This document shows positions 1-64,000 of a stretch of DNA of 64,000 bases, piece after piece. The stretch lies in IMG/VR virus record IMGVR_UViG_3300021197_001769; one strand, given 5' to 3'. The notes beneath the pieces are model-generated. The model was not told the DNA's origin. It saw only the letters and a list, made by a program, of their open reading frames with translations, and did not search any database. The translations under genes were made by a program, and so were the position numbers. This DNA is from a virus. Each line of letters starts with the position of its first letter. Within the stretch, counting starts at the first letter, position 1.

Positions 1-66
1 AAAATAATTTGGTCTTGCTCCACCACCTATAAGGGCTGCTTTAAAGTCATCTATTCTTAAAGTCAT
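1..66 (-). CDS. gp19: Tail tube protein, N-terminal fragment (runs off window start)
   Basis: Manual translation of the reverse complement gives MTLRIDDFKAALIGGGARPNYF, with the GGARPNxF motif of T4-like gp19; directly downstream of the sheath gene. Confidence 0.9.
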   Translation of the reverse strand, partial: MTLRIDDFKAALIGGGARPNYF

Positions 67-67
67 G

Positions 68-2266
68 TTACGCTCCTGCTACTTCTTCAAAACTAACGCC
101 GGTTCTAACTGCGACGAAGTTAAGAGTTATAAAGTTAATTGAACGATTAGGTTTGATATAGATGTCAGCTACGAATCTATTACCATCAATAACCGCCGGT
201 GTATTATTTGAAGTATCACAAACTACTTTAAAGTCTTGGCATCCTCTTCTTGCTTTTATATCTTGTAAGAAAGGCTCTACTGCTGCTACAAAATTAGCTC
301 TTGTAAAGTCGTCGTTGAATTCAAAGAGTTGAAACTTGGCTGCAGTTGCAATTGCTTTTTCTAATACAATGAATAATCTTCTTACATTAATACGATCAAA
401 AGCTGAAGGTTTACTTAGTGCAGTTTTATCACCAAATAGTAATGTACCTTGACCTCTTTGAGTAACCATAGGGTTGACTCTTTCTCTATACAGAACATCT
501 CTGTCTGCTTGTTGAGGATTGAAAGATAATTTAACTACATTGGATACAAAACCTCTATTGAAACCTGCTGGTGACCACCAAGCATCATTAGTGAATTCTG
601 ACCTTGCGGTGATACCTGCTGTATCACCTGCCATCGCTGACCAGAAAAATTGATCATTATATCTGTCATACATTCTCTTCCAAGCAGAATCGAACATTGC
701 ATACGATGTAGAGTTAAAGTCAGAAAAATAAGTAGTAACTTTAGCTGCAGTTGGATTAACTACTGCTGCATCATAAGATGGTGAGCAAAATACTACACAA
801 TCTTTTCTTACATTTGCAATATTATCTATTGCATACTTTTGTACTACTTTTTGTTTTGTCGCGTTTGAAGAACCGCTACCGAAACTATTACCTAAAATTA
901 ATGAGATATCAATTTCTTCCGGATCTTTAAACTTATCAAGACCTGCTGTATAATCACCTGCATCAACATCATCTCCAGAAGAACCACCATTAAGTGTGTA
1001 TCTTCTTACACCTGTTAGAGACATGTTAGTAACAAATCTTACGAAGTCTTTTTCATTTGCTTTGTAAATATCAATACCTATTGCAGTTACTTGTTCAGAA
1101 TTTGATACTGCTGCGGTAGAATTACCGTTAGCTAGATCTTCTGTAAGTACGTAAATCCACTGTGATGTATTATTAATTATATTTTTATAATAATTTTGAC
1201 CACCATCAGCTGTTTTACCGTTACCTGCTTTAGATAAACCTTCAAATGTTTCAAGTACTTCATATGCAGATCCTGTGATAGTAGTATCAGAGGTGTATAC
1301 AATAACATGTACTTCATCTTGAACATCTGAGTCAAAGTTGTCTACAGACCATTGTGACCTACCTGGTCTCTTTTCAAACAATGTAGCTGCTTTAATTGCA
1401 GCTGAACCAGAGCCAACAATAGGTGTATTGTTAAAGTCTGAATCGTTCATGCCAGCATCAATAAGAGCTACTCCTATACCGTTACCTCTATGACCAGGGA
1501 ACCTAGCATAGACTGAACCATTGATAAGAGTACTTTCTTCAGCATTAAAGTCATCTAAATTATTAAGAACTGCTGCTGTAGCAAAACCAGAACCTTGTTC
1601 AGCTTCTTGATAAGGAGTAAACGTTAGTCCTACTGTAGTTACAGCTGAAGGAGCAGTTGCAGCGGCTGGTGTTGTAAAAGTAATTGCTGTATCACCTGCC
1701 AATGCTGCGGCACCGTCGGAGTCTATCGCGGCGTCTGTGGCATTAGCTTCAGTATTGATAGCATTCTTTAAGATGTTTGCAACGTCACCAATGGATGAAA
1801 TATCGTCGGAATCAGTAACTGTAAATTGAAATGCAGATGCGCTTGTAACTGCTCCAATGGTTACTGTCTGAGTTTTATGTCCCTCACCATCTGAATCGGG
1901 AAAAGTAAAAGCTGGGGTACCAGTAATACTAATTGTTGTCTTTCCTGACTCTAATGTAACGAACTCTGATGCAGCGTTTCTAGCGCCATCAGTTAAAATT
2001 CTTACTATTTGAATTGCATTTGCGTATGATAAAAAGTTCGCAGCTGTGTACCAATCGCTTCTAGTACTTTCACCTGCTACTGTTGATACTTTTGGGTTAC
2101 CAAACTTTGCTATTAACTGTTCTTCACTTGAAATAAGTGTAGGTTCTAGACAAGGTCCCCATTCAAAATTTCCAGCAAATGCACCTGTTGTAGTTGCTAC
2201 AGCAGGTATAATATTGGTAAGGTCTTTTTCTTTTACCTGTACACCTGGACTAACTTGGAAGGCCAT
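68..2266 (-). CDS. gp18: Tail sheath protein
   Basis: N-term SPGVQVKEKDLT and FEWGP; C-term WWSPAGFNRG, GDKT, FDRINVRRLF, FEFND, IKPNRSINFITLNF. Confidence 0.98.
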   Translation of the reverse strand: MAFQVSPGVQVKEKDLTNIIPAVATTTGAFAGNFEWGPCLEPTLISSEEQLIAKFGNPKVSTVAGESTRSDWYTAANFLSYANAIQIVRILTDGARNAASEFVTLESGKTTISITGTPAFTFPDSDGEGHKTQTVTIGAVTSASAFQFTVTDSDDISSIGDVANILKNAINTEANATDAAIDSDGAAALAGDTAITFTTPAAATAPSAVTTVGLTFTPYQEAEQGSGFATAAVLNNLDDFNAEESTLINGSVYARFPGHRGNGIGVALIDAGMNDSDFNNTPIVGSGSAAIKAATLFEKRPGRSQWSVDNFDSDVQDEVHVIVYTSDTTITGSAYEVLETFEGLSKAGNGKTADGGQNYYKNIINNTSQWIYVLTEDLANGNSTAAVSNSEQVTAIGIDIYKANEKDFVRFVTNMSLTGVRRYTLNGGSSGDDVDAGDYTAGLDKFKDPEEIDISLILGNSFGSGSSNATKQKVVQKYAIDNIANVRKDCVVFCSPSYDAAVVNPTAAKVTTYFSDFNSTSYAMFDSAWKRMYDRYNDQFFWSAMAGDTAGITARSEFTNDAWWSPAGFNRGFVSNVVKLSFNPQQADRDVLYRERVNPMVTQRGQGTLLFGDKTALSKPSAFDRINVRRLFIVLEKAIATAAKFQLFEFNDDFTRANFVAAVEPFLQDIKARRGCQDFKVVCDTSNNTPAVIDGNRFVADIYIKPNRSINFITLNFVAVRTGVSFEEVAGA

Positions 2267-2298
2267 TTTTTGACTCCTTTATTTGTAAATTTACAATA

Positions 2299-2306
2299 TA
2301 TTTATA
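2299..2306 (-). promoter_or_regulatory. T4-type late promoter TATAAATA upstream of gp18
   Basis: Exact consensus on the minus strand, 32 nt before the sheath start codon. Confidence 0.85.
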
Positions 2307-2316
2307 ATCTATAGAT

Positions 2317-4179
2317 CTACGAACCTGTCGGTAACGTATTAGTAAATCGAGGATTATCCCCGCCATGACTATTTATTGTAAACGTTAATTTATATTCAGC
2401 TAAGCTGAACTTATCTTTGAATGCATATTCAATAACATTCGAATCTCTATACAATAATGTATTAAAGAAACCTTTAGCTACAGGATGTGATTCTAGGTTG
2501 TAAGCTAGCACCCTTAATATATTTGCATCTGATGAACCTTTAGCAAATATCATAGTATTAGAAGACACTGTAGATCCGTCTCCGGATACAACTCTCCAAG
2601 TAACACTCATTTGAGCTTCTAATATCTGATCACTATCAGTTGAGAACGTAACTGTCGCTAAGTTTTCAGAATCAGTTGGTACAGGAGTTGCAGGTGTTGA
2701 GCTTGAAGTAACTCCTATTAAAGTATTCAATTTAGCTATATCACCTTGCATAGTACCTATTAATGTACCCAATGCTTGAATAGCTATTTCATCTGAATCT
2801 CTATCAGATCTTAATAAATTTATTTTATTGGTAAGTACATTTATATCTGAATCGCTAGCGCCGCCTGATGAACCTACTTTACTAGTAAAATGTACAAAAT
2901 CTGAATCCATATCTGATTTTATTCTACCAGCTAAAGACTGAATATATGTCATTCTAGTAGTTTCACTATCAATGTCAGCTCTTAATCCATCTACTTCATT
3001 TCTCAATGTAGCAGCTACTGCAAGATCAGAGTCACCAATACCTACAATACTTCTTATCTTATCTTGAAATAAATTATGATCACTATCTAATCTAGCTCTT
3101 ACTTGAGACTGCAATAAACTTAACTTAGTACCTTCAGAGTCTAATCTTAATCTCATTTGAGATTGAAGTACTGATACTTTAGCTGCCTCTGAATCTAATC
3201 TTAATCTTATGTCAGATACTCTACTATCTAAAGCAGCTCTATCTGAATCTATTCTAGTATGAATTATATCTTGAGCAGTTTTTAATGCTTGTACTACTAA
3301 TGAATCTGAATCTAGTCTACTGGTTAAATTAGTTTTTAACAACTGTACTTTAGTTGACTCAGAATCTAATCTTACGTGAGCAGCATCAGCTCTTGCTTGT
3401 GCAGCTGCAGTCGAAGTACTTAGTGCTTGTAATGCTGCATCGTCTGAATCTAATCTTGATTTTACTTGAGTAGCTAACGCTTGTATAAAACTTGAATCTG
3501 AATCTAATCTAGCAGTAATAGTATTGACATTATTAGATAGATCAGCTACAACTTTTAAGTCAGAGTCGGAAGGTATTTCTAATACTCTTAAACCGTTCTC
3601 TCTTATTATTTCTATAACTTGATCACTATCAAATCCGGCAGAACCTACACCTAGTATACCAATATATTGACCACCACTAATGTATATGCTTTTGTCTGTA
3701 AAGTCTTTACCATTAGGTAAGTTTTCACCCATAAAGTGTAACACACCAGACTGATAATCAAAAAACCATTCATCGTCATTACCAGAACCAGCAGCAAATA
3801 GCTGATTAGATATTCCAGCTGCATTATCACTGTCACCTGAATCGTGTAGATATACTTTTACTTGATATGTTGAACCAAATTCAGGTGGTATCCAATCTGT
3901 GACACCAGTAATCCAAGTTCTATTAGCACTCGCTGTACCATCTGCTACAGCTTCAACTAAATTGCTTGAACTATATACTTCTACAACTCCTGTAGTACTT
4001 GCAGGTAAAGTAGCTGGTATAAGATTAGCTTGTACTAGAGTTTTATCACCTCTGTTTAATAATGGAGATGCAATAGATTCGTTAGTTGGACCTTTTAATG
4101 AATCAGAGTCAGTTCTAGCAACACCGAAACCTAATTTCTTAAAAAGAAAGTCTACCTTTGCTGTTAAACTAATTGCCAT
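2317..4179 (-). CDS. Putative virion fibre/structural protein with RLDSD coiled-coil repeats
   Basis: 620 aa; globular N-term, central amphipathic repeats beginning RLDS[DE]; within the structural operon. Confidence 0.7.
   Translation of the reverse strand: MAISLTAKVDFLFKKLGFGVARTDSDSLKGPTNESIASPLLNRGDKTLVQANLIPATLPASTTGVVEVYSSSNLVEAVADGTASANRTWITGVTDWIPPEFGSTYQVKVYLHDSGDSDNAAGISNQLFAAGSGNDDEWFFDYQSGVLHFMGENLPNGKDFTDKSIYISGGQYIGILGVGSAGFDSDQVIEIIRENGLRVLEIPSDSDLKVVADLSNNVNTITARLDSDSSFIQALATQVKSRLDSDDAALQALSTSTAAAQARADAAHVRLDSESTKVQLLKTNLTSRLDSDSLVVQALKTAQDIIHTRIDSDRAALDSRVSDIRLRLDSEAAKVSVLQSQMRLRLDSEGTKLSLLQSQVRARLDSDHNLFQDKIRSIVGIGDSDLAVAATLRNEVDGLRADIDSETTRMTYIQSLAGRIKSDMDSDFVHFTSKVGSSGGASDSDINVLTNKINLLRSDRDSDEIAIQALGTLIGTMQGDIAKLNTLIGVTSSSTPATPVPTDSENLATVTFSTDSDQILEAQMSVTWRVVSGDGSTVSSNTMIFAKGSSDANILRVLAYNLESHPVAKGFFNTLLYRDSNVIEYAFKDKFSLAEYKLTFTINSHGGDNPRFTNTLPTGS
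3079..3510 (-). repeat. Eight R[LI]DS[DE]-anchored coiled-coil repeats, spacings 18/28/18/21/18/18/18 aa
   Basis: Counted directly in the translation; degenerate at DNA level. Confidence 0.85.
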
Positions 4180-7100
4180 TAACTTATACTCAAACTAGTT
4201 ACTGAATCACCTGATGCTAATCCTATTCTTAAAAGAATATTATTATTAGTAGCATTGGTTGCGTTTTCTGTACCGAGCGTGAAAGTAAAAGAGCCATTCA
4301 GCGCTCCTGTACCTACAATATCACCTCCAGTAGATGCACATCCATTAGAACCGTTTCCTCCTGATCCTGTGTTAGCGCCTGGTACACCAGCACCTGCATA
4401 TTGACCTCCACAATCTAACCATCCATTTAATGAGGATGATGAATCAATTACTGTGCCTGGTGCTGCTATAAACATACCTTCTATACCAGAAGACGAAACA
4501 ATATTAACTGTAAAGTTAGCCATTGCTGTTCTTCTAAACGCCATTGTAAAATATTGAGTTCCTGTATCACCTGATCTGTTTGGTCCAGGAGGAACATATG
4601 TACTGTAGTTAGTAGTATCGTGTTTTAATACCCCTAATCTAATTGTAGCTTCTTTAGTGCCTTGAACTCCACTATCTGAATCTTCTACGAATATATCTGT
4701 ATTGTAATAATTATATGAACCACCTCTCAACGCAGGGGTATCAGTAGTAGCTGATTTTAAAGCTCCTGATCTAACTCCGTTGTCGGTAAAACCTGAACCT
4801 AATCCACCAGCTACACTTATAGCAGTTTCGTTTATTCCAGATTGAGAAGCTGTATGCACGTTTATATTAGTTGTATTTTCTACATAAGAACTAGTACCGT
4901 TAGTATTACTTGCTCTCACTTTAATTCTATCTACTGTTCTAACTGATGAAGATGTAATAGCAACACTTAAGGTAGCTAATGTATAAGCAGAACTAACACC
5001 TGTATTAGCAATAGGTATGCCTCCGGATAACATTGTTGATGAACCATCTACATTAGCGTAAGTATAATTTGTATTAACTGTACCAGCAGAACTAGTACTT
5101 TCTTGATTAGTTCCAGAATCTATTTCAACAGGAGAGGATGTATCATTATAAGCTTGTCCTACAAAATTTGATATTTGAATACCTGCAACGTTTATTGTAG
5201 GGCTTCCAGAATTAAAATAAGGCACTCCTGAAATGTATCTATAGGTTCCTGAATTATTAACTGATACAGTACCTGTACTTGATACTGTCGGAGCCGCTGA
5301 AACTGTATCGTCTCTTAATATGTGAACAGTAGATGTTGAACCTGTCTGCGAATGTTTTATTAATTGTGCATTAAGTCCTAAAGTATAACCTGATAAAGAT
5401 CTAGCTATTTTAGCATCAAATGTCTGATAAAAATTGGATGGATATGTAGAAGAACTAATAGTATCATGAGCATCAGCTTGTTGAGTAACTTGAAGTGAAC
5501 CAGCAGCTCCAGTTTCTCCTGATGTTGTAGTAAATGATATAGTACCGTCACTATCACCATTTCTTATACATGTTACTTCACCTGCAGCTCCATTATAAGC
5601 ATTATTAATTGTATTAGTATCTATAATTCCAGTAGTATATCTTCTTGCAGTTGTACTATTAAGAGATGTTCCTGCTGCTAATGTAGACATAGTACCTGTA
5701 TTATCAGTGAAACCTGAAGCTAATTTAGGATTAGTACCGTGAGCTGAATCTGATAAAGTTAAAGTAAAAGTAGATAAGTTACTAGGAGCAGCTGGTACTG
5801 CGTTAATTGTAAATGTGACACTTTCTTTATCTGATTGAGCTACACTTCCAGGTGAACCAGAAGCAAATAATTGAGAAGCATAACTACCAGTTGACTCTCC
5901 AGTATAGTCATGATCAATAGTAGCTCCTAATGAACCTGGAGATGATCCATCTTCAGTTAATGAATCTGAATCTCCATCGGCCCAACTATAAGTTAAATTA
6001 GTTGCATTTTGTGATGTGTTAGTAGCTCTTACTAATGCTCTATTTGCACCGTTTAAGTCTACAAAGTCATATATGTCTCTACTATTATCTCCTGATCTAT
6101 CAGAAACAGTTACTGCAGTTGCAGCATAGTTGACTCTTAAATCAGGTCTAACTGTAATTTCAAAAGGATCTGATTCGAAAGGAGATGAATCATGATTAGA
6201 AGTTATTTGTAATTTACCAGTAAAAGTAACTGTATGTCCATTAGCTTGATCTGAATCAGGTAATGCATAAGTATGAGAAACTGCACTAGCTCCTCTATCA
6301 CCTGATGAACCTGTTCCTGCATTTACTGTTGTATTAGATGTACCGTCACCCCATACATAAACATATCTACTACCAAATGTTGCAAAGTTACCAACACCTG
6401 AACCTGAATTGTTAGTTGCTTGTATAACATGACCTGATGTAGCTTCTTCATTTACACCATCACTATCATTTATACTTACAGATGGTGTATGTGTATCTAA
6501 AACATTAAAGAAATTATCTGAGTCAGCTGCAGGTATATCAGTTGGGTTAGCTGTAGTGTGTGAATTTAATGTGAGAGAAATATTAAATCTTCTATCTTCT
6601 TCAACTACTGTATCAAATGTATAAGGTAATCTACTACCGCCGTTATTAATAGAACCACCAGGTAATCTATCAGAATCTATAGCATGCATTAAATCGCTAT
6701 CACCAAAATTAAAAACATAACCTGCGATTGCATTTGAAGTATTAGTAGTATTATTTTGTAAATAAATTGTATCGCCATCATCCCATTGTGTAATAGGAGA
6801 ACCACCAGACGATGCAGCATATATTGCGAATGAAACAGCTGGTGTAGCTGTAAAAACTGTTACGTAGTTACTTCTTTCTTTAACTGAAAATGAACCAGCA
6901 CCTTCTCCAGAAGAGTTTCTAGCTATTACTCTTACAGTAAAAGGAGAACCTACGTTTGAATTGTATGTATGAGATGGTGTACTATCAGAACTGTCTGAAT
7001 CTATGTTACCGTCACCCCAATGAATATCATATCTATTAGGGTTACCATCTGCACTTGTTGTTAATGTAGTAGTGAAACCAGCACCACCGATTAAGTTGTC

Positions 7101-7682
7101 ACCAGTAAAATCTAAATTAGAAACAGCAGTATTTCTAATTACGTTTCTAGTAGCTTCATTTAATTTATCGATAGCGTCAGTAACTGTTTCAGTTGTTTCT
7201 AATGCTATAGCACCAGTTTCACTTGATAAGGAACCATCTTGTAAGGGAGCACCGAGTGTGATTTGATTGCCTACTGTATTTTGTCCAGCATGCTCTTGAA
7301 TCATATTAACGATTGCATCTGAGTCGTGACCAGCATTAGCGGCTAAGTTACTAATAGCAGCAGTATCTGAGTCTAACCTTGCAGTTAAATCAGTCTTAAT
7401 TGCTTGTAATCTACTCTCATCAGAGTCTAGTCGAGATACTGCAGTTTCAGCTCTTCTTAAAAGAGTCTGGACGCGTGTTGTCTCTGAGTCAAGATCTGAT
7501 CTAAGAGCTGCAACGGCTGTGCCAGCATGCTCAAAGACCATATTCTTAACAACATCTGAGTCAGTAGTAGAGGATATAGTGTAAACACCTTCACCTTCGG
7601 AGTTTACAACAAACCCTACACCTACATTAGTACCTGCCTCTAGTCTAGTAACGAGAGGGATATCATCTGAATCGTACGCCAT
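4179..7682 (-). CDS. Large virion structural protein with PKD-like Ig domains
   Basis: 1167 aa, S/T/G-rich; repeated PKD-type motifs YDIHWGDG, YVWGDG, YSWADG followed by HTY/HDY. Confidence 0.75.
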   Translation of the reverse strand: MAYDSDDIPLVTRLEAGTNVGVGFVVNSEGEGVYTISSTTDSDVVKNMVFEHAGTAVAALRSDLDSETTRVQTLLRRAETAVSRLDSDESRLQAIKTDLTARLDSDTAAISNLAANAGHDSDAIVNMIQEHAGQNTVGNQITLGAPLQDGSLSSETGAIALETTETVTDAIDKLNEATRNVIRNTAVSNLDFTGDNLIGGAGFTTTLTTSADGNPNRYDIHWGDGNIDSDSSDSTPSHTYNSNVGSPFTVRVIARNSSGEGAGSFSVKERSNYVTVFTATPAVSFAIYAASSGGSPITQWDDGDTIYLQNNTTNTSNAIAGYVFNFGDSDLMHAIDSDRLPGGSINNGGSRLPYTFDTVVEEDRRFNISLTLNSHTTANPTDIPAADSDNFFNVLDTHTPSVSINDSDGVNEEATSGHVIQATNNSGSGVGNFATFGSRYVYVWGDGTSNTTVNAGTGSSGDRGASAVSHTYALPDSDQANGHTVTFTGKLQITSNHDSSPFESDPFEITVRPDLRVNYAATAVTVSDRSGDNSRDIYDFVDLNGANRALVRATNTSQNATNLTYSWADGDSDSLTEDGSSPGSLGATIDHDYTGESTGSYASQLFASGSPGSVAQSDKESVTFTINAVPAAPSNLSTFTLTLSDSAHGTNPKLASGFTDNTGTMSTLAAGTSLNSTTARRYTTGIIDTNTINNAYNGAAGEVTCIRNGDSDGTISFTTTSGETGAAGSLQVTQQADAHDTISSSTYPSNFYQTFDAKIARSLSGYTLGLNAQLIKHSQTGSTSTVHILRDDTVSAAPTVSSTGTVSVNNSGTYRYISGVPYFNSGSPTINVAGIQISNFVGQAYNDTSSPVEIDSGTNQESTSSAGTVNTNYTYANVDGSSTMLSGGIPIANTGVSSAYTLATLSVAITSSSVRTVDRIKVRASNTNGTSSYVENTTNINVHTASQSGINETAISVAGGLGSGFTDNGVRSGALKSATTDTPALRGGSYNYYNTDIFVEDSDSGVQGTKEATIRLGVLKHDTTNYSTYVPPGPNRSGDTGTQYFTMAFRRTAMANFTVNIVSSSGIEGMFIAAPGTVIDSSSSLNGWLDCGGQYAGAGVPGANTGSGGNGSNGCASTGGDIVGTGALNGSFTFTLGTENATNATNNNILLRIGLASGDSVTSLSIS

Positions 7683-7708
7683 TCACCCTCACCTTTTATT
7701 CCCAGTTA

Positions 7709-8299
7709 CTAGTTGCCTGAGTTATCGTCTGTATCTAGTACATATCCTCCGAATACAACACTATTAGAAGTATTTCTAATTTCTAATTTGTGTGCGTCTG
7801 TAAAAGCATTACCATCAAAGTTAAATGCTTGACCTGCTGTAATAGTAATACCACCTGGGAATGTGTATCCACTATTCAATGCTGTCTTAACAGCTGAAAC
7901 TGCTACTGTATCAGAGTCTAATCTAGCTATGATTTCTGTTATTTTTGGATTCAATTGAGCCATAATGAAATCAGAGTCAGCTACTTGATTAAGTTTTGAT
8001 ATAATCAAACCGTGCTCTGAGTCTCTATCTGCTCTTAAGTTATTAACAGCTGCTGATAAGTTACTTAACTTAACTGTATCAGAATCTAATCTAGCAATAA
8101 GTCCTGGATTAGTACCTGTGTCAATAATAACAGCCCATTTAGTAGCATCTGATCCAGGGGTTACACCTGAGAAGCCACCTGATACTGCTGAGTATGCAAT
8201 ACCTTCGTGATGTACTGTATCTAATTTTTGGTATGTTGTACCGGCGTTATAAGCGCCTTTAAAAACGAGTCTTACTCGTCCTAATATCTGAGTTGCCAT
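7709..8299 (-). CDS. Small fibre-like structural protein with possible carbohydrate-binding N-terminal module
   Basis: FKGAYNAGTTYQKLDTVHHEGIAY resembles CBM5/12-like repeats; followed by RLDSD coiled coil. Confidence 0.6.
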   Translation of the reverse strand: MATQILGRVRLVFKGAYNAGTTYQKLDTVHHEGIAYSAVSGGFSGVTPGSDATKWAVIIDTGTNPGLIARLDSDTVKLSNLSAAVNNLRADRDSEHGLIISKLNQVADSDFIMAQLNPKITEIIARLDSDTVAVSAVKTALNSGYTFPGGITITAGQAFNFDGNAFTDAHKLEIRNTSNSVVFGGYVLDTDDNSGN

Positions 8300-8375
8300 T
8301 TTCCTTTACCCCTTTTGTTCTGGTTGGAAGCCCTGCCACTTTCGTGGTTCTAGCTCAGTAGCATTAATGCTGTTT

Positions 8376-8383
8376 TATTTATA
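8376..8383 (-). promoter_or_regulatory. T4-type late promoter TATAAATA
   Basis: Exact consensus in the intergenic gap upstream of the 196-aa gene. Confidence 0.8.
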
Positions 8384-8393
8384 ATTATGCACT

Positions 8394-8651
8394 CTAGTCG
8401 TCATCAGCTAAATGTGCAGCATAAGCAGTTTTAATTTCATCTGTCCAAACACCGTTTGCTATATTTTGCACTTCTGTGCTTTCATTAGATAAGCCATCTG
8501 CACTTATGTTTGGTGAAACTATGTGTCTTGAAAAAACTCGACTTATTTCTGTACCATCTCTTTTAATGACTGTTGCAGTTCTAACTTGTATAAATTTATA
8601 CGGCCCTACCACTTCAATTTTATCTTGTATTGTTTCTTCTGTTAATGCCAC
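8394..8651 (-). CDS. Small tail-fibre-associated protein (possible chaperone)
   Basis: 85 aa, DKIEVV..QVRTATVIKRDGTEISR..RH pattern typical of small genes following marine phage fibres; GGAG RBS upstream. Confidence 0.65.
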   Translation of the reverse strand: MALTEETIQDKIEVVGPYKFIQVRTATVIKRDGTEISRVFSRHIVSPNISADGLSNESTEVQNIANGVWTDEIKTAYAAHLADDD

Positions 8652-8669
8652 TTTCTACTCCTATAATTA

Positions 8670-10208
8670 TTAGAACGTCATGTATGTTATACCTATGGTA
8701 AACCTATCATTGGTTGCCATATGAGAGTTGTTAAGAGTTCCTGCCGATGTATTATTCTCAGATGACCTAAATGATCCAACAGATGCATCAGTTGAAACAT
8801 AAAAATTAACAAAATTACCAGAATTATGATCCGGACCTTGTGCACCAACTCCATCAAAAGCAACTGAACCAACAGACCTATCACTTAAATCTGCGCCATT
8901 ACCTGTTGCAAATGGTAAACTTATATCTATAACTCCGTTTGGACTACTTTCACCAGTTATATGTAATTGACCTTGCAAGTGAACCATTCTACCAATTTTT
9001 ACATATGACAATTTTGTAGCACTATCTCCAAGAGTATAGCTACCACTTGTCCTACCTGTGACTGTAGGGGTATATATACCTTCTTCATAATCATCAAGCA
9101 GTTCACCGGTCATACCAGTAGCATCACTTGTGGCACTAAAATCTATACCATGACCATTTGCTACTATAACGTTGCCATCAGTTAGAGTTAATCCATTGCC
9201 TACAGTTACTGTACCATCAACTTCTAATCCTGTACCATTAATTAATTGAAGTGTGTCGCTATTAAATCTTGCACTAATATTATTTGAGCCAGCTTTCTTA
9301 TGAGTTATTTCAATAATACCATCTTCAGTTCCGTCACTAGCGTCTTGTATTTTTCCTGTAATTTTTGCATATACTATTTCTTGGTTAGCATCATTTTCAC
9401 CTTTGAACTTTATTTGACCTAAGTAATCTGCGTCGGCTACACTAGAACTATTACGTTTAAGTGTAATCACTGGACCTGCATTATTAGAATCTTCAGTTGT
9501 AGTAACTAATATACTATCATCTGTAGTTGTGTTATTAACAGTTAAAGTTTGGAATGTGTGATCTGAATCTATACCACCTAAACCAGCTATGTTAGCTGTA
9601 TTAGTATTTGTAGCTGCTTTTAATGATTGTATTATTATACTATCACTGTCTAGATCTGCTCTCGTCTTAGTTGCTAATGATTGAATAGCTGCGCTGTCTG
9701 AATCTAGCCTGTTTGTAATTTCACTTATTTTTGATATCTTTATCGAATCTGAATCTCTATCAGCTCTAAGAGATAATATAGCACCACCAACTGAGTCTAA
9801 TGTATCGTTACCAGTTAAGAATAATATCTGTCCATCAGAGTCAATAGTCAAAGTACCTGAATTTGCTACATCATCATTTGTGTTTAATAATATTTGACCA
9901 TCACTGTCGACTACTAAAGTACCTATTTGTCTATCAGCATCATCAGAATCTAATCTGTTTATTAAACCGTCTACTTTGTTTTGTAAATTTGCGACTTTAG
10001 TTAAGTCACTATCTTCTATTTCGGCAACAGATGCGAAGGCAAGTGAACCAGAGACAACCTTTAAAATTTGATTGTCAGAACCAATAGTTGAGGGAATACT
10101 AACGTTACCTACAGTAAGTCCTTTAACGGTTGTACCGCCTGAAGTAACGAAAAGGTCAGAGTCTCCTACACGAAGACCGTTTTTTATCATAAAATTTTTT
10201 TGTGCCAT
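8670..10208 (-). CDS. Tail fibre protein
   Basis: 512 aa; C-terminal LLDDYEEG.YTP...YVKIGRMVH domain typical of phage fibre tips; N-terminal DSD-rich stalk. Confidence 0.8.
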   Translation of the reverse strand: MAQKNFMIKNGLRVGDSDLFVTSGGTTVKGLTVGNVSIPSTIGSDNQILKVVSGSLAFASVAEIEDSDLTKVANLQNKVDGLINRLDSDDADRQIGTLVVDSDGQILLNTNDDVANSGTLTIDSDGQILFLTGNDTLDSVGGAILSLRADRDSDSIKISKISEITNRLDSDSAAIQSLATKTRADLDSDSIIIQSLKAATNTNTANIAGLGGIDSDHTFQTLTVNNTTTDDSILVTTTEDSNNAGPVITLKRNSSSVADADYLGQIKFKGENDANQEIVYAKITGKIQDASDGTEDGIIEITHKKAGSNNISARFNSDTLQLINGTGLEVDGTVTVGNGLTLTDGNVIVANGHGIDFSATSDATGMTGELLDDYEEGIYTPTVTGRTSGSYTLGDSATKLSYVKIGRMVHLQGQLHITGESSPNGVIDISLPFATGNGADLSDRSVGSVAFDGVGAQGPDHNSGNFVNFYVSTDASVGSFRSSENNTSAGTLNNSHMATNDRFTIGITYMTF

Positions 10209-10239
10209 CTCGGTTCACTATCCCCAGAGTCATATTATA

Positions 10240-10261
10240 GAGGAGAGATTTCTCTCTCCTC
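10240..10261 (-). other. Perfect 9-bp hairpin with GAAA tetraloop in the leader of the fibre gene
   Basis: Minus strand GAGGAGAGA-GAAA-TCTCTCCTC; no U-tract after it. Confidence 0.7.
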
Positions 10262-10272
10262 GTATATTATTA

Positions 10273-10280
10273 TATTTATA
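10273..10280 (-). promoter_or_regulatory. T4-type late promoter TATAAATA
   Basis: Exact consensus overlapping the stop codon of the 530-aa gene. Confidence 0.75.
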
Positions 10281-11868
10281 ACGTTATTTGCTCTATGATT
10301 TTATAAGTAGTAGATTGAGCAGACGCAGAAGTGATTCTTAGTCTTACATTTCCACCATTTATATCAGCACTTATAGCAGTAACCGGAATTGATCCAGTGT
10401 ATACTATACCGTACTCAACAAAAGCGACGTTAGTACCATCATGAGTAAGAAGTACTTCTGATACTTGATTCTCACCTGATACTGTGTTAGCAGCAGTTAC
10501 TAGTACTTTCATTCCTTTAAAGGAGTTTGAAGCACGTGTAGTAACTGTTGTTGCATCAGTACTAGTAGTAGTTATTGTAGCTGGAGCCACAACCGCTATA
10601 CCACCAGTATTAGCTGCATTAACACCTAACGTAATATCATTATTAAATTTAGATTTCAGAGAATCTTCTGAATCTTGATCGCCTCTTAACGCATCAACTA
10701 CTCTCTGTAATGCAGATATCTTTACAGTATCTGAGTCGAGTCTAGCTAAGGCATCATTTACTCTTGTATTAACAAGTTGTACTTGCGTCTGGTCAGAGTC
10801 TAATCTGGCCTTTTGTAAGTTACTTGATAACACCAAAGAAGAGATAACAGCTTGATCAGAATCTAATCTTGAGATAAATTCTTTTCTAAGAGCTGCGATT
10901 CTAGGATCTTCAGAGTCTAATCTTGCAATAATATCACTTTGCTTACCTTGCAATAATTGTAACTTAGTCGAATCAGAATCACGATCTGTTCTTAATGTAG
11001 TAATAGCGTTACCAACAGAGTCAATTGTATCTGATCCTGTTAATACCATCAATTCACCTTCTGAGTCAACAGCAAAGACACCGTTCTCAGTAAAGTGTAA
11101 TCTACTATTAATAAAGTCAGAGTCAATCATATTTGAGATTGAGTCAGAATCTATTATCTTCGCTCTTGTATTCAAATCATCTAAAGCAATTTGAATAGCT
11201 TGTATTTTAGTACTATCAGAGTCTAAGTCTGCTCTTAATGCTGCTGTGTCAGCTGACGTACCAGCACCTAAAGCTTGAATCCTTGCGCTATCTGAATCAA
11301 GTCTTTGTCTTGTTTGCGAAGCAAACGTTTGAAAGGCTGAATGATCAGAATCTAATCTAGGATAAACTTGTGATCTAATAGTCTGTTGAACAATAGAATC
11401 AGAATCTAATCTGCCGATAAGAGCAGCAACTTTTTGGTCTAATTGAAATGTTAACAGGTCTGAGTCAGCAAGGTTTAATAAACCAGCTGCTATTTTAGCT
11501 TGAAATAAGTCATGATCAGAATCCATTCTTGTATGGATAACATCTACTTGACCTCGAATAGTCTGAACTCTAGTTGAGTCAGAGTCTACTCTCGCAGCTA
11601 ATTGGTCTTGCTTAGTCTTTAAAGCTTGTATAACGGTACTATCAGATTCATTATCTGCTATAATCTGGTTAACGTTACTTGCTGTAAGATATCCTGCGTT
11701 ATTAGTTAAAAGCGAATTATTATCACCAGCTTTGATAACAGCGTTATCGCCAATGGTAATTGTACTTCCGGTTTTTAACTTTAAACTAGTATCTCCTACA
11801 AGACTAAAATGCAGGTCGGAATCACCGACCAATAATCCTTGACGGATTCTAAAGTCTCTATTTGCCAT
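10276..11868 (-). CDS. Fibre-like structural protein with RLDSD coiled-coil repeats
   Basis: 530 aa; N-term paralogous to the 512-aa fibre, about 17 DS[DE] motifs, C-terminal beta domain (EVLLTHDG...VEYG). Confidence 0.7.
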   Translation of the reverse strand: MANRDFRIRQGLLVGDSDLHFSLVGDTSLKLKTGSTITIGDNAVIKAGDNNSLLTNNAGYLTASNVNQIIADNESDSTVIQALKTKQDQLAARVDSDSTRVQTIRGQVDVIHTRMDSDHDLFQAKIAAGLLNLADSDLLTFQLDQKVAALIGRLDSDSIVQQTIRSQVYPRLDSDHSAFQTFASQTRQRLDSDSARIQALGAGTSADTAALRADLDSDSTKIQAIQIALDDLNTRAKIIDSDSISNMIDSDFINSRLHFTENGVFAVDSEGELMVLTGSDTIDSVGNAITTLRTDRDSDSTKLQLLQGKQSDIIARLDSEDPRIAALRKEFISRLDSDQAVISSLVLSSNLQKARLDSDQTQVQLVNTRVNDALARLDSDTVKISALQRVVDALRGDQDSEDSLKSKFNNDITLGVNAANTGGIAVVAPATITTTSTDATTVTTRASNSFKGMKVLVTAANTVSGENQVSEVLLTHDGTNVAFVEYGIVYTGSIPVTAISADINGGNVRLRITSASAQSTTYKIIEQITL

Positions 11869-11903
11869 TTTCCTCTCCCTCTTGAAGTTCTAGGCGGACA
11901 AAA

Positions 11904-12326
11904 TTAATTACGTATTAGTGTAAGATTAATCTTGAACTCGGTTTGGTTAGCACTAGTGGTTTGTGATCTAAGTTCACATAAACTTCCATTTATTACAGAA
12001 CTAAAATCTACAAAGCGACTACTACTTGAAAATAATGTAGCATACTCTGTAATATCAACTGAATCACTATCGCAAAATAACAAGACTTCAGTCACCATCT
12101 TGTCATCAGTGATTTTATCCGTGGCTTGTATCACGAACTTAGCGGAACCATAGCTTAACTTACTAAACTCTGCTATCTTTCTAACGGATGAAGTAGCCGT
12201 TGCCGTAGCTCCGGAAGCGTAAGTAAAGACAGCGATGTCACTGTCTTGGAAATCTATTTTATCTACAAGCATGTTTTCAATAGTTAAAACACGGTTATTT
12301 AGATTGTACTTTAGCTGGCGCGCCAT
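11904..12326 (-). CDS. Putative structural protein, paralog of the C-terminal domain of the 530-aa protein
   Basis: AKFVIQATD..TEVLLFCD..ITEYA aligns by eye with MKVLVTAAN..SEVLLTHD..FVEYG. Confidence 0.6.
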   Translation of the reverse strand: MARQLKYNLNNRVLTIENMLVDKIDFQDSDIAVFTYASGATATATSSVRKIAEFSKLSYGSAKFVIQATDKITDDKMVTEVLLFCDSDSVDITEYATLFSSSSRFVDFSSVINGSLCELRSQTTSANQTEFKINLTLIRN

Positions 12327-12355
12327 TTTATAATTCTACCTCTGATCAGATGATT

Positions 12356-12363
12356 TATTTATT
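12356..12363 (-). promoter_or_regulatory. Late-promoter variant AATAAATA
   Basis: 7/8 match in the intergenic gap after the terminase. Confidence 0.55.
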
Positions 12364-12374
12364 AAATCTAACAA

Positions 12375-14210
12375 TTAAAAATTTCCTCTGTAGACATCGT
12401 TATACCATTCAGGTACAACAGCTTCATCTACAGAAGTCCAAACGTCTCCTTGACTATCAATTGTTGTCTCTAACATATTATCATAAGGTAAAAATCCGAT
12501 TGGCATAACTTCATCTTCAATTTCGTCTAATTTTTGTTTGTACATATGCTGCTTAGCATTAGTATCGGTTAATTCTTTCCAGTATTCTGTACCTGCAGCC
12601 CATGCAAATAAAACTAAACACATAACTAGATCGTCATTACAGCCTGGTTCAGCTTCAAATGAGCCTGCTGTTGATTCACTTTTTCTAACAAACGTTGTTA
12701 ATTCAACGTATACATCATAATCTTCTACTATTAATTTGTCTGCTTCAATTAAAGACTTTAAATTAGAACAACCATTTGTCTTAACTGAATGCGATGTTGT
12801 AACTCCTAACTTAGCTCCTGGACCTGATCCTAACTGAAAACCAGCTCTGCCTTTAGAAACAGTAGATAATATATTTTCGTATTCAAATTCTTGTTGTACA
12901 CCTACAGCTACTTGTTGACCCACATCGTTAACTTCAATAAGTACCCATGCTTGATTATAATATCTCCCTAAGTTAACTATAAAGTTTGGAAAAATCATAG
13001 GTGATACTTCATTTGATCTAAACTTAGCAACTACTTTATAAGGTACAGCTGTTATATCTACTATTACAAATGCACTATAATCTAATCTAATTCCTCTAGC
13101 AGAATCAACACACATAATATAATTATGACCTGGTTTAGGATCTTCATAATAGTCTATAGACTCTTGATTACGTATAGGTGCTATGTAAGCCATTTGACCT
13201 AATTTACCAGGCGCTATGAGAGTATTGCTTGAACCTATAAACTGACATTCAAACTCTTGTCTAAATTGATCTTCAGATGTATTAGATATTTGTTCGTATT
13301 TCCAGTCTTCATCTCTACCTGGAACGTCCCACCAGTTTATTTCTATAGGAACAAATTTAGATCTATTCTCAGTAGACTCCATCCACATCTTATAAAAATG
13401 ATTCATACCTTTAGGAGTAGATACTACTATCATTTTAGTATCAGTACCTGATGAAATAGTAGGGTAAACAGATCTAAAAAAATCTTCAGCATCGTTAGGA
13501 GGCACGAACGCAAATTCATCTAAGAATAATAACGAGAATGACATACCTCGAGCAGCTGATCCAGAAGACGCTGTAGCAATGACTTTACTACCATTTTCTA
13601 ATTCTATAGATCTTTTATTATAAGTTACACAACCTTGTTGTAACCAGAAAGGTAATGACTCATATGCTGTAGCTAGTCTACCTAACATCTCTTGAGCTAA
13701 TTCACCTTTGTTAGCTAATATTCCAACTGTCTTACCTTGATTGAATAACAAGTACCATAAAATATAAGCAACAGATGTAGTTGATTTACCAGACTGTCTA
13801 GGTAATTTACATATGTTAAATCTATTCTCGTTAAATGTTTCTACCATTTTTCTTTGAAAGTCGTATAATGTAAATGGTATTAATCCAAAATCAACAGACA
13901 TAATTCTAATATAAGTCTCTGTAAAGTAAACAGGATCTTTAGCACATTTTTGAAACTCTAATAGTTGTTCTTTTGTATAATCTAAGTTAACATGAGCAGC
14001 TTTAATATTAGGATTGCCCATATAGTGACTAACACCAGTAGGGTTCTTTTCAAATAACTTTGCGTTTGTATTTTGGGTAGGAGCTTTTTTATTGTATCTT
14101 TGTTCTGAAAGATAAGTAATTAATGCTGTTTTATTTTTAACATACACATCACCGAATTTTTTATATCTTTTATGTTCAGATGGATTATATAAATCTTTTT
14201 TAACTATCAC
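12375..14210 (-). CDS. gp17: Terminase large subunit
   Basis: YMGNPNIK, Walker A PRQSGKST, Walker B LFLDEFAF, STPKGMNHFY, FRQEFEC, nuclease DDLVM. Confidence 0.99.
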   Translation of the reverse strand: MIVKKDLYNPSEHKRYKKFGDVYVKNKTALITYLSEQRYNKKAPTQNTNAKLFEKNPTGVSHYMGNPNIKAAHVNLDYTKEQLLEFQKCAKDPVYFTETYIRIMSVDFGLIPFTLYDFQRKMVETFNENRFNICKLPRQSGKSTTSVAYILWYLLFNQGKTVGILANKGELAQEMLGRLATAYESLPFWLQQGCVTYNKRSIELENGSKVIATASSGSAARGMSFSLLFLDEFAFVPPNDAEDFFRSVYPTISSGTDTKMIVVSTPKGMNHFYKMWMESTENRSKFVPIEINWWDVPGRDEDWKYEQISNTSEDQFRQEFECQFIGSSNTLIAPGKLGQMAYIAPIRNQESIDYYEDPKPGHNYIMCVDSARGIRLDYSAFVIVDITAVPYKVVAKFRSNEVSPMIFPNFIVNLGRYYNQAWVLIEVNDVGQQVAVGVQQEFEYENILSTVSKGRAGFQLGSGPGAKLGVTTSHSVKTNGCSNLKSLIEADKLIVEDYDVYVELTTFVRKSESTAGSFEAEPGCNDDLVMCLVLFAWAAGTEYWKELTDTNAKQHMYKQKLDEIEDEVMPIGFLPYDNMLETTIDSQGDVWTSVDEAVVPEWYNDVYRGNF

Positions 14211-14571
14211 GTTGTAAAAGCTCCAATAAATCTTTTGTATTCATTTTTACATTTAAATTATTATTCGTGACCTGGTTTTTCTCTCCAGTAGGGTTGTTTA
14301 ATTTTTCTGTCTTTAAATGATGGTCCATCATTTTTGCTGCTGTGTCACCCAATGCTTTAGCTGCTTCAGTTGCTACTTCAATAGCTCTTGGATGTTCAGA
14401 TTCTCTAGCTAGATTAACAGCTGCATCTAAAATATCTTGAATTTTTTCTGAGGATTGGTATAGAATTTCTCTAGCATATTCATAATCATCTGATCTATTT
14501 CTAGCAAGTTTAGCTAATTTTTTATTCTCTTCGCTAAGATCAGTTTGCACTGATTGTAATTCATCTTTCAT
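14200..14571 (-). CDS. gp16: Terminase small subunit
   Basis: DDYEYARE, ESEHPRAIEV, VTNNN..NTKDLLELL; overlaps the gp17 start. Confidence 0.93.
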   Translation of the reverse strand: MKDELQSVQTDLSEENKKLAKLARNRSDDYEYAREILYQSSEKIQDILDAAVNLARESEHPRAIEVATEAAKALGDTAAKMMDHHLKTEKLNNPTGEKNQVTNNNLNVKMNTKDLLELLQRDS

Positions 14572-14604
14572 AAGTAAACTCCTATCCTTATTATTTAATA
14601 CGAC

Positions 14605-14612
14605 TATAAATA
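14605..14612 (+). promoter_or_regulatory. T4-type late promoter TATAAATA heading the desaturase/oxygenase operon
   Basis: Exact consensus 4 nt before the ATG at 14617. Confidence 0.8.
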
Positions 14613-14616
14613 GTAC

Positions 14617-15339
14617 ATGAGCAATACTACTAAGTTACTAATAAATCATATGTTTTGTCACTTAATGATTATACCAGGAGCCATTTATGGTCAATGGTGG
14701 ATGTTTCTTGCTGCGTTAGCATGGTGGTACGTTGTCGCTATCGTATCTATATCTGGCGGTTATCATAGATTTTATTCTCATAGTTCATTTGAAGGTAATA
14801 AGTTCTTTGAAGTATGTGTAAATATATTAGGTATCTTTTCAGGAGCAGGTCCTGCATTAACATGGGCTGCTACTCATAGACAGCATCATGCTTATTCAGA
14901 TACAGATTTAGATCCTCATAGTCATATTAAAAAAGGCAAGTGGTCTGTTTATGTAAATACTTGGGGGTATGATTTTCAAATTAAAAGAAGATTTATAAAA
15001 AAGTATCTTAGAAATCCTATACTAGTACATTTTTATAAAAACTATTTTATGTACAATCTTTTTATTATGGTAGCATTCTTTTTAGTAGATCCTTTATTGT
15101 TAGTTTTCGGATATTGTATGCCAGTTGTTTTTGCATTTCATGGTTATGGGTTGCTTAATGTATTAGGGCATTCGAATGGTAAACCTACTAACAGTTGGTT
15201 TGCTAATCTTCTTACTGCTGGTGAAGGCTGGCATGAAGAGCATCATAAGAAAGCTGCACATTATAGGATTGGACGAGAAAAAGGTCAATGGGACCCTACT
15301 GCGTGGTTTATAGAATATGTTATGGGCAAAAAAGTATAA
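14617..15339 (+). CDS. Membrane fatty-acid desaturase (delta-9/acyl-CoA type)
   Basis: Three His boxes HRFYSH, HRQHH, GEGWHEEHH; DPHS; hydrophobic helices. Confidence 0.92.
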   Translation: MSNTTKLLINHMFCHLMIIPGAIYGQWWMFLAALAWWYVVAIVSISGGYHRFYSHSSFEGNKFFEVCVNILGIFSGAGPALTWAATHRQHHAYSDTDLDPHSHIKKGKWSVYVNTWGYDFQIKRRFIKKYLRNPILVHFYKNYFMYNLFIMVAFFLVDPLLLVFGYCMPVVFAFHGYGLLNVLGHSNGKPTNSWFANLLTAGEGWHEEHHKKAAHYRIGREKGQWDPTAWFIEYVMGKKV

Positions 15340-15925
15340 GTTACTTTCATTAAAAAATTACGAAGATCAATTTCTATATTACATTAATAGGTTTAGTAAA
15401 GAGCTAACTAGACATGATGATATAAAATGGTTTGATACTAGTACTAATTGGTGTCTTCAAAAGACATATAAAAATTATCTAGATTGGTCTTTTGTAGTTA
15501 CAGATGATGATGAAGAAGAGTTGATAGCATTTGCTGCAGTACAAGACTTTGGTAATGATGTTGCTAGAATATTGACTAGATTATATTACAATCCAAAATA
15601 CAGAAGAAAAAATATTAGATATGAATCTAATGAATTAACTCCTGGTAATGTAATTGCTAAACATCAAGTAGATAATTTCAATAATAAAAACCATTTATTT
15701 TTTTCTGTAGAATATATTTACAGAAGACCTACTATAATAAAATTAGGAAAGAAGTTAAATAAATTTTATGGTCATGAATGGAACACACAACCAGGTTTAT
15801 ACAAAACTTATAATAAAGATGAAAAAGGAGCTTGGCAATCTGTGATAGCTTACAGTTTTGTAAAAGAAAAATTTCCTTTAGATCATATGACTTTATTAGA
15901 TTGGAAAGACAAATATGGCGGATAA
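15317..15925 (+). CDS. Hypothetical protein, possible GNAT-fold acyltransferase
   Basis: LIAFAAV...ARILTRLYYNPKYRRK resembles GNAT beta3-beta4/motif A. Confidence 0.5.
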   Translation: MLWAKKYKLLSLKNYEDQFLYYINRFSKELTRHDDIKWFDTSTNWCLQKTYKNYLDWSFVVTDDDEEELIAFAAVQDFGNDVARILTRLYYNPKYRRKNIRYESNELTPGNVIAKHQVDNFNNKNHLFFSVEYIYRRPTIIKLGKKLNKFYGHEWNTQPGLYKTYNKDEKGAWQSVIAYSFVKEKFPLDHMTLLDWKDKYGG

Positions 15926-16589
15926 AGAATACAAGCAATATGGTTTTAGTAATGCTAGAATAAGAGCAAAAGGTGATAGAGGACCTACTAGACACAAACT
16001 TACTTCGTTTAAACATATTACCAAAGCACCTGAAAATGTAATGGACGAGATTAAACGTATTATAACTGAGATTAAAGAAGATGATTTAGGTACAGATAAG
16101 TATCAGATATCTAATAGCTATGATCTTAAAAATAGTTTTAATGCTACTGGTGGTTATAGACAAATACTATTACAGAGAAATACTATACAAGGTTCTGATA
16201 TAAACGAAGAAACTAATTACAATGACTGGCGTAATGATACTGATGTAAGTGTAATTAAAAACTGGTTAGAAGAAACATTTGGTGAAGTTTTTAGAGCTAG
16301 AATATCTGTAATGCCTCCAGGGCATGAATTGTTCTGGCATATTGATACTGATACTTCTGTATTATGTAGGATGCAACTAGCAGTTGATACAGTAGGTTCA
16401 GAGTTTCAGTTTAGAAATAGAATAGAAGGTTATAGGGCTCTTACTATGGAAGACGGACATGCTTATTTTGTAAATACAGGATGGTCTCATAGAGTTGTTA
16501 ATAATGATAAGTGGAGAGTAGTTCTTATATTTGGTATTGAGTATAAGAATATACCTGATAAGGAGGCGTTATGGATAGGAAACCATTAA
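15915..16589 (+). CDS. Aspartyl/asparaginyl beta-hydroxylase-like 2OG-Fe(II) cupin
   Basis: RARISVMPPGHELFWHID...YFVNTGWSHRVVN..WRVVLIF (HxD...H...R). Confidence 0.8.
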   Translation: MADKEYKQYGFSNARIRAKGDRGPTRHKLTSFKHITKAPENVMDEIKRIITEIKEDDLGTDKYQISNSYDLKNSFNATGGYRQILLQRNTIQGSDINEETNYNDWRNDTDVSVIKNWLEETFGEVFRARISVMPPGHELFWHIDTDTSVLCRMQLAVDTVGSEFQFRNRIEGYRALTMEDGHAYFVNTGWSHRVVNNDKWRVVLIFGIEYKNIPDKEALWIGNH

Positions 16590-17434
16590 AGAACATTGGG
16601 TACGAATATGATATAGATTTTAATTCTATGTCTGATGAAGATATAAAATATTTTGGAAGACAAATAGTAAAAGATAATGTCATACTAGTACGTAATCAAA
16701 CTATTAATGAAGAAAGACTTTTATATATTTTAGAACAAATAGGTAATGTACTTAAACCTAATCAGTTTTTTATGCATCCAGATTATCCAGGATTGTTTAG
16801 AGTTACTAACGAAAGAAAAGAAGGCGAAAAGATTGGTATATTCGCTGACAAAGAACTAGATTGGCATAGTAATGGTAATGGAAGAAAGAGTGGCACTGAA
16901 GCATGTGTTATGCTATACTGTCTAAAACCAGGTGAAAATTCTGTAACATCTTTCTGTGATACTAGACAAGCATATAATGATCTATCAAAAGAAGATAGAC
17001 ATTATTACGATAATATAGATTGTAATTTCAAGTTTGAGAATAATACCTTTTATAAATTAGAAGAAGATGATAAAGAACTAGCTATGTTTCAAGGAGGTGC
17101 TAGAGCGTTTAAGTATGGTGTAACTAAACCATTAGTATATACTCACCCTTATACAAAAGAAAAAGGTTTGTATTTTACTTTTCATTATATTAGAGATATG
17201 TGGAAAAGAATAGAAGATGGTGATGAAGATCATGAACTTGTAAATATGGAAGAGCATATGGTCAAGTTAAAGAAACATGTATTTCAAGATAAATATATGT
17301 ACCATCACGACGATTGGAGACCAGGTGATCTAATATTCATGGATCAGTTTCATAGTATACATAAGCGAAATGCTGTCGAAGGTGATAGGTTTTTATATAG
17401 AGCTAGTTTTGGGTACGAGAATTGTCAACTGTAG
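16571..17434 (+). CDS. TauD/TfdA-family dioxygenase
   Basis: WHSN, TSFCDT..AY, PLVYTHPYT, WRPGDLIFMD..SIHKR, RFLYR. Confidence 0.88.
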   Translation: MDRKPLKNIGYEYDIDFNSMSDEDIKYFGRQIVKDNVILVRNQTINEERLLYILEQIGNVLKPNQFFMHPDYPGLFRVTNERKEGEKIGIFADKELDWHSNGNGRKSGTEACVMLYCLKPGENSVTSFCDTRQAYNDLSKEDRHYYDNIDCNFKFENNTFYKLEEDDKELAMFQGGARAFKYGVTKPLVYTHPYTKEKGLYFTFHYIRDMWKRIEDGDEDHELVNMEEHMVKLKKHVFQDKYMYHHDDWRPGDLIFMDQFHSIHKRNAVEGDRFLYRASFGYENCQL

Positions 17435-18069
17435 AACCATTACAAAAAATACAATTAGGTAAAGTAACTCTCTGGGAAAGAAAAGACCCTGATATTAATA
17501 ATGATATGAAAAGAGAAGACTTAGTTACTGAATGTAAATTCGATTGGTTAGATATTGAAGCTCTTAAATTAGAATTCGATCAAACTGAGATGAAACCTTT
17601 TGAGCATCCTCTCAAAGAGAAATGTAAAGCTGAAAATAGCTGGTTTGAATATACACCTAATTGGCATACATATAAATTTACAAATGATATGTCTCAGTAT
17701 ACAGATACAAATCCTGAAACTGTTAAGTGTACTATGATACTTAGATATATTTTAGATAACAAAAGAGTAGTACCAAAATATTTTAAACAAATAGCAGGCA
17801 GTGACTTACCTTGGCATTCTGATCCTTTAGGTTCATGTGCGATAAATGTAGCTTTAGAAGACGATACAGCTAACTTAGAATACTTAGGAAACATGGCTGG
17901 TGATCCTGATGTTCACTTTAACTATAGAATAGGATTACTTAATACAGTTCCAAGACATAGAGTGCAGCCCTTTCATCAAGATAGAAGAACTGCTAAGTTC
18001 CAAGTATTTGATATGGACTATAATATAGTTAGAGAAAAGTTAATAGAGAACAATGCAGTTTTATCTTAA
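17422..18069 (+). CDS. 2OG-Fe(II) oxygenase-like cupin
   Basis: LPWHSD..CAIN...LLNTVPRHRV...R. Confidence 0.65.
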   Translation: MSTVEPLQKIQLGKVTLWERKDPDINNDMKREDLVTECKFDWLDIEALKLEFDQTEMKPFEHPLKEKCKAENSWFEYTPNWHTYKFTNDMSQYTDTNPETVKCTMILRYILDNKRVVPKYFKQIAGSDLPWHSDPLGSCAINVALEDDTANLEYLGNMAGDPDVHFNYRIGLLNTVPRHRVQPFHQDRRTAKFQVFDMDYNIVREKLIENNAVLS

Positions 18070-19093
18070 AGACATACCCGAAGACGAAATAATACATTAT
18101 TATATTAAAAAGCATTCAGGCTTTTATGATGCTATTCGTAAGTTTGATAAGTATGATTATTCTAAACCTTGTATAAAAGAACTTGATAATAAAGTTATAG
18201 ATAATTTATGGACTGCTTGTAAAGAAGCATATGCTGAATATGGTTGGTATGGTTTTTTTAAAGGTAATATTATAGAAGGTAATCAAGAAAGAGCTAAGAA
18301 CTATGGTGGGTTATCTTTAACTTATAATCCTAACCATTGGCAAGCTGATAACTTACCTGTTAATGCTCAAACTTTAGGTGAGGTAAGGTACAACTTAGGT
18401 ACTCTTTTCGAAGATGAAAGAGGTAAAAAGATATGGGATGATCTAGTCCATGCAAATAAAAGAACTACATTTTATGAGATAATAGGCAAGTATACTTTAG
18501 ATGCAGGTTTATTATATCTAAAAGAAGAAGGTTTTGTCAATCAATTAGAATATAAAGAACTTTGTAAAAGACATTTTGATCATAAGAACAACCCTATAGC
18601 AGCTAAGCAACAAGGTCGCAACACTTACAGTGATACATTCGCTTACTGTAAAAGAACTCCCGCGTCTATGCACGGCTATCTAGGTACATTTATAGACTCT
18701 ACACCATTTTCTATAGTTCGTAGTAGAATGGTTACATTAAAATATCCAGGTTATGTTCATTGGCATGATGATGAAAACATCTTTATTAACACTAGAATTA
18801 ATATTCCTATCAATGCAGATATAAAATGCAAGTTACATATTAATACAGAAGAAAATACTTTCCATAATGATCCAGGTTATATGTATTGTTGGAATACAGA
18901 GAATCCTCATAAGGTAAGTATAAGCGAAGGTACAGGACAAAGAACTGCTATAGTATTAGGATTAGCTCCTTGGTTTGAATTCAACGAAGAAGAGCAATGT
19001 TGGTTTACTAACGAGTACTTTGGTAAGGTACATCCATTTGAATTATTTGAAGAAGGCGTTTTCTTAGATGAAAAATCTTATACCATTAGTTAA
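18053..19093 (+). CDS. Asp-beta-hydroxylase-like cupin with long N-terminal extension
   Basis: RSRMVTL..VHWHDD..RINIPI...WNTENPHKV...RTAIVLG. Confidence 0.72.
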   Translation: MQFYLKDIPEDEIIHYYIKKHSGFYDAIRKFDKYDYSKPCIKELDNKVIDNLWTACKEAYAEYGWYGFFKGNIIEGNQERAKNYGGLSLTYNPNHWQADNLPVNAQTLGEVRYNLGTLFEDERGKKIWDDLVHANKRTTFYEIIGKYTLDAGLLYLKEEGFVNQLEYKELCKRHFDHKNNPIAAKQQGRNTYSDTFAYCKRTPASMHGYLGTFIDSTPFSIVRSRMVTLKYPGYVHWHDDENIFINTRINIPINADIKCKLHINTEENTFHNDPGYMYCWNTENPHKVSISEGTGQRTAIVLGLAPWFEFNEEEQCWFTNEYFGKVHPFELFEEGVFLDEKSYTIS

Positions 19094-19556
19094 ATTTTTA
19101 AGTGATAAAGATATAGATACATTATTAAATTATTCTAAAACTGCTAAGTGGAAAGAACATTATAGTACAAAGACAGGTGTTAAAACACCTTTAGAGTTCA
19201 CTCCAGTCACACAAGAAGTTTTAGATATATTAGAAGATAGTCCTATAGATAATTTAAAGAAAAATAAAAATATAAAGATGATGTTAAGTAGATTACAACC
19301 TGATAGTATACAGGATTGGCATACAGATGGCAAGCAAAATAAAAGATCTAGTGTTGTTATTCATCCGTTAACTAAAAATTATGCTCCTTTATATACTAGA
19401 AATAATATGAGTGATGGTCCTGTAATTTTAAATACTTTAGAAGAACATAAAATAGTTAATAACGATAATTTAAGAATTAACTTTCAGATATGTTACGACG
19501 AAGATATTGAAGAGGTAAAAAGTAAATGGATAGGTTATCAAAAATCTATGATGTAG
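19068..19556 (+). CDS. 2OG-Fe(II) oxygenase-like cupin
   Basis: QDWHTD...ILNTLEEHKIVNNDNLRINFQ. Confidence 0.7.
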   Translation: MKNLIPLVKFLSDKDIDTLLNYSKTAKWKEHYSTKTGVKTPLEFTPVTQEVLDILEDSPIDNLKKNKNIKMMLSRLQPDSIQDWHTDGKQNKRSSVVIHPLTKNYAPLYTRNNMSDGPVILNTLEEHKIVNNDNLRINFQICYDEDIEEVKSKWIGYQKSMM

Positions 19557-19993
19557 AAAGAATAAAAGCTGAATTACATCAAGTAGTAACTCAACATGGT
19601 TGGTTTGAAGGTAATCAAATTAGTTTACAATCTCCTACAGACGATTGGCATTATGGCTGCGGTTGGGTAGCTGATAAACCTGATAGTTATTTCAATGCTA
19701 TTAATACAGATGATAGTTGGGAAATAACAAGATTCATAAAAGATTATAACTTAGTTAGAACTAGAGTTATGTTAATGCACCCTAAGACTTGTTATACGTA
19801 TCATAAAGATAGAACACCTAGAGTTCATTTAGCTGTAAATACTCATGAACATTGTTTTCATGTAACTGGTGATAAAGCAGAACATGTACCTGCTAATGGT
19901 CATGCATATAGGTTAGATACTACTGTAGGACATACAGCTATGAATTGTACTAAAAATGTTAAACGTATTCACTTGGTTGGTTGCCAAGAGTAG
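19526..19993 (+). CDS. Asp-beta-hydroxylase-like cupin
   Basis: RTRVMLMHPKTCYTYHKD..RVHLAV...DTTVGHTAMN...RIHLV. Confidence 0.75.
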   Translation: MDRLSKIYDVERIKAELHQVVTQHGWFEGNQISLQSPTDDWHYGCGWVADKPDSYFNAINTDDSWEITRFIKDYNLVRTRVMLMHPKTCYTYHKDRTPRVHLAVNTHEHCFHVTGDKAEHVPANGHAYRLDTTVGHTAMNCTKNVKRIHLVGCQE

Positions 19994-20538
19994 TGTACTA
20001 ATTTTACTTCACCGTCTTGAATAAATGTGTCTTGTACCGCTCGTTGAACCCAGGCTTCTGAAACTGTGATAACTTTGAGGCGACGTCTTGCTGAGTCTTC
20101 GACAAAGTATTGTTCTCCGTTGACGGGTCCAACTGTCGTCTTATTTCTAATATATTTTGTCGAATAATACTCAGGTTTAGATCTGTATTTTTCGACGATG
20201 TATTTGCAGTCTCTAGGGTAGTATTTATAGAAACCACCATTGATTTTATATCTTTCATTGTGTGTATCTCTCCACCAGGCTGGTATACTTAAAAATTCTC
20301 CTCTATTGATAGGGTAATTAAATAACTCCATATAATCATTATGTAATTCAATATCAACATCTATTACGCATATAGGTTCGTTTATGTCTAATTCCATAAA
20401 CCTTAATTTATTCCATTGCAGAATAAAAGGATGTTCTTCTTTATTTAGAAATTCAATGCTTGGTAATTTATTTTTTAAATAGGTTTCATATTCAGGACCG
20501 TACTTGGTACCTACCCTAACTGCATATACTTTGACCAT
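19969..20538 (-). CDS. Glycosyltransferase-like protein (GT-A, DxD)
   Basis: GTKYGPEY, WNKL, IDVDI, INGGF, GEQYFV; paralog of two neighbours. Confidence 0.7.
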   Translation of the reverse strand: MVKVYAVRVGTKYGPEYETYLKNKLPSIEFLNKEEHPFILQWNKLRFMELDINEPICVIDVDIELHNDYMELFNYPINRGEFLSIPAWWRDTHNERYKINGGFYKYYPRDCKYIVEKYRSKPEYYSTKYIRNKTTVGPVNGEQYFVEDSARRRLKVITVSEAWVQRAVQDTFIQDGEVKLVHYSWQPTK

Positions 20539-21074
20539 GGACCATCCTCTAACATTTTTTCGCCAGCTTGATTAAAAATTATAACAGGCCACTTTTCATC
20601 AAAACCATGCCAGTTGTAACTTGTACAGACAGGATCATAAGTTTCATACACCATATCTAATTCGTAAATATATTGATCTATGCCTTTATAATTTAACATA
20701 TAATAATCTGAGTTAGCTGCAAATGTGTTATAATAAAAACTATAGTCACCTTTCCAAGACATTATAGATGAATTTAATGGAGTATGATGAGCAGTTCTCC
20801 ACCAAGCATGTAGTAAAGTAAAGTTATCTCTTACCAAGTGTTCGACATTATCTTTTATACAAACATCTAAATCGAAATATAAGTAAGGACCGTTTTTAAA
20901 GTCTCTAAATAATTGAAGTTTATTCCACACGCCATCATATTGCTCATCTCTTATTATGTGTATTTTATCATACCTAGTACCAGTATTAGATAACATATAA
21001 ACTATATTATCAACATATTTTTCTGAATATTTGTTTCCAGTATTAACTAATAATATGTCTAGTAAGGTTCCCAA
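20511..21074 (-). CDS. Glycosyltransferase-like protein (GT-A, DxD)
   Basis: GNKYSEKYV, WNKLQLF, YFDLDV, NSSIMSW, GIDQYI. Confidence 0.75.
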   Translation of the reverse strand: MGTLLDILLVNTGNKYSEKYVDNIVYMLSNTGTRYDKIHIIRDEQYDGVWNKLQLFRDFKNGPYLYFDLDVCIKDNVEHLVRDNFTLLHAWWRTAHHTPLNSSIMSWKGDYSFYYNTFAANSDYYMLNYKGIDQYIYELDMVYETYDPVCTSYNWHGFDEKWPVIIFNQAGEKMLEDGPWSKYMQLG

Positions 21075-21394
21075 TTATCCGTCTCATCATCATGCCACCC
21101 CATTGCTAATTTTACATCATCGCTTACTCTTGACATATCAAATGGAGGATCAAAAGTAGTAATAACTTCACAATCTTTTACACCAGGAGAGTTAATTACT
21201 GCTTTCTTTATTTCTTTTATTATCCAATCGGCTGCAGGACAAAAAGCAGAAGTTAATGTATGTGTTAGAGTCACAAAGGGTAATTTTTCTAAATTGATAT
21301 CGTATATTAAACCTAAGTCATATATGTTAATAGATATTTCAGGGTCGTAAACTTCTTTTAGTCTACTTATTATTTGTTCTTTAATTACTTCCAT
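21059..21394 (-). CDS. Fe-S cluster assembly factor, SufT/DUF59 (MIP18) family
   Basis: LKEVYDPEISINIYDLGLIY...TLTSAFCP...FDPP. Confidence 0.93.
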   Translation of the reverse strand: MEVIKEQIISRLKEVYDPEISINIYDLGLIYDINLEKLPFVTLTHTLTSAFCPAADWIIKEIKKAVINSPGVKDCEVITTFDPPFDMSRVSDDVKLAMGWHDDETDNWEPY

Positions 21395-22011
21395 TTTCCT
21401 ACCACTATAAATCTTCTATAATCTTCGAACCATATTCTATCACCATGTAGCATATGAATATCATTATCTTTAGCTAACTGAACAGCACTCTCTTTACAAT
21501 TAATATGATCTGGTTCATCTACTTTATCATTACTAGTAATCATAAGTAGAGTTCTTTCTGGTGCTATGAATACTTTTTTCATATTACCAAAGTCGTCCAT
21601 ATGCTCACAACTAGTATTAATAATTATATGAGCTCTTCTTTCGTTTGTATCTTCAAACCAATCTTGATTGAATATATTAATTTCAAAAGCTGGTTTAAAT
21701 ATATCTATATACTTTCTTAGTACAGTGCAAGCGAAATCATCTAATTCATAAAAATTAATTTTTCTTATTGGTATATCTAAAAACTTAACTAACATACCTA
21801 TAAGAGGCCAACCAAACCAGCCTCCTACTATCTCTATAGTTACTTCACCATTCTCATCTGTAGGTATAACTATATTTTTATCTTTAAGACCATAAAATAA
21901 TTGTTGTTTAGATTTCTGTTGATTCTCAGATACTGATTGAACGAATCTATCTATCTTATCCGGATGATTATAATAGAACCACTTAAGCATATTAGCGTAT
22001 TCAATTTGCAT
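21385..22011 (-). CDS. Class I SAM-dependent methyltransferase-like protein
   Basis: IVGGWFG (motif I-like), FYELD, IINTSCEHM, SN....DHINC. Confidence 0.65.
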   Translation of the reverse strand: MQIEYANMLKWFYYNHPDKIDRFVQSVSENQQKSKQQLFYGLKDKNIVIPTDENGEVTIEIVGGWFGWPLIGMLVKFLDIPIRKINFYELDDFACTVLRKYIDIFKPAFEINIFNQDWFEDTNERRAHIIINTSCEHMDDFGNMKKVFIAPERTLLMITSNDKVDEPDHINCKESAVQLAKDNDIHMLHGDRIWFEDYRRFIVVGKWK

Positions 22012-22417
22012 TACTACCCTTTACTATGTACCACTTATCTATATTATAGTTAAAATCTACTTTAGTTATTTCGTTATCGAGAATAATTTGATCACAACTA
22101 GTTGTAGGGTTACAATCGCCATTATGCTGATCGTTATCTCCTATAACAATCATATCACCTTTATATACTTTACCTATAGGATAGTGCTTTTCAGTATTAA
22201 AATCAACTACTAATTCGTTAAAGGTTATATTATCGAATATAGCATCTCTTGGATTCTCAAACTTAGGATCATAATCTACAACGTCTAGATCTATTCCTAA
22301 TCCTTTGACTTCTCTTATTAATCGTGGTCTCTCATTACTAGCTATAAAAGTTACTGATTCATAACCTCCATCTATAATAGCATTTAGTAATAACTTTTCC
22401 ACATCTCTTCTGCCCAT
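22001..22417 (-). CDS. Hypothetical protein, possibly a divergent methyltransferase-fold protein
   Basis: 138 aa; VDYDP, NTEKHYP, HNGDCNP loosely parallel the neighbouring protein. Confidence 0.45.
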   Translation of the reverse strand: MGRRDVEKLLLNAIIDGGYESVTFIASNERPRLIREVKGLGIDLDVVDYDPKFENPRDAIFDNITFNELVVDFNTEKHYPIGKVYKGDMIVIGDNDQHNGDCNPTTSCDQIILDNEITKVDFNYNIDKWYIVKGSNAN

Positions 22418-23109
22418 CCTTTTGCCTCATCTAATTCAAATGCTTGCTCTGTTATACCTTTGTTATAAAGTATATGTGAAGTATTGAATATACTCATCCT
22501 ACCTTTTTTCTGAAACCACTCTCTATTGTAGTTACTTACTATACCTTCATCCCAGAAATCCATCAACCCTTTTCTATGAGCTTGATAAAATAAAAACTTA
22601 TCTAAAGACTTATAAGTGAAGAAAGCTTTTTCTTCGTTATCTTTAAGTAAGTTGTATAAGTATCTACCTTTATCACCTTCCCACATAACGAAAGAAGAAT
22701 TGACATGACATGATACACCTTTACCATACCATCTTTCAGATCTCTCTTTATAATTGTTCCAGTAGTTCCATATAAATTTAGGTCTAGGAAAATCTAAATC
22801 TAATAAATCATCTATATTTGAATGTATAAGTATATCTAAATCTAACCAACAATTTTTACCTTCTACGAATTTGTCGAATAAGACGAGTTTTTCTCTTGTA
22901 AAGATTTGATTTTTTGGATGAGGAAAAGGATCGAAGCTGGTATAATCGATACAATTGATACTAGAATCAATCCCGTGAAAATTATCAGAAATAAGATTAA
23001 GTACGAAAGACTTACTACAGTGGTGCCGTAAAGAACCGTAAAGTCTGTTGACGTATTCCGGGCCATATTTTTCTCCCCATTTAAATGTATAGAAGTTTAT
23101 TTCGGCCAT
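22384..23109 (-). CDS. Glycosyltransferase-like protein (GT-A, DxD)
   Basis: KWGEKYGPEYVNRLY, KLVLF, LDLDILI, NSSFVMW. Confidence 0.78.
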   Translation of the reverse strand: MAEINFYTFKWGEKYGPEYVNRLYGSLRHHCSKSFVLNLISDNFHGIDSSINCIDYTSFDPFPHPKNQIFTREKLVLFDKFVEGKNCWLDLDILIHSNIDDLLDLDFPRPKFIWNYWNNYKERSERWYGKGVSCHVNSSFVMWEGDKGRYLYNLLKDNEEKAFFTYKSLDKFLFYQAHRKGLMDFWDEGIVSNYNREWFQKKGRMSIFNTSHILYNKGITEQAFELDEAKGWAEEMWKSYY

Positions 23110-24152
23110 AGTGCATGACCAGTACCTAATTTACGTTTAGGTATTTTACTATCTGCAGATGATACACAAGTATCTGTAGAACATATTTTAGGGCCGTCAA
23201 ACAATTTAAATCCTTTATGAATATAACCTAAAGGTTTATCATTACAACTATAGCTTCTTTTTACGCTACCGTCTGGCTCTCTAATAATTATAGATCTATA
23301 ACCTGATGAACATTCCCAACCTTTAAATCTATTAAAGTTAAAAGCATTAAATCTCTCAGCTTGATCCATCCACCATTCTTTTCCTTTACTGTCTTTCATG
23401 ACAACTTGAAAAATTTGTTTACCGTCTATATTCTGAGGCATACCGTTATGAAGCAACTCTAACATTTCATCAGTGTAACCATCCACAACAAATGAAGCAG
23501 TAGGGTCTGATTGAGGTTTAAGTGTAACGTTAATATCTTTTTCAGCAAAGTATTGAGCATCTTCCCAACATTGCCAGAATGTATCAACTAACATAACTTG
23601 ATTAATAGTTAATTTAACTCCATTGTCTTGTAAATAAACTAACTTGTCTCTAAACTCTTCTAACTTAGCTTCAGTGTTAACATGCTCTCTATGACAAGAA
23701 GCTGTAATAGAAGCTCTTTGAAATTTATTAGCTGATTTAAGATATCTATCCCACCAAGGTCCTTTCCTTGATAAGTTAGTTGTCATATGTATTGAAGTAT
23801 AATTGCAATTATCAGCGTCATCAGCAAGATGCTCGAGTATTTCCAAATACCCTGGATGAAAAGTAGGTTCACCGCCACTAAGTGAAAAATGAAATGAATT
23901 AAACCCATTGTCCCTCGCTTGTCTTTTTATTTCGTCTATAGTCATTAAACATAATTCAGTATCTCTATGATCTTTAGTTCTACTTGAAGCATAAGGCCAG
24001 CAATATGAACATGAATAATTACAAAATCTTCCTAGTAGCCATGATACAGTAAACAGGTCTTTAACTACCATACTATGCTGACCTACCATTTCTATATCTT
24101 CAAATGGTATAGCATTAAAATCATAATCACTGAGAGTTGAAATAGAATTCAT
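23097..24152 (-). CDS. Radical SAM protein with C-terminal Cys-rich (SPASM/twitch-like) domain
   Basis: CNYSCSYC, SGGEPT, TTNLS; C-terminal Cys (ECSSG, YSC, ICSTDTC). Confidence 0.93.
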   Translation of the reverse strand: MNSISTLSDYDFNAIPFEDIEMVGQHSMVVKDLFTVSWLLGRFCNYSCSYCWPYASSRTKDHRDTELCLMTIDEIKRQARDNGFNSFHFSLSGGEPTFHPGYLEILEHLADDADNCNYTSIHMTTNLSRKGPWWDRYLKSANKFQRASITASCHREHVNTEAKLEEFRDKLVYLQDNGVKLTINQVMLVDTFWQCWEDAQYFAEKDINVTLKPQSDPTASFVVDGYTDEMLELLHNGMPQNIDGKQIFQVVMKDSKGKEWWMDQAERFNAFNFNRFKGWECSSGYRSIIIREPDGSVKRSYSCNDKPLGYIHKGFKLFDGPKICSTDTCVSSADSKIPKRKLGTGHALWPK

Positions 24153-24897
24153 ATTGCTGCTCTCCTATTGTATTTTTTATTACATCTTTATTAATAGTAT
24201 TCTTAATTTTGCTTTCAATTATTTTATATTCTTTTTCAGCATTTTCTGCTCTAAATGACATTCTATCTAATTTTTCTTTATAGTCAATATCGTATTCCAT
24301 TTCTTTTAACTTTTGATGTACTCTAGCTAACATTTTAGATACTCTTCCATAAGGAGGGGATTGTAGATAAGCAAAAGGGTCTCTATTAATTCTTAAAGCA
24401 TCAAGACCTACTACCCATAATTTACCTTTTTTATCTATCAAAGCTCTTTCGTCAAAGTAATCATTTAATCCCATATACATCATACCTTGATGAGGATTAG
24501 TCGATCCTTTATCTTTATACATTTCTTTAATATAAGGAGCTCCAACAGTGTAAATCATATAAGGTACAAAATTAAAAGCCCAAAAATAATATTCAACAAC
24601 TTGACTTACTGATGTATTAATAATAGGGTGTTTATATTCTGTACCAAAGTAATGACTAGCTTGCATAGCGTTAGGTATAAATTTATAAGCAACTTGAGCA
24701 GTTGAACCTTGTCTTTCCCATGCAAGTAATTTAGGAAAAAAATCTAACTTATCAATATACTCTTTCATAAATTCTTTTTGCATATCAAATTTACGTATTT
24801 GATTATCGGTATGTAATTGGTATCGTTTAGCACAGTAACCTTTTTTCTCATTTATTTCTAATAAGTTTAATTTAATTTCATTCCATTTGTCTGGCAT
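24127..24897 (-). CDS. Hypothetical protein (possibly degenerate kinase-like fold)
   Basis: 256-aa ORF tightly packed in the operon; FPKLL..AYKFI..LIDKKGKLWVVGLD only weakly kinase-like. Confidence 0.5.
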   Translation of the reverse strand: MPDKWNEIKLNLLEINEKKGYCAKRYQLHTDNQIRKFDMQKEFMKEYIDKLDFFPKLLAWERQGSTAQVAYKFIPNAMQASHYFGTEYKHPIINTSVSQVVEYYFWAFNFVPYMIYTVGAPYIKEMYKDKGSTNPHQGMMYMGLNDYFDERALIDKKGKLWVVGLDALRINRDPFAYLQSPPYGRVSKMLARVHQKLKEMEYDIDYKEKLDRMSFRAENAEKEYKIIESKIKNTINKDVIKNTIGEQQYEFYFNSQ

Positions 24898-24898
24898 A

Positions 24899-25921
24899 TT
24901 AACTCCACTGCGCTGTAAAAGGGTCGAATACCTTATTACATTTTATAGCGCATACTTCTAATTTGTTTTCACCTTGCCAAGCTCTTTCAATAGATTCTAA
25001 AAAACCTGATTCCATAACTTCTTTAGTAGAAGTTTCTAATGCTGATATATTATACTTCTTTATATGGTCCCATATTTGTGTAGACTCTTTAGGTAAATAC
25101 CACTTATACATTTGACCTGCTGTCCAACAACAAGGTAAAATAAAACCTTCAGCACTTATATACAGTTCTTTTTTTTCTACACACTTAGGACAAACTTTTT
25201 CTTCTTTAATTATTTTTTTAATATCAAAATCTTTTTGTAGCTCTTTATTTCTCCACTTAGGATTTGTAGGTTCAGATAATAAAGAACTTAAACCTTTTCT
25301 AAAAACTGCTTGATGTTTAGTTTTTCTTTCTTGATTAGCTGTAATATATCTACCTGACTTCTTAGGTATAAATTTATTAACACCTAATAACTTAGAATAC
25401 TTTTCTGCTTCTTCTACTTGGTGTTCATTGTAATTAAAAACTAAAAAAGTCCAATCAGCTTTGCCTCCTGCAGAAGTAAATGCATCTAAGTTCTCTTCTA
25501 CATGCTGCCATTTTACTCCTTGTCTATAATGATGATTAGTATCTTCTAAACCATCTATAGAAAAATTAACATGTACATCGTATTGAGCTAATTCTTCCCA
25601 CCATTCAACTTTTCTAGCTCCACCGTTAGTAGTCATACCTAGTTTAAGATAAGGATTGCATTCTCTTAGATACTTAAACATTTCTAAACATTCAGGAGCA
25701 AAGATAGGATCACCATGATTACCACACATGTATAATGTATTGAGTTGCTGTACAAATTCTTTAGGTAGTATGTGCTTAACTTGATCTGCTGTAAGAGACT
25801 TATTTTTTAAGAACTGGTTTACATCACCTCCGTTTTTATTTCTATCACACATAGGGCAAGATGCTTGACAGAGTTGAGTAGGCTCTAAGTGTATTTGTCT
25901 TATATCTTCATACTTATACAT
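24899..25921 (-). CDS. Radical SAM/SPASM protein
   Basis: CQASCPMC, CGNHGDP, TTNGG, SIDGLEDTNHHYR, G.ILPCC, CAIKC. Confidence 0.93.
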   Translation of the reverse strand: MYKYEDIRQIHLEPTQLCQASCPMCDRNKNGGDVNQFLKNKSLTADQVKHILPKEFVQQLNTLYMCGNHGDPIFAPECLEMFKYLRECNPYLKLGMTTNGGARKVEWWEELAQYDVHVNFSIDGLEDTNHHYRQGVKWQHVEENLDAFTSAGGKADWTFLVFNYNEHQVEEAEKYSKLLGVNKFIPKKSGRYITANQERKTKHQAVFRKGLSSLLSEPTNPKWRNKELQKDFDIKKIIKEEKVCPKCVEKKELYISAEGFILPCCWTAGQMYKWYLPKESTQIWDHIKKYNISALETSTKEVMESGFLESIERAWQGENKLEVCAIKCNKVFDPFTAQWS

Positions 25922-26456
25922 ACATTAACCTTGTACTAAATCTCATTTGATTCATAATAAAATTATTCAAATCAAGTCTTGCATGCCTAAAAAAGCCATC
26001 TGGTTCAATTAGTCTTAAGTTTAATAATTCTTTTTTAGTTCCTTTTGTTGAAACTGTAGACGGGTAAACATCTCTAGTTTGTAATAGCATATTAGTAGGG
26101 TTCATATCTCCATGAACAAAGTAGTGGCCATATTCATTATAATATGTTAGACTACCTCTCATTAATTCGTAATAGTATAATAGTACTGCATTTAATTCTT
26201 TCTTAGTACAAGTTCTAAAATGAACCGATTCACCTTTTACATACTCCATTACAATTCTATTAGATGTTACTTCATAAACTTCACATATAGAAGGAACTAT
26301 TTCTCTGTATCTTTTATATCTCTCAAACCAAATATCACCTAATTGATTATTGTATAAAGCATGACCATGAATATCTTTTGCACCTTTAAAAGTTTTAATA
26401 ACAATATCGTTATCTAATTCTACTTTCTGTATATCGTTTTCAGATAATAACATCAT
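25914..26456 (-). CDS. Protein-kinase-like/phosphotransferase protein
   Basis: VIKT, IVMEYVKG, catalytic loop HGDMNPTNML, LIEPD. Confidence 0.75.
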   Translation of the reverse strand: MMLLSENDIQKVELDNDIVIKTFKGAKDIHGHALYNNQLGDIWFERYKRYREIVPSICEVYEVTSNRIVMEYVKGESVHFRTCTKKELNAVLLYYYELMRGSLTYYNEYGHYFVHGDMNPTNMLLQTRDVYPSTVSTKGTKKELLNLRLIEPDGFFRHARLDLNNFIMNQMRFSTRLMYV

Positions 26457-27184
26457 TGAGGTTTGCTACATTTCAATTCGGGGTTACCATATTCAAGCAT
26501 TTCAAAGCCCCATTCTCTCTCAAAGCACCAAAAACATTTACCACAATGATGACCAGTAAAGTTATCTGGTTCTTCACAAGACCAAGTTAAAGGATATAGT
26601 TCTTCAAATACACCATAATCTCTATAAGTTTGAGCTACACCTTTCTTATCAGTTTCATGAAACTGATCATTATATGAGAAGTCTTTTTTACCATTATGCC
26701 ATTTAACTAAATCTTTATTGTATCCACTATTGACATCTCTATTAGGATCTCTTCTACATTCTCCTACTTGCTCATCATACCACTTATTAAACTCATCAGG
26801 AGGATTAGTAGTAGTTGCAGATACTAATGATTGAATTTTACTAGCGTCTTTTAACTCTGTTACTATATCTCTTTGTCCTTGAATATAACCTTTGGCTCTA
26901 CTATAACCAGTTTCTGGGTCGTAAGTTAAAGAGCCATCTACATATCTTACAATATGTTCTACTGGCCACACACCTAACTTATTGCCTGTATATTCAATAA
27001 CTTGTTGTGCATAATAATTGTATAGTCTTTTACTAGTAGTAATAACTGTAACAGCATATAAGTCTATGTTCTTATCTTTTATAAAATCACATAAAGCATA
27101 ATACATTATAGATGAGTCTGCGCCTCCTGATATTTTACACGCAACTCCTTTAGTTCCTTCTGGGAAGGTGAAACTAAGAGACAT
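26453..27184 (-). CDS. QueC-like PP-loop ATPase
   Basis: PP-loop SGGADSS; Zn site TWSC...HCGKCFWC.ER. Confidence 0.8.
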   Translation of the reverse strand: MSLSFTFPEGTKGVACKISGGADSSIMYYALCDFIKDKNIDLYAVTVITTSKRLYNYYAQQVIEYTGNKLGVWPVEHIVRYVDGSLTYDPETGYSRAKGYIQGQRDIVTELKDASKIQSLVSATTTNPPDEFNKWYDEQVGECRRDPNRDVNSGYNKDLVKWHNGKKDFSYNDQFHETDKKGVAQTYRDYGVFEELYPLTWSCEEPDNFTGHHCGKCFWCFEREWGFEMLEYGNPELKCSKPQ

Positions 27185-28349
27185 ATTTAAATTCCTCCAC
27201 TAGGTTGTATAATGACTCGTCTCTAGATTTATCTAGAGTGTCGGTATAGTTTTTAAATTTAGGAAGTAGATGAGACCAATCTTCTTTATACATGTAGTCC
27301 GCGATGCTATCTTTCTTTCTAATAACTATATCATAATTTTTTTCTAAGTACAAAGCAGCTCTATCTTTGAGCTCTTCTGGTAATACTCTTATATTTAACT
27401 GTTCGGGATGGTTAAGTATATTCAAGTAAACAGGTATACCTAAAGGATTAAGATAATCAAACAGTTCATGCAATCTAAGAATATTATAAATTTGAACAGT
27501 ACAATGAACTTCTAATCTAACATTTTTCATATTTCTAAAACGTTTTAGATTCTCATCTATCTTCTTCCATGAACTAGGATATCTAATATACCTATCTAAT
27601 TCACCAAACGCATCAACTGAAGCATTAAGTTTTACTTGCTTAAAGTGTTTCCAGTAGTCAACTAACTTATCAGGTATGTTAGTTAAATTAGTATTATACT
27701 TTAATTTTATATTATGTGCAAGTCCTTTTTCAATTAAACTATCATATAGTTGATATTGTTGTTTAATTAATGTAGGCTCACCCCCTGTAAGATATATTTC
27801 TTCTATATCTAATCTATGCTTATCTATTTGGTCCCATAAGAAAGGTTCATCTGGCCAAGTCATATTCTTTAGATACTTAAGTCTATCTTCAGGTAGCTTT
27901 TTATCTTCATCTGCTATTAGATTCCATTCTTTAGTCCACATACTTGACGCGTAAGGGTTACACATTCTACATTTCAGGTTACATAAATTACCTAATCTTA
28001 AATCTAAATATTTTACTTTAATAGGTGGTTTAGTACTCTTTTTAAAGTCAAACATATATCTATTATTAGCAGACTGTCTAGCTGATTCTACACCAGCTTG
28101 TTCTTCTCTGTAACATCTTTTACATATTCTAGATTTTTTCCCTCTTAGCATTTTATCTCTAAGATTAATCATATATTCAGAGTACCACATTTCTTCAATA
28201 GTATCTTCTACTACATTGTAATGTGTACCATCAGGTTTAGTTATAGTAGTACCTTGAGCAATATTACAACAAGGTCTATATTTACCTGTTGAAGTTGTAG
28301 CAATATGCATCCACGGTAATATACAGAACGATTTATTCTTCATAGACAA
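27174..28349 (-). CDS. Radical SAM protein with N-terminal twitch/SPASM-like domain
   Basis: FCILPWMH..RPCC..CKRC; DLRLGNLCNLKCRMC; TGGEPT; YNTN; YIRYP. Confidence 0.94.
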   Translation of the reverse strand: MSMKNKSFCILPWMHIATTSTGKYRPCCNIAQGTTITKPDGTHYNVVEDTIEEMWYSEYMINLRDKMLRGKKSRICKRCYREEQAGVESARQSANNRYMFDFKKSTKPPIKVKYLDLRLGNLCNLKCRMCNPYASSMWTKEWNLIADEDKKLPEDRLKYLKNMTWPDEPFLWDQIDKHRLDIEEIYLTGGEPTLIKQQYQLYDSLIEKGLAHNIKLKYNTNLTNIPDKLVDYWKHFKQVKLNASVDAFGELDRYIRYPSSWKKIDENLKRFRNMKNVRLEVHCTVQIYNILRLHELFDYLNPLGIPVYLNILNHPEQLNIRVLPEELKDRAALYLEKNYDIVIRKKDSIADYMYKEDWSHLLPKFKNYTDTLDKSRDESLYNLVEEFKYVS

Positions 28350-29034
28350 GCCTTTGTTTTCTTAGTTTAAGTGCAGTAGCAATAAAGTTAAACTTTTTAC
28401 CTTTTACAAATTTACCTAGATCTCTTTTTCTATCTAGCTCTTTAAATATATCTTCTGTTAGTTTACATTTAACTAACTTTATGTTATTCTTTAACTCTGA
28501 ATTAGTAAATCTAATATACATTAAAGGATCACCTCTTTCTACTTTAAGTATATCATTAGTTCTATTAAACTGAAAGCCCCAAGATACATTTCTAACCCAA
28601 CTGTGTATATTGAAACTACCTCCTATGATTTGACCGGGGTACGAGTGGTTAAACGGGGGCATTATATCCATTAGAGTAGGTTGATCAGCTATAAACAAAT
28701 ATTTGAAAGCCATTTGAAAGAAAGGTTTGTCTCTATCATGCATATCATTAGATGAATGATAACTAACTATTCTATTCATTTCATGATCATCTACTTGATT
28801 TGATTCTACTTTTACTTCACCTTTACTACTAGTAGCAGTAAATTGTATAGGAGATTTTATTACGTAAGTATTAGAAAAAAAGTTTTGATAAGAAGGACAA
28901 TGCATATAACCTTGCTTATTATAACCTCTCCAAGCATTATAATTATCTACATATCTTTCTGGTGGATAGATAATATAATCATGTAGATTATTATCTGGAT
29001 AACACCAACCTATCTGTTCTTTACTACTTCCCAT
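28333..29034 (-). CDS. Hypothetical protein (phage-conserved beta-rich type)
   Basis: 233 aa; HCPS..NTYVIKSP..IHSWVR..RGDPLMYIRF; function not recognised. Confidence 0.55.
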   Translation of the reverse strand: MGSSKEQIGWCYPDNNLHDYIIYPPERYVDNYNAWRGYNKQGYMHCPSYQNFFSNTYVIKSPIQFTATSSKGEVKVESNQVDDHEMNRIVSYHSSNDMHDRDKPFFQMAFKYLFIADQPTLMDIMPPFNHSYPGQIIGGSFNIHSWVRNVSWGFQFNRTNDILKVERGDPLMYIRFTNSELKNNIKLVKCKLTEDIFKELDRKRDLGKFVKGKKFNFIATALKLRKQRLVYEE

Positions 29035-30080
29035 TGTTCTTCTCCGTTCCTTAATAATGTTATAGCGCTATCTCTATTTCCTGCTCCAGTACATTTTCTT
29101 GCACATATAGGATTAGGTTTATCTGATTCCCAACTTTCCATTAAACCTGTTAAAAAAGGACTAGTATCAAAAAATTCTTCTGCAGAAATATTATGTAAGT
29201 TATCTAAAGGATCTATTGTTCTATGTTGGAAACCAAAATAGCAACACGGTTGTGCAAATCCATCATGGTTAACGAATAACCACCCTTTTCTGCCATCTAG
29301 TCTTTTTAACGCTTTACAATGAATTTTAGGTTTAGATCCATCATTAAGTGTCTTTTTAGGTTGACCCGGAGGTGCTTTAACCGAACCAAATGCTTTAGAG
29401 TTAATAGGCTTCTTGCCTTTTATTAACTTAGGTACAAAGTTCATTCCTAATTTTTCTGTAGATTTTCTAGCTGAAGCTATATAAGTAAATCTATGAAAAC
29501 CCATTTCAACAGCCATCTTATTAGCTTCTTTAACTTGATTATAATTATGGTTAAACATAATAAACTTCCATGAAGCTAATCCTCCAGCTGCTATAAATGC
29601 TTTAGCGTTTCTCATAAGTTTATTCCAATCAGCTCCTACTCTATAGATATGATTAGTATCTTCTAGACCATCAATAGCAAACTCAACATCTAATCTTTTA
29701 TCACCATTAGGTCTTTTATACTTGTTAGATATCTCCCCTATCCTAGTAAAGAACTTCTCATTTCTAGTAGCACCATTAGTACTAATTGAAATTCTTGTAC
29801 TAGGAAATTCTTCTATTAAGTATTCAATAATTTTATCTGCTTCAGGATGTATTAATGGTTCGTCAATCTGACCTGAAAAACTAATTATTGCAAGCTTTGG
29901 TAAAGTTTCAATAGTAAACCATTTCTTAATATCTTCTAAATGCATATAATTAGTATTAAGGAATGGAAGAGCAGCTGGATTAGCTAGTCTTTCGCATCCA
30001 GGGCAAGCTAAATTACAATAAGAAGTTAACTCTAATTGTAGTTTTTCAGTTTCTTTTGCTCCTATTGGCCACTTAAGCAT
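29010..30080 (-). CDS. Radical SAM/SPASM protein
   Basis: CNLACPGC, STNG, AIDGLEDTNHIYR, QPCC, CARKC; paralog of 24899..25921. Confidence 0.93.
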   Translation of the reverse strand: MLKWPIGAKETEKLQLELTSYCNLACPGCERLANPAALPFLNTNYMHLEDIKKWFTIETLPKLAIISFSGQIDEPLIHPEADKIIEYLIEEFPSTRISISTNGATRNEKFFTRIGEISNKYKRPNGDKRLDVEFAIDGLEDTNHIYRVGADWNKLMRNAKAFIAAGGLASWKFIMFNHNYNQVKEANKMAVEMGFHRFTYIASARKSTEKLGMNFVPKLIKGKKPINSKAFGSVKAPPGQPKKTLNDGSKPKIHCKALKRLDGRKGWLFVNHDGFAQPCCYFGFQHRTIDPLDNLHNISAEEFFDTSPFLTGLMESWESDKPNPICARKCTGAGNRDSAITLLRNGEEQWEVVKNR

Positions 30081-31371
30081 TTTTTAAAACCTCATATTCA
30101 TCTTTTAGTTCTTTCCAATACTTTATACAAGAAGGATTCTGTTTTCTAATCTCGCACATAGTTTCAATATATTCAATAAACTTTATAAATTTAGGTATTC
30201 TTTCCTCTTCGTCCCATACAGTTAACATCTTATTAAAATTTTTAACTGCATTATGGTGACTTCTTCTAAATATCTCTCTAGCTTCATCAATATACCATCT
30301 AGGTAAAACTCTATAATCTAGATAAGTAGGATTAACAACTAATGTAGGTATACTTCCTACACCGCCATTTTTATAATTCTTATCTGTCTTTTCTATAAAG
30401 TTAAAAATATTATCAATGTCTAATAAGTTACAAGCCATAGCAGTTACAGACCAATTAATTCTTAACTGAGGTTCAATTATTGTTCTATTATCTTTTAGAG
30501 GTTCTATTTTTTCTTTTAACCAACAATCGTGTTTATTTTTTTTCATTTCATGAAAGGTATCTATATACCAATTTACATTATCACTTATAGTTTTAGTAGT
30601 AGCAGTTTTATGTCCTCTAATAAGATTATACAACTCTCCTGTACCTTCAATACTTATTATAAGTCTTATTCTATGAAAGTTAGACCACATAGTAAGAAGC
30701 TTTTTATCTCTATAAGTCATATTTGTAATATATTTTAACGTTATATTTTTTGATACTCCATGATTAATAAACACATCTAATAGATCATATCTTTCATCTT
30801 GATATAAAGGTTCTCCACCTTTAACTTCTATCATTCTAACGTTTTGTGTAAGACTAGGAAACTCTAATAGATCAGATATAGTGTTATGTTTAACTCTAAT
30901 CATACCTGGTCTAGATTCTCTATTGAACTTATTATTTTCAATCTTGACTAATTTTTCTTCTTCTTTTAACCAACCAGTTGAACTATGAACTCCACAATGT
31001 AAACATTTCAAATTACATTTATTACTTAGATCTAAATCCATCATAAGTATTTTAGGTTTAGTCATTTCATCAGTAATATAAGGTTCTAAGTTTCTTCTAT
31101 AATCATCTGCTCTAGTTTTACCTGCTTGACCTCTTAACTTACATACATTACAATTAGAAGGATACTTACCTTCATTAATATCTTTTCTTAACCAATCCCA
31201 ACTTCTAAATTTATTTCTAATATTATTACCTACATTAGTATCTAAATTTTTATCCCAAGCATCATGATCACCTTTCATATTGTATACACAACAAGGTACC
31301 ACTTGACCCGTAGAGTCAACGTTCACAGAAGTAAAAGGAGCTACGCAAGGTTTATCTAGCAACGAACGCAT
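30073..31371 (-). CDS. Radical SAM protein with N-terminal twitch/SPASM-like domain (start re-called to ATG at 31371)
   Basis: CVAPF..VPCC..CNVC; CNLKCLHC; KGGEP; YITN. Paralogs start a few residues before the first Cys. Confidence 0.9.
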   Translation of the reverse strand: MRSLLDKPCVAPFTSVNVDSTGQVVPCCVYNMKGDHDAWDKNLDTNVGNNIRNKFRSWDWLRKDINEGKYPSNCNVCKLRGQAGKTRADDYRRNLEPYITDEMTKPKILMMDLDLSNKCNLKCLHCGVHSSTGWLKEEEKLVKIENNKFNRESRPGMIRVKHNTISDLLEFPSLTQNVRMIEVKGGEPLYQDERYDLLDVFINHGVSKNITLKYITNMTYRDKKLLTMWSNFHRIRLIISIEGTGELYNLIRGHKTATTKTISDNVNWYIDTFHEMKKNKHDCWLKEKIEPLKDNRTIIEPQLRINWSVTAMACNLLDIDNIFNFIEKTDKNYKNGGVGSIPTLVVNPTYLDYRVLPRWYIDEAREIFRRSHHNAVKNFNKMLTVWDEEERIPKFIKFIEYIETMCEIRKQNPSCIKYWKELKDEYEVLKNA

Positions 31372-32590
31372 CCATTTCTTCTGCCATATCAGGTAACAGA
31401 TCTCTCCAAGATATATCAACTTGTTGTTTAACATCTAAGGTATCTGAAAATTCTATAAACTTAGGAATAAGTTCAGTCATGTCTCCATCTAATGTATTAA
31501 TAGCATCCATAAAATGAGGATTATTTGCAAACTTAGAAGTTCTTAATTTATTTTTTATTTGTTGTTTAAACTTAGGAGGTATAACTCTACAATCTAAGAA
31601 CGTAGGATAATTGACTCTATGAGTGTGTAATTCTATACCCATATCTTCAAAGTCTTTAGCTATCTCTGGCATAAACCATATGTTGTAAACTTGTAAAGTC
31701 AATGCACCAGCTATCTTATAAAGTTTAGGATGATCAATTACCTTTAAAATGTTTTCTTGTACTACTTTATAATCACCTAACTGTCTAATATAATTATAGA
31801 TATCCCCTGTACCGTCAATACTAATATTAATATGAACTCTTTTAAAACTATTCCACATTTCTAAGACATTGTCTTTCTTATAATTTAACTTAGTCATATT
31901 AGTAGCATATCTTAATGATACTTTATCTGCTTCTCCGTACTCCATAATATAATGTAAGACTTTATAATGTAAAGGATCAGTTAGAGGCTCACCTCCTGCA
32001 AAATATATCTCTCTAAAGTATGGACATAATGCTTTAAACTCATCCCAGAACTCTTCAGTGTGCCATTTACTAACATAAGGTTTTCTTTCTATGTTAAACT
32101 GCTCTACTTTTTCATAAGTACTCTTATTATGCTTTTGCATTAATCCTTTTATTGCACCCCAGTCTTGAGCCCAAGAAGTACTATCTACTGGATGACACAT
32201 TCTACACTTTAAGTTACAAAGATTAGATAACTTAGCTTCAAAGGTAGGTATCTTGAAAGGCATAAAACCATCTTCATCCATCTCTTCCCATACAGGTCCG
32301 AAAGTCTTAATATGATTCTTTACTGTCCTTTGTCTCATAGATCTTATACCTTGATCTTCATGCTTCCAACAAGCATTACACTCAGGAGACTTTATACCAG
32401 ATAATAATTCTTTTCTAATAGCTCTCATTCTTGGGTTGTTCCAAGCTTCTTCTAAGCTCTCGTCTTGTATATTACTAGTTGGTCTAGCTCTACAACAAGG
32501 TTTTATTTCACCTGCGGTTTTTGTAGCTATATGTACAAAAGGAAATGTACAAAAAACGTCGTCATTTACTGTTGCTCTTTTAAAGTTCAT
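31352..32590 (-). CDS. Radical SAM protein with N-terminal twitch/SPASM-like domain
   Basis: FCTFPFVH..KPCC..CNAC; CNLKCRMC; AGGEP; YATN. Confidence 0.94.
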   Translation of the reverse strand: MNFKRATVNDDVFCTFPFVHIATKTAGEIKPCCRARPTSNIQDESLEEAWNNPRMRAIRKELLSGIKSPECNACWKHEDQGIRSMRQRTVKNHIKTFGPVWEEMDEDGFMPFKIPTFEAKLSNLCNLKCRMCHPVDSTSWAQDWGAIKGLMQKHNKSTYEKVEQFNIERKPYVSKWHTEEFWDEFKALCPYFREIYFAGGEPLTDPLHYKVLHYIMEYGEADKVSLRYATNMTKLNYKKDNVLEMWNSFKRVHINISIDGTGDIYNYIRQLGDYKVVQENILKVIDHPKLYKIAGALTLQVYNIWFMPEIAKDFEDMGIELHTHRVNYPTFLDCRVIPPKFKQQIKNKLRTSKFANNPHFMDAINTLDGDMTELIPKFIEFSDTLDVKQQVDISWRDLLPDMAEEMDAFVAR

Positions 32591-33653
32591 GTCCTACCCT
32601 TACTAGATCCCCGTATATAAGATCTTTTACTTTTGTTGTATTAAGATCAGCAGCGCATGCGCACCAATTTCTTATACAAGGTTCTGGTTTACTAATCATA
32701 GTAAACTCTTTAAAAATGTTCCCTAGTTTTTTAGTTCTACAAGTAGCATTCCATACATCACCGCTAGGTTCTATTCTTAGACTTTGTATACCAGCCCAAC
32801 AATACCAACCTAGATATTGATTATTTTTAGCTACTGTAAACTCATTTACGTTAGTCTCTCTATTACTTACTTCATAGTTATCGTTTACTTCATGTGCAAT
32901 AACATTTTTAAAATCTGATACTGGAATATTTTTAAGATAGTTTAGTTCTTCATCAGTATAATAGCCTTTATCGCCGCTATAATCTGGTCTACCATCTGAA
33001 CCAGTTAAATTTATTGACGCTATTTGTTTATCATTATCAAAAGGTAATCTCATTTCTTTATTATCTTCTCTATAAGCAGGTCTTATTCTTCTTATTGAAA
33101 CTGCTATACCTTTTTTTCTAAACTCATCTATTTGCTTAGCTGCTTTATCAAATACTGTAGGTAGCATCATCATGTGAACATGTAAGTGTTGAAGGTTACC
33201 TGCTTCATGAACTGCATAGACACTATCAGGTATCTTTTCAACGTCATGATATTCCATATGATAAGAAAATATCATAGAGTTCACATACTGTGATAACTCT
33301 ACATAATACTTTGTAGTTCTAGAACCATTAGTAGTAATACTAAACTGATTAATTCTATCACCGTATTTTTCTTTACCATATTTACAAAAGTCAAATAAGT
33401 GTTTACATATAGTAGGTTCACCACCAGTAAAAGAAAGTCTAATCTTTTTATCAGTAGTATTCATTATCTTATCTAATGTAGCTTTCATTGTATCTAAGTC
33501 AGGGAAACCTGAACTATGATCATGCGTATGCTTATCACAATAAGAACAGTGAAAGTTACATCTCTTAGAAATGAACCATTCTATCTTTACTAAATTATCT
33601 GAATTTTTATTGTTATGCTCTACAGCTACTTTTTTAGATAACATTTTAGCCAA
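32580..33653 (-). CDS. Radical SAM protein with C-terminal SPASM-like domain
   Basis: CNFHCSYC, TGGEPT, TTNGS, CWAG..ATC..C...C.CAAD; paralog of 23097..24152. Confidence 0.93.
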   Translation of the reverse strand: MAKMLSKKVAVEHNNKNSDNLVKIEWFISKRCNFHCSYCDKHTHDHSSGFPDLDTMKATLDKIMNTTDKKIRLSFTGGEPTICKHLFDFCKYGKEKYGDRINQFSITTNGSRTTKYYVELSQYVNSMIFSYHMEYHDVEKIPDSVYAVHEAGNLQHLHVHMMMLPTVFDKAAKQIDEFRKKGIAVSIRRIRPAYREDNKEMRLPFDNDKQIASINLTGSDGRPDYSGDKGYYTDEELNYLKNIPVSDFKNVIAHEVNDNYEVSNRETNVNEFTVAKNNQYLGWYCWAGIQSLRIEPSGDVWNATCRTKKLGNIFKEFTMISKPEPCIRNWCACAADLNTTKVKDLIYGDLVRVGHEL

Positions 33654-35047
33654 TCCATATCTGGGTATATTTTATCAAAATCTTGACCTCTAGTTTCTGC
33701 TACAGTATAACACCACTCAGCAGTCTCAGGTAATCTTTCTGACCAATCTTCAGCATCCATAAAGTTTAAAAGACCTTCTAATCTTTTAATACCATATTCA
33801 CTATTACGCCATTGTTCATAAGATACATTGTGCTCTTTAACACCTGTACATTTTTGCCAATTTTGTTCTAGCCAAGGATACAAATCTTGTTCCCATTTAA
33901 GTCTGACTTCTTCTTTAAAAAAAGTAGGTAAAGCTTTAACGTTCAACTGAGGGGGCCAATAAGCTAAGTGACAACTAAATATACCTGCACCAGAAGGCCA
34001 CTGATTAAGTAGTTTAAACTCACTGTTTATTTTCCACTTAATAAATTCTGGTACGTAAAAATAATTAATTGCCATTCCTGTAAAAGCAGTAGTAAGCATT
34101 AAATTACCATGAGGGTAATTATCTAATACATGCATCTGCTTTTCTAAATGTTTAAACTCTGCAGGGTATCTAACAAAGTTTAATCTGTCTTCAATATCAT
34201 CTATACTAAAATGATATATTACTTTCTTGAAATGTTTCCATAAATCGAATAGATCATCTCTCCATTCTAAACCATTAGAGTTATATCTTACTTCCATTTG
34301 AGAAGCATAACCTTCTCTTATACATTTTTCTAATAGTTCATAATGCTCATCATGTATTAGAGGTTCACCACCTGCCCAATACAATTGTTTAATATGAGGT
34401 ATTTGAGTATATAATTCTGGAAAAAAATCTTTATTCTTTTTATGCCAGTTATATGAACCACCGGACCAAGCTAACTTACCTGACTCTTTTTCCCAAGCCA
34501 TAGTACTTTTAAGTTTTTTGTTTTTTAAATTAGACCATATTTTTTTATGGTCAGGTACCCAGTTAGATGAATCATGCGGTGAGCACATAACACATGCTAA
34601 TTGACATTTAGATCCTAATCTTAAGTCTACGTATCTGACTTGAGCAGGTACTTCACCAGTTTCAGTATCGTAACCTTGTAGTATAGATTCAATACCTTCA
34701 TCTCTAATCCACTTATCAGTTTCCCATTGTCTTTTAGATCTATGTCCAGCTTCTTCTTCCTTATAACATTTAAGACATGATGCTGGTTTTTCACCTCTCA
34801 TCATAGTCTTTCTAGTTTCTTTCATATAGGTATTATTCCAAGCTTCAAGTAAACCAGTAGTTGCTAGGTTAGCAGGTTTACCGTCTTCTCTTCTTAATAC
34901 ACCTACTTCTGAAGCTGTTTTATTTGTACTATCTGCATTCTGTACTCCAGATGCATTAGCAGTACAACAGACACGCATATGTCCATTAGGTCTAGTACTT
35001 ACATGCATCCATGGAAGTGCACAAAACGTTTCTGAAGGATAAGCCAT
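33626..35047 (-). CDS. Radical SAM protein with N-terminal twitch/SPASM-like domain
   Basis: FCALPWMH..RVCC..CLKC; CQLACVMC; AGGEP; YNSNG; VRYP. Confidence 0.94.
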   Translation of the reverse strand: MAYPSETFCALPWMHVSTRPNGHMRVCCTANASGVQNADSTNKTASEVGVLRREDGKPANLATTGLLEAWNNTYMKETRKTMMRGEKPASCLKCYKEEEAGHRSKRQWETDKWIRDEGIESILQGYDTETGEVPAQVRYVDLRLGSKCQLACVMCSPHDSSNWVPDHKKIWSNLKNKKLKSTMAWEKESGKLAWSGGSYNWHKKNKDFFPELYTQIPHIKQLYWAGGEPLIHDEHYELLEKCIREGYASQMEVRYNSNGLEWRDDLFDLWKHFKKVIYHFSIDDIEDRLNFVRYPAEFKHLEKQMHVLDNYPHGNLMLTTAFTGMAINYFYVPEFIKWKINSEFKLLNQWPSGAGIFSCHLAYWPPQLNVKALPTFFKEEVRLKWEQDLYPWLEQNWQKCTGVKEHNVSYEQWRNSEYGIKRLEGLLNFMDAEDWSERLPETAEWCYTVAETRGQDFDKIYPDMDWLKCYLKK

Positions 35048-35610
35048 TAGGCTGTTTCCGGAGGCGTCTCTTCAGTTTGTTTAGCAGGATTGTCTAAAAT
35101 AGTTGCTGCGGTCATAGCTACTATTTCCATAAGGTTACCAGCTTTTCTAATCTTAGCTTTAAGTTCTCTATTCTTAGAACTCTTTACTTCATCGATTTCG
35201 AAAGCTTGTAATTTTAATTTAAAAAGATCATCTTGAGTCAACTCTGTAAGGTTAGTAGCTGCAGGGGCTGCAGTTTCACCTTGCTTAGACAACTGTTTTC
35301 CGATATCACTCATTACCTCTGCGGTAATTTCGTTACGTAACTCGTTGTGCTCGCTGATTAATCTTTCGTGGAACTTGGTAGTATTTTCTTCAACAACTGT
35401 TAAAGGAACTTGCTTAACAAACTCTTCGAAGATTGGATTGGGTCCAACTGACACCGTCCTCAAAAATTTGCTAACTCTTTCAGGCGCTTGCCCGTCATAG
35501 CCTTCTACGTGAAAGTGCTCTTCAACGTTGACGTTGATAGTAGTTTTATCATCGTCAACGAAGTAAGCAGTTTCCGGCGTATAGACTGTATTCATAATTT
35601 CCGTTTTCAT
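35047..35610 (-). CDS. Hypothetical protein
   Basis: 187 aa, GGAG RBS, stop overlaps the start of the first radical SAM gene. Confidence 0.6.
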   Translation of the reverse strand: MKTEIMNTVYTPETAYFVDDDKTTINVNVEEHFHVEGYDGQAPERVSKFLRTVSVGPNPIFEEFVKQVPLTVVEENTTKFHERLISEHNELRNEITAEVMSDIGKQLSKQGETAAPAATNLTELTQDDLFKLKLQAFEIDEVKSSKNRELKAKIRKAGNLMEIVAMTAATILDNPAKQTEETPPETA

Positions 35611-35634
35611 AATATATTTTTCTCCGCTTTGCTA

Positions 35635-36567
35635 TTATGTATTAGCTAGTCTTAGATAATGGTTAGTAGTACTTAAACTATTAACATCTCTATAGTATGT
35701 ATGGCCTGATATTACCTGGCCAGATGATGCATTTGTAGAGCCATCATAATGTGTTTCTACAAAACCACCTGCATCAATACCTGATGTAGATGTACTGAAA
35801 GTATAGACTAATTTACTACTTTCATTTATTCTGTTATACAAGAAAGGAGTAAAAAAGCTCTGAATTTCTGCATCTGACATTTCAATAAATCCTGCATTAG
35901 TAGAATTATATCTTACAGGTCTTGAAGTAGTCGGGGCTGACTCTGAAGTCTTCTTGTATAGTGTATAAGTTGTTGTACTTGGTCCACCTGTATTACCAGC
36001 TGTAACTTGTCTATTAGCCATTGTCATACCTGTAGAAGCATATGTACCGTCAGGTGCAGAAGTTGCTAAATGAAACTTACCAACGCCTCCTCCTTCAACA
36101 TCTTGAATGATAGGATCAATAACTGTATCATACATATCAGCTAATGTCTTAGTAGCACCTACATAACCTAATGGTTGTAGGTTATCATAGTCAGCATCTA
36201 CAGCAACTAATGCTCCAGCATTCCAAGTTGTACTATTAGGTTCGTCAGTACTGTTATTATAATTTTGATACATTGTATAGGTAGTTGCTCCTGATGAACC
36301 AGGGGCATTAACGTTTGAGTTGGAAGGTCCTACTCCCCATACGTTACCAATATCAGTAGTTCTTCTACCTTGTGATCTTGATTCATCTGTTACTGCTCCG
36401 ATAGAACTATAACCGGATGGATTTGAATTAATTGTTAAGTGCCCTGGATCATTAGTTCTACCAGCCCAGTATACTCTTACTACGTATGATACGTAATCTA
36501 AATCTGCATCTGACATTTCAATAAGGCCAGATGTTCCGTTAATTTTTAGGGGTCTTCTTACAGTCAT
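35635..36567 (-). CDS. Putative virion structural protein
   Basis: 310 aa, S/T/G-rich; internal duplication RPLKING..IEMSDADL / RPVRYNS..IEMSDAEI. Confidence 0.6.
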   Translation of the reverse strand: MTVRRPLKINGTSGLIEMSDADLDYVSYVVRVYWAGRTNDPGHLTINSNPSGYSSIGAVTDESRSQGRRTTDIGNVWGVGPSNSNVNAPGSSGATTYTMYQNYNNSTDEPNSTTWNAGALVAVDADYDNLQPLGYVGATKTLADMYDTVIDPIIQDVEGGGVGKFHLATSAPDGTYASTGMTMANRQVTAGNTGGPSTTTYTLYKKTSESAPTTSRPVRYNSTNAGFIEMSDAEIQSFFTPFLYNRINESSKLVYTFSTSTSGIDAGGFVETHYDGSTNASSGQVISGHTYYRDVNSLSTTNHYLRLANT

Positions 36568-36601
36568 TTGTCTATTCCTCTTTAAACTGTTATAGTTAGT
36601 T

Positions 36602-36609
36602 TATTTATT
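36602..36609 (-). promoter_or_regulatory. Late-promoter variant AATAAATA upstream of the 310-aa gene and radical SAM operon
   Basis: 7/8 match in the intergenic gap. Confidence 0.55.
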
Positions 36610-36611
36610 TT

Positions 36612-37922
36612 TTACCCGTCTGAGTCAAATCCTACCATAGAAAATACAGTGCTTCCACTTACATTTTTTATTCTTAATCGTTTAGTTTTAGTAAACATAT
36701 CGTTTTGGAACTCAAATCGAGAACCAGCTTTTAGTACACCATTACTAACGTCAAGTGTTCCTTTCATAGTATGAATTGAATCAGAATCGAAAGTTTTTGT
36801 TTCAGATACAGTACCAAAGTTTTGAGTTATAAGAAAACTACCAGAAGTAACTTGTCTCCATTCAGCAAAGGTAGATCCGCCAGATCCATCTGAATCAATT
36901 AAGACAACTCCTTGAGAGATTCTATCTGAATCTGACATGGCTCTAGCTTTAGCTTGAGCGGCAGTAGAGTTCACTACTGACATATCTAGCCAATATAAAT
37001 GACTAGGCTCTGAATCATTTTCAGCACCTGGAGGCTGTATCCACAAATCACCATTTAACCCGGGCTTAGACGAGGTTGCTGCAACTGCAGGAGGGGTGTT
37101 GGATGTTGTAGGTATTCTAGCTGTTAAATCTAGAATAGAGGGATTATTTTGATCTATAGAAACTCTAAATTGATCTGTCCCTTCGTTTATTCCACCTGTC
37201 GCTAATGTTAAATTAGTAACGAAGTATGAATTCTCTGAACCAGAAACGAACTTACGTAATGGTACTGACGTTGAGGTTATTGATTTAACTGAACCTGCCG
37301 TCTTATATGTTTTTATAAAACTTGTTGGTGTTATTGTACCTTGTTTTGCGAAAATATCGTTGTCTGAATCTGATGATTGTATCAATCTTGATACTGTTGT
37401 TCTTGTATGATCTATGTATCTGACAAAATCAGAATCTAAATCATAACTTAATGCTTGATCTGAGTCATCTGTAAAAACTAATACTTGACTAGTTTTACCA
37501 AACTCTCCTAATGCTGTACCGTTGATAACACTAGTAGATGGGTGGTTAGCAGCAACGTGAGTTACAAAATCATTAACCCAATTACCCACTGTAGTATCAT
37601 CACTGTCTATAAAAATAAAAGACTTAGTACCATTATTAAAATTAATACCCACTTTTTGTCCTATGTAAGCAGAACTTATAGGAGAAAAATCTAATAAAAT
37701 ACCCGCATTTTGCTGAAACGTTTCTATTTTATCTGTATAGTCTATATCTTGAAAAGTATTCTTTTTTGTATATAATTTACTTGTAGAAAGGTTTATTGCT
37801 ATTTCACCTTCTAGCAAATCAGTAGCTAGAGGAGCTCCGTCACCGTTCACAGTAGCACTATAAGTCCTTCTATGTTGGTAAAAACCTCTACTAAAATCTG
37901 AATCTACATTAGGGTTAGCCAT
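36612..37922 (-). CDS. Tail-fibre-like protein
   Basis: PLATDLLEGEIAINLSTSKLYTK matches the L.EGE.A.N N-terminal motif of T4-like fibre proteins; about 10 DS[DE]. Confidence 0.7.
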   Translation of the reverse strand: MANPNVDSDFSRGFYQHRRTYSATVNGDGAPLATDLLEGEIAINLSTSKLYTKKNTFQDIDYTDKIETFQQNAGILLDFSPISSAYIGQKVGINFNNGTKSFIFIDSDDTTVGNWVNDFVTHVAANHPSTSVINGTALGEFGKTSQVLVFTDDSDQALSYDLDSDFVRYIDHTRTTVSRLIQSSDSDNDIFAKQGTITPTSFIKTYKTAGSVKSITSTSVPLRKFVSGSENSYFVTNLTLATGGINEGTDQFRVSIDQNNPSILDLTARIPTTSNTPPAVAATSSKPGLNGDLWIQPPGAENDSEPSHLYWLDMSVVNSTAAQAKARAMSDSDRISQGVVLIDSDGSGGSTFAEWRQVTSGSFLITQNFGTVSETKTFDSDSIHTMKGTLDVSNGVLKAGSRFEFQNDMFTKTKRLRIKNVSGSTVFSMVGFDSDG

Positions 37923-39346
37923 TAACCTACACTTCCTTTAACAAATAATTCTATCCTACCTGAAAATGGGTAGTTAGAAATTAATATCAATATTCCATCT
38001 TTAGTTACTATTGATGGTATATTTATTTCATTGTACCAATTGCCTATGCTTTGACTAACACCAACAGGGTATGTTGCGTTACCAGCCGCTATTTGAGCTC
38101 TTCTATACTTTCTAGCCATAATAGTATCTGAGTCTCCTACATTGACAGTAACAACGTTATCATCACCATCACCTGTAATATTTTCATTGTTGTTAGTTAC
38201 ATAACCACTAAAAAAATCTTGCAATTTATTTCCAAATTCATCTGAATCATAACCTATTTCTTGGAATACTTTGAATACAGGAGCGCCATCTGTAAGAGTT
38301 ATTCTTTGACCGTTAGATGACATTATAGGTAACAAGTATTGGTTTTGTAATATAACTGAATCTGATTCATTTAAATCAGCTTTATTCCATTGAAACCAAT
38401 CTCTTGAATGAAACTTATCGTGAGTCTGTTTTATATTAGTATCACCAGAGTCAGTAATAGTAGTTTGTTTATACACCCATCCAGTATTTGCACCTAGATA
38501 TGTACACTCAACTTCAATATGTTTTGTATTAAACGTAATTGGTGATACTGGAATATTACTTCTATAACCTGTTGTACCTGCAAATGGTATTTTTTCATAA
38601 CCGGTAATTCCAACTATATCTGAATTAGTAATCTGTGTTTGTCTTAATGAAGCATTAGTACCTGATGCAGCTCCTGGAACTGTTATTCTACTATGGTTAA
38701 CAGATGGGAAGCTATCAGAGTCAGCAGCTAGTCCTGCTTCAGGTGTATTAGTAATCCATTCATTTATTTGAGATACACTATTCCATTCATAAGGTGTAGC
38801 CCATAATGACATAGGAGTTGATTCAGATATATGACCTAAACTATCTCTTATGATTACTCTATCACCAGCTTTAGCTAGTGGTAATACTATATGAAAATAA
38901 TCTGAATCTAATTGAGTTAAGTCAGGAGTTATTTGCTCTCCTCTTGACATGAAATACCATTCTTTACTTAAGTATATAGATGGTATAGTTGAACTTGAAG
39001 GTGAATAAATTACACCGTCTGAATCTTTTACAAAATAACCTTCACCATTATGGAAAAAATCATATGAACCATCTGCTCTTTCAGTAGCACCATCTGAATC
39101 TTGCTTAAATGAAACTCTCTTAAATTTAGTAGCTGGATGTAACTCACCTACTTTATATTCACCTTCTGAATAGGCTTTTCTATATCCATAGTTCTTTCCA
39201 TCAGGATCATTACCAATTGGGTTGTCACCGTAGTTAGCATAGATGTCAGCGAAAAGATTATTAATCTTCATACCGCCTTTTCTAGCTGTATCTCCTGTCC
39301 CCGAATCTGGGGCTGTTCCTAAATTTATTAAATCTTTACTTGACAT
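37922..39346 (-). CDS. Baseplate wedge/fibre-connector-like protein (gp9/gp10 N-terminal motif)
   Basis: INLGTAPDSGTGDTARKGGMKINNLF; LPLAKAGDRVIIRD. Confidence 0.75.
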   Translation of the reverse strand: MSSKDLINLGTAPDSGTGDTARKGGMKINNLFADIYANYGDNPIGNDPDGKNYGYRKAYSEGEYKVGELHPATKFKRVSFKQDSDGATERADGSYDFFHNGEGYFVKDSDGVIYSPSSSTIPSIYLSKEWYFMSRGEQITPDLTQLDSDYFHIVLPLAKAGDRVIIRDSLGHISESTPMSLWATPYEWNSVSQINEWITNTPEAGLAADSDSFPSVNHSRITVPGAASGTNASLRQTQITNSDIVGITGYEKIPFAGTTGYRSNIPVSPITFNTKHIEVECTYLGANTGWVYKQTTITDSGDTNIKQTHDKFHSRDWFQWNKADLNESDSVILQNQYLLPIMSSNGQRITLTDGAPVFKVFQEIGYDSDEFGNKLQDFFSGYVTNNNENITGDGDDNVVTVNVGDSDTIMARKYRRAQIAAGNATYPVGVSQSIGNWYNEINIPSIVTKDGILILISNYPFSGRIELFVKGSVG

Positions 39347-39350
39347 ATCT

Positions 39351-39358
39351 TATTTATT
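39351..39358 (-). promoter_or_regulatory. Late-promoter variant AATAAATA, 4 nt before ATG
   Basis: AATAAATA-AGAT-ATG. Confidence 0.7.
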
Positions 39359-40351
39359 CTAATTCTCTGGCAAGTTTCTAACGATCTTTATGATGTTACC
39401 ATCGCTATCACTTAAGTTTAATATTGTCGGACTTCTATCAGAATCATTACTATATCTAACATCTGAATCGTTTACTACATTTCTTCTTTTTCTAAGCTTC
39501 TTTGTAGCACCATCAGAATCAAAATCAAGATCTGAATCATAAAGTCTAAACGTTACTCCATCTGAGTCTAATACATAAGGTCCTTTTGAGTCAGAATCAT
39601 AGCCTCTGCTATCACCTGATAGAACTGCGTAACCAACTTCAGTACCTGCTTGAGTAGAAGCTCGAGACATCTTATTTATTGGCACTCCAGTTGGTGGTAC
39701 TGAGACAATAGCTCTAGAATCAACAATTACTGATGTTGCTGCTACTGGTCCGTGTAACCATATCTTTGTTTGGAATTCCATTGTCCATTCTATAACTCTT
39801 CTATCACCTATTTCACCTGTATAATCATCAGCCCAAGTAGTAGATAACAACGTAAAAGTCTGATCATATGAATTAGTTGGTGTAGGAGTCAATGCACTTG
39901 CATCTTGAGGAAAATGTCTTACCTTTACTGTATAAGCAGGAGTAAAGAATGGTAGTATTTGTTCGATTATTTGCCAACCATCATTAAGAGTTTTTGTAGC
40001 ACAGTATAAAGTAAAATCTAAATTGTAAGGAGTAGGTACATTTATTCTTTGTCTAGGGTCTGTTAAACCATCAGGTTCTCTTAACATAGTTTGTCTGTTA
40101 GTTAATTTTCTAGATTGATCATAATTCATAGCTACTATTTCATATGACATTCTAGGTAATAACTTTTCAAACATTTCTTCAGAAGGCTGAAATTGTTTTT
40201 GAGCATCTAGCCATTTTTGACGAGGACCATAGCTAATAGGTACTGGTAAGAGTTTACCATCTCTTCTTTTAATTACTAAGTTGTTAAAAAGACTACCGAA
40301 TACTGCTACTGAAGTTTTAATAGTCTCATTGTAAAAATGTGTACCTATCAT
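39359..40351 (-). CDS. gp15: Tail sheath stabilizer/terminator with DSD-rich C-terminal tail
   Basis: HFYNETIK..VFGSLFN, VPISYGPRQKW, LPRMSYE, PTPYNL, QIIEQILPFFTP. Confidence 0.95.
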   Translation of the reverse strand: MIGTHFYNETIKTSVAVFGSLFNNLVIKRRDGKLLPVPISYGPRQKWLDAQKQFQPSEEMFEKLLPRMSYEIVAMNYDQSRKLTNRQTMLREPDGLTDPRQRINVPTPYNLDFTLYCATKTLNDGWQIIEQILPFFTPAYTVKVRHFPQDASALTPTPTNSYDQTFTLLSTTWADDYTGEIGDRRVIEWTMEFQTKIWLHGPVAATSVIVDSRAIVSVPPTGVPINKMSRASTQAGTEVGYAVLSGDSRGYDSDSKGPYVLDSDGVTFRLYDSDLDFDSDGATKKLRKRRNVVNDSDVRYSNDSDRSPTILNLSDSDGNIIKIVRNLPEN

Positions 40352-41385
40352 ATATCATCTAAATCTAAATTATTAATTATACCTGGACTATGATGAGCTG
40401 ATTTACCATAGTCTTCTACAATAACATCACTCTTCTCGGTTGCATTACCATCGTCATCATAGATAACTCTTTGCTGAGCTCTCTGTTCTATCTCTCTATT
40501 CCTACCATAAGAATCAGTTATTGAATCTGAATCTCTTACTATATTAAGTGCTTTAGTATCACTGTCTATAAAATTAACACCTGCTGAAGCTCTTTGTATC
40601 TTTTCATTAGTAGTAGTCTGTTCTTTACCAGTAACTGTATTGTATGTAATAGCAGTTGGTGAAAATCCAAGATCCTCTCCAGAAAGTTCGAATAGTTTAC
40701 ATCTTAATTTATATTGATAGTTATCACCTACTTGGAAGAAAGCACCATCATGGAATGTAGTTACTCGAGTTATTTCAAATATTTTAGGAACGTATTGATT
40801 TTTATTCTGAGCTGATCTACCAAAAGGAATAACAACTAAGTCACCCTCTAAAGGTCTTTGTCTATTATAAAACGCTGAGTCACTATCAGATAGATCACTG
40901 TCATAATCTTTATGTTTATTATTAAAGTTATTAATAGCAACAGTCATAATAACTTCTTCTCTAAATTCAACTCCGTAAGTAGTCATTACATCGCCTTCAC
41001 CTTCGAAGCCGGCTGCTGCTAATAACATCATATCTATTTGGTAACCTGCATGAAACTTAGATTCAGGTCTTTCGTTGAATACTGAATCAGTATACTTAGA
41101 ATGTCTAGGCATATATCTAACAGTTATACCATTAGTATTAATTGACTCTCTTACTAAATTTTGTACTAGTCTTTGTTCATTTGTTGAAAAGTTTGCTGAT
41201 GAACCGAATTGGTTAATATAACCATCAATAAAAGTATTTTGAATAGCTGCTTTGTAGTTGTAATTTTCGTTTATAGTTCTTATATTTCTATTTTGACTAG
41301 CGCCAAAATCAGAATCATTATCTGTTTTTGTCAACTCTGTAGTAGTTGCAATTGTAAATCCTAGATAATTGTTTACTATAGCCAT
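40348..41385 (-). CDS. gp14: Neck protein
   Basis: EQRLVQNLVRESI..G..VRYMPR, GFEGEGD, RPLEGDLV, FFQVG..YKLRCKLFE. Confidence 0.9.
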   Translation of the reverse strand: MAIVNNYLGFTIATTTELTKTDNDSDFGASQNRNIRTINENYNYKAAIQNTFIDGYINQFGSSANFSTNEQRLVQNLVRESINTNGITVRYMPRHSKYTDSVFNERPESKFHAGYQIDMMLLAAAGFEGEGDVMTTYGVEFREEVIMTVAINNFNNKHKDYDSDLSDSDSAFYNRQRPLEGDLVVIPFGRSAQNKNQYVPKIFEITRVTTFHDGAFFQVGDNYQYKLRCKLFELSGEDLGFSPTAITYNTVTGKEQTTTNEKIQRASAGVNFIDSDTKALNIVRDSDSITDSYGRNREIEQRAQQRVIYDDDGNATEKSDVIVEDYGKSAHHSPGIINNLDLDDI

Positions 41386-42116
41386 TACGCATAATACCCT
41401 GCGTCTCTTCCAGAAGTACTTTGTCTAACTGTTAGTTCTACTATTGCATCTTCAACAGTTTGAGCTTGTATTCTTACGCTATTAGCCGCTCCCTGATTTA
41501 ATTTTAAATATTCTGCATACATTTCTAATTGTTCAGCTCCAGTTTTCTCTGAAGAAGCAGTACCAGTTGATAGTCTTGATAGTGCACTATCAAAATCAAA
41601 TGTAATATTTTTAGCACTATTACTGTGCTCTAATGCAAACTTACTACCGTTATATTTTAGTAATGAACCTGCAGATATACTATAAACACCATTTGTTAAA
41701 TTAAAGCTTGCACTTGTTATTTTATTAGTGTATACTGGAGTAGCATCAGGATTAAGTGTTAAAATACTCTCTGATAAAATAACTGTATCATTACTATTAG
41801 GGCTCAAAGCAGTAATTTCTGTATAAGTTTTTGCACCTAAAAATGTACCAGCAGATGATAAAGATGTTATATCTGCATTAACGTTAACATTAGTTCTATA
41901 TGAAGCTTCAATAAAGTTATTAAGTTTTTGAAAAGCTGTTCTTAGAGGATCACCATCATTAGAGTTGGGAGACGTACCTGTGTTAACTCTTGTATTGGTA
42001 TTTACAGTATAATCAGTTAATGGTATAACAGAATTACTATTAGCTGGATCAACAAGCGATGGCTTATTAACAGAACTATTTTTACTTAGATAATCTGATA
42101 AGAGTGTATTAGCCAT
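41385..42116 (-). CDS. Structural protein with gp9/gp10-like motif
   Basis: VNTGTSPNSNDGDPLRTAFQKLNNF. Confidence 0.65.
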   Translation of the reverse strand: MANTLLSDYLSKNSSVNKPSLVDPANSNSVIPLTDYTVNTNTRVNTGTSPNSNDGDPLRTAFQKLNNFIEASYRTNVNVNADITSLSSAGTFLGAKTYTEITALSPNSNDTVILSESILTLNPDATPVYTNKITSASFNLTNGVYSISAGSLLKYNGSKFALEHSNSAKNITFDFDSALSRLSTGTASSEKTGAEQLEMYAEYLKLNQGAANSVRIQAQTVEDAIVELTVRQSTSGRDAGYYA

Positions 42117-42294
42117 TTTTCTCTAGTATCCTTTCTAACAAGTTTTCTATTCTATTTAATCTATATTCTAAATCGTTCAATCTTTTTTGTTCTTTACGTC
42201 TTTTATTAATAGTTGCTTTAAGAGACGGATCAGTATTAATAATAGCACCGCCTCTCTTTTCAAGATACGGATGACCTTGTATATTTTTATGCAA
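42109..42294 (-). CDS. Small coiled-coil protein of the type that follows VrlC-like genes
   Basis: 61 aa; IQGHPYL...GAIINTD then a coiled coil; overlaps both neighbours. Confidence 0.7.
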   Translation of the reverse strand: MHKNIQGHPYLEKRGGAIINTDPSLKATINKRRKEQKRLNDLEYRLNRIENLLERILEKNG

Positions 42295-44140
42295 CTGCTA
42301 ATATCCTTAAATTTTTAAGTCTAGGCACATATGCTTCGTTTTTAGTTTTCATTCTAACTCTAACTCTAAACTCTTGAAAATCTTCTCCTACTGCATGTTC
42401 TGCTGAATATTCTTTAAAGTCTTCAGCACTATTAAACGCACCGTAATTTTTTTCACTTATAAATGTATTAAGTTTAAAATCTTCCCAATCTTGAGCATCT
42501 ATATCTGCAGTATCACCTATACGTTTCACTTTAAATGCAATTTCAATTTCATTAGTAGGATTCATATCAGCTAAAAATTTAACTATTAAAGTATCAGCAG
42601 GTGTAGCTAATTCTGTAATCTTAGTAATGTAGTCTGCATGATCTTGTTTAGCTGCTGTAAGTGACGCAATATAAGAAGCTAACTTAGCTTGTATATTTGC
42701 ATTGTCAGAATCTCCTTCTTCTAAAAAGTCAGAGTCATTAGCTCTTTTTGATTCAAAAATTGGATACTTATTCTGTAGATCTGAATCATCAGGCTGCATT
42801 CCAGCTCTATTTCTTAGTAACTTAATTTTATTTACAACCCCTTGTGATGGAGATTCAACTGGTATTACAGGTGAGTATCTTTCATCAGCTGTGTTAAGTT
42901 CTAGTTGCATTTCAAATGATCTATTAGTAGAATTAACAGTAGATAAAATTGATTTAGGATTAGTAAAAGTTGTTACTTTATCTGTTTCAACATATGCATA
43001 AGCTTCATCTATACTACCTACAGCTTGATAACTTTCAGCTGAAGTATCTAAACCTAGTAGTTGACTTGATATAACGTTATCAATAGTACTACCAGTTGTA
43101 GTTTTAATCTTAGCATCCACTTTAGTAAAGAGATTGTTTATAGGATTAAGATTAGTGTATAGATAATCGTACTGTAAGTTAGAACTCACTTTCATATTAT
43201 AACCACCTGCATCTAAAGTTTCTCTTGCATTAGAAGCTACTTTTATAAAATAAGTATCTTGTGTAGCATACAATACATCATGTGTATCTACAAAAGAACT
43301 TGATGCGGCGTCAGCTTGCGTATTAATATCAGTAACCGGAATACCTGCTATTTCAGATGCTCCGTTTGGTCCCTCAACTCCTGATACTACGACTTTTTGT
43401 CCTGATCCATACATTCCATGATTAGGATGCTTTATTAAAATATATGGTGAATGCTTAAAAGTTCTTATTGGTGTGCCGTTATTCACAGTACCAATATTAA
43501 CTGCTAGTTTACTTAACTTAGATCTTAACTGTGCTGTAGCTACTCCAGTATTAAAACTAGCTCTATATAATTTAAACTTTAAATCTTTATTAGGGTCCGG
43601 TATATAAACTCCACCATTTTCTGATGTAAAGAACGAACCACCTGAACCTCCTATACTAGGCGGCGAAGATATTAATCCACCTAATCCAGAAGTCAAGTCT
43701 GGCTTACCTATTTCAGCTGTCCATAAACTTGTAAGAGAAGATTGGGTTCTTACTACTATACAATATTCCTGAGCAGAAATCAACTTAACAGGTGAATTAA
43801 ATCTAAAATTAGTTGGTGTCGATGCTACTGCTCTACCTGAACCGGTACCATCTGAATCAGATAAAAATTTGGAAGCGTATCCAACTACTATTTGTCCTGG
43901 TCTACCTTGTACTGTATTTCTAATTTCAACTCTAACTTGATTTTGGTTTGAGGATAAATCTACTACGTCAAAAAACAAATCAATAGCAGTGACAAAAGCT
44001 CCTTCTTTTATCTTAACATCGTTTTCGTAATCCTCACCACCAGAAGTATCAACTGGTCTACCGTCACCATCAACACTAATTAATTTTTTTATGATAGCTG
44101 GTAACGTGAACGTTTGTGCTATTGCGCCTTTAACTGCCAT
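42287..44140 (-). CDS. VrlC/DUF4815-like virion protein, C-terminal part
   Basis: AQTF..GAFVTAIDLFF, PTNFRFNSPV.L....EYC, GSFFTSENG, DLKFKLYRASF, HPNHGM, VPRLKNLRILAVA. Confidence 0.82.
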   Translation of the reverse strand: MAVKGAIAQTFTLPAIIKKLISVDGDGRPVDTSGGEDYENDVKIKEGAFVTAIDLFFDVVDLSSNQNQVRVEIRNTVQGRPGQIVVGYASKFLSDSDGTGSGRAVASTPTNFRFNSPVKLISAQEYCIVVRTQSSLTSLWTAEIGKPDLTSGLGGLISSPPSIGGSGGSFFTSENGGVYIPDPNKDLKFKLYRASFNTGVATAQLRSKLSKLAVNIGTVNNGTPIRTFKHSPYILIKHPNHGMYGSGQKVVVSGVEGPNGASEIAGIPVTDINTQADAASSSFVDTHDVLYATQDTYFIKVASNARETLDAGGYNMKVSSNLQYDYLYTNLNPINNLFTKVDAKIKTTTGSTIDNVISSQLLGLDTSAESYQAVGSIDEAYAYVETDKVTTFTNPKSILSTVNSTNRSFEMQLELNTADERYSPVIPVESPSQGVVNKIKLLRNRAGMQPDDSDLQNKYPIFESKRANDSDFLEEGDSDNANIQAKLASYIASLTAAKQDHADYITKITELATPADTLIVKFLADMNPTNEIEIAFKVKRIGDTADIDAQDWEDFKLNTFISEKNYGAFNSAEDFKEYSAEHAVGEDFQEFRVRVRMKTKNEAYVPRLKNLRILAVA

Positions 44141-44947
44141 TTACCATTTCTCCCCTTGTATTGCTAACTTAGATGATAATAAAAATTTTATCATAGAACC
44201 AGTTATATCTATTTCATACCATGCTCTGCTAAAATTCCAATCCCAGGGTTCAGCATGATGATTATTATGCCACCCTTCACCGAATGTTAACAGTGCTACC
44301 CACCACACATTTGAACTATCGTTATCTTGTTTATATCTTTTATAACCAAGTTCGGAGTGTGCGAACGTATTATTTATTATACTTGTAGTGATTCCTATTA
44401 CAGATGGTAAAATGAATCCCCAATATAATCCATACATACCAAAAATACTAAACATTACAGCTGCATGAATTAAAATTATTAGAAAATAATATTGATGTAA
44501 AAGTACTTGAAACTTATCTTTTATAATATGTCTATACTCTAATAAGTTAAACTTAAACGAATCATACTTATCATTCTTTAAAAAAACTAATCCTTTATCT
44601 GGTGAATGAGGATCTTTTTCCGTATCAGCATGCTTATGATGCTCCCAGTGAACTATAACCCAAGTTAAAGGACTACCTGTACCTTGAATAGCTCCTAGGT
44701 ATGAACCTAATCTTTCCATCCATTTGTACTTGAACTCAAATGATTGATGTGTAAGACATCTATGTAAAGTCATAGTTATTCCTATGCATCCAGTTAAGAA
44801 GTATACAAATAATGATATTGAAAAACCTAGTAAATCAATAGGAAAACTAAAAGTAAAAGGTAAAGTTAATGCTAATAGTATAAGTAAGTAATGTAGTAAC
44901 TTTATTTTTCTACCAGTTGGACTGAATACGTTTAATCGATCTAACAT
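44141..44947 (-). CDS. Membrane fatty-acid desaturase (delta-9/acyl-CoA type)
   Basis: HRCLTH, HWEHH..DPHSP, GEGWHNNHH. Confidence 0.93.
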   Translation of the reverse strand: MLDRLNVFSPTGRKIKLLHYLLILLALTLPFTFSFPIDLLGFSISLFVYFLTGCIGITMTLHRCLTHQSFEFKYKWMERLGSYLGAIQGTGSPLTWVIVHWEHHKHADTEKDPHSPDKGLVFLKNDKYDSFKFNLLEYRHIIKDKFQVLLHQYYFLIILIHAAVMFSIFGMYGLYWGFILPSVIGITTSIINNTFAHSELGYKRYKQDNDSSNVWWVALLTFGEGWHNNHHAEPWDWNFSRAWYEIDITGSMIKFLLSSKLAIQGEKW

Positions 44948-47900
44948 TTGCTTTCTTTAGATATCCTTTCTGAACTAATTTACCAGTAAACCAAACTATA
45001 GGTCTAAACAATCTTAAGACTAAACTATTAAATGTAAAATAGTTACCCTTCATTTCTTCTTGTAGACCATGAGTTCTAGTTTTTGCAAACCATTCTAGAG
45101 CAGTTCTTATATAAGTATTTGTAGGCATCTTCTTTACAAAGTATAAGAACAGTTTATGATATCCTAATTCATAAGCATCATCAAGTTTCTTAAATTTATT
45201 ATATCTCATCCATACTCTATTAGAATACATTGGCATATTGTACATTTTATTCATCATAGTACATACAATTTTACCACCGCCGCCTCCGCCGCCTTCGGAA
45301 CTGCTTCCATCGTCATGACTTCCGTGACCAAAGTCACCATAATTCATATCCATATAACTAGGATTATAAGATGGTGGACTATCACCCCAAGAGTCACCGC
45401 CTCCTCCGCCACCGCCGTAATTTAAGTACTCAGTAGAAGATGAAGTAACAGTTTGCTCTTCTGTTCTAATTATAACGTCTTCAACTCCATCAGTTCTAAA
45501 CTTAGATAAAAATCCTACTTCATACTTAGAAGCGACAATATAGATAGCTGATGCTATAGTAGTTTTAGTTGAATCAAATAATGTAAATCTTAATTGACCA
45601 GTTTTAAAAGTTGAAGGAGGAATAGTAAATCTACCTCTTATCATTCCTAATGCATCAGTAGTTAATGTACCTTTATTTGTATTAATATAAGTAACATCAC
45701 CTGTAGAATTATCAGTCATCTGACATAAATCAGTAACATTAATATATTCAAAAGTAGCTATAAGACTTACATCAGGTCTTAAACCTTCTGCTTTAAAAAC
45801 AATTTCTCTAGAAGGACAAAATGCATCTCTATCAATTTTAACTTGTTCTAAATTAAAACTATTAGCTGTATCTCTAGTAACGAATTGCTTCTGTTTTATA
45901 TTTCTAATTTGATTTTGAGCTGTATTAACTGTTCTTCTATTACCGCTTCGTGAAGTAGTTACAGAAGCATCACCTATATCATTCCAAGATTCTGACCAAG
46001 GCTCTGACATCGGAATAGGTACTACGTTTAAGTTAAATTCATTTACTGATACTTCTGAGTCATTTACTATACCATTTCTATCAATAAGAAACTTAGTAAG
46101 TTCTTTTTTAGCTGGGTCTACGTTAAACTCTCTAGCGGGATCTAATGTAATATAACCTTTATATGTTAACTCAGCATATGGGTTTATTCTTACACTTGAA
46201 GAAGCTTGAGGTTGATCTAAAAATGTACTTTGCGTATAAGTCTTAGTTAAAAAACCTTGATCAAAATAATAAGGATCTATACCTGCTTCAGTAAGCGCAC
46301 CAGCTGATGAATCTAATATTTCTGTTTCTACATAAGTAGGTACTGATAATGGTCTTAAAGATTCATCTGCAATTGATGCTTTAGATGTAGATAAGTCATT
46401 ATCTTGAATAACATCATCTTTATCAGTCTTAAAATCATCTACGATGAATCCTAACTTAGTTCTATTAGCTGTATCATCAGTTAAAGCTTGAGTTTCTAAG
46501 AATGATAATGAAATGGCATCTTCTAAATTTCTAATTCTTTTTTCAATACCACCAATATCTTTCATAGTATATCGTTTATTGTCTTGAGGTACAGTTATAA
46601 TTTCACTTACATCTTTAAATGCAGCTGGTATTAATGCAGTTGCAATTGGCATACCTAATGATGAATCAAACTTTGGTATTTGAGGATTTCTTGCTGCTAA
46701 TGAGCTAAATCTTTTCAATCCAAAATAAGGTTTAGTAGCTACATAATAGATATCATATCTAGATAGATACTCATCATAAGTCATTGTAAATTTAGCTGCA
46801 GGAGTAGCTCCTGTTTCACCTATACCAGGTAATAAGAAAGGTCTATTTGTAATAGACTTGTGATTAAAATGGAAAGTATTTTGTCCAGTATTATTATTTG
46901 TAGTTACTTTCTTTCTAAAATCAATTACGTCTCTTAACTTTATACCTTTTGTTCTATCTTTATTACCTAAGTCAACTGGCTTTTCGAAAAATCTAGGATC
47001 AGTAGCGAAGAAGCCTGCTGAAGAATAACTATCAGCATTGTAATAAAACTTATTAGTTGTATCTTGATCTTCAAAATAAGAAAAGAATATAGTTAAATCA
47101 CCTACTTCAGGAGCTCTAATTAATGGTTTTCTTATAATTCTTCCAGTTTCTAATATATTATTTCTTTGACCATCATCTAAGAAATAATTATCTATAATAT
47201 CAGTACCGAATTTTTCAAGAGTGTCTACTATTATTGCAGTTCTATCAGAAACATAAGTTACTTGATTTACAAAACTATCTAAGTCATTAGGTGTTGTAAC
47301 TAATAATATCTCATTAGCAATAAAATTAGATGTAGCGTTTTCTTTAATAATTTCTAATACTTCAGTAGAACCTGTACCTGATCTACTAGTATGGTAACCT
47401 GCAGAACCTGTTAATTCAGATTGATTTTTATCGCTATTAGATAAAGCAACTAAACCTCTACACTTAGAAGTTGTTCCAGTTACAATTGAACCTTGAGGTA
47501 TAATACCTCCGCCTGATATTGTAATGTTTATTTGTTTAAAGTGAGAGAAAGTATTATTAGCATCACTCTTACTTATTCCATATACATCATAGATATCAGA
47601 ATACAATAAAGTTGATTCTCTATCTTGAGCAGACCAACCATAGTTAATTGAGCTTGTTCTATCATTTCTAATTTTTAAGTAAACATACTTAAGCTTTTTA
47701 CTTATTTCATTACCATCATCAATTCTAGTTCTAGTAAAATCACCATTAGCATTAGCAGTAGAAAATAATGTATCAGCTGTATTGGGTGTTATAGCTGTAG
47801 ATCCAGAAGTACTAGCAATCACAGGTGGATTAGCAAACAATACTTCAAAATCATTATCGAATACTTTAGCGTCATCTCTAGCAGTTTTAACTGCACTTTG

Positions 47901-49550
47901 AGTTTCACCAAATAATTTTCCAGTAGCATTTTGTACTTTAGCTAAAGATTTTTTCTCTACTTTAAAATTACCTGTTTTACTTCTAATGTTAGTTATGTTA
48001 GCCCAACTATAAGTAGTTGTAGCTGCAATAGTTGAATTAAATGAAGTATTAACAGAAGATCTAATTACTTGACCTTTTCTAAAAGGTTTGTTAAAATCAA
48101 TAACTAATATTTCAGAATCAGTTACGTGATCAACATCTGCAGCTCCAGTGCTTTCTAACTCTACATAATAACCTTTAGTATCTCTAGTTGATTTAACATC
48201 ATTACCTATACTTAAAGTTTTAGGAGGACCTTCTAGTCTTAACTTTTGGAAAAACTTTATATCGTATAAATGCAACTTAGGTTGATTTCTATCTTCTAAT
48301 GCGTATGCTCTAGCATAACCATAAGTACGACTATCTGAATCTTGTAATAATAATCTATTAGCATGTAAGTGAGGATCGTTACTAGTGGCGCTTGTAAAAC
48401 CACCCATTGCAACATCTGCTTCTTTATTTACATTAATATAAGGTACACCAGTTACTGCAATAGTTTGACTATTAACTCTATTAAATGATAACGGTTTTGG
48501 TACTTTTAGATTAGTATTAACTCTTTGATCAATTCTAAAACCTCTTACATAAGCTTTAATCTTTGATGAGTTAACATAGAATGCATCTTCGCTATCAGAT
48601 CTACTATACTTTATTGAAATAGGATCTACTGAAAAGTCACCATGACCTTCAAATGTTCTAGTTGCTAAAACATCTCCTATACCGCTATTAACGCCGCCTC
48701 TAGTACTTTGTTGTTGAGCAACACCGTTTTCAATAACCATAACTTGAAAAAAGTTAGGATCATTATTAGCAGTTAATGATCTAATACCAAACGATAAAGT
48801 CTGTTTTAGTCTATGAGCTCCAGGAGCTCCTTCATTAGTACTACCTCTTGCATTATCAAATAAAGTAGCATCACTATTCGGTGTAATTAAACTTTCACTA
48901 ACTGTAAATCCTAATTTAACTGAAGGATTTTTATTTGTAGCATCAATTACAACTGTTTGTTTAGCTACTCTAGTAAAGAAACCTTGTATATAATATACAC
49001 CTTCTTCAATATGAGCTAATGAACAATCAGATATAGCTGAATAAGTATTGTATATCTCAGCTGTTAAAGAAGGGTTATCTGCAACAGTAGCATATATGTA
49101 TCCACCAGCTGTAGAAAAAGTAGTTGAAGTAATATATTTTAAGTAGATAGAACCTACTGAATTAGTACCTACTGTTCCAACAGGGTTAGATAATACTACA
49201 GCTTTAACAGAACCTGATGCATTTGAAATTACTTTACCTTCTAAAGTAGATAAATTTGCTAGTATAGCTCCTATTCTAGCTCCTGTAGAAGGAAATGAAA
49301 TATTAGATGAGCCAGTTAAAGTCATCTTTTTACTTTGATTGTCAAAATCAATTTTAGCGCCTGTTACTCTGGAACCATCTTTAAACAGATAATTACCCAT
49401 TCTTGTAATTTGTTGCTGTAAAATTGTTTGTGCTTGTGATAACTCTCTTGCTTGAACTGGAAAACCAGGTCTAAACAAAACTCTTAAAAAGTCTTTGTTA
49501 TCATCAAAGTCATCAAAGTAAGGACTTATATTTAAATCTATATTGGCCAT
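44910..49550 (-). CDS. VrlC/DUF4815-like virion protein, N-terminal part, with Gly-rich linker and KIVCT C-terminal domain
   Basis: LNISPYFDDFD..VLFRPGFPVQARELSQAQ, APGAHRLK, LDDGQR, NKRYTMKDIG.IEKRI, GFIVDDF, INPY. Confidence 0.88.
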   Translation of the reverse strand: MANIDLNISPYFDDFDDNKDFLRVLFRPGFPVQARELSQAQTILQQQITRMGNYLFKDGSRVTGAKIDFDNQSKKMTLTGSSNISFPSTGARIGAILANLSTLEGKVISNASGSVKAVVLSNPVGTVGTNSVGSIYLKYITSTTFSTAGGYIYATVADNPSLTAEIYNTYSAISDCSLAHIEEGVYYIQGFFTRVAKQTVVIDATNKNPSVKLGFTVSESLITPNSDATLFDNARGSTNEGAPGAHRLKQTLSFGIRSLTANNDPNFFQVMVIENGVAQQQSTRGGVNSGIGDVLATRTFEGHGDFSVDPISIKYSRSDSEDAFYVNSSKIKAYVRGFRIDQRVNTNLKVPKPLSFNRVNSQTIAVTGVPYINVNKEADVAMGGFTSATSNDPHLHANRLLLQDSDSRTYGYARAYALEDRNQPKLHLYDIKFFQKLRLEGPPKTLSIGNDVKSTRDTKGYYVELESTGAADVDHVTDSEILVIDFNKPFRKGQVIRSSVNTSFNSTIAATTTYSWANITNIRSKTGNFKVEKKSLAKVQNATGKLFGETQSAVKTARDDAKVFDNDFEVLFANPPVIASTSGSTAITPNTADTLFSTANANGDFTRTRIDDGNEISKKLKYVYLKIRNDRTSSINYGWSAQDRESTLLYSDIYDVYGISKSDANNTFSHFKQINITISGGGIIPQGSIVTGTTSKCRGLVALSNSDKNQSELTGSAGYHTSRSGTGSTEVLEIIKENATSNFIANEILLVTTPNDLDSFVNQVTYVSDRTAIIVDTLEKFGTDIIDNYFLDDGQRNNILETGRIIRKPLIRAPEVGDLTIFFSYFEDQDTTNKFYYNADSYSSAGFFATDPRFFEKPVDLGNKDRTKGIKLRDVIDFRKKVTTNNNTGQNTFHFNHKSITNRPFLLPGIGETGATPAAKFTMTYDEYLSRYDIYYVATKPYFGLKRFSSLAARNPQIPKFDSSLGMPIATALIPAAFKDVSEIITVPQDNKRYTMKDIGGIEKRIRNLEDAISLSFLETQALTDDTANRTKLGFIVDDFKTDKDDVIQDNDLSTSKASIADESLRPLSVPTYVETEILDSSAGALTEAGIDPYYFDQGFLTKTYTQSTFLDQPQASSSVRINPYAELTYKGYITLDPAREFNVDPAKKELTKFLIDRNGIVNDSEVSVNEFNLNVVPIPMSEPWSESWNDIGDASVTTSRSGNRRTVNTAQNQIRNIKQKQFVTRDTANSFNLEQVKIDRDAFCPSREIVFKAEGLRPDVSLIATFEYINVTDLCQMTDNSTGDVTYINTNKGTLTTDALGMIRGRFTIPPSTFKTGQLRFTLFDSTKTTIASAIYIVASKYEVGFLSKFRTDGVEDVIIRTEEQTVTSSSTEYLNYGGGGGGGDSWGDSPPSYNPSYMDMNYGDFGHGSHDDGSSSEGGGGGGGKIVCTMMNKMYNMPMYSNRVWMRYNKFKKLDDAYELGYHKLFLYFVKKMPTNTYIRTALEWFAKTRTHGLQEEMKGNYFTFNSLVLRLFRPIVWFTGKLVQKGYLKKANVRSIKRIQSNW

Positions 49551-49554
49551 GTTC

Positions 49555-49562
49555 TATTTATT
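49555..49562 (-). promoter_or_regulatory. Late-promoter variant AATAAATA, 4 nt before ATG
   Basis: AATAAATA-GAAC-ATG. Confidence 0.7.
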
Positions 49563-49563
49563 C

Positions 49564-51030
49564 CTAAAATGTCAATACAAAGTTGAATGATTCAATTTGA
49601 TCTATTGCTCTTGTTATTTGTTGTGATCTTATATCAGATATAATAATATCTCCTGAGTTAAACAGTACTTCTCTATTAGCTACCGAAGAAATAGTTAAAG
49701 GATTACCAGTCAAAGAGCCTGTTGCATTTACTAATTGTAAGTTGTCTCCAGCTATGAATGAATCTTTATCTTTTGTTTTACCTAAGTTTACATAATAATA
49801 TTTTTTCTTACTAGAATCTATAGCTACTATTCTTCCTACTTTACTTGTAGTACTAGTAAAATTATTACCAGATACAGTTCCTGTAGCAACAATATCACCA
49901 ACGTTAAAAGTAGCATTACCACCATCGCTGTCACTTGCTACAAAAGCTTTACATGCAATTAAAAAATCATTCTTAGCTACTTTACCTGTTGATCTATCAA
50001 TAGGATTTCTCAATAAGTTAACTTGTCTAAAATTATTTCTAGTAAATTTAGTAACGTCTCCATCAGGTGTATTTCTTACACTCACCATAACATTTTTTGC
50101 ATTTAATTCTAATGGAGCATTAGTTCCGTGTCCTAATCCAGGAGCTACATTTACAGTTAAACCGTTAGGTGTATTAGATCCTATCTTAGCAATAGCACCT
50201 TTACTGTAACCTTCACCTGGTGTAATTAAATTAAAAGTAAAATCAGAATCAGTCTTAGTTATAGATCCTGCAAATGTTGTTACTGGTGTTGTAGAAGTAC
50301 TATTCTGTAAAGTTAGTGTAATGGTAGTTGGTATACTAGTCCAGTCACCGTAAATAGTTCTTAACGAAGTTTCGAAAGTTGAATCATTTATTGCAACATC
50401 ATAAACTGTACCTACTTTACTATCTCTTTGAACTTGAAATTGTTTAAATTTAGCTGTACCAGGATTTAAAGTTAAAGCTTCAGCTACAGATACTGCTTCC
50501 GGTATAGGAATATAACTTTCAGTAACAAATCTTAGACTATCAGAAGCATCAATAGTGTACATATAAATCCAATGATAACCATCAGCAGTCGTAAACGGCA
50601 AGCTCGCGTCTCCAGAAGGTGACGCAGTTGAAGGGCTTCCCGGATAATGAAGTACCTTGTAAACATTTAATTTTGTAACCCCTTGAATGATTGACGTAAC
50701 CATTGCGTAACTATCTGCTATATAAGTTGTACCACTAGTCCAGTTTACTCTTGGGACAACTCTTGATACACCACCTTTAGCTAATTTATGAGCACTTATT
50801 GCATGCTGCATATAATAAGTTTGGTCGTCATTATTAAAACCAGCTGATTCACCGCCAACAAATTCAGCGTCATCATCTATTCCATCACTATCAGTATATC
50901 TTTGTAAATCAGAATCATTATTAAAACATATAAACGCATAATACTCATCATCATTTAAAGTATCTCTTAGATTGTCTCTAAAAGATTTTGCTACTAACAC
51001 ATTTAATCCTGTCGTAATTTTTGCTGTCAT
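49564..51030 (-). CDS. gp8: Baseplate wedge subunit
   Basis: VVPRVNWTSGTTY, NVYKVL, DGYHWIYMYTI, GHG.NAPLEL, NFRQV.LLRNP. Confidence 0.88.
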   Translation of the reverse strand: MTAKITTGLNVLVAKSFRDNLRDTLNDDEYYAFICFNNDSDLQRYTDSDGIDDDAEFVGGESAGFNNDDQTYYMQHAISAHKLAKGGVSRVVPRVNWTSGTTYIADSYAMVTSIIQGVTKLNVYKVLHYPGSPSTASPSGDASLPFTTADGYHWIYMYTIDASDSLRFVTESYIPIPEAVSVAEALTLNPGTAKFKQFQVQRDSKVGTVYDVAINDSTFETSLRTIYGDWTSIPTTITLTLQNSTSTTPVTTFAGSITKTDSDFTFNLITPGEGYSKGAIAKIGSNTPNGLTVNVAPGLGHGTNAPLELNAKNVMVSVRNTPDGDVTKFTRNNFRQVNLLRNPIDRSTGKVAKNDFLIACKAFVASDSDGGNATFNVGDIVATGTVSGNNFTSTTSKVGRIVAIDSSKKKYYYVNLGKTKDKDSFIAGDNLQLVNATGSLTGNPLTISSVANREVLFNSGDIIISDIRSQQITRAIDQIESFNFVLTF

Positions 51031-54000
51031 TAATCTGTTCTCGTTTTATAATACTGACTTGGACTTCTATAGTCACTATCACCTTCTAAAAGATTTAATT
51101 CTGTCTTATTTAATGGGTCTAGATAAGTATTGGTCCAAACGATATTGTTTGGTTTAACCCAAAAATCTCTCTTAACAGGATTCTTTTCTTTCGCATACTG
51201 CGGTATTTTATTTAATTGGTAGTAGAACTGTCTTACTTTATGACCTTCAGCAGCGTTTTGTATTGCAGAAGACCAACCTGCTATTTCCCAACCTTCTTTA
51301 TTTACTCTTGCAACATGAATAGTATTCCATTTTTGTTGAAAAGCTTCAAGATCAAATAACTCCTGACTACCAATATTAAAACTAAATTCGTTATTTAGTT
51401 TATTAGCTTTAATAAAATCTTTTTGCATTTCTAAATTATACTCAAAATCTCTTTTAGTAATATTTTGTTTTACAATATCAGAATCATTGTCTTTTAATTT
51501 TTGATAATTAATACCTTTAAAGAGATGTTTATCATCACTGTCATTAGAGTATCTACCATCACTATCATTTAAGTAGTCAAATCTAATAAATTTAATTCTA
51601 TTAACTTTTTCTGAATCAAAAAGCAAAAAGTTATTTTCTCCTGCTGGGAATGTAGTTTGACCTATTTCAATTATTTTTTCATCTGGAAATCTATCCAAAG
51701 TTTTATTTTTAAAATAATCTTGATAGTGTTCACTATCTAAATTTACATCAGGGTATAACTTTGTAGTAAAAGTTTTTTCATGAACATTGATAGATCCATC
51801 TGAATCTTTTGTTTGAGTAGATCTAGGATCAATATAACCTAATGGTTCATAATCCCAAAAACTATTTCCAAATTCTGCATCATCTCCTTCTTCAGCTACT
51901 GATGATAAATTATCAGCTGATATACTTCTACCATCTGGTGTAGATATATTAAAGAAGTTAAAAGGGTTAGAAGCATATAATACTGAAGATGCAGTAAGTA
52001 AATTGGCTGAAGTAGTTGCGTTTATACTATGATCCATTGATCTATCAAAAGTCATTTTATGCTGTTCACCAGAATCGTACCCGCTACTTGATTTATTTGA
52101 AGTATCTGAAACGGCTGAATTAATGTTTAATTGAGCTAATAATCTAAATCCAGCTGGGTGTAAAATTTCTTTAACATACTCTCTCCACTGAGCAATAGAT
52201 AAATTTGATTTTAAACTGTATGAAAAATTATCAAAGAATAAATTATCTCTAATTACTCCACCTGATAAACTATTACTAAAACCTTTATCATCTAAAAATT
52301 GTTTACTAGTTTTTCCAGAACCTTCAAATGATAATGTACCGGTTGCTCTTTGATGGTTTGCAATAATATTTTTATAAGGAAAAGTTTCACTGACTACTGT
52401 TTCGTTAGTTTCTGTATCAACAGGAGCTAATCTTAAAACTTTATATCTCTGATTTTCAATAACTGATAAATCTGAATCAATAGGAAATCTATCAGTAGAA
52501 ACAATTCTAGGTGCTTGAGTTAACTTAACAACATTTTTATTAGCTGTTACAGAAGTTATTCTTCCTATAAAATTAGTATCTTGAAATCTACCTACACTAT
52601 CATTTAAACCTACAAAAGGTGTATTCTTAAGTTGTTTAAATGATATCTGTCTATACTTATCACTATCTTCATAACTAGTTAATTGGTCAAAATGAAAATT
52701 ATCTAGACCTTTTAGTCTAGGGTCTTGTAAAAATATTCTTAAACCTTCAGAGTCACGGTTACCTTTATCATCACTGTCTATAACATCAAACCTGTAAGTA
52801 CTATCTGATCCTATTTGATTCTGTAATAAAGTTCTAAATGACTTAGATAAATTTTCACCAATAGTATGACTAAATTTAAATTCACTATCTACCCATTGAT
52901 AATTTTCAAAATCAAACTTATAAGGTATTCTAACTCTTATATCTTCAGAGTCATTTGTAGTAAATTTTCTATTAGTAAACTTTACAGATATTCTAAAACT
53001 ATCTGAATCATCTAAAAACCCATCAGAGTCAGCTTCAAATCTTTGAATTCTTACTGTTTGTCCTTCAGTGAGATCTGACTGACCATGAACAGTTATATTC
53101 ATAGGAAATATAACATCTACACCATCTGAATCAAAGTAACCTTTATTAAAGAAACTAAAATTATTAATCTTACCTATTTGATTAGAGAAAGGAACTATCT
53201 CTGTATTAGTTCCGTTTAGAGATAATATTTTTACATCAGGTAACTCGTTAAAGTTACCACCTTCATTGATAGGAACTGTTACGTTTTGAAAATCGTTAGC
53301 AAGAAAACCAGTACCTAGTTGTCCTAATCTAACGTTATTATTATCTATCTCAGTTATTCTTCCTGCGTTATCAACTCCTGTAATAATAGCACTACCACCA
53401 GAACCAGAACCAGAACTTTTAGAAGTAAAAGTTATTGCATCTCCAACAACGAAATCTATTCCTCTATTTTTTACAGTTGCACCAGTAACAGGGCCTGCTT
53501 GTAAACCTTCTATAGGTACACTAAACTCTCTATTATTTTGAATTATTCTAACTTCATCTCCGGCACTATAACCACCTATATCACTATCATCTATTTTTAT
53601 AGATTTAATTTGTCTTAAAACTGTACCAGTAATAAAGTTTGAATTATCTATAGTACTACTCACAACTATTTCAGAACCAACAGTTAAGTTTAATGCAGCT
53701 GCAGAAATTAGTTGCACTACAGATTTAGATCCTATAGTATTAACTTTAGTACCAGATAAACCTGTTCCTATTTCACTATCATCTTTTATTATGCTTGTTT
53801 TTGAAAAATCGATATTGTTCAAAACTTTGTCTGAGTCATTTACTAATAAAGCTAATGTATCAAATGATATGTAGTTACCTTCGGAAGCATCTAGTATTTG
53901 CTGACCAGGTTGTATTACATCTATCTCAGTATTGAATAATAATCTAAAAAGTAACTTAAAGCTATTAGGTGTGCCTTTACTTAGATAAACATCTCTTATT

Positions 54001-54311
54001 TTTTTAATTAAAAATCTATCATCAGAACCTTCAGGTACAACTGCAATAGGTAGAATATCTCTTTTAAAATATTCTAAAAACTTAACAATAGTTTTATCTA
54101 TGTCTCTATTTTCAGTTTGTCCTTGAATAAGATTATTAGCATTACCTAATTTCTTGTAAGCTGTTAATCTAGTAGTAGTTTCTGAATCATTAACTTTTTC
54201 AAGATATTCATAGTAAGCCTCCATAAATGATACTAAAAGAGGATTATTAGCTCTTATAAAGTCAGGAATCTGCTCACTGATATATGGAAATACTTTTGTA
54301 TACTGAGTCAT
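51030..54311 (-). CDS. gp7: Baseplate wedge initiator (gp7-like)
   Basis: QIPDFI..P.LVSFMEAYYEYLE, YLSKGT..SFKLLFRLLF, FSYSLKS..WRE.VK.ILHPAGF; position between gp6 and gp8. Confidence 0.78.
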   Translation of the reverse strand: MTQYTKVFPYISEQIPDFIRANNPLLVSFMEAYYEYLEKVNDSETTTRLTAYKKLGNANNLIQGQTENRDIDKTIVKFLEYFKRDILPIAVVPEGSDDRFLIKKIRDVYLSKGTPNSFKLLFRLLFNTEIDVIQPGQQILDASEGNYISFDTLALLVNDSDKVLNNIDFSKTSIIKDDSEIGTGLSGTKVNTIGSKSVVQLISAAALNLTVGSEIVVSSTIDNSNFITGTVLRQIKSIKIDDSDIGGYSAGDEVRIIQNNREFSVPIEGLQAGPVTGATVKNRGIDFVVGDAITFTSKSSGSGSGGSAIITGVDNAGRITEIDNNNVRLGQLGTGFLANDFQNVTVPINEGGNFNELPDVKILSLNGTNTEIVPFSNQIGKINNFSFFNKGYFDSDGVDVIFPMNITVHGQSDLTEGQTVRIQRFEADSDGFLDDSDSFRISVKFTNRKFTTNDSEDIRVRIPYKFDFENYQWVDSEFKFSHTIGENLSKSFRTLLQNQIGSDSTYRFDVIDSDDKGNRDSEGLRIFLQDPRLKGLDNFHFDQLTSYEDSDKYRQISFKQLKNTPFVGLNDSVGRFQDTNFIGRITSVTANKNVVKLTQAPRIVSTDRFPIDSDLSVIENQRYKVLRLAPVDTETNETVVSETFPYKNIIANHQRATGTLSFEGSGKTSKQFLDDKGFSNSLSGGVIRDNLFFDNFSYSLKSNLSIAQWREYVKEILHPAGFRLLAQLNINSAVSDTSNKSSSGYDSGEQHKMTFDRSMDHSINATTSANLLTASSVLYASNPFNFFNISTPDGRSISADNLSSVAEEGDDAEFGNSFWDYEPLGYIDPRSTQTKDSDGSINVHEKTFTTKLYPDVNLDSEHYQDYFKNKTLDRFPDEKIIEIGQTTFPAGENNFLLFDSEKVNRIKFIRFDYLNDSDGRYSNDSDDKHLFKGINYQKLKDNDSDIVKQNITKRDFEYNLEMQKDFIKANKLNNEFSFNIGSQELFDLEAFQQKWNTIHVARVNKEGWEIAGWSSAIQNAAEGHKVRQFYYQLNKIPQYAKEKNPVKRDFWVKPNNIVWTNTYLDPLNKTELNLLEGDSDYRSPSQYYKTRTD

Positions 54312-56119
54312 TATACACTTCTTGATTTATTCAATAGATCAATTAGATCTTTATTATCTTTCTCTACAACATTAATAACTGATGAGTCTAAACTTATTCT
54401 AAGAATATATTCATTAGCTGATTGAACGTCGAATGAATCAGGTACGGCTGTAAATTGAATAATACCATCTGAAGGGTCAAAATCTTGTATGTTTATTTCA
54501 CCAGAGTTGTAGTCAATTGTACCTGCTTTGTTATTTGCATATACTTCAATACCATCTAAGATATCAAACAATCTTATATTACCTTTACCATCATCGTTAA
54601 AACCTGAGTTAAATGATCTACCTACTCTAGTAAATTGATTTGAAGATAGTACTCCACCTTTTTCAGAATTATATCCAGTGAATGGGTGAAATAAAGGGTT
54701 ATTATATCTTATTTGATACTTATTAAGTATACCATTAGTTACTGTAGCATCATATCTTAAACTAGTTCTAGTATTAACAGATAGAATTGATTCATCTAAT
54801 AGTTTTATTTCTTCTGCTAATTGTGATTCAAAAAAGCTTTGTTTAAATTGGCTTAATCTATCAGTATTAAATGTTGAGAATAATGCTAGTATATTTGTTT
54901 TAACTGTATCAACGCTCGTTGTTAGCTTAGCATTGTCAAAGATAACAACAGTATTAAGTACTAACTCTAAGAAAGAAGGATCGACGATTTCAGGAGTTAC
55001 AGTTACTATGTTAAACTTATTAAGAATATTATTTTTAATTGTTAATTTAGCTGCGTCTGTTAACTTGTCACCTTGTTTAGGTTTTATAGATAAAAACACT
55101 TTACCTGGTTTACCTACTGTTTCTCCACCATAAACATTTATTGATTGAATGTCAGGAAAGTTTTTCTTAACTATGACTTCATAGTCATTTGTAGTTACAG
55201 CTCTAAACTGTGATTGAAACCAATGAGGGGCATTATCCTTTATTGATCTTTCAGTTTCTATTTCTGCACCACCGTAAGAGGTTCTAGTTGTTGTAATTGA
55301 AGCGTCACTTTTATTTTGTATAGTAACAGAAAAAGCATTTATACCATTAGCTGTAGAACCATTTGTAGAAATATAAGAACAAATAATATCATCACCTGCA
55401 ACTAACTTTTTACCTATAACTCCATTACCAAATCTTAGTCTATGTCTTTCATTATTTGTTTCTTCTACAAAGTAAATTAAACTATTAGCATCAGCATTTG
55501 TAACACCTTCAGTTTCAGGCATTACTTTTGTATATTTTACTCCATTAACACTTACATTAATAGTTTGAGTATCAACACCTGAATTTAAAATATCAAATGT
55601 AGGGAATGAATCTGTTGTATTCGAATGAATAAATCTTTGAGTAAGTTGAGTACCTTCATAGAATTCAACATCAATATTTTTTGTAACATCACCTGTATTG
55701 TATTGAACTACGTAGTCTTGAATAGTAAAGAAATTGTAACTTGTATTACCTGAAGTTGCAACTGCTAATGAACCAGCTGGAATAGTAAAAGAAGCTTCTG
55801 TACCAGTTCTTGGTATAGCAATTGTTAGTTTTACTCTTGAACTAGTCGCAGAGGTTGGTATATAATTTAAAGTCTTAGCTAATGAAACTATATTTTCTCT
55901 TCTTTGAGCAGTATCTAAAAACATTTCATTTATAGAAAAGTTAGCTGTAATATTATTAAGATGTGTATTGTAAGCTAGTACATCTATAATAGTGTTTAGT
56001 GCTGACCCTGTAAAATTATAATCTTTAAACGTAGGATTGTCTTTATAATGATTAATGATATCTTCTTTAATATCATCAAAATCTAAATTAGCTACTACTG
56101 GTTTATTATTGCTAGCCAT
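54311..56119 (-). CDS. gp6: Baseplate wedge subunit
   Basis: LDFDDIK, FKDYNFTGS, LAYNTH, NEMFLDTA, FGNGVIGKKL, QFRAVT..DY, GKVFLSIKP. Confidence 0.96.
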   Translation of the reverse strand: MASNNKPVVANLDFDDIKEDIINHYKDNPTFKDYNFTGSALNTIIDVLAYNTHLNNITANFSINEMFLDTAQRRENIVSLAKTLNYIPTSATSSRVKLTIAIPRTGTEASFTIPAGSLAVATSGNTSYNFFTIQDYVVQYNTGDVTKNIDVEFYEGTQLTQRFIHSNTTDSFPTFDILNSGVDTQTINVSVNGVKYTKVMPETEGVTNADANSLIYFVEETNNERHRLRFGNGVIGKKLVAGDDIICSYISTNGSTANGINAFSVTIQNKSDASITTTRTSYGGAEIETERSIKDNAPHWFQSQFRAVTTNDYEVIVKKNFPDIQSINVYGGETVGKPGKVFLSIKPKQGDKLTDAAKLTIKNNILNKFNIVTVTPEIVDPSFLELVLNTVVIFDNAKLTTSVDTVKTNILALFSTFNTDRLSQFKQSFFESQLAEEIKLLDESILSVNTRTSLRYDATVTNGILNKYQIRYNNPLFHPFTGYNSEKGGVLSSNQFTRVGRSFNSGFNDDGKGNIRLFDILDGIEVYANNKAGTIDYNSGEINIQDFDPSDGIIQFTAVPDSFDVQSANEYILRISLDSSVINVVEKDNKDLIDLLNKSRSV

Positions 56120-56529
56120 TACCTTAACCTCTCTAATACAATATCGACTTCTGCATCAGTATTTTTTTCAATAAATGTGTATAAAATTCTTACGTATACT
56201 CTGTTAAAATCAATTCCTGCTTCATCAACTCTAACTGATTGAACTTTAATACGAGGTTCGTAATTATCTAAGACGTTTTTAACAGCGTCTTCTATTGCAG
56301 AAGTTGTTATTGGAGATGCAGGCTCAAATAGTAGAGCATAAACATCGCTGCCTATTTCAGGATGAAAAGGTCTTTCGCCAAAATTAGTAGTTACTAAATT
56401 TTTGACCGATTGATTAATTGCATTAGTATCAGTTTTAGTTCCTAAGTCTCTTGATAAAGCAAGAGAGTTGAAACTAAAATCTAGATCTTTATATACATTT
56501 TTTCTTTCAAATACATGTGGATTTGCCAT
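56119..56529 (-). CDS. gp25: Baseplate wedge subunit
   Basis: YKDLDFSF, AINQSVKNLV.T..GERPFHPEIG, YEPRI. Confidence 0.96.
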   Translation of the reverse strand: MANPHVFERKNVYKDLDFSFNSLALSRDLGTKTDTNAINQSVKNLVTTNFGERPFHPEIGSDVYALLFEPASPITTSAIEDAVKNVLDNYEPRIKVQSVRVDEAGIDFNRVYVRILYTFIEKNTDAEVDIVLERLR

Positions 56530-56533
56530 AAAG

Positions 56534-56541
56534 TATTTATG
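56534..56541 (-). promoter_or_regulatory. Late-promoter variant CATAAATA, 4 nt before ATG
   Basis: CATAAATA-CTTT-ATG. Confidence 0.7.
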
Positions 56542-56553
56542 ACGGTTATCCTA

Positions 56554-57069
56554 TTAACGATAAAAGAGATGGTCACCTATTCTTACAATAAACTCTTTCT
56601 CTTTAGCCCATTTAGGATTAACATAAGTTGCATGATAATAATTAGCACCTTCTACTAAAGAATGATTAGCTCTTAAAGCATCAAATGCAGCAGTAAAAGA
56701 ACTTTTCCATGTATATTCATATTTTATCTCGTCTGATTTACCATCACAGAACCAGCTAAACTGACATTTGTTTCTAACAGGTACGTCTTTACCATGTTGT
56801 TCTTTCCACCATTTACTCATGACTGATTGCTTTACAACACCACAAATAGTATTAGGATACTTAGTTGAATTTAAACGATTAATCGTCACTTCTGCTACTG
56901 CGCGTTTACCAGCATACGCTTGGTTCCCTGCTTCAAAATAAACATTTTGTACTAAACAATACATTTCAGAAGAAATATTGTTTAGCTCCTTCGGAGGAGT
57001 ACTAATACTTATCTGAGAAGCCAACATTAGACTTATTAAATAATTAACTACCATACTATAGTTATACAA
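56554..57069 (-). CDS. Cell wall hydrolase, SleB/Hydrolase_2 family
   Basis: CL..NVYFEA, AVA.VT.NR, YPNTICGVV.Q, CQFSWFCDGK, GA.YYHA.YV.PKW, IGDH.FY. Confidence 0.95.
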   Translation of the reverse strand: MYNYSMVVNYLISLMLASQISISTPPKELNNISSEMYCLVQNVYFEAGNQAYAGKRAVAEVTINRLNSTKYPNTICGVVKQSVMSKWWKEQHGKDVPVRNKCQFSWFCDGKSDEIKYEYTWKSSFTAAFDALRANHSLVEGANYYHATYVNPKWAKEKEFIVRIGDHLFYR

Positions 57070-57088
57070 GTTTTACCAAAAAAGGTTG

Positions 57089-57096
57089 AATAAATA
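57089..57096 (+). promoter_or_regulatory. Late-promoter variant AATAAATA, 4 nt before ATG
   Basis: AATAAATA-AGAC-ATG. Confidence 0.7.
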
Positions 57097-57100
57097 AGAC

Positions 57101-57988
57101 ATGGCCAAGAATAATAGAAGAATTTTCAATCAAATCGGAAGAGCACAAGTCACTGGTTTAGTTGATAAAAATAATAATAGTTTATTAGCTGATTCTGAAT
57201 CAAGTGGTATTGTATCTTTTGATAACGTACGAATTAACGGAGAGCTAAAAGTATACGGTAATCAAACTACCGTTAATTCTGTAACATTAAATGTAGCAGA
57301 TAAAAATATTGTTTTAGCAAAAGGTGCATATGATTCTGATTCATATGACAATGTAGGTATTACTGTTGCAGATAGTGATGCATTATTTGAAAGAGGTACT
57401 TCTCCTACATTACAATATAATGCTCAAAGAGATGCTTGGATTGCTAATAGAAAAATATTAGTTAATACTAACAAAGAAGCAGCTACAGATTCAGACGCAA
57501 CAGTTACTATTGGTGGTTTTAGTACTCAATTAGCAGCTAATACTAAATTTGCTGACTTAGTTGCTAGAGCAGATTCAGATACAATTAAAGTATCTTCTCT
57601 TCAAACTTTTGTTAATAAGTTAAGAATTGATTTAGATTCAGATACTTCTAAACTTCAGTCACTTGATACTACAATAGGTTCAATTAAAGCTAAATTAGAT
57701 TCTGATAGTAACAGACTACAAGCAATAAGTACTGAGTTTAAAGCTAGATTAGATTCTGATACAACTAGAATAAGTTCTATAAATCGTCAATTGAATATTA
57801 ATACTGCTAACATTCAAAGTATTACTCTAGACTCAGATGGTGTTGTGAATATGTTCAATGAGCATTCATTAATTAACATTACTGCTGATTCAGATATTCT
57901 AAAGCCGCTCTTTAGAAAAGTTATGAACGACTTTACAATAAGAGATGTTGGTAATAATATAGTATTCAGCTTCTTCGACGAAACTTAA
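57101..57988 (+). CDS. Fibre-like structural protein with LDSD coiled-coil repeats
   Basis: INGELKVYGNQTTVNS..LNVADKNIVL phage fibre motif; about 10 DS[DE]. Confidence 0.7.
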   Translation: MAKNNRRIFNQIGRAQVTGLVDKNNNSLLADSESSGIVSFDNVRINGELKVYGNQTTVNSVTLNVADKNIVLAKGAYDSDSYDNVGITVADSDALFERGTSPTLQYNAQRDAWIANRKILVNTNKEAATDSDATVTIGGFSTQLAANTKFADLVARADSDTIKVSSLQTFVNKLRIDLDSDTSKLQSLDTTIGSIKAKLDSDSNRLQAISTEFKARLDSDTTRISSINRQLNINTANIQSITLDSDGVVNMFNEHSLINITADSDILKPLFRKVMNDFTIRDVGNNIVFSFFDET

Positions 57989-58428
57989 GATAAAAATAAC
58001 GTTCTTTCGTCTTTTCTTCTCTTAACTAGACCAGGAAGAACTCTTCCTGCTGCTTTTCTCCACTTAGGGAACTCATCAGCAGCTCCTTCATAGTCGCCTC
58101 TATTAAGTTTTCTTCTTAGAGTACTTGCTTGTAGATTACCATTACCGACATTGAATGCAAAACAAACTAATGCATCAAATTGATTTTGATTTAAAGAAAC
58201 TGTAATAAGAGCATCTACACCGTTTTCAAATCTTGCTATATCTTTTCTTAGCAATTCATCTACTTCAGCATCGGTTCTTTTTCTATTCCAGTCTTTAGGT
58301 CTAGTTTTACCATTACCCATTAAATGACCTACTCCTACAGTCCATAAACCAATAGGATCTTGATAGGGCATATTTCTAACACCTTCATGATGTTTAATTA
58401 GCTTTACACAATTATCGCTTATTCTCAT
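57985..58428 (-). CDS. Lysozyme/endolysin (GH24)
   Basis: LIKHHEG....Y.D..G.WTVGVGH catalytic E-D-T; QNQFDALV.F.FNVG; GLVKRR..E..LF. Confidence 0.96.
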   Translation of the reverse strand: MRISDNCVKLIKHHEGVRNMPYQDPIGLWTVGVGHLMGNGKTRPKDWNRKRTDAEVDELLRKDIARFENGVDALITVSLNQNQFDALVCFAFNVGNGNLQASTLRRKLNRGDYEGAADEFPKWRKAAGRVLPGLVKRRKDERTLFLS

Positions 58429-58439
58429 TTAACACTCCA

Positions 58440-58694
58440 TCAAAACGGTTTCAATTCACTCTTCTGAACATCTATAAAGTTAATAATTTCATTTTTATTA
58501 TCTACTTCTACATTTAATTTTTTACACGCTATTCTCATAGTTCCTTTATATTCACTAGCACCAGGAGCTTTAACATTACGTGTAATTGTACGTTTAGCTT
58601 TAAGACACTCACTTAGTCCGTCTCGAACAGAAAATTCTTGTAACTGTAGTGGGCTACCAAAAAACATTAACAAAACTATAGCTTCTTTAATCAA
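58440..58694 (-). CDS. Hypothetical protein (CLKAKR paralog 1)
   Basis: 84 aa, TTG start, hydrophobic N-term, SECLKAKR...ACKK. Confidence 0.65.
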   Translation of the reverse strand: MIKEAIVLLMFFGSPLQLQEFSVRDGLSECLKAKRTITRNVKAPGASEYKGTMRIACKKLNVEVDNKNEIINFIDVQKSELKPF

Positions 58695-58696
58695 AA

Positions 58697-58966
58697 TTAC
58701 CCGCCTAATTTTTCCGTGACGCTTTTAGCTTTCACTCTAGGGTTTTCGTCAGTATCTAATAAACGGATAATATAATCTTTACCATTTTTATCTTTACCAA
58801 CTTCTACTAGTCTTTTTTGACAAGTGTATCTAAATGGTTTTTCACCATCATAACTTTTTTCTTGTGATCGTTTTGCTTTTAAACAATCAACCATTTTATG
58901 ATGGCCAACGTGTGATTCAATTGCGCCGTTTACATACAATAAAAGTGTTATACATACCATTTCCAT
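58697..58966 (-). CDS. Hypothetical protein (CLKAKR paralog 2)
   Basis: 89 aa, hydrophobic N-term, DCLKAKR...TCQK. Confidence 0.65.
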   Translation of the reverse strand: MEMVCITLLLYVNGAIESHVGHHKMVDCLKAKRSQEKSYDGEKPFRYTCQKRLVEVGKDKNGKDYIIRLLDTDENPRVKAKSVTEKLGG

Positions 58967-58969
58967 TTT

Positions 58970-59392
58970 TCAGTGTCCATTCTTTTTTCTAATTTCTAAT
59001 TGAGTATCTTTAATTTTCTCAATTGCTTCTTCTAAAGAGTTTATTCTTTTCTCATAAAACTCTAATGTCAATTTTTGCTGTTGATCAAATGGTGCTTTAC
59101 CTGATTCAATTTCATTTGTTAGTTTTTCTAACTCACCAGCCAAATGTTCAATAAGCATAAATTGTTCATTATCAGAGGGTAAAGTACCCATTTCACCTCT
59201 TGGCCATTTTATACGGAATTCTGTATTCTGTACCAAGTCAGCTTTAATCAATTGTTGTTGTATTTCAATAGCATTTAATCTTTCTGTAATACCGAAGTAG
59301 CCCCAAGTTGCAAGAGCAGTAATAAAAATCATACTTACAATATTACGTAAAGGTAATGCTACCTCTGTTCCTTCATTAATTTTAGTCGCCAT
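58970..59392 (-). CDS. Single-TM coiled-coil membrane protein
   Basis: One hydrophobic helix (IVSMIFITALATWGYFGI) then a coiled coil; AAGGA RBS. Confidence 0.65.
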   Translation of the reverse strand: MATKINEGTEVALPLRNIVSMIFITALATWGYFGITERLNAIEIQQQLIKADLVQNTEFRIKWPRGEMGTLPSDNEQFMLIEHLAGELEKLTNEIESGKAPFDQQQKLTLEFYEKRINSLEEAIEKIKDTQLEIRKKNGH

Positions 59393-59416
59393 AATATAAT
59401 TTTCCTTTAGCTAAAG

Positions 59417-59866
59417 TTAACGTTTAATAGCACGAGAACCAAACCAAAAACTAATAATAGCCGCAAAAATGGACGACGTTTCTTCGGACCAAAGCGTTGA
59501 TGCGACGATACTAATGTCCCCACCATCTCGTAAAACCACATAAGCTGCAACTCCTTCTGCAAAAAAGAAGAGTACGAAAAATAAATATGTAATTATAGGT
59601 CGTACAGAACTTCTTAGATTATGAACCCAAGTAGATGCATTCTTCGCTGTTTGCGTATCATGTTCTAGTAGAGCTAGATCTCTTTGAGTTTCATTAGCTG
59701 CATCCATCATTTCTGCTTTCACAGCTAACATTTTTTCTTCTCGTTCTATCTGTAAAGCCATGACTTTTAATTCTTGTGCTTTATCAGATTTGTCTTGCAT
59801 AAAATCTAAAAGTTTAGGTACAAAAGAAGTACTGAATCCTAATAGAGATGATAATAATGTAAGCAT
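59417..59866 (-). CDS. Putative holin (3TM/GTA-holin-like)
   Basis: ASTWV..LRSSVRPIITY, TM helices, C-terminal FWFGSR. Confidence 0.75.
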   Translation of the reverse strand: MLTLLSSLLGFSTSFVPKLLDFMQDKSDKAQELKVMALQIEREEKMLAVKAEMMDAANETQRDLALLEHDTQTAKNASTWVHNLRSSVRPIITYLFFVLFFFAEGVAAYVVLRDGGDISIVASTLWSEETSSIFAAIISFWFGSRAIKR

Positions 59867-59869
59867 AGT

Positions 59870-62248
59870 TTATTCCTTTGTTTCAAATACTACCGGCGGA
59901 AGTAACGCCCTTATCTTTTCAAAAATTGGTCCGGCTGCTTTAGAGTTTCTTAAGTTCACTTCAAAACTTAATATTACGGACGCTATTGCTACATTTCTAT
60001 CGTTTTCTGTAGCTATACCTTCTGGAGCTAATTGATAAGCTGCCAATCTCTTCATTCTTTCTAAATGTTCTTTATCTTCATCGCTAGAATATTTAACCCA
60101 TAACTTATCAGTTTTTGCATTTTCTAGATCTTTCCTACATGAAGTAGGTTCAACTGATGCAGATAAATCTTTTTCTCCTACTTCAATGAATAGTTTTACT
60201 ACTTCTTCTGCTACAGCTACAACTTCAGTACATTGCCATACATCACTAGCTAAGTATTTGTTAGCGACTAAAGTCTTATCATTAATAGCAGCTGGTCTAA
60301 ATTTCTCAAAAAAATTAGCTTCTGCTTCTGAAGCACCACCTTGTTCAATTAATTTTCTAGCACTTATCTTTTTTTCCTTACATTTCTTTGCTAAGGATTT
60401 GAATTCAGGTAAAGTTTTTAAACGTTTATATTCAATATCATTAGCAGCTATTTTTGGATCCCAATAAGCAGCGTTTATAGCTCCTAACTTTTTTAAGAAA
60501 TCTTGATGCATTCTTTTTACTTTATACCCAGATCCTATATCATTATAAGGTACACCACTAGTATCAGTAAAGGTTTTTTCTTTAGGAGCTCTTTCGATAG
60601 GTTTAGCTTCAGGAACAGTTTTAGGAGGTGCTAAATTAAATTTAGTTATTTTAGAAGATATTGGTACACCATTTGCTATATCTAATTTAGAAAGAGGAGG
60701 TATCTTTAATTTAATTTTAGGGATGTCAGTACAAGTATTCAAAGTTCTAGAACTGAAAGCTTCACCTGGTTTAATTTCAGGGCCCTTATAAGTATAAGTT
60801 ACTTTTATTTCTGCAAATTCGCTAGATACAGTTACTTTATTTCCAGACTTTTTAAAATTTCTTTCATTAAAGAAAAAATTTGTATCAGGTTTACGTACTT
60901 CTACTACTTGAATTTCTACAGGAGTCTTACTTAAAGTAACACTTCTAATTAATGGACCTGGTACTTTATCACTTACTCTACTTCCAGCTCTATCAATTTC
61001 AGTTAAATTTGGTGTTGAAGGTCTCATTGATGTTATTGATAACAGACCGGTCAATGCAGTTGTAGGGTCAGTATTTTTAGCTTTAGTAAGATCAAAACTA
61101 GCTGGTAATCCAGGAATGGATCCTCCGGTTTTTTGTAAGTCTAAACCTTTATTAAAAGCACCAGTTATATCCCCTGATGTTAAAGATTTAACTGCCCCTT
61201 CAACGCTAGTACCTGCTGCTGATTTATTAGCTAAATCACTCGCCATTGACATTGTTTTACCAAAGTCAAGTTTACTTATATCTAAACCACCAGCTCCTGA
61301 TGCACCTTGAAATTGTTTAAGAATATTACCTGCAGGTCCAGATGTGTCAGCTCCTTGTAATGCATTGTTAATATCTGCCTGATGAGAGCCCATTAAACCT
61401 TTTACTTTAGCTGAATCTAGACTTTTCAAATCATTAGTAGTGAAATTTTTATCTTTAGTAACTTTAGCTAGAATTTGATTTATATCAAAGTTTCCATTAG
61501 CGCCTTTAGCAACAGATGAAGTACCCGGTACTGTATATTTTACTTTAACTTCTTTATACACTTTTTCTTTATCAGGCTCACCAGGTACATATAATTGAAC
61601 TACATTACCTATTAGTTTATAACTTCTTGTACCGAAGAAAATATTAGTTCCTTCTTTCATAACAAATACTTTTACTATTTGCAAAGGTGTGTCATCTAAG
61701 TTAACTGTACTTGTATTTTTATCTCTTTTTTCAACTACAACGCTACTAGGTTGTGGGGTACTTGCACCATACAAATTTTGCATTTCAGTTGCTTTAGCCA
61801 TAAATGAATTTATATCTTTTACACCTTTTAATTTATCAACATCTTTTTGTAGATCAAAAGTTTTACTTCCATCAGGTACTAAAGATATGCATTTTATTAC
61901 ACCATACTCTTCAGCAGTTACGATTTGTTTTTCGCCACTTTCATCTTTAGTTTCTAATTTAAAATCAGTTACTAAGAAAAATATACTAGATCCTACTTTA
62001 GAAGCTTTTACTTCTTTTACTAAAAGTAAATTTTCAGGAACATCACAAGTAGTTCCTCCACCTTGAGTAGGTACTTCAATAACTTTTTGAGGAATCTTAA
62101 AACCTTTTTTAGCAGAGACTTTTTGCAAAAGACTACTTTGTTGAAGAGTGCCAAGCATAGACTTGCCTAACTTCATATTGTTCATCATATCTTTCTGAAC
62201 GTCTTTAATCTCTTCTTTATTTAAACTTTTTCCACAAACTAATGGCAT
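59870..62248 (-). CDS. Large Lys-rich hypothetical protein with internal repeated domain
   Basis: 792-aa ORF directly after gp5; family not recognised. Confidence 0.6.
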   Translation of the reverse strand: MPLVCGKSLNKEEIKDVQKDMMNNMKLGKSMLGTLQQSSLLQKVSAKKGFKIPQKVIEVPTQGGGTTCDVPENLLLVKEVKASKVGSSIFFLVTDFKLETKDESGEKQIVTAEEYGVIKCISLVPDGSKTFDLQKDVDKLKGVKDINSFMAKATEMQNLYGASTPQPSSVVVEKRDKNTSTVNLDDTPLQIVKVFVMKEGTNIFFGTRSYKLIGNVVQLYVPGEPDKEKVYKEVKVKYTVPGTSSVAKGANGNFDINQILAKVTKDKNFTTNDLKSLDSAKVKGLMGSHQADINNALQGADTSGPAGNILKQFQGASGAGGLDISKLDFGKTMSMASDLANKSAAGTSVEGAVKSLTSGDITGAFNKGLDLQKTGGSIPGLPASFDLTKAKNTDPTTALTGLLSITSMRPSTPNLTEIDRAGSRVSDKVPGPLIRSVTLSKTPVEIQVVEVRKPDTNFFFNERNFKKSGNKVTVSSEFAEIKVTYTYKGPEIKPGEAFSSRTLNTCTDIPKIKLKIPPLSKLDIANGVPISSKITKFNLAPPKTVPEAKPIERAPKEKTFTDTSGVPYNDIGSGYKVKRMHQDFLKKLGAINAAYWDPKIAANDIEYKRLKTLPEFKSLAKKCKEKKISARKLIEQGGASEAEANFFEKFRPAAINDKTLVANKYLASDVWQCTEVVAVAEEVVKLFIEVGEKDLSASVEPTSCRKDLENAKTDKLWVKYSSDEDKEHLERMKRLAAYQLAPEGIATENDRNVAIASVILSFEVNLRNSKAAGPIFEKIRALLPPVVFETKE

Positions 62249-62256
62249 TGTTCTCT

Positions 62257-63660
62257 CTAATTATTAGGTGTTGAAGTTTCGGTTCCATGTAATGCGTGAG
62301 CAGGATCTGTATGAGTATGACTAGTTAGAGTTATACCTGTACCTCCTCCATTTTTAGCAGTTACTTCACTTCCATTTCCGTTAAACGCTAATGTAGCTAC
62401 TCCTGTTACGGTTTCATCTTTCGTTCCCGTTACAGTTTGAGTTTCATTACCTCCTATAGTAGTAGTGACATTAGTATCTACTTCTGTAATCATATTAGCA
62501 GGTGTATCAATCTTTATATCTTCTTTAGCAGTTACTTTATATTCACTTTCAGTAAAATTAGTAAACATATTTTTTGAATAGATATTAGTTCTATTATCTG
62601 TGTACAAGAAATAATCGCTATCTATGTATAAAGTATTAGTAGCTCCTACAGTAGTGTCTCTTCTTCTTACTACATCTCTTGTTTCATCATTACCTATTCT
62701 AGTAGCATAATCTTCAGCTATATTAGCAGAGTAATCTTGATCGATTTCCATATTAAGAGAGTTACCTATCTTAATTTGTTTATCTCCTGCAATATCTTCT
62801 GTATAATTACCATCTACTTCTAAGTGATAATTACCTTCTACTTTTAATCTCATATCTTTTCTGATAGTCATGTTCATATCACCTTTGACTATCATATTAT
62901 TATCTTCAAAAATTACTTCAAAATTATCACCTACTACTCTTACAGTTCTAGTTCCATCTGCAATTATTTCTTCATAGGTACCTGCAGTATGATATTGTAA
63001 TAAACTTTCATTGTTAGGAGTATCATTTACCTCAAATATATGACCTCTTTCAGTTTCTTTAACTTTATTATATGGATAGTCTGGGAGACTACCGCCGTAA
63101 GGGTATGGTTGATCCCACTTTACAGCTTCATAATAAGATGAATCTTTATCTGGAGCTACGGATGTAACCTTAGGAGGTGATGCTGTATCTACACTTTCGA
63201 CTCTTGTATTAAGTCTGTCTAAATGATTATCAGTTTCTTCTACATTAATTTTTTGAGCATTAAAAGGAACATCATTTTCTCTAGTACCTGGTCCTGCAAC
63301 TCTTACAGGATTGACTCCCATAGGGTCATTGAATCCTTTAGTCTGATCCACTTCACCTGGAATCTCTCCATGAAAAGTTCCCATAACAAACGGCTGTTGC
63401 ATATTAGCACCATCAGTAAAGAAACCTACAACTGTTGAACCTTGAGCTATACCAGTAGGTGAATCTCCTATACCTGCAACCGAAGCTGATGTAACAGGCA
63501 TCATTACTTGTGCCCAAGGTAGACTATCAGTAGGTATTGCATTCTTATCAGCTGAGTGTATACTATAACATCTTACTCTAACTCTCCCCATTTCCATAGG
63601 GTCGTTTCTGTCTTCTACTACTCCTATAAACCATGTAAAATTATTTCCAAAATAACTCAT
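62257..63660 (-). CDS. gp5: Baseplate hub/spike protein (no lysozyme domain)
   Basis: WFIGVVEDRNDPMEMGRVRVRC, LPWA, VVGFF.DG..QQP.VMG, YPYNKV.ETERGH..E..DTP, beta-helix repeats, C-terminal HTH. Confidence 0.96.
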   Translation of the reverse strand: MSYFGNNFTWFIGVVEDRNDPMEMGRVRVRCYSIHSADKNAIPTDSLPWAQVMMPVTSASVAGIGDSPTGIAQGSTVVGFFTDGANMQQPFVMGTFHGEIPGEVDQTKGFNDPMGVNPVRVAGPGTRENDVPFNAQKINVEETDNHLDRLNTRVESVDTASPPKVTSVAPDKDSSYYEAVKWDQPYPYGGSLPDYPYNKVKETERGHIFEVNDTPNNESLLQYHTAGTYEEIIADGTRTVRVVGDNFEVIFEDNNMIVKGDMNMTIRKDMRLKVEGNYHLEVDGNYTEDIAGDKQIKIGNSLNMEIDQDYSANIAEDYATRIGNDETRDVVRRRDTTVGATNTLYIDSDYFLYTDNRTNIYSKNMFTNFTESEYKVTAKEDIKIDTPANMITEVDTNVTTTIGGNETQTVTGTKDETVTGVATLAFNGNGSEVTAKNGGGTGITLTSHTHTDPAHALHGTETSTPNN

Positions 63661-64000
63661 TCGTACGCTCCGTTAGATGCTGACTCCCTTATACATTGTA
63701 AAACTGTAAAAGATGTTTTACTTGTAAATACTTGTCTCTTTGACATAGTAACATATTTACCAGACAATGCATAGTCAGTTATATCTTGTCCTTCTCTAGG
63801 TGATGCTTGTGGTATTTTAATTTCAATTAATTGACCTATATCAGTAATAGGATTACCAGGAATTGTGATATCTAATATATTGTTGCTTTTTCTATAATTA
63901 GTTTTTGTAATTCTACTTACGTCATTTAACTTATCTAATCTTTTAGCTTCATCATCAGAAAATCTAGAAATAGAATCCATTCTCTTTCCTATTCCAGGTG
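63657..64000 (-). CDS. Baseplate hub/tail protein, C-terminal fragment (runs off window end)
   Basis: Frame stays open to the window edge; ITIPGN...GQLIEIKIP...LSGKY typical of the gp27-like gene preceding gp5. Confidence 0.7.
   Translation of the reverse strand, partial: PGIGKRMDSISRFSDDEAKRLDKLNDVSRITKTNYRKSNNILDITIPGNPITDIGQLIEIKIPQASPREGQDITDYALSGKYVTMSKRQVFTSKTSFTVLQCIRESASNGAYE

Follow-up and report, generated by a model that had tools for sequence, protein, structure and literature searches.

An Asp-Ser-Asp/Glu Tripeptide Spread over the Tail Exterior of Uncultured Marine T4-Like Phages: a Possible Sequon for Serine Modification

THE LOCUS AND ITS MOTIF-BEARING PROTEINS

The window, as we call the whole 64,000-nucleotide stretch of viral DNA analyzed here, encodes tail, neck, baseplate, and fiber proteins that carry the tripeptide Asp-Ser-Asp or Asp-Ser-Glu (DS[DE]). 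The genes that carry it are as follows.

68..2266, minus strand: tail sheath gp18, 732 aa; 5 DS[DE], all within residues 124-312; phrog_23, E 8.5e-109
2317..4179, minus strand: 620-aa fiber-like protein; 19 DS[DE], mostly in 18/21-residue coiled-coil repeats
4179..7682, minus strand: 1167-aa fiber or PKD-like protein; 15 DS[DE]; PKD_4 match weak (E 4e-4, below cut-off)
7709..8299, minus strand: 196-aa fiber-like protein; 4 DS[DE]
8670..10208, minus strand: 512-aa fiber-like protein; 9 DS[DE]
10276..11868, minus strand: 530-aa fiber-like protein; 17 DS[DE]; phrog_967 match at the C-terminus
11904..12326, minus strand: 140-aa protein; 2 DS[DE]
36612..37922, minus strand: 436-aa structural protein; 10 DS[DE]
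37922..39346, minus strand: 474-aa protein with a gp9/gp10-like N-terminus; 6 DS[DE]; PF07880, E 3.8e-7
39359..40351, minus strand: gp15 tail sheath stabilizer, 330 aa; 7 DS[DE]; phrog_227 covers residues 1-209 only
40348..41385, minus strand: gp14 neck protein, 345 aa; 5 DS[DE]; phrog_460
42287..44140, minus strand: C-terminal part of VrlC, 617 aa; 4 DS[DE]; phrog_358, profile positions 1764-2055
44910..49550, minus strand: N-terminal part of VrlC, 1546 aa; 4 DS[DE]; phrog_358, profile positions 2-1237
49564..51030, minus strand: gp8 baseplate wedge, 488 aa; 4 DS[DE]; phrog_438
51030..54311, minus strand: gp7-like baseplate wedge, 1093 aa; 20 DS[DE]
57101..57988, plus strand: 295-aa fiber-like protein; 10 DS[DE]
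62257..63660, minus strand: gp5 baseplate hub, 467 aa; 1 DS[DE], chance level

The carriers are outward-facing tail parts only, namely the outer region of the sheath, gp13/14/15, gp7, gp8, VrlC, and the fibers; in gp15, all seven copies lie past the conserved core, in a C-terminal extension (residues 252-317). All 29 ORFs between 12375 and 36567, which comprise the terminase, an enzyme island, and a 310-aa ORF, are free of DS[DE], as are gp6, gp25, and the 792-aa, 243-aa, and 268-aa ORFs of the window. An initial annotation had already reported the motif to be absent from the terminase and the island, and this is borne out, with 0 copies found where 3.6 are expected. On a contig (L001) whose sheath is identical to that of the window and which extends beyond the window start, the tube, prohead protease, scaffold, and major capsid protein all lack DS[DE]. 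The portal does not carry the motif either. The motif had been described as virion-wide, a term that the motif-free capsid, tube, and inner baseplate do not permit. Elsewhere in motif-bearing phages there is a weak avoidance signal: 6 copies are observed versus 14.1 expected outside the tail proteins of G001, next to the 0 versus 3.6 of the window, and the same comparison gives 17 versus 21.7 and 17 versus 18.6 in motif-poor genomes. G001 and a second motif-rich genome, G006, are close relatives and therefore not independent.

STRICTNESS OF THE MOTIF

Recounting reproduced every by-eye count of the initial annotation exactly and gave a total of 142 DS[DE] in 20 ORFs of the window, ~13 times the ~11 expected from composition. 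When each protein is shuffled 300 times with its composition preserved, the expectation is 0.1-1.3 copies per protein and z is 3-19; in a scan of all tripeptides, DSD ranks first (120 observed versus 7.6 expected) and DSE fifth (22 versus 3.6). The enrichment thus survives correction for Asp and Ser content, a test that had been proposed at the outset, and the shuffles together with the scan rule out a composition artifact. Close variants behave differently in the window: DTD is found once versus 7.2 expected, DT[DE] as a whole being depleted, and ESD (3 versus 3.6), NSD (4 versus 6.6), DSN (3 versus 6.6), and DDD (2 versus 6.6), as well as DGD, DAD, and DND, do not exceed expectation. The center of the motif is therefore Ser only, the preceding position (-1) Asp only, and the following position (+1) Asp in preference to Glu and neither Asn nor Gln.

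The recognizable T4-type proteins alone (sheath, gp15, gp14, VrlC, gp8, and gp7) hold 49 copies versus 4.3 expected. About 28 (up to ~45) of the 142 sites fall in homologous 18- or 21-residue coiled-coil repeats of paralogous fiber proteins, and these ~28 are therefore not independent of each other; ~114 copies lie outside the coiled-coil register, in unrelated folds. DSDSD does not occur in the window proteins, in which the longest (SD)n has 2 units. Ser codons within the motif are mixed and near general usage (TCA 62, TCT 45, AGT 27, AGC 5, TCC 3), so that selection acts at the protein level, as the initial annotation had argued from the mixture of TCN and AGT for Ser and of GAT and GAC for Asp. 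A DNA-level cause, such as a nucleotide motif of the kind of GANTC inside GATTCNGAT, is rejected by the 25 different nine-base versions of the site and contradicted as well by the AGY codons, which make up 23% of those for the motif Ser.

STRUCTURAL CONTEXT AND CONSERVATION OF THE SITES

Each of the five sheath sites aligns to an insertion or to a loop flanked by indels. An AF2 model of the 295-aa protein places sites 158, 179, 200, and 218 inside a helix spanning residues 148-239 (pLDDT >90 over about 160-230) and sites 244 and 263 at helix N-termini; the N-terminal 140 residues, which hold the other four sites, have pLDDT <50 over most of their length. Judged from their sequence contexts, 23 sites with the sequence DS[DE]G, flanked by runs resembling β-strands, are putative hairpin turns. 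The coiled-coil sites keep a fixed heptad register, with hydrophobic enrichment at -8, -5, -1, +6, and +9: position a (-1) is hydrophobic and position d (+2) is Asp/Glu, every 18 or 21 residues, which suggests that the last Asp/Glu of the motif has a structural role of its own there, as an ion-binding polar core layer. Because the contexts differ (helix, helix N-terminus, hairpin, loop), we infer that no one local conformation or intrachain chelate can fit all sites.

Between the window and G006, whose orthologs are 32-64% identical, 25 of 52 sites keep their position, among them 10 of the 20 in gp7, at an overall identity of 32%, and all five in gp14; 12 of the 25 conserved Ser residues are encoded in the other codon family (TCN versus AGY). 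In an alignment of 17 homologs of the 295-aa protein, Asp and Ser are invariant at 6 of its 10 sites. The same orthologs hold 83 DS[DE] in G006 versus 52 in the window, and 0-1 in other clades; the residues that align to the sites in motif-poor orthologs are often D-x-D/E-like (DAD, DGD, DND, DPE). At the level of aligned residues and codons, these comparisons show strong purifying selection on the motif.

RESTRICTION TO ONE CLADE

The phage clade is uncultured, marine, and T4-like. Motif-rich contigs all fall within one TerL clade, the branch to which (SH-aLRT 100) has 16 motif-rich and 0 motif-poor rows on one side and 56 motif-poor rows, including Pelagibacter phage HTVC008M and G007, on the other. 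On the motif side, the genomes compared are the window and two others that are 61% and 85% complete; a further motif-rich contig, L025, has 126 sites. About 140-190 sites per gene set would amount to thousands per particle. Genome-wide, DS[DE] is observed 20 times versus 26.6 expected in HTVC008M and 20 versus 27 in G007, and it is at chance in cyanophage-like loci and the sister group; the enrichment is thus not shared by ordinary T4-like orthologs, the comparison that the initial annotation had singled out, and a general trait of T4-like tails is rejected. An unbiased tripeptide scan of the tail proteins of HTVC008M and G007 argues against another code in these relatives: nothing is enriched in G007, and in the HTVC008M fibers SFE (21 observed versus 1.7 expected) belongs entirely to one ordinary 24-residue repeat module. 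A nucleotide search of GenBank phages with the window gave no match, an exact search with 38 bases turned up nothing but short contigs, and no cultured clade member was found, the TerL matches in the phage collection all being <60% identical (best listed, 55%).

CANDIDATE WRITERS IN THE ENZYME ISLAND

The island genes that bear on a writer of the motif, that is, an enzyme that modifies it, are as follows.

19969-20538, 20511-21074, and 22384-23109, minus strand: three paralogous GT-A-fold glycosyltransferase-like genes (AF2, Foldseek)
19969..23109, minus strand: span that also holds a methyltransferase-like gene (by sequence reading; no Pfam match) and an FeS-assembly gene
23097..35047, minus strand: eight radical SAM genes (PF04055, Pfam), four with an N-terminal SPASM-like domain

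The family of the gene at 19969-20538 is predicted to adopt a GT-A fold (AF2 pLDDT 88.5) and matches UGGT, LARGE1, and α-1,3-GalT in Foldseek (E about 1e-6); its DxD Asp residues, D60 and D62, are invariant, and its profile found only insignificant glycogenin matches among PDB sequences. The three genes adjoin the fiber genes and are the nearest candidate writers. The family is present in 80 loci, most of them at chance for DS[DE]; phages without the motif thus have it as well, and a diverged paralog, a gene beyond the window, or a host enzyme may therefore be the writer. The GT-B family Glycos_transf_1 (PF00534), in which we presume the staphylococcal enzyme SdgB to be placed, has no match in the window island, where no GT-B (GT4) match of the SdgB type appears beside the substrates, and PF00534, PF00535, and PF01501 have no match above cut-off in G001 or G006.

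The eight PF04055 matches sit between the fiber genes and the terminase and are interspersed with RIO-like kinase and QueC-like genes; a kinase-like gene lies at 25914-26456. Radical SAM genes do not co-vary with the motif, numbering 1 and 2 in the motif-rich G001 and G006 versus 6 and 9 in the motif-poor G007 and G010. G010 has a window-like island (radical SAM, GT-A-like, TauD, AspH-like, and desaturase-like genes), yet its DS[DE] count is 14 versus 14.4 expected; in L025, gp15 and the fiber genes almost abut the terminase, and the 308-aa and 90-aa ORFs between them include no island homolog. No enzyme family was found to co-vary, the GT-A-like, radical SAM, TauD, AspH-like, and desaturase-like families being present in the chance-level G007, G009, and G010. 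When the gene families of the window and G006 were scored for co-occurrence over 24 motif-rich and 99 motif-poor contigs, the only nonstructural ones common to both and rare in motif-poor contigs were two desaturase-like genes, which are rejected as writers because they also occur in G010, which is motif-poor along its entire contig, and in L130, whose 20-kb locus is at chance. The G006 island holds AspH-like and SDR/epimerase-like genes and a weak GNAT match; AspH-like genes are reported to be core to all pelagimyophages, including the motif-poor HTVC008M (PMC7029224). Taken together, the comparative data weaken the case for the radical SAM island as the writer of a DS[DE] code.

COMPARISON WITH KNOWN SYSTEMS

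The staphylococcal precedent named in the initial annotation holds up: a minimal DSD peptide is O-GlcNAcylated by SdgB (PMC8561734), and SdgB and SdgA glycosylate staphylococcal SD repeats (PMC8561734; PMC3794999). SdgB has a GT-B fold (PMC8561734), whereas the candidates here are small GT-A-fold proteins. In both systems the acceptor Ser, putative in the phages, is flanked by Asp and the targets are surface displayed, the staphylococcal enzyme being cytoplasmic; unlike the long, tandem, disordered (SD)n of a few staphylococcal adhesins, the phage motifs are isolated tripeptides in folded proteins.

Mycobacteriophage virion glycosylation, reportedly described by Freeman et al. in Cell Host Microbe in 2023 (cited in PMC12801897), is said to target the subunits of the capsid and tail tube in their C-terminal regions, at sites that reportedly follow no defined tripeptide sequon. 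There, phage-encoded glycosyltransferases reportedly adjoin structural genes and modify virion proteins; here, glycosyltransferase-fold genes likewise adjoin structural genes. In contrast to the mycobacteriophages, it is precisely in the capsid and tube that the motif is missing. The general O-glycosylation sequon of Bacteroidetes, D(S/T)(A/I/L/V/M/T), acts in the periplasm, and phage tails assemble in the cytoplasm. It resembles DS[DE] in having three residues that start with Asp-Ser and differs in its hydrophobic or Thr third residue and in accepting a Thr center, DT[DE] being depleted here; as a precedent, which the initial annotation had also proposed, it does not hold up, for D[ST][AILVMT] is at chance in the window (76 observed versus 72.3 expected). 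The N@d layers of trimeric autotransporter adhesins offer another likeness, a short conserved motif that recurs in register and puts a polar residue at position d of the core. The core residue is acidic here rather than Asn, and the tripeptide is also found ~114 times outside the coiled-coil register. The pelagimyophage study describes a host recognition cluster, a variable island of the structural module with fibers, glycosyltransferases, and radical SAM cassettes (PMC7029224), to which the variable island in the structural module here is similar; the passages of that paper that answer to a term search describe no peptide motif, and HTVC008M, the type phage of that cluster, has no DS[DE] enrichment.

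A SEQUON AND ITS RIVALS

We tentatively favor the view, held at somewhat less than even confidence, that DS[DE] is a linear sequon for Ser modification, probably O-glycosylation. The phage clade would have spread DS[DE] over the solvent-exposed tail, neck, outer baseplate, and fibers, where the motif would mark its central Ser for posttranslational modification in the infected cell, O-glycosylation being the likeliest chemistry. Recognition as a linear peptide is suggested by the presence of the same tripeptide in coiled-coil helices, helix N-termini, putative hairpin turns, and loops, and the asymmetry of the motif, with its invariant Ser, its Asp at -1, and its preference for Asp over Glu at +1, is easier to reconcile with enzyme recognition than with an effect of charge or capping. 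Glycosyltransferase-fold genes within the morphogenesis module also count in favor of a sequon, one arm of the reading of the initial annotation, which had inferred a sequon or a ligand site. A bolder version, in which a clade-wide three-residue code directs Ser modification to the whole outer tail and not to the head, through a writer outside the recognized protein-modifying families, we regard as possible but doubtful.

The main rival to a sequon is cation-binding sites: DS[DE] could be an unmodified acidic surface element that binds Ca2+, Mg2+, or possibly Fe and either stabilizes the tail and fibers or mediates cation-dependent contacts, such as fiber stowing or host-envelope binding in seawater. 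In a trimer, the heptad register with hydrophobic a and Asp/Glu d would stack three carboxylates in the core, much as in the ion-binding N@d layers of trimeric autotransporter adhesins; the D-x-D/E-like residues of motif-poor orthologs and the lack of a writer among the enzyme families tested point the same way. We nevertheless consider this unlikely, because metal sites of the DxD type usually tolerate many centers and Glu or Asn at -1, whereas DTD, DGD, DAD, DND, ESD, and NSD do not exceed expectation here. Residues i and i+2 would, moreover, be unable to chelate one ion in both a helix and a hairpin, and tail proteins of relatives show no enrichment of the D.[DE] class (observed/expected 0.84-0.95).

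It is improbable that DS[DE] is read by a binder that does not modify it, such as a clade-specific assembly chaperone or decoration protein. Varied structural contexts, a strict sequence, and confinement to the tail proteins of a single clade would all suit such a reader, but no candidate for it was identified, at least 140 sites per protein set are many for chaperone binding, and T4-type sheath and neck proteins are, to our knowledge, not in need of such chaperones.

Quite improbable, and disfavored by comparative gene content, is a RiPP-like modification of DS[DE] by the neighboring 21-kb island, for instance through Asp β-hydroxylation or radical chemistry on Ser that would employ the eight radical SAM/SPASM, AspH-like, TauD oxygenase, kinase-like, and PP-loop enzymes. 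The island does lie within the morphogenesis module, with fiber genes on one side and the terminase on the other, and AspH-like and TauD families are known Asp β-hydroxylases, whose chemistry would find two Asp residues in the motif. Against this, radical SAM counts run inverse to the motif, L025 maintains its 126 sites with no island homolog between the gp15/fiber genes and the terminase, G010 combines such an island with chance-level DS[DE], and the AspH-like genes are reported to be core genes even of motif-poor HTVC008M (PMC7029224).

That a functionless tripeptide arose as a by-product of repeat expansion and shared fiber-module ancestry is highly improbable and, for the nonfiber proteins, refuted: 28 to about 45 sites do belong to homologous repeats of 18/21 residues in paralogous fibers, and SFE in HTVC008M illustrates how repeat modules inflate tripeptide counts, but the nonrepetitive and unrelated sheath, gp14, gp15, gp7, gp8, and VrlC have 49 copies versus 4.3 expected, their other-clade orthologs have 0-1, and sites were gained independently (83 in G006 versus 52 in the window, in the same orthologs).

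If the Ser of DS[DE] is modified, as the sequon reading holds, this would be, as far as we know, the first sequon-directed system in a tailed phage aimed specifically at the tail exterior, and modified sites in metagenomic phage proteins could then be predicted from sequence by a simple rule. Such modification would also bear on host encounter, protease resistance, or ion binding by the tail fibers of phages that are abundant in the ocean. If the Ser is unmodified, DS[DE] would still stand out as a surface element of unusual strictness, acquired convergently, the chemistry of which would probably be cation binding.

A tail-surface tripeptide

Over translations of all 57 window ORFs of at least 100 aa, Asp-Ser-Asp/Glu (DS[DE]) occurs 142 times, every by-eye figure of the initial annotation being reproduced, and the enrichment exceeds what Asp/Ser composition would give: 300 shuffles per protein yield 0.1-1.3 expected copies and z values of 3 to 19. 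When all 8,000 tripeptides are scored across the tail-module proteins, DSD stands out most (120 observed, 7.6 expected) and DSE ranks fifth (22 observed, 3.6 expected), the intervening ranks being held by LDS, RLD and SDS, each overlapping the motif, while near variants lie at or below chance (observed/expected: DTD 1/7.2, ESD 3/3.6, NSD 4/6.6, DSN 3/6.6, DSQ 0/3.2, DDD 2/6.6). Motif serines use TCA, TCT, AGT, AGC and TCC in proportions near background and 25 distinct nine-base versions encode the motif, so the signal lies at the protein level, as proposed initially. The stretch is T4-like myoviral, with a GC content of 30-36%, and its genes were identified by PHROG and Pfam searches.

Features of the window
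68-2266, sheath
2317-12326, 36612-39346 and 57101-57988, fibre-like proteins
12375-14210, large terminase
14200-14571, small terminase
21-kb island, flanked by the small terminase and fibre genes
39359-40351, gp15
40348-41385, gp14
42287-44140 and 44910-49550, minus strand, VrlC in two pieces
49564-51030, gp8
51030-54311, gp7
54311-56119, gp6
56119-56529, gp25
62257-63660, gp5

The terminase and the enzyme island were said to be motif-free, and the 29 ORFs at 12375-36567 indeed have no copy, with 3.6 expected over the terminase and island ORFs. The description "virion-wide" is not supported. The window has no DS[DE] in gp6, gp25 or the 792-, 243-, 268- and 310-aa ORFs, and one in gp5; L001, a locus whose sheath is identical over the 684 aa present and which extends beyond the window start, has none in tube, prohead protease, scaffold or major capsid protein, one in the portal and two in gp13. 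Two large related contigs, G001 (109 kb; 184 observed, 25 expected) and G006 (152 kb; 189 observed, 31.5 expected), whose proteins are 80-95% identical and which thus amount to roughly one comparison, carry sites in gp7, gp8, VrlC, gp13, gp14, gp15, sheath and fibres, one in gp5, and none in gp6, gp25, tube, portal or terminase. DS[DE] is therefore a tail-surface motif. Within these proteins the five sheath sites (residues 124-312) fall in insertions or loops flanked by indels, and all seven gp15 sites in a C-terminal extension past the conserved core. Outside the tail, G001 has 6 copies against 14.1 expected and the window 0 against 3.6, compared with 17/21.7 and 17/18.6 in two motif-poor genomes, a weak hint of avoidance.

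Two G006 ORFs without an assigned function (216 aa, 36231-36881, L174:16231-16881; 321 aa, 41968-42933, L175:1968-2933) hold five DS[DE] each against about 0.2 expected; neither matches Pfam, their neighbours mostly match replication and nucleotide-metabolism genes of the cultured Pelagibacter phage HTVC008M, and they may be unrecognised tail or fibre components. VrlC, one ORF of 2,085-2,090 aa in G001 and G006, is split in the window (42287-49550) into 1546- and 617-aa ORFs separated by a same-strand 268-aa gene resembling membrane fatty-acid desaturases (44141-44947, His-box motifs).

Restriction to one clade

The enrichment is specific to one clade, motif status being judged on mechanically called ORFs. 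Among 80 IMG/VR loci found by large terminase, those at least 66% identical to the window are motif-rich where tail genes are present (126 observed, 8.3 expected in L025; 50 and 3.8 in L009), whereas those at 50-57% are at chance. So are HTVC008M, the nearest cultured relative by sheath similarity (20 observed, 26.6 expected, whole genome), and the 148-kb contig G007 (20 and 27), bearing out the expectation that other T4-like phages lack this density. In a quick TerL tree, one branch (SH-aLRT 100, length 0.68) separates 16/16 motif-rich rows plus 10 undetermined from 56/56 motif-poor rows. The GenBank phage collection holds no TerL at least 60% identical, so the clade has no cultured member there.

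A CsgF/CsgG curli-like gene set (G006 70415-76726, G001 14546-20246) is shared with HTVC008M, the ORFs being 46-73% identical (all except one at 59-73%), which ties the clade to pelagimyophage-like phages; G007 has no match to it. Four paralogous HTVC008M fibre proteins (44145-54905, L084/L085) are built of a 24-residue module, VFEGSTADSFETTLTxxDPTADR, which accounts for its SFE excess (21 observed, 1.7 expected) and is an ordinary repeat rather than a dispersed motif.

Structural context and conservation

Repeats of 18 or 21 residues with the pattern RLDSDsxxxQxL contain about 28 sites by a stringent criterion and perhaps 45 altogether. Residue frequencies by position indicate a heptad in which a hydrophobic residue occupies -1 (position a) and the +1 Asp/Glu falls on core position d. 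For the 295-aa protein, the AF2 model (mean pLDDT only 59, above 90 over residues 160-230) gives any confidence for only six of the ten sites: 158, 179, 200 and 218 in one unbroken helix (residues 148-239), 244 and 263 each at the very start of a further helix. The other ~114 sites lie in differing settings; by sequence pattern, 23 of them are DS[DE]G between beta-strand-like runs, as in gp15, gp7 and the 436-aa protein. An unmodified cation-binding element is a doubtful explanation: the coiled-coil sites are plausible as acidic core layers, but from the helix, helix-start and hairpin-like contexts we infer that no single local conformation or intrachain chelate geometry fits all sites, which favours recognition of a linear tripeptide. 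That the tripeptide serves some other kind of reader is improbable.

Of 52 window sites, 25 align to DS[DE] in G006 orthologues 32-64% identical, including 5/5 in gp14 and 10/20 in gp7 (32% identical overall); with 83 sites in the same G006 proteins, there is gain and loss of sites too. The codon family (TCN versus AGY) is switched at 12 of the 25 conserved motif serines and at 33 of 120 other conserved serines. An alignment of 17 homologues shows that six of the ten sites in the 295-aa protein never vary in their Asp and Ser, and that +1 alternates between D and E. Motif-poor orthologues have varied loop sequence at aligned positions, frequently D-x-D/E-like, with the D.[DE] class not enriched (observed/expected 0.84-0.95); within the motif clade, D-x-[DE] is depleted when its middle residue is not serine (0.64-0.85).

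Candidate writers

The island encodes eight radical SAM proteins, two AspH-like proteins, TauD, and desaturase-like, FeS-assembly, RIO-like kinase and QueC-like proteins. Four of the eight carry a SPASM-like Cys-rich domain N-terminal to the radical SAM core by Pfam domain positions (genes at 27174-28349, 30073-31434, 31352-32590, 33626-35047); the usual order is core first. Four successive plus-strand ORFs (17422-19993) have HxD...H cupin-like signatures, of which only 19526-19993 gives an AspH match in Pfam, below cut-off (E 4e-4); these ORFs, TauD and the AspH-like gene at 15915-16589 may together constitute a series of 2OG oxygenases.

Comparative data argue against the island as the modifying enzyme, at least as a unit, and a radical SAM or oxygenase origin is very improbable despite its proximity: PF04055 matches number one and two in motif-rich G001 and G006 versus six and nine in G007 and G010, motif-poor over whole contigs, and in L025 (126 sites) gp15 and fibre genes almost directly abut terminase, the only ORFs between (308 and 90 aa) matching no island gene. 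The most plausible local O-glycosyltransferase candidates, on modelled structure, are three small paralogues at 19969-23109 without a Pfam match. The 189-aa member has a confident GT-A fold (pLDDT 88.5), closest to UGGT, LARGE1 and alpha-1,3-galactosyltransferase (E about 1e-6), and the DxD residues D60 and D62 are invariant in the family. Most of 80 IMG/VR loci with this family are at chance, even with gp14, gp15, VrlC, gp8 or sheath in the same locus. Pfam has no model for the family (19969-20538, alignment A1), whose members are about 190-235 aa long and abound in marine metagenomes (239 protein clusters, at least 353 IMG/VR loci), usually adjoining radical SAM genes and a methyltransferase-like gene.

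Scoring of window and G006 families over 24 motif-rich and 99 motif-poor contigs found no non-structural family both shared and motif-specific. A desaturase-like pair came closest but also occurs in G010 and in L130, whose 20-kb locus is at chance. Neither G001 nor G006 has a match to PF00534, which we take as a GT-B proxy for SdgB-like enzymes. The published account of pelagimyophage "host recognition clusters" (PMC7029224) describes radical SAM cassettes as well as glycosyltransferases, the latter being attributed to modification of host LPS.

A putative sequon

That DS[DE] is a by-product of repeats is scarcely credible. Counting against a sequon are the absence of a candidate writer from co-occurrence scoring and the plausible structural role of the coiled-coil sites. 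DSD alone suffices as a glycosylation acceptor for staphylococcal SdgB (PMC8561734). We tentatively favour a sequon because specificity is strict and asymmetric, structural contexts are mixed, conservation is strong with codon-family switching, the motif is limited to outward-facing tail parts and one clade, and non-tail proteins hint at avoidance. DS[DE] would then be read as a linear tripeptide on the outward-facing tail parts of these phages, and its serine would be modified.

Follow-up and report, generated by a model that had tools for sequence, protein, structure and literature searches.

Eight radical SAM genes in a tail-adjoining operon of an uncultured marine T4-like phage, a possible glycan-tailoring cassette

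The uncultured, marine, T4-like phage of IMG/VR record IMGVR_UViG_3300021197_001769 carries eight intact radical SAM (rSAM) genes in one operon that adjoins tail genes. In the window, which is the whole stretch of 64,000 nucleotides analysed, a Pfam search revealed eight minus-strand ORFs that match PF04055 with 30.4-51.3 bits (gathering score 29.5), and each of the eight proteins contains exactly one CxxxCxxC motif; a GGEP-type motif, or its DP/EP variant, is also visible in the sequences. The original prediction, which described eight rSAM genes within 12 kb, all with an intact CxxxCxxC and belonging to three subtypes (two of type A, two of type B and four of type C), is borne out by Pfam, motifs and identities. 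Within the subtypes the identities are 24% (A1/A2), 28% (B1/B2) and 25-29% (the four C copies), and the similarity between subtypes is much weaker. Purifying selection acts on the genes (dN/dS 0.07-0.34 with dS 0.7-1.2, calculated against the orthologues in a Tara contig).

The genes of the operon abut or overlap and leave no gap between them from 35610 to 19969, and a small-ORF search of this region yielded no free small ORF, as every ORF of at least 20 aa sits inside a larger gene; the predicted lack of a short precursor-peptide gene is thus confirmed in the operon. At the head of the transcription unit there are two conserved genes (310 and 187 aa; 35047..36567, minus strand), in ATGA overlap with the first rSAM gene, which encode no DSD (Asp-Ser-Asp) tripeptide and whose orthologues are found in all relatives, with the cassette present or absent. 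The 310-aa gene is preceded, at a distance of about 35 nt, by a T4-late-promoter-like ATAAATA (36602..36608, minus strand). This motif is depleted overall (17 copies found versus 51 expected), 11 of the 17 copies are placed in short gaps directly upstream of genes, and the next minus-strand copy appears only at 20222; the number of terminator-like sites (9, with 5.8 +/- 2.5 expected) does not depart from chance. Judging from this one motif and the gene layout, the cassette is probably expressed late.

Following the direction of transcription (minus strand throughout), the first rSAM gene is C4 (33626..35047; 473 aa), which encodes an N-terminal-twitch protein with SPASM at residues 9-95, the rSAM domain at 145-291 and CQLACVMC at residue 148. 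A2 (32580..33653; 357 aa), with a C-terminal Cys domain, matches PF04055 (43 bits) and Fer4_12 and has CNFHCSYC at residue 32; its top NCBIfam matches are viperin, PapB and MoaA cores, far under their cut-offs, and its orthogroup is rare. The next two genes encode N-terminal-twitch proteins: C3 (31352..32590; 412 aa), with SPASM at residues 14-75 and CNLKCRMC at 125, and C2 (30073..31434; 453 aa from the first ATG), the fifth ORF, which in this first-ATG form overlaps its upstream neighbour C3 by 83 nt. The true start of C2 is probably internal, near 31371, and the length originally proposed for it (~432 aa, which corresponds to an internal Met) is reasonable because its orthologue in L001, the syntenic Tara cluster, has 423-424 aa. 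B2 (29010..30080; 356 aa; PF04055 30.4 bits; CNLACPGC at residue 22) and B1 (24899..25921; 340 aa; 49.9 bits; a core orthogroup) carry a C-terminal CC/CxxxC domain. Between them is C1 (27174..28349; 391 aa), the most canonical N-terminal-twitch member, with invariant residues C9, C76, C79, C123, C127 and C130 and an AF2 model of pLDDT 95. The last rSAM gene is A1 (23097..24152; 351 aa; PF04055 50.6 bits; CNYSCSYC at 44), another core orthogroup with a C-terminal Cys domain. The motifs proposed for type A, CN(Y/F)xCSYC, and for type B, DGLEDTNHxYR plus PCC, are present in the sequences. All eight proteins possess a cysteine-rich domain outside the core, and the C-terminal one of types A and B may be read as a SPASM-kind module; that of B1 aligns with the type C N-terminal domain (hhalign E 2e-4).

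The remaining minus-strand genes of the operon are diverse. The 233-aa protein at 28333..29034 matches phrog_17480 (E 1e-16; unknown function), has no Pfam or NCBIfam match and is missing from L001. A PP-loop ATP pyrophosphatase (26453..27184; 243 aa) with a visible SGGxDS matches PF06508 at residues 167-229 only (25.8 bits); it is QueC-like just in the C-terminal Zn motif, and its family recurs in 20 array loci. The adjoining gene encodes a small RIO/Bud32-like kinase-fold protein (25914..26456; 180 aa; PF01163 RIO1 26 bits versus 22; Bud32 E 0.003), kept in L001. The 256-aa protein at 24127..24897, which has no Pfam, PHROG or NCBIfam match, possibly adopts a kinase fold, its nearest named atlas clusters being APH/RIO1/YrbL with a score (0.92) to be taken as a lead only. 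Abutting A1 there is a GT8-like (GT-A fold) glycosyltransferase candidate with a DLD motif (22384..23109; 241 aa), whose named atlas clusters are 'Glycosyltransferase' and PF01501 Glyco_transf_8 (0.95-0.96) and whose homologues are retained in cassette-free relatives. It is followed by a 138-aa protein (22001..22417) conserved in L001, with no family match in Pfam, PHROG or NCBIfam, and by a class I SAM-methyltransferase-fold protein (21385..22011; 208 aa; AF2 pLDDT 90), for which the top Foldseek matches are MtmC, BioC, KijD1, TcaB9 and other methyltransferases, all at about 1e-8. A DUF59/SufT-like Fe-S assembly protein (21059..21394; 111 aa) matches PF01883 with 56.6 bits and TIGR02945 with 102 bits, under the cut-off of 143; its family is found in 10 array loci. 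The operon ends with two small GT-A-like proteins bearing DLD and DVD motifs (19969..21074): the 187-aa one matches the phrog_1962 glycosyltransferase (E 0.0012), and the 189-aa one is 46-55% identical to a gene of cassette-free relatives. On the plus strand, a divergent oxygenase block (14605..19993) contains, according to Pfam matches, a desaturase, two AspH-like cupins, TauD and unknowns, and is preceded by an exact TATAAATA at 14605-14612; the desaturase family is found again in 7 array loci and that of TauD in 6.

From the family point of view, the four type C proteins pass the NCBIfam model NF033640 (N_Twi_rSAM; cut-off 170) with 399 (C1), 193 (C2), 347 (C3) and 359 bits (C4). Their matches span the full model, in which an N-terminal Cx12Gx4C(C)...CxxC domain precedes the CxxxCxxC core, whereas types A and B match its core region only (33-60 bits) and are not members. 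The auxiliary Cys domain of type C is indeed N-terminal as predicted (Pfam SPASM at residues 9-95, followed by the rSAM core at ~119-290). This reversal of the usual order is real but not a new observation: since all four copies exceed the cut-off of a model defined by it, the architecture was already catalogued. NF033640, 'twitch domain-containing radical SAM protein', is a 'subfamily' model without an assigned function, and a literature search found no published activity for any of its members. None of the eight proteins reaches the curated NCBIfam cut-offs of NrdG, QueE and MoaA, the characterised families against which the original prediction was to be checked, nor those of the viperin and RiPP maturase models.

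The family is widespread: homologues of C1 comprise more than 2,660 metagenomic proteins (E<=1e-10), and at least 568 viral contigs carry the family. Arrays of 3-13 rSAM genes are usual in phages and Bdellovibrionota (85 viral and 80 cellular loci), so the count of eight in 12 kb stands but is typical of the class, where a 21-kb locus has a median of about 5 rSAM genes; at least seven are present in 31 of the 85 viral loci. Four of the eight rSAM genes of the window (C4, C1, B1 and A1) belong to widely conserved orthogroups. Orthologues of C4 and of A1 with at least 50% identity are each found in 37 loci, and those of B1 with at least 40% identity in 38, often adjoining a C4 orthologue. Each of these four is 40-65% identical over dozens of loci, and this conservation, which exceeds the 24-29% identity of paralogues within the genome, fits distinct and fixed roles.

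The commonest non-rSAM partner of the arrays is the family of the 208-aa methyltransferase-fold protein (56 of 165 array loci), with NDP-sugar C-methyltransferases among its top matches. Other partners are GT2 (25 copies in 13 Bdellovibrionota loci), a NodU/TobZ-type carbamoyltransferase and an amidinotransferase-like family (15 array loci each), a PLP-enzyme-like family (13 of the first 85 loci), UDP-glucose dehydrogenase, cytidylyltransferase, PfkB kinase, APS kinase and a B12-rSAM family. The partners that can be annotated are mostly sugar-handling or tailoring enzymes, but most partner families are dark to Pfam (few of the 85 representative families have a match), so the sugar signal comes from a minority. 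Four of these partners, the amidinotransferase, the PLP enzyme, GT2 and the carbamoyltransferase, do not occur in the window itself.

Taken together, these features suggest, at slightly less than an even chance, a variable, probably late-expressed, glycan-tailoring cassette in a host-recognition island; most likely it edits a sugar structure and not a peptide. Each rSAM enzyme would cleave SAM to the 5'-deoxyadenosyl radical and abstract hydrogen from a non-ribosomal substrate, most probably a sugar or glycan, which the GT8-like transferases of the operon would assemble or attach. The paralogues may work at different positions or steps, for example keto-sugar oxidation, epimerisation, dehydration and C-C or C-methyl chemistry, and the oxygenases of the neighbouring block, together with the methyltransferase-fold protein, the PP-loop ATPase and the kinase-like proteins of the operon, might decorate the sugar or glycan further. 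The product would be destined for the virion surface or the host envelope. Concerning the substrate, the original guess was virion proteins or a glycan on them. The glycan half fits the recurrence of GT2, carbamoyltransferase, UDP-sugar dehydrogenase, cytidylyltransferase and GT8-like proteins as neighbours, but the virion-protein half finds no support in co-occurrence.

Direct editing of virion proteins without a glycan intermediate (for example epimerisation, formylglycine formation from Ser, or cross-linking at the DSD tags or close to them) is another reading, and seems rather unlikely. The operon is placed within the structural module behind a late-type motif, and DSD occurs 120 times in 17 virion-type proteins, encoded by 16 different codon triplets, and never in the island enzymes. 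However, the cassette is not tied to this tag, because cassette-free relatives are equally enriched (17.2x versus 17.9x) and DSD is not enriched (ratios 0.66 and 0.88) in 161 other array loci; the two dissociate in both directions. Besides, a relative that is 85% complete has only two rSAM matches, both distant from the island, Bdellovibrionota chromosomes place the family among GT2 and carbamoyltransferase genes, and the virion proteins yielded no motif restricted to phages that bear the cassette. The structure search does not separate sugar-acting from protein-acting enzymes: its top match is anSME (Z 14.3), an oxidising enzyme of Ser/Cys residues in proteins, but BlsE (14.1) and SkfB (13.9) are tied with it. 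A RiPP system, in which the enzymes would mature a ribosomal peptide whose gene lies in another part of the genome, is very improbable: SPASM/twitch enzymes are typical RiPP maturases, the structural matches include SkfB, SuiB and CteB, and a conserved 74-aa protein lies beside arrays in 21 other loci, yet this family has no homologue in the window, the operon lacks a free small ORF, every maturase model gives at most 50 bits with the eight proteins versus cut-offs of 265-850, and no RRE/PqqD domain, leader peptidase, transporter or ABC exporter was found by Pfam in the window and the partner families as RiPP hallmarks.

The enzymes might also act on nucleic acids. Radical SAM enzymes, kinases and PLP enzymes can be used in phage DNA hypermodification pathways, and here the rSAM genes are interspersed with those of kinase-like proteins and of a PP-loop ATPase whose Zn motif is of the QueC type. 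Nevertheless, the operon is in the late structural module and not in the replication module, the QueE and QueC models match weakly or partially, and the island showed neither a DNA transglycosylase nor a base-modifying transferase, so that modification of phage DNA or tRNA has little probability. A diffusible small molecule (aminocyclitol/aminoglycoside-like, nucleoside or cofactor) that acts on the host or competitors and is not attached to a surface is quite unlikely: neither a cyclitol synthase nor an NRPS or PKS was recognised as a scaffold-forming enzyme, an MFS transporter family is the sole exporter-type match, three GT-A-like transferases and the place between tail-fibre genes suit an attached glycan better, and a late burst of secondary metabolite has no obvious benefit for a lytic phage. 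On the other hand, partners such as the amidinotransferase-like and PLP-enzyme-like families, carbamoyltransferase, B12-rSAM, methyltransferase and kinase recall aminoglycoside pathways, and a similar trio has been read as 'antibiotic synthesis genes' (PMC12801897).

Among known systems, the best structural matches to the core are anSME, SkfB, SuiB and CteB (Z 12.8-14.3 over ~205-215 residues), which carry auxiliary clusters as well. Unlike the anSME and RiPP SPASM systems, the window lacks an RRE domain, a precursor gene and a sulfatase gene, and the domains come in the reverse order; the score with TIGR03942, used for comparison with anSME, is at most 19 bits versus a cut-off of 349. BtrN, DesII, AprD4 and BlsE, which act on sugars, aminocyclitols and sugar nucleosides, share the rSAM core plus an auxiliary Fe-S domain or extension, and aminotransferase, amidinotransferase and carbamoyltransferase partners are typical of such pathways. 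The structural matches include BlsE (Z 14.1), DesII (11.1) and AprD4 (8.3), BtrN itself being absent from the lists; this likeness is at the superfamily level because the Z scores are tied with those of protein-acting enzymes. There is no membership at the sequence level, and in type C the auxiliary domain occupies the other end of the protein. In the isolated cyanophage S-SCSM2R, also marine and T4-like, an rSAM 'maturase' gene adjoins that of an AHBA_syn-type PLP enzyme (sugar-aminotransferase type) and is near an inosamine amidinotransferase gene, a trio interpreted by its authors, without tests, as antibiotic synthesis (PMC12801897). These enzyme types are found with the arrays of our locus set, whereas S-SCSM2R has one rSAM gene instead of eight and neither the PLP nor the amidinotransferase partner is present in the window. 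A single sentence of Zaragoza-Solas et al. 2020 (PMC7029224) reports that pelagimyophages carry rSAM gene cassettes in their host-recognition cluster, and gives them neither a family nor a function. The terminase of the present phage differs, being only 51-55% identical to those of isolated cyanomyophages, but the setting is the same: marine T4-like phages with a variable island among structural and tail-fibre genes, on the side of the neck (gp13/14) and sheath stabiliser (gp15), where the cassette is present or absent among close relatives beside GT8-type glycosyltransferases.

Eight radical SAM (rSAM) genes of three subtypes lie on the minus strand of the window: A1 (23097-24152) and A2 (32580-33653); B1 (24899-25921) and B2 (29010-30080); C1 (27174-28349), C2 (30073-31434), C3 (31352-32590) and C4 (33626-35047). 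All of them exceed the gathering score of the Pfam Radical_SAM model and each contains a single CxxxCxxC motif. Identity is 24% between A1 and A2, 28% between B1 and B2 and 25-29% among the type C proteins, and every motif quoted in the original prediction has been found in the sequences. C2, predicted to have about 432 residues, probably does start at an internal Met, because the 453-residue form would run 83 nt into the neighbouring gene and its Tara counterpart has 423-424 residues. The syntenic contigs from Tara Oceans carry the same eight rSAM genes and two extra ones, one of which is of the B12 type. When the window genes are compared with their orthologues in a Tara Oceans contig (protein identity 55-89%), dN/dS is 0.07-0.34 at dS of 0.7-1.2, which indicates that the rSAM genes are working genes.

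In the type C proteins the Cys domain precedes the core, as had been predicted: the Pfam SPASM match covers residues 9-95, upstream of PF04055 at 119-292, and CxxxCxxC is located at residues 123, 140, 125 and 148 in C1 to C4, respectively. This reversed order is not new, since it is catalogued as NCBIfam NF033640 (N_Twi_rSAM, 'twitch domain-containing radical SAM protein'), whose model is matched over its full length by all four type C proteins. Taking as membership a whole-protein score over the curated NCBIfam cut-off of 170 bits, C1 (399 bits), C4 (359), C3 (347) and C2 (193) are members, and A1, A2, B1 and B2, with 33-60 bits, are not. The CxxxCxxC motif, with its three core cysteines, is unchanged across 56 aligned family members, and so are C9, C76 and C79; G22, C27 and C28 are shared by 90% or more of these sequences, so the front motif can be written as Cx12Gx4C(C)...CxxC. 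In a profile comparison by hhalign (E 2e-4, 61 columns) the N-terminal domain of type C aligns with the CC/CxxxC domain at the C-terminus of type B, and for this reason type B looks like a conventional-order relative of type C. No profile similarity was detected by hhalign between the C-terminal domain of type A and the auxiliary domains of types B and C (E 0.19 and 0.29, respectively); its Cys spacing and a weak match to the STM4011 C-terminal region are what suggest a twitch-like domain. Literature searches for a twitch or SPASM domain at the N-terminus, and for SPASM proteins in Bdellovibrio, returned nothing, and to our knowledge no reaction is known for any member of the N-twitch family.

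None of the eight proteins is over the curated cut-offs of the MoaA (at most 47 versus 284), QueE (at most 33 versus 206-260) or NrdG models (at most 28 versus 131), and they therefore stay outside the characterised families that the original prediction had named as decisive against it. Viperin scores are also below the cut-off (at most 57 versus 180), as are those of the anSME model TIGR03942 (at most 19 bits versus 349), and there is no sulfatase gene among the scanned island proteins. Sequence matches to the PDB are weak (E 8e-5 or worse) and confined to the core. The AlphaFold model of C1 (pLDDT 95) matches solved structures through the common rSAM core alone, with anSME (Z 14.3), BlsE (14.1), SkfB (13.9), PFL-AE and viperin all tied; no characterised enzyme stood out in the fold searches with this model (Foldseek TM 0.33-0.40; VIA Z 12.6-14.3).

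The window is a portion of an uncultured marine T4-like myophage, with genes for a large terminase (12375-14210), a gp9/10-like baseplate protein (37922-39346), a gp15-like sheath stabiliser (39359-40351) and a neck protein (40348-41385). Isolated cyanomyophages have terminases 51-55% identical to that of the window, and in a megablast search of isolated phages (50,697 phage records) the 12-kb cluster found no nucleotide match. The enzyme genes form a 21-kb island situated between the tail genes and the terminase, and its minus-strand section, from 35610 to 19969, has zero intergenic space. In the window ATAAATA, the T4 late-promoter core, is depleted about three-fold (17 copies where 51 are expected), with 11 of these copies placed in short gaps immediately upstream of genes; examples of the motif include 2299, 8376, 10273, 12356, 14606, 36602, 39351, 49555, 56534 and 57090. 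This pattern is consistent with T4-type late promoters that would be selected against elsewhere. The copy at 36602-36608 stands ahead of two conserved genes that are followed by the gapless operon, and an exact TATAAATA (14605-14612) is found upstream of the divergent oxygenase block. This plus-strand block (14617-19993) encodes a fatty-acid desaturase-like protein, two Asp/Arg-hydroxylase-like cupins, a TauD dioxygenase and four unknowns. In the scan of 18.5-37.5 kb the counts of sigma-70-like promoters and terminators were at or within chance, and hence internal punctuation is not shown. Both the placement of ATAAATA and this lack of punctuation make it likely that the rSAM operon is co-expressed late with the structural genes.

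Relatives of C1 are widespread. More than 2,660 homologues were found in metagenomic protein sets at E<=1e-10, and at least 568 viral stretches of IMG/VR, scanned with a 10-sequence alignment as query, encode one. Among the best 80 loci from species-representative genomes most belong to Bdellovibrionota, including complete chromosomes, and several genomes have more than one locus. Across the 165 loci analysed, N-twitch rSAM genes are usually in arrays: the viral set has a median of about 5 rSAM genes per locus of at most 21 kb, 31 of the 85 viral loci contain at least seven, and contigs binned with marine MAGs reach 13. Six of the MAG-binned contigs (comparison loci L086, L093, L109, L110, L036 and L037) are tight single-strand arrays of 9-13 rSAM genes with a phage-like look, assigned to Acidimicrobiaceae, Rickettsiales, Verrucomicrobiales, Chloroflexota, Crocinitomicaceae and Gammaproteobacteria, and may be viral contigs placed in the wrong bins. 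The orthogroups of C4, C1, B1 and A1, defined at 40% identity or more, are present in 35-49 loci each, B1 and C4 are frequently neighbours as a pair, and A2, B2, C2 and C3 represent rare orthogroups. The paralogues are old, and each is conserved in its own right, a sign of distinct roles and not of redundancy.

Only relatives with 19-30% identity were recovered by tblastn, in KVP40-like vibriophages, Ralstonia phage RsoM2USA and a marine single-cell viral fragment. The N-twitch relatives in the cultured KVP40-type vibriophages (at about 135 kb in KVP40) and in RsoM2USA are distant (19-24% identical), and these phages could act as tractable models. In Vibrio phage K566 (L116 of the comparison set) three annotated rSAM genes are consecutive at 161.5-166 kb, in a region annotated almost entirely as hypothetical proteins.

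The commonest array partner, present in 56 loci, is the family to which the 208-aa protein of the window (21385-22011) belongs. The model of this protein (pLDDT 90) shows the fold of class I methyltransferases and matches the NDP-sugar C-methyltransferases MtmC, KijD1 and TcaB9 among many equally scored methyltransferases. The PP-loop ATPase family (26453-27184 in the window) occurs in 20 array loci, B12-type rSAM proteins in 16, NodU/TobZ-type carbamoyltransferases in 15, a family read as PLP enzymes in 13 of the first 85, and GT2 in 25 copies across 13 cellular loci; desaturase and TauD families are recurrent neighbours as well. Another family, found in 15 loci, has a C-terminal FWDGGxHCxT motif, by which it is read as putatively amidinotransferase-like. 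The operon of the window also encodes a DUF59/SufT-like Fe-S assembly protein (21059-21394), of a family found in 10 array loci; that the phage carries its own assembly factor suggests that the cost of the rSAM enzymes is real. The 241-aa protein adjoining A1 has GT8 and nucleotide-diphospho-sugar transferases as its nearest named atlas clusters (0.94-0.96), and two further small DxD proteins, of 187 and 189 aa, are placed at the operon end. The motifs of the 241-, 187- and 189-aa proteins are DLD, DLD and DVD, respectively; no match was obtained for these GT-A-like candidates in Pfam or NCBIfam, and the 187-aa protein matches phrog_1962 weakly (E 0.0012). Besides, a conserved protein of about 74 aa, with the motifs ATNNN, FNKxAHHNSQ and YGDLPSKxGPGK, adjoins the methyltransferase-fold gene in many array loci (21 loci, including L036, L037, L069, L093, L118, L121 and L123). 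Pfam does not match this protein and the window encodes no homologue; a role as carrier, scaffold or small subunit is possible.

The virion-type proteins of this phage are rich in the tripeptide Asp-Ser-Asp (DSD). There are 120 copies in 17 proteins, roughly 14- to 37-fold over shuffles, and in each protein the observed count was reached by 0 of 300 shuffles; the bearing stretches are 68-12326, 36612-44140, 49564-54311 and 57101-57988, and the 26 island and enzyme ORFs contain none. The copies are encoded by 16 different codon triplets with both TCN and AGY serine codons, so selection acts at the protein level. Many are within a 'RLDSDs..iQal' fibre repeat and many more are in unrelated contexts. 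All the relatives with gp15 identity of at least 54% have the tag, at about 5-23 times expectation, the enrichment being lowest where rSAM genes occupy most of the locus. These tagged relatives include rSAM-free loci with a full 10-kb downstream flank and one locus without the island, in which tail genes are directly joined to the terminase. An 85%-complete relative has only two Radical_SAM matches, both distant from the island. Enrichment is 17.9-fold in cassette-bearing versus 17.2-fold in cassette-free relatives, and the other array loci show none (ratio 0.66 in 81 viral and 0.88 in 80 cellular loci). The proposal that the cassette writes the DSD tag was rejected, as cassette-free relatives are equally tagged and the other array loci lack enrichment; nor was a second tripeptide found that is enriched solely in virion proteins of cassette-bearing phages. 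The cassette-free relatives retain homologues of three GT-like genes and the methyltransferase-fold gene, and this four-gene module is the conserved part of the island. In L016, L017, L019, L025, L030 and L031 (relatives, at about 15-19 kb each) it consists of one 189-aa GT-like, two 241-aa GT8-like and one 208-aa methyltransferase-fold homologue, in the orientation opposite to that of 19969-23109 in the window. If the island reads DSD at all, the products of these genes are better candidates for readers than the rSAM enzymes, which would at most tailor what they attach.

Considering the partners, the array is tentatively read, at slightly less than an even chance, as a glycan or sugar-tailoring cassette. 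Each rSAM enzyme would take a hydrogen atom from one position of a sugar, and the decoration would be finished by the transferase, methyltransferase, PP-loop, kinase-like and oxygenase partners; the product would end on the virion or the host envelope. A product that diffuses away, such as an aminocyclitol-like metabolite, is quite unlikely; in its favour are the amidinotransferase-like partners and an isolated cyanophage in which an rSAM gene adjoins that of an AHBA_syn-type PLP enzyme, with an inosamine amidinotransferase gene near (PMC12801897). Direct editing of virion proteins, the substrate first guessed, is made attractive by the DSD tag; the pattern of co-occurrence speaks against dependence on it, and this explanation is considered unlikely.

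Maturation of a RiPP with a distant precursor is highly improbable. Enzymes with SPASM matches would suit it. No precursor gene lies in the operon, as had been noticed originally: all ORFs of at least 20 aa in 19969-35610 are nested within larger genes. No curated RiPP maturase model was passed, the best being PapB (49.8 bits versus 340) and the remaining ones giving at most 41 bits versus cut-offs of 265-850. The Pfam matches of the eight proteins are confined to Radical_SAM, SPASM and Fer4_12, and no RRE/PqqD-like domain was detected on them or on their neighbours; a divergent RRE could escape such a scan. The 85 representative partner families scanned gave few Pfam matches, which include UDP-glucose dehydrogenase, cytidylyltransferase, PfkB kinase, APS kinase, class V aminotransferase and GT2, and no RiPP hallmark. 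Modification of nucleic acids is given the same very small probability.

Extending the glycan reading, N-twitch arrays could be a widespread, undescribed radical glycan-editing machinery, which in this lineage would diversify a glycan hung by GT8-like enzymes on the DSD serines of tail, neck and fibre proteins. Close relatives that gained or lost cassettes would then differ chemically in their virion surfaces, through a chemistry that would be new for the rSAM superfamily and would proceed in aerobic surface-ocean hosts; in this complete form the proposal is doubtful. Should a surface glycan be the product, it would bear on variation in host recognition or on particle protection in abundant marine phages. 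Enzymes of the rSAM type that have auxiliary clusters are responsible for some of the most difficult C-H chemistry known, and the N-twitch family has thousands of environmental members, is encoded on no fewer than 568 viral contigs and forms arrays of as many as 13 genes. Close relatives that have in common the tail genes, the DSD tag and the GT8-like module contain eight, ten, at least five, two or zero rSAM genes, which constitutes a natural experiment, and the comparison of their virions or expressed operons could reveal the product. With regard to what was already known, the architecture and the family are catalogued, and rSAM cassettes of marine myophages are mentioned in print, without analysis, by Zaragoza-Solas et al. 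(PMC7029224). The new part is functional, and this lineage also offers matched relatives with and without the cassette in which the tagged tail proteins are constant.
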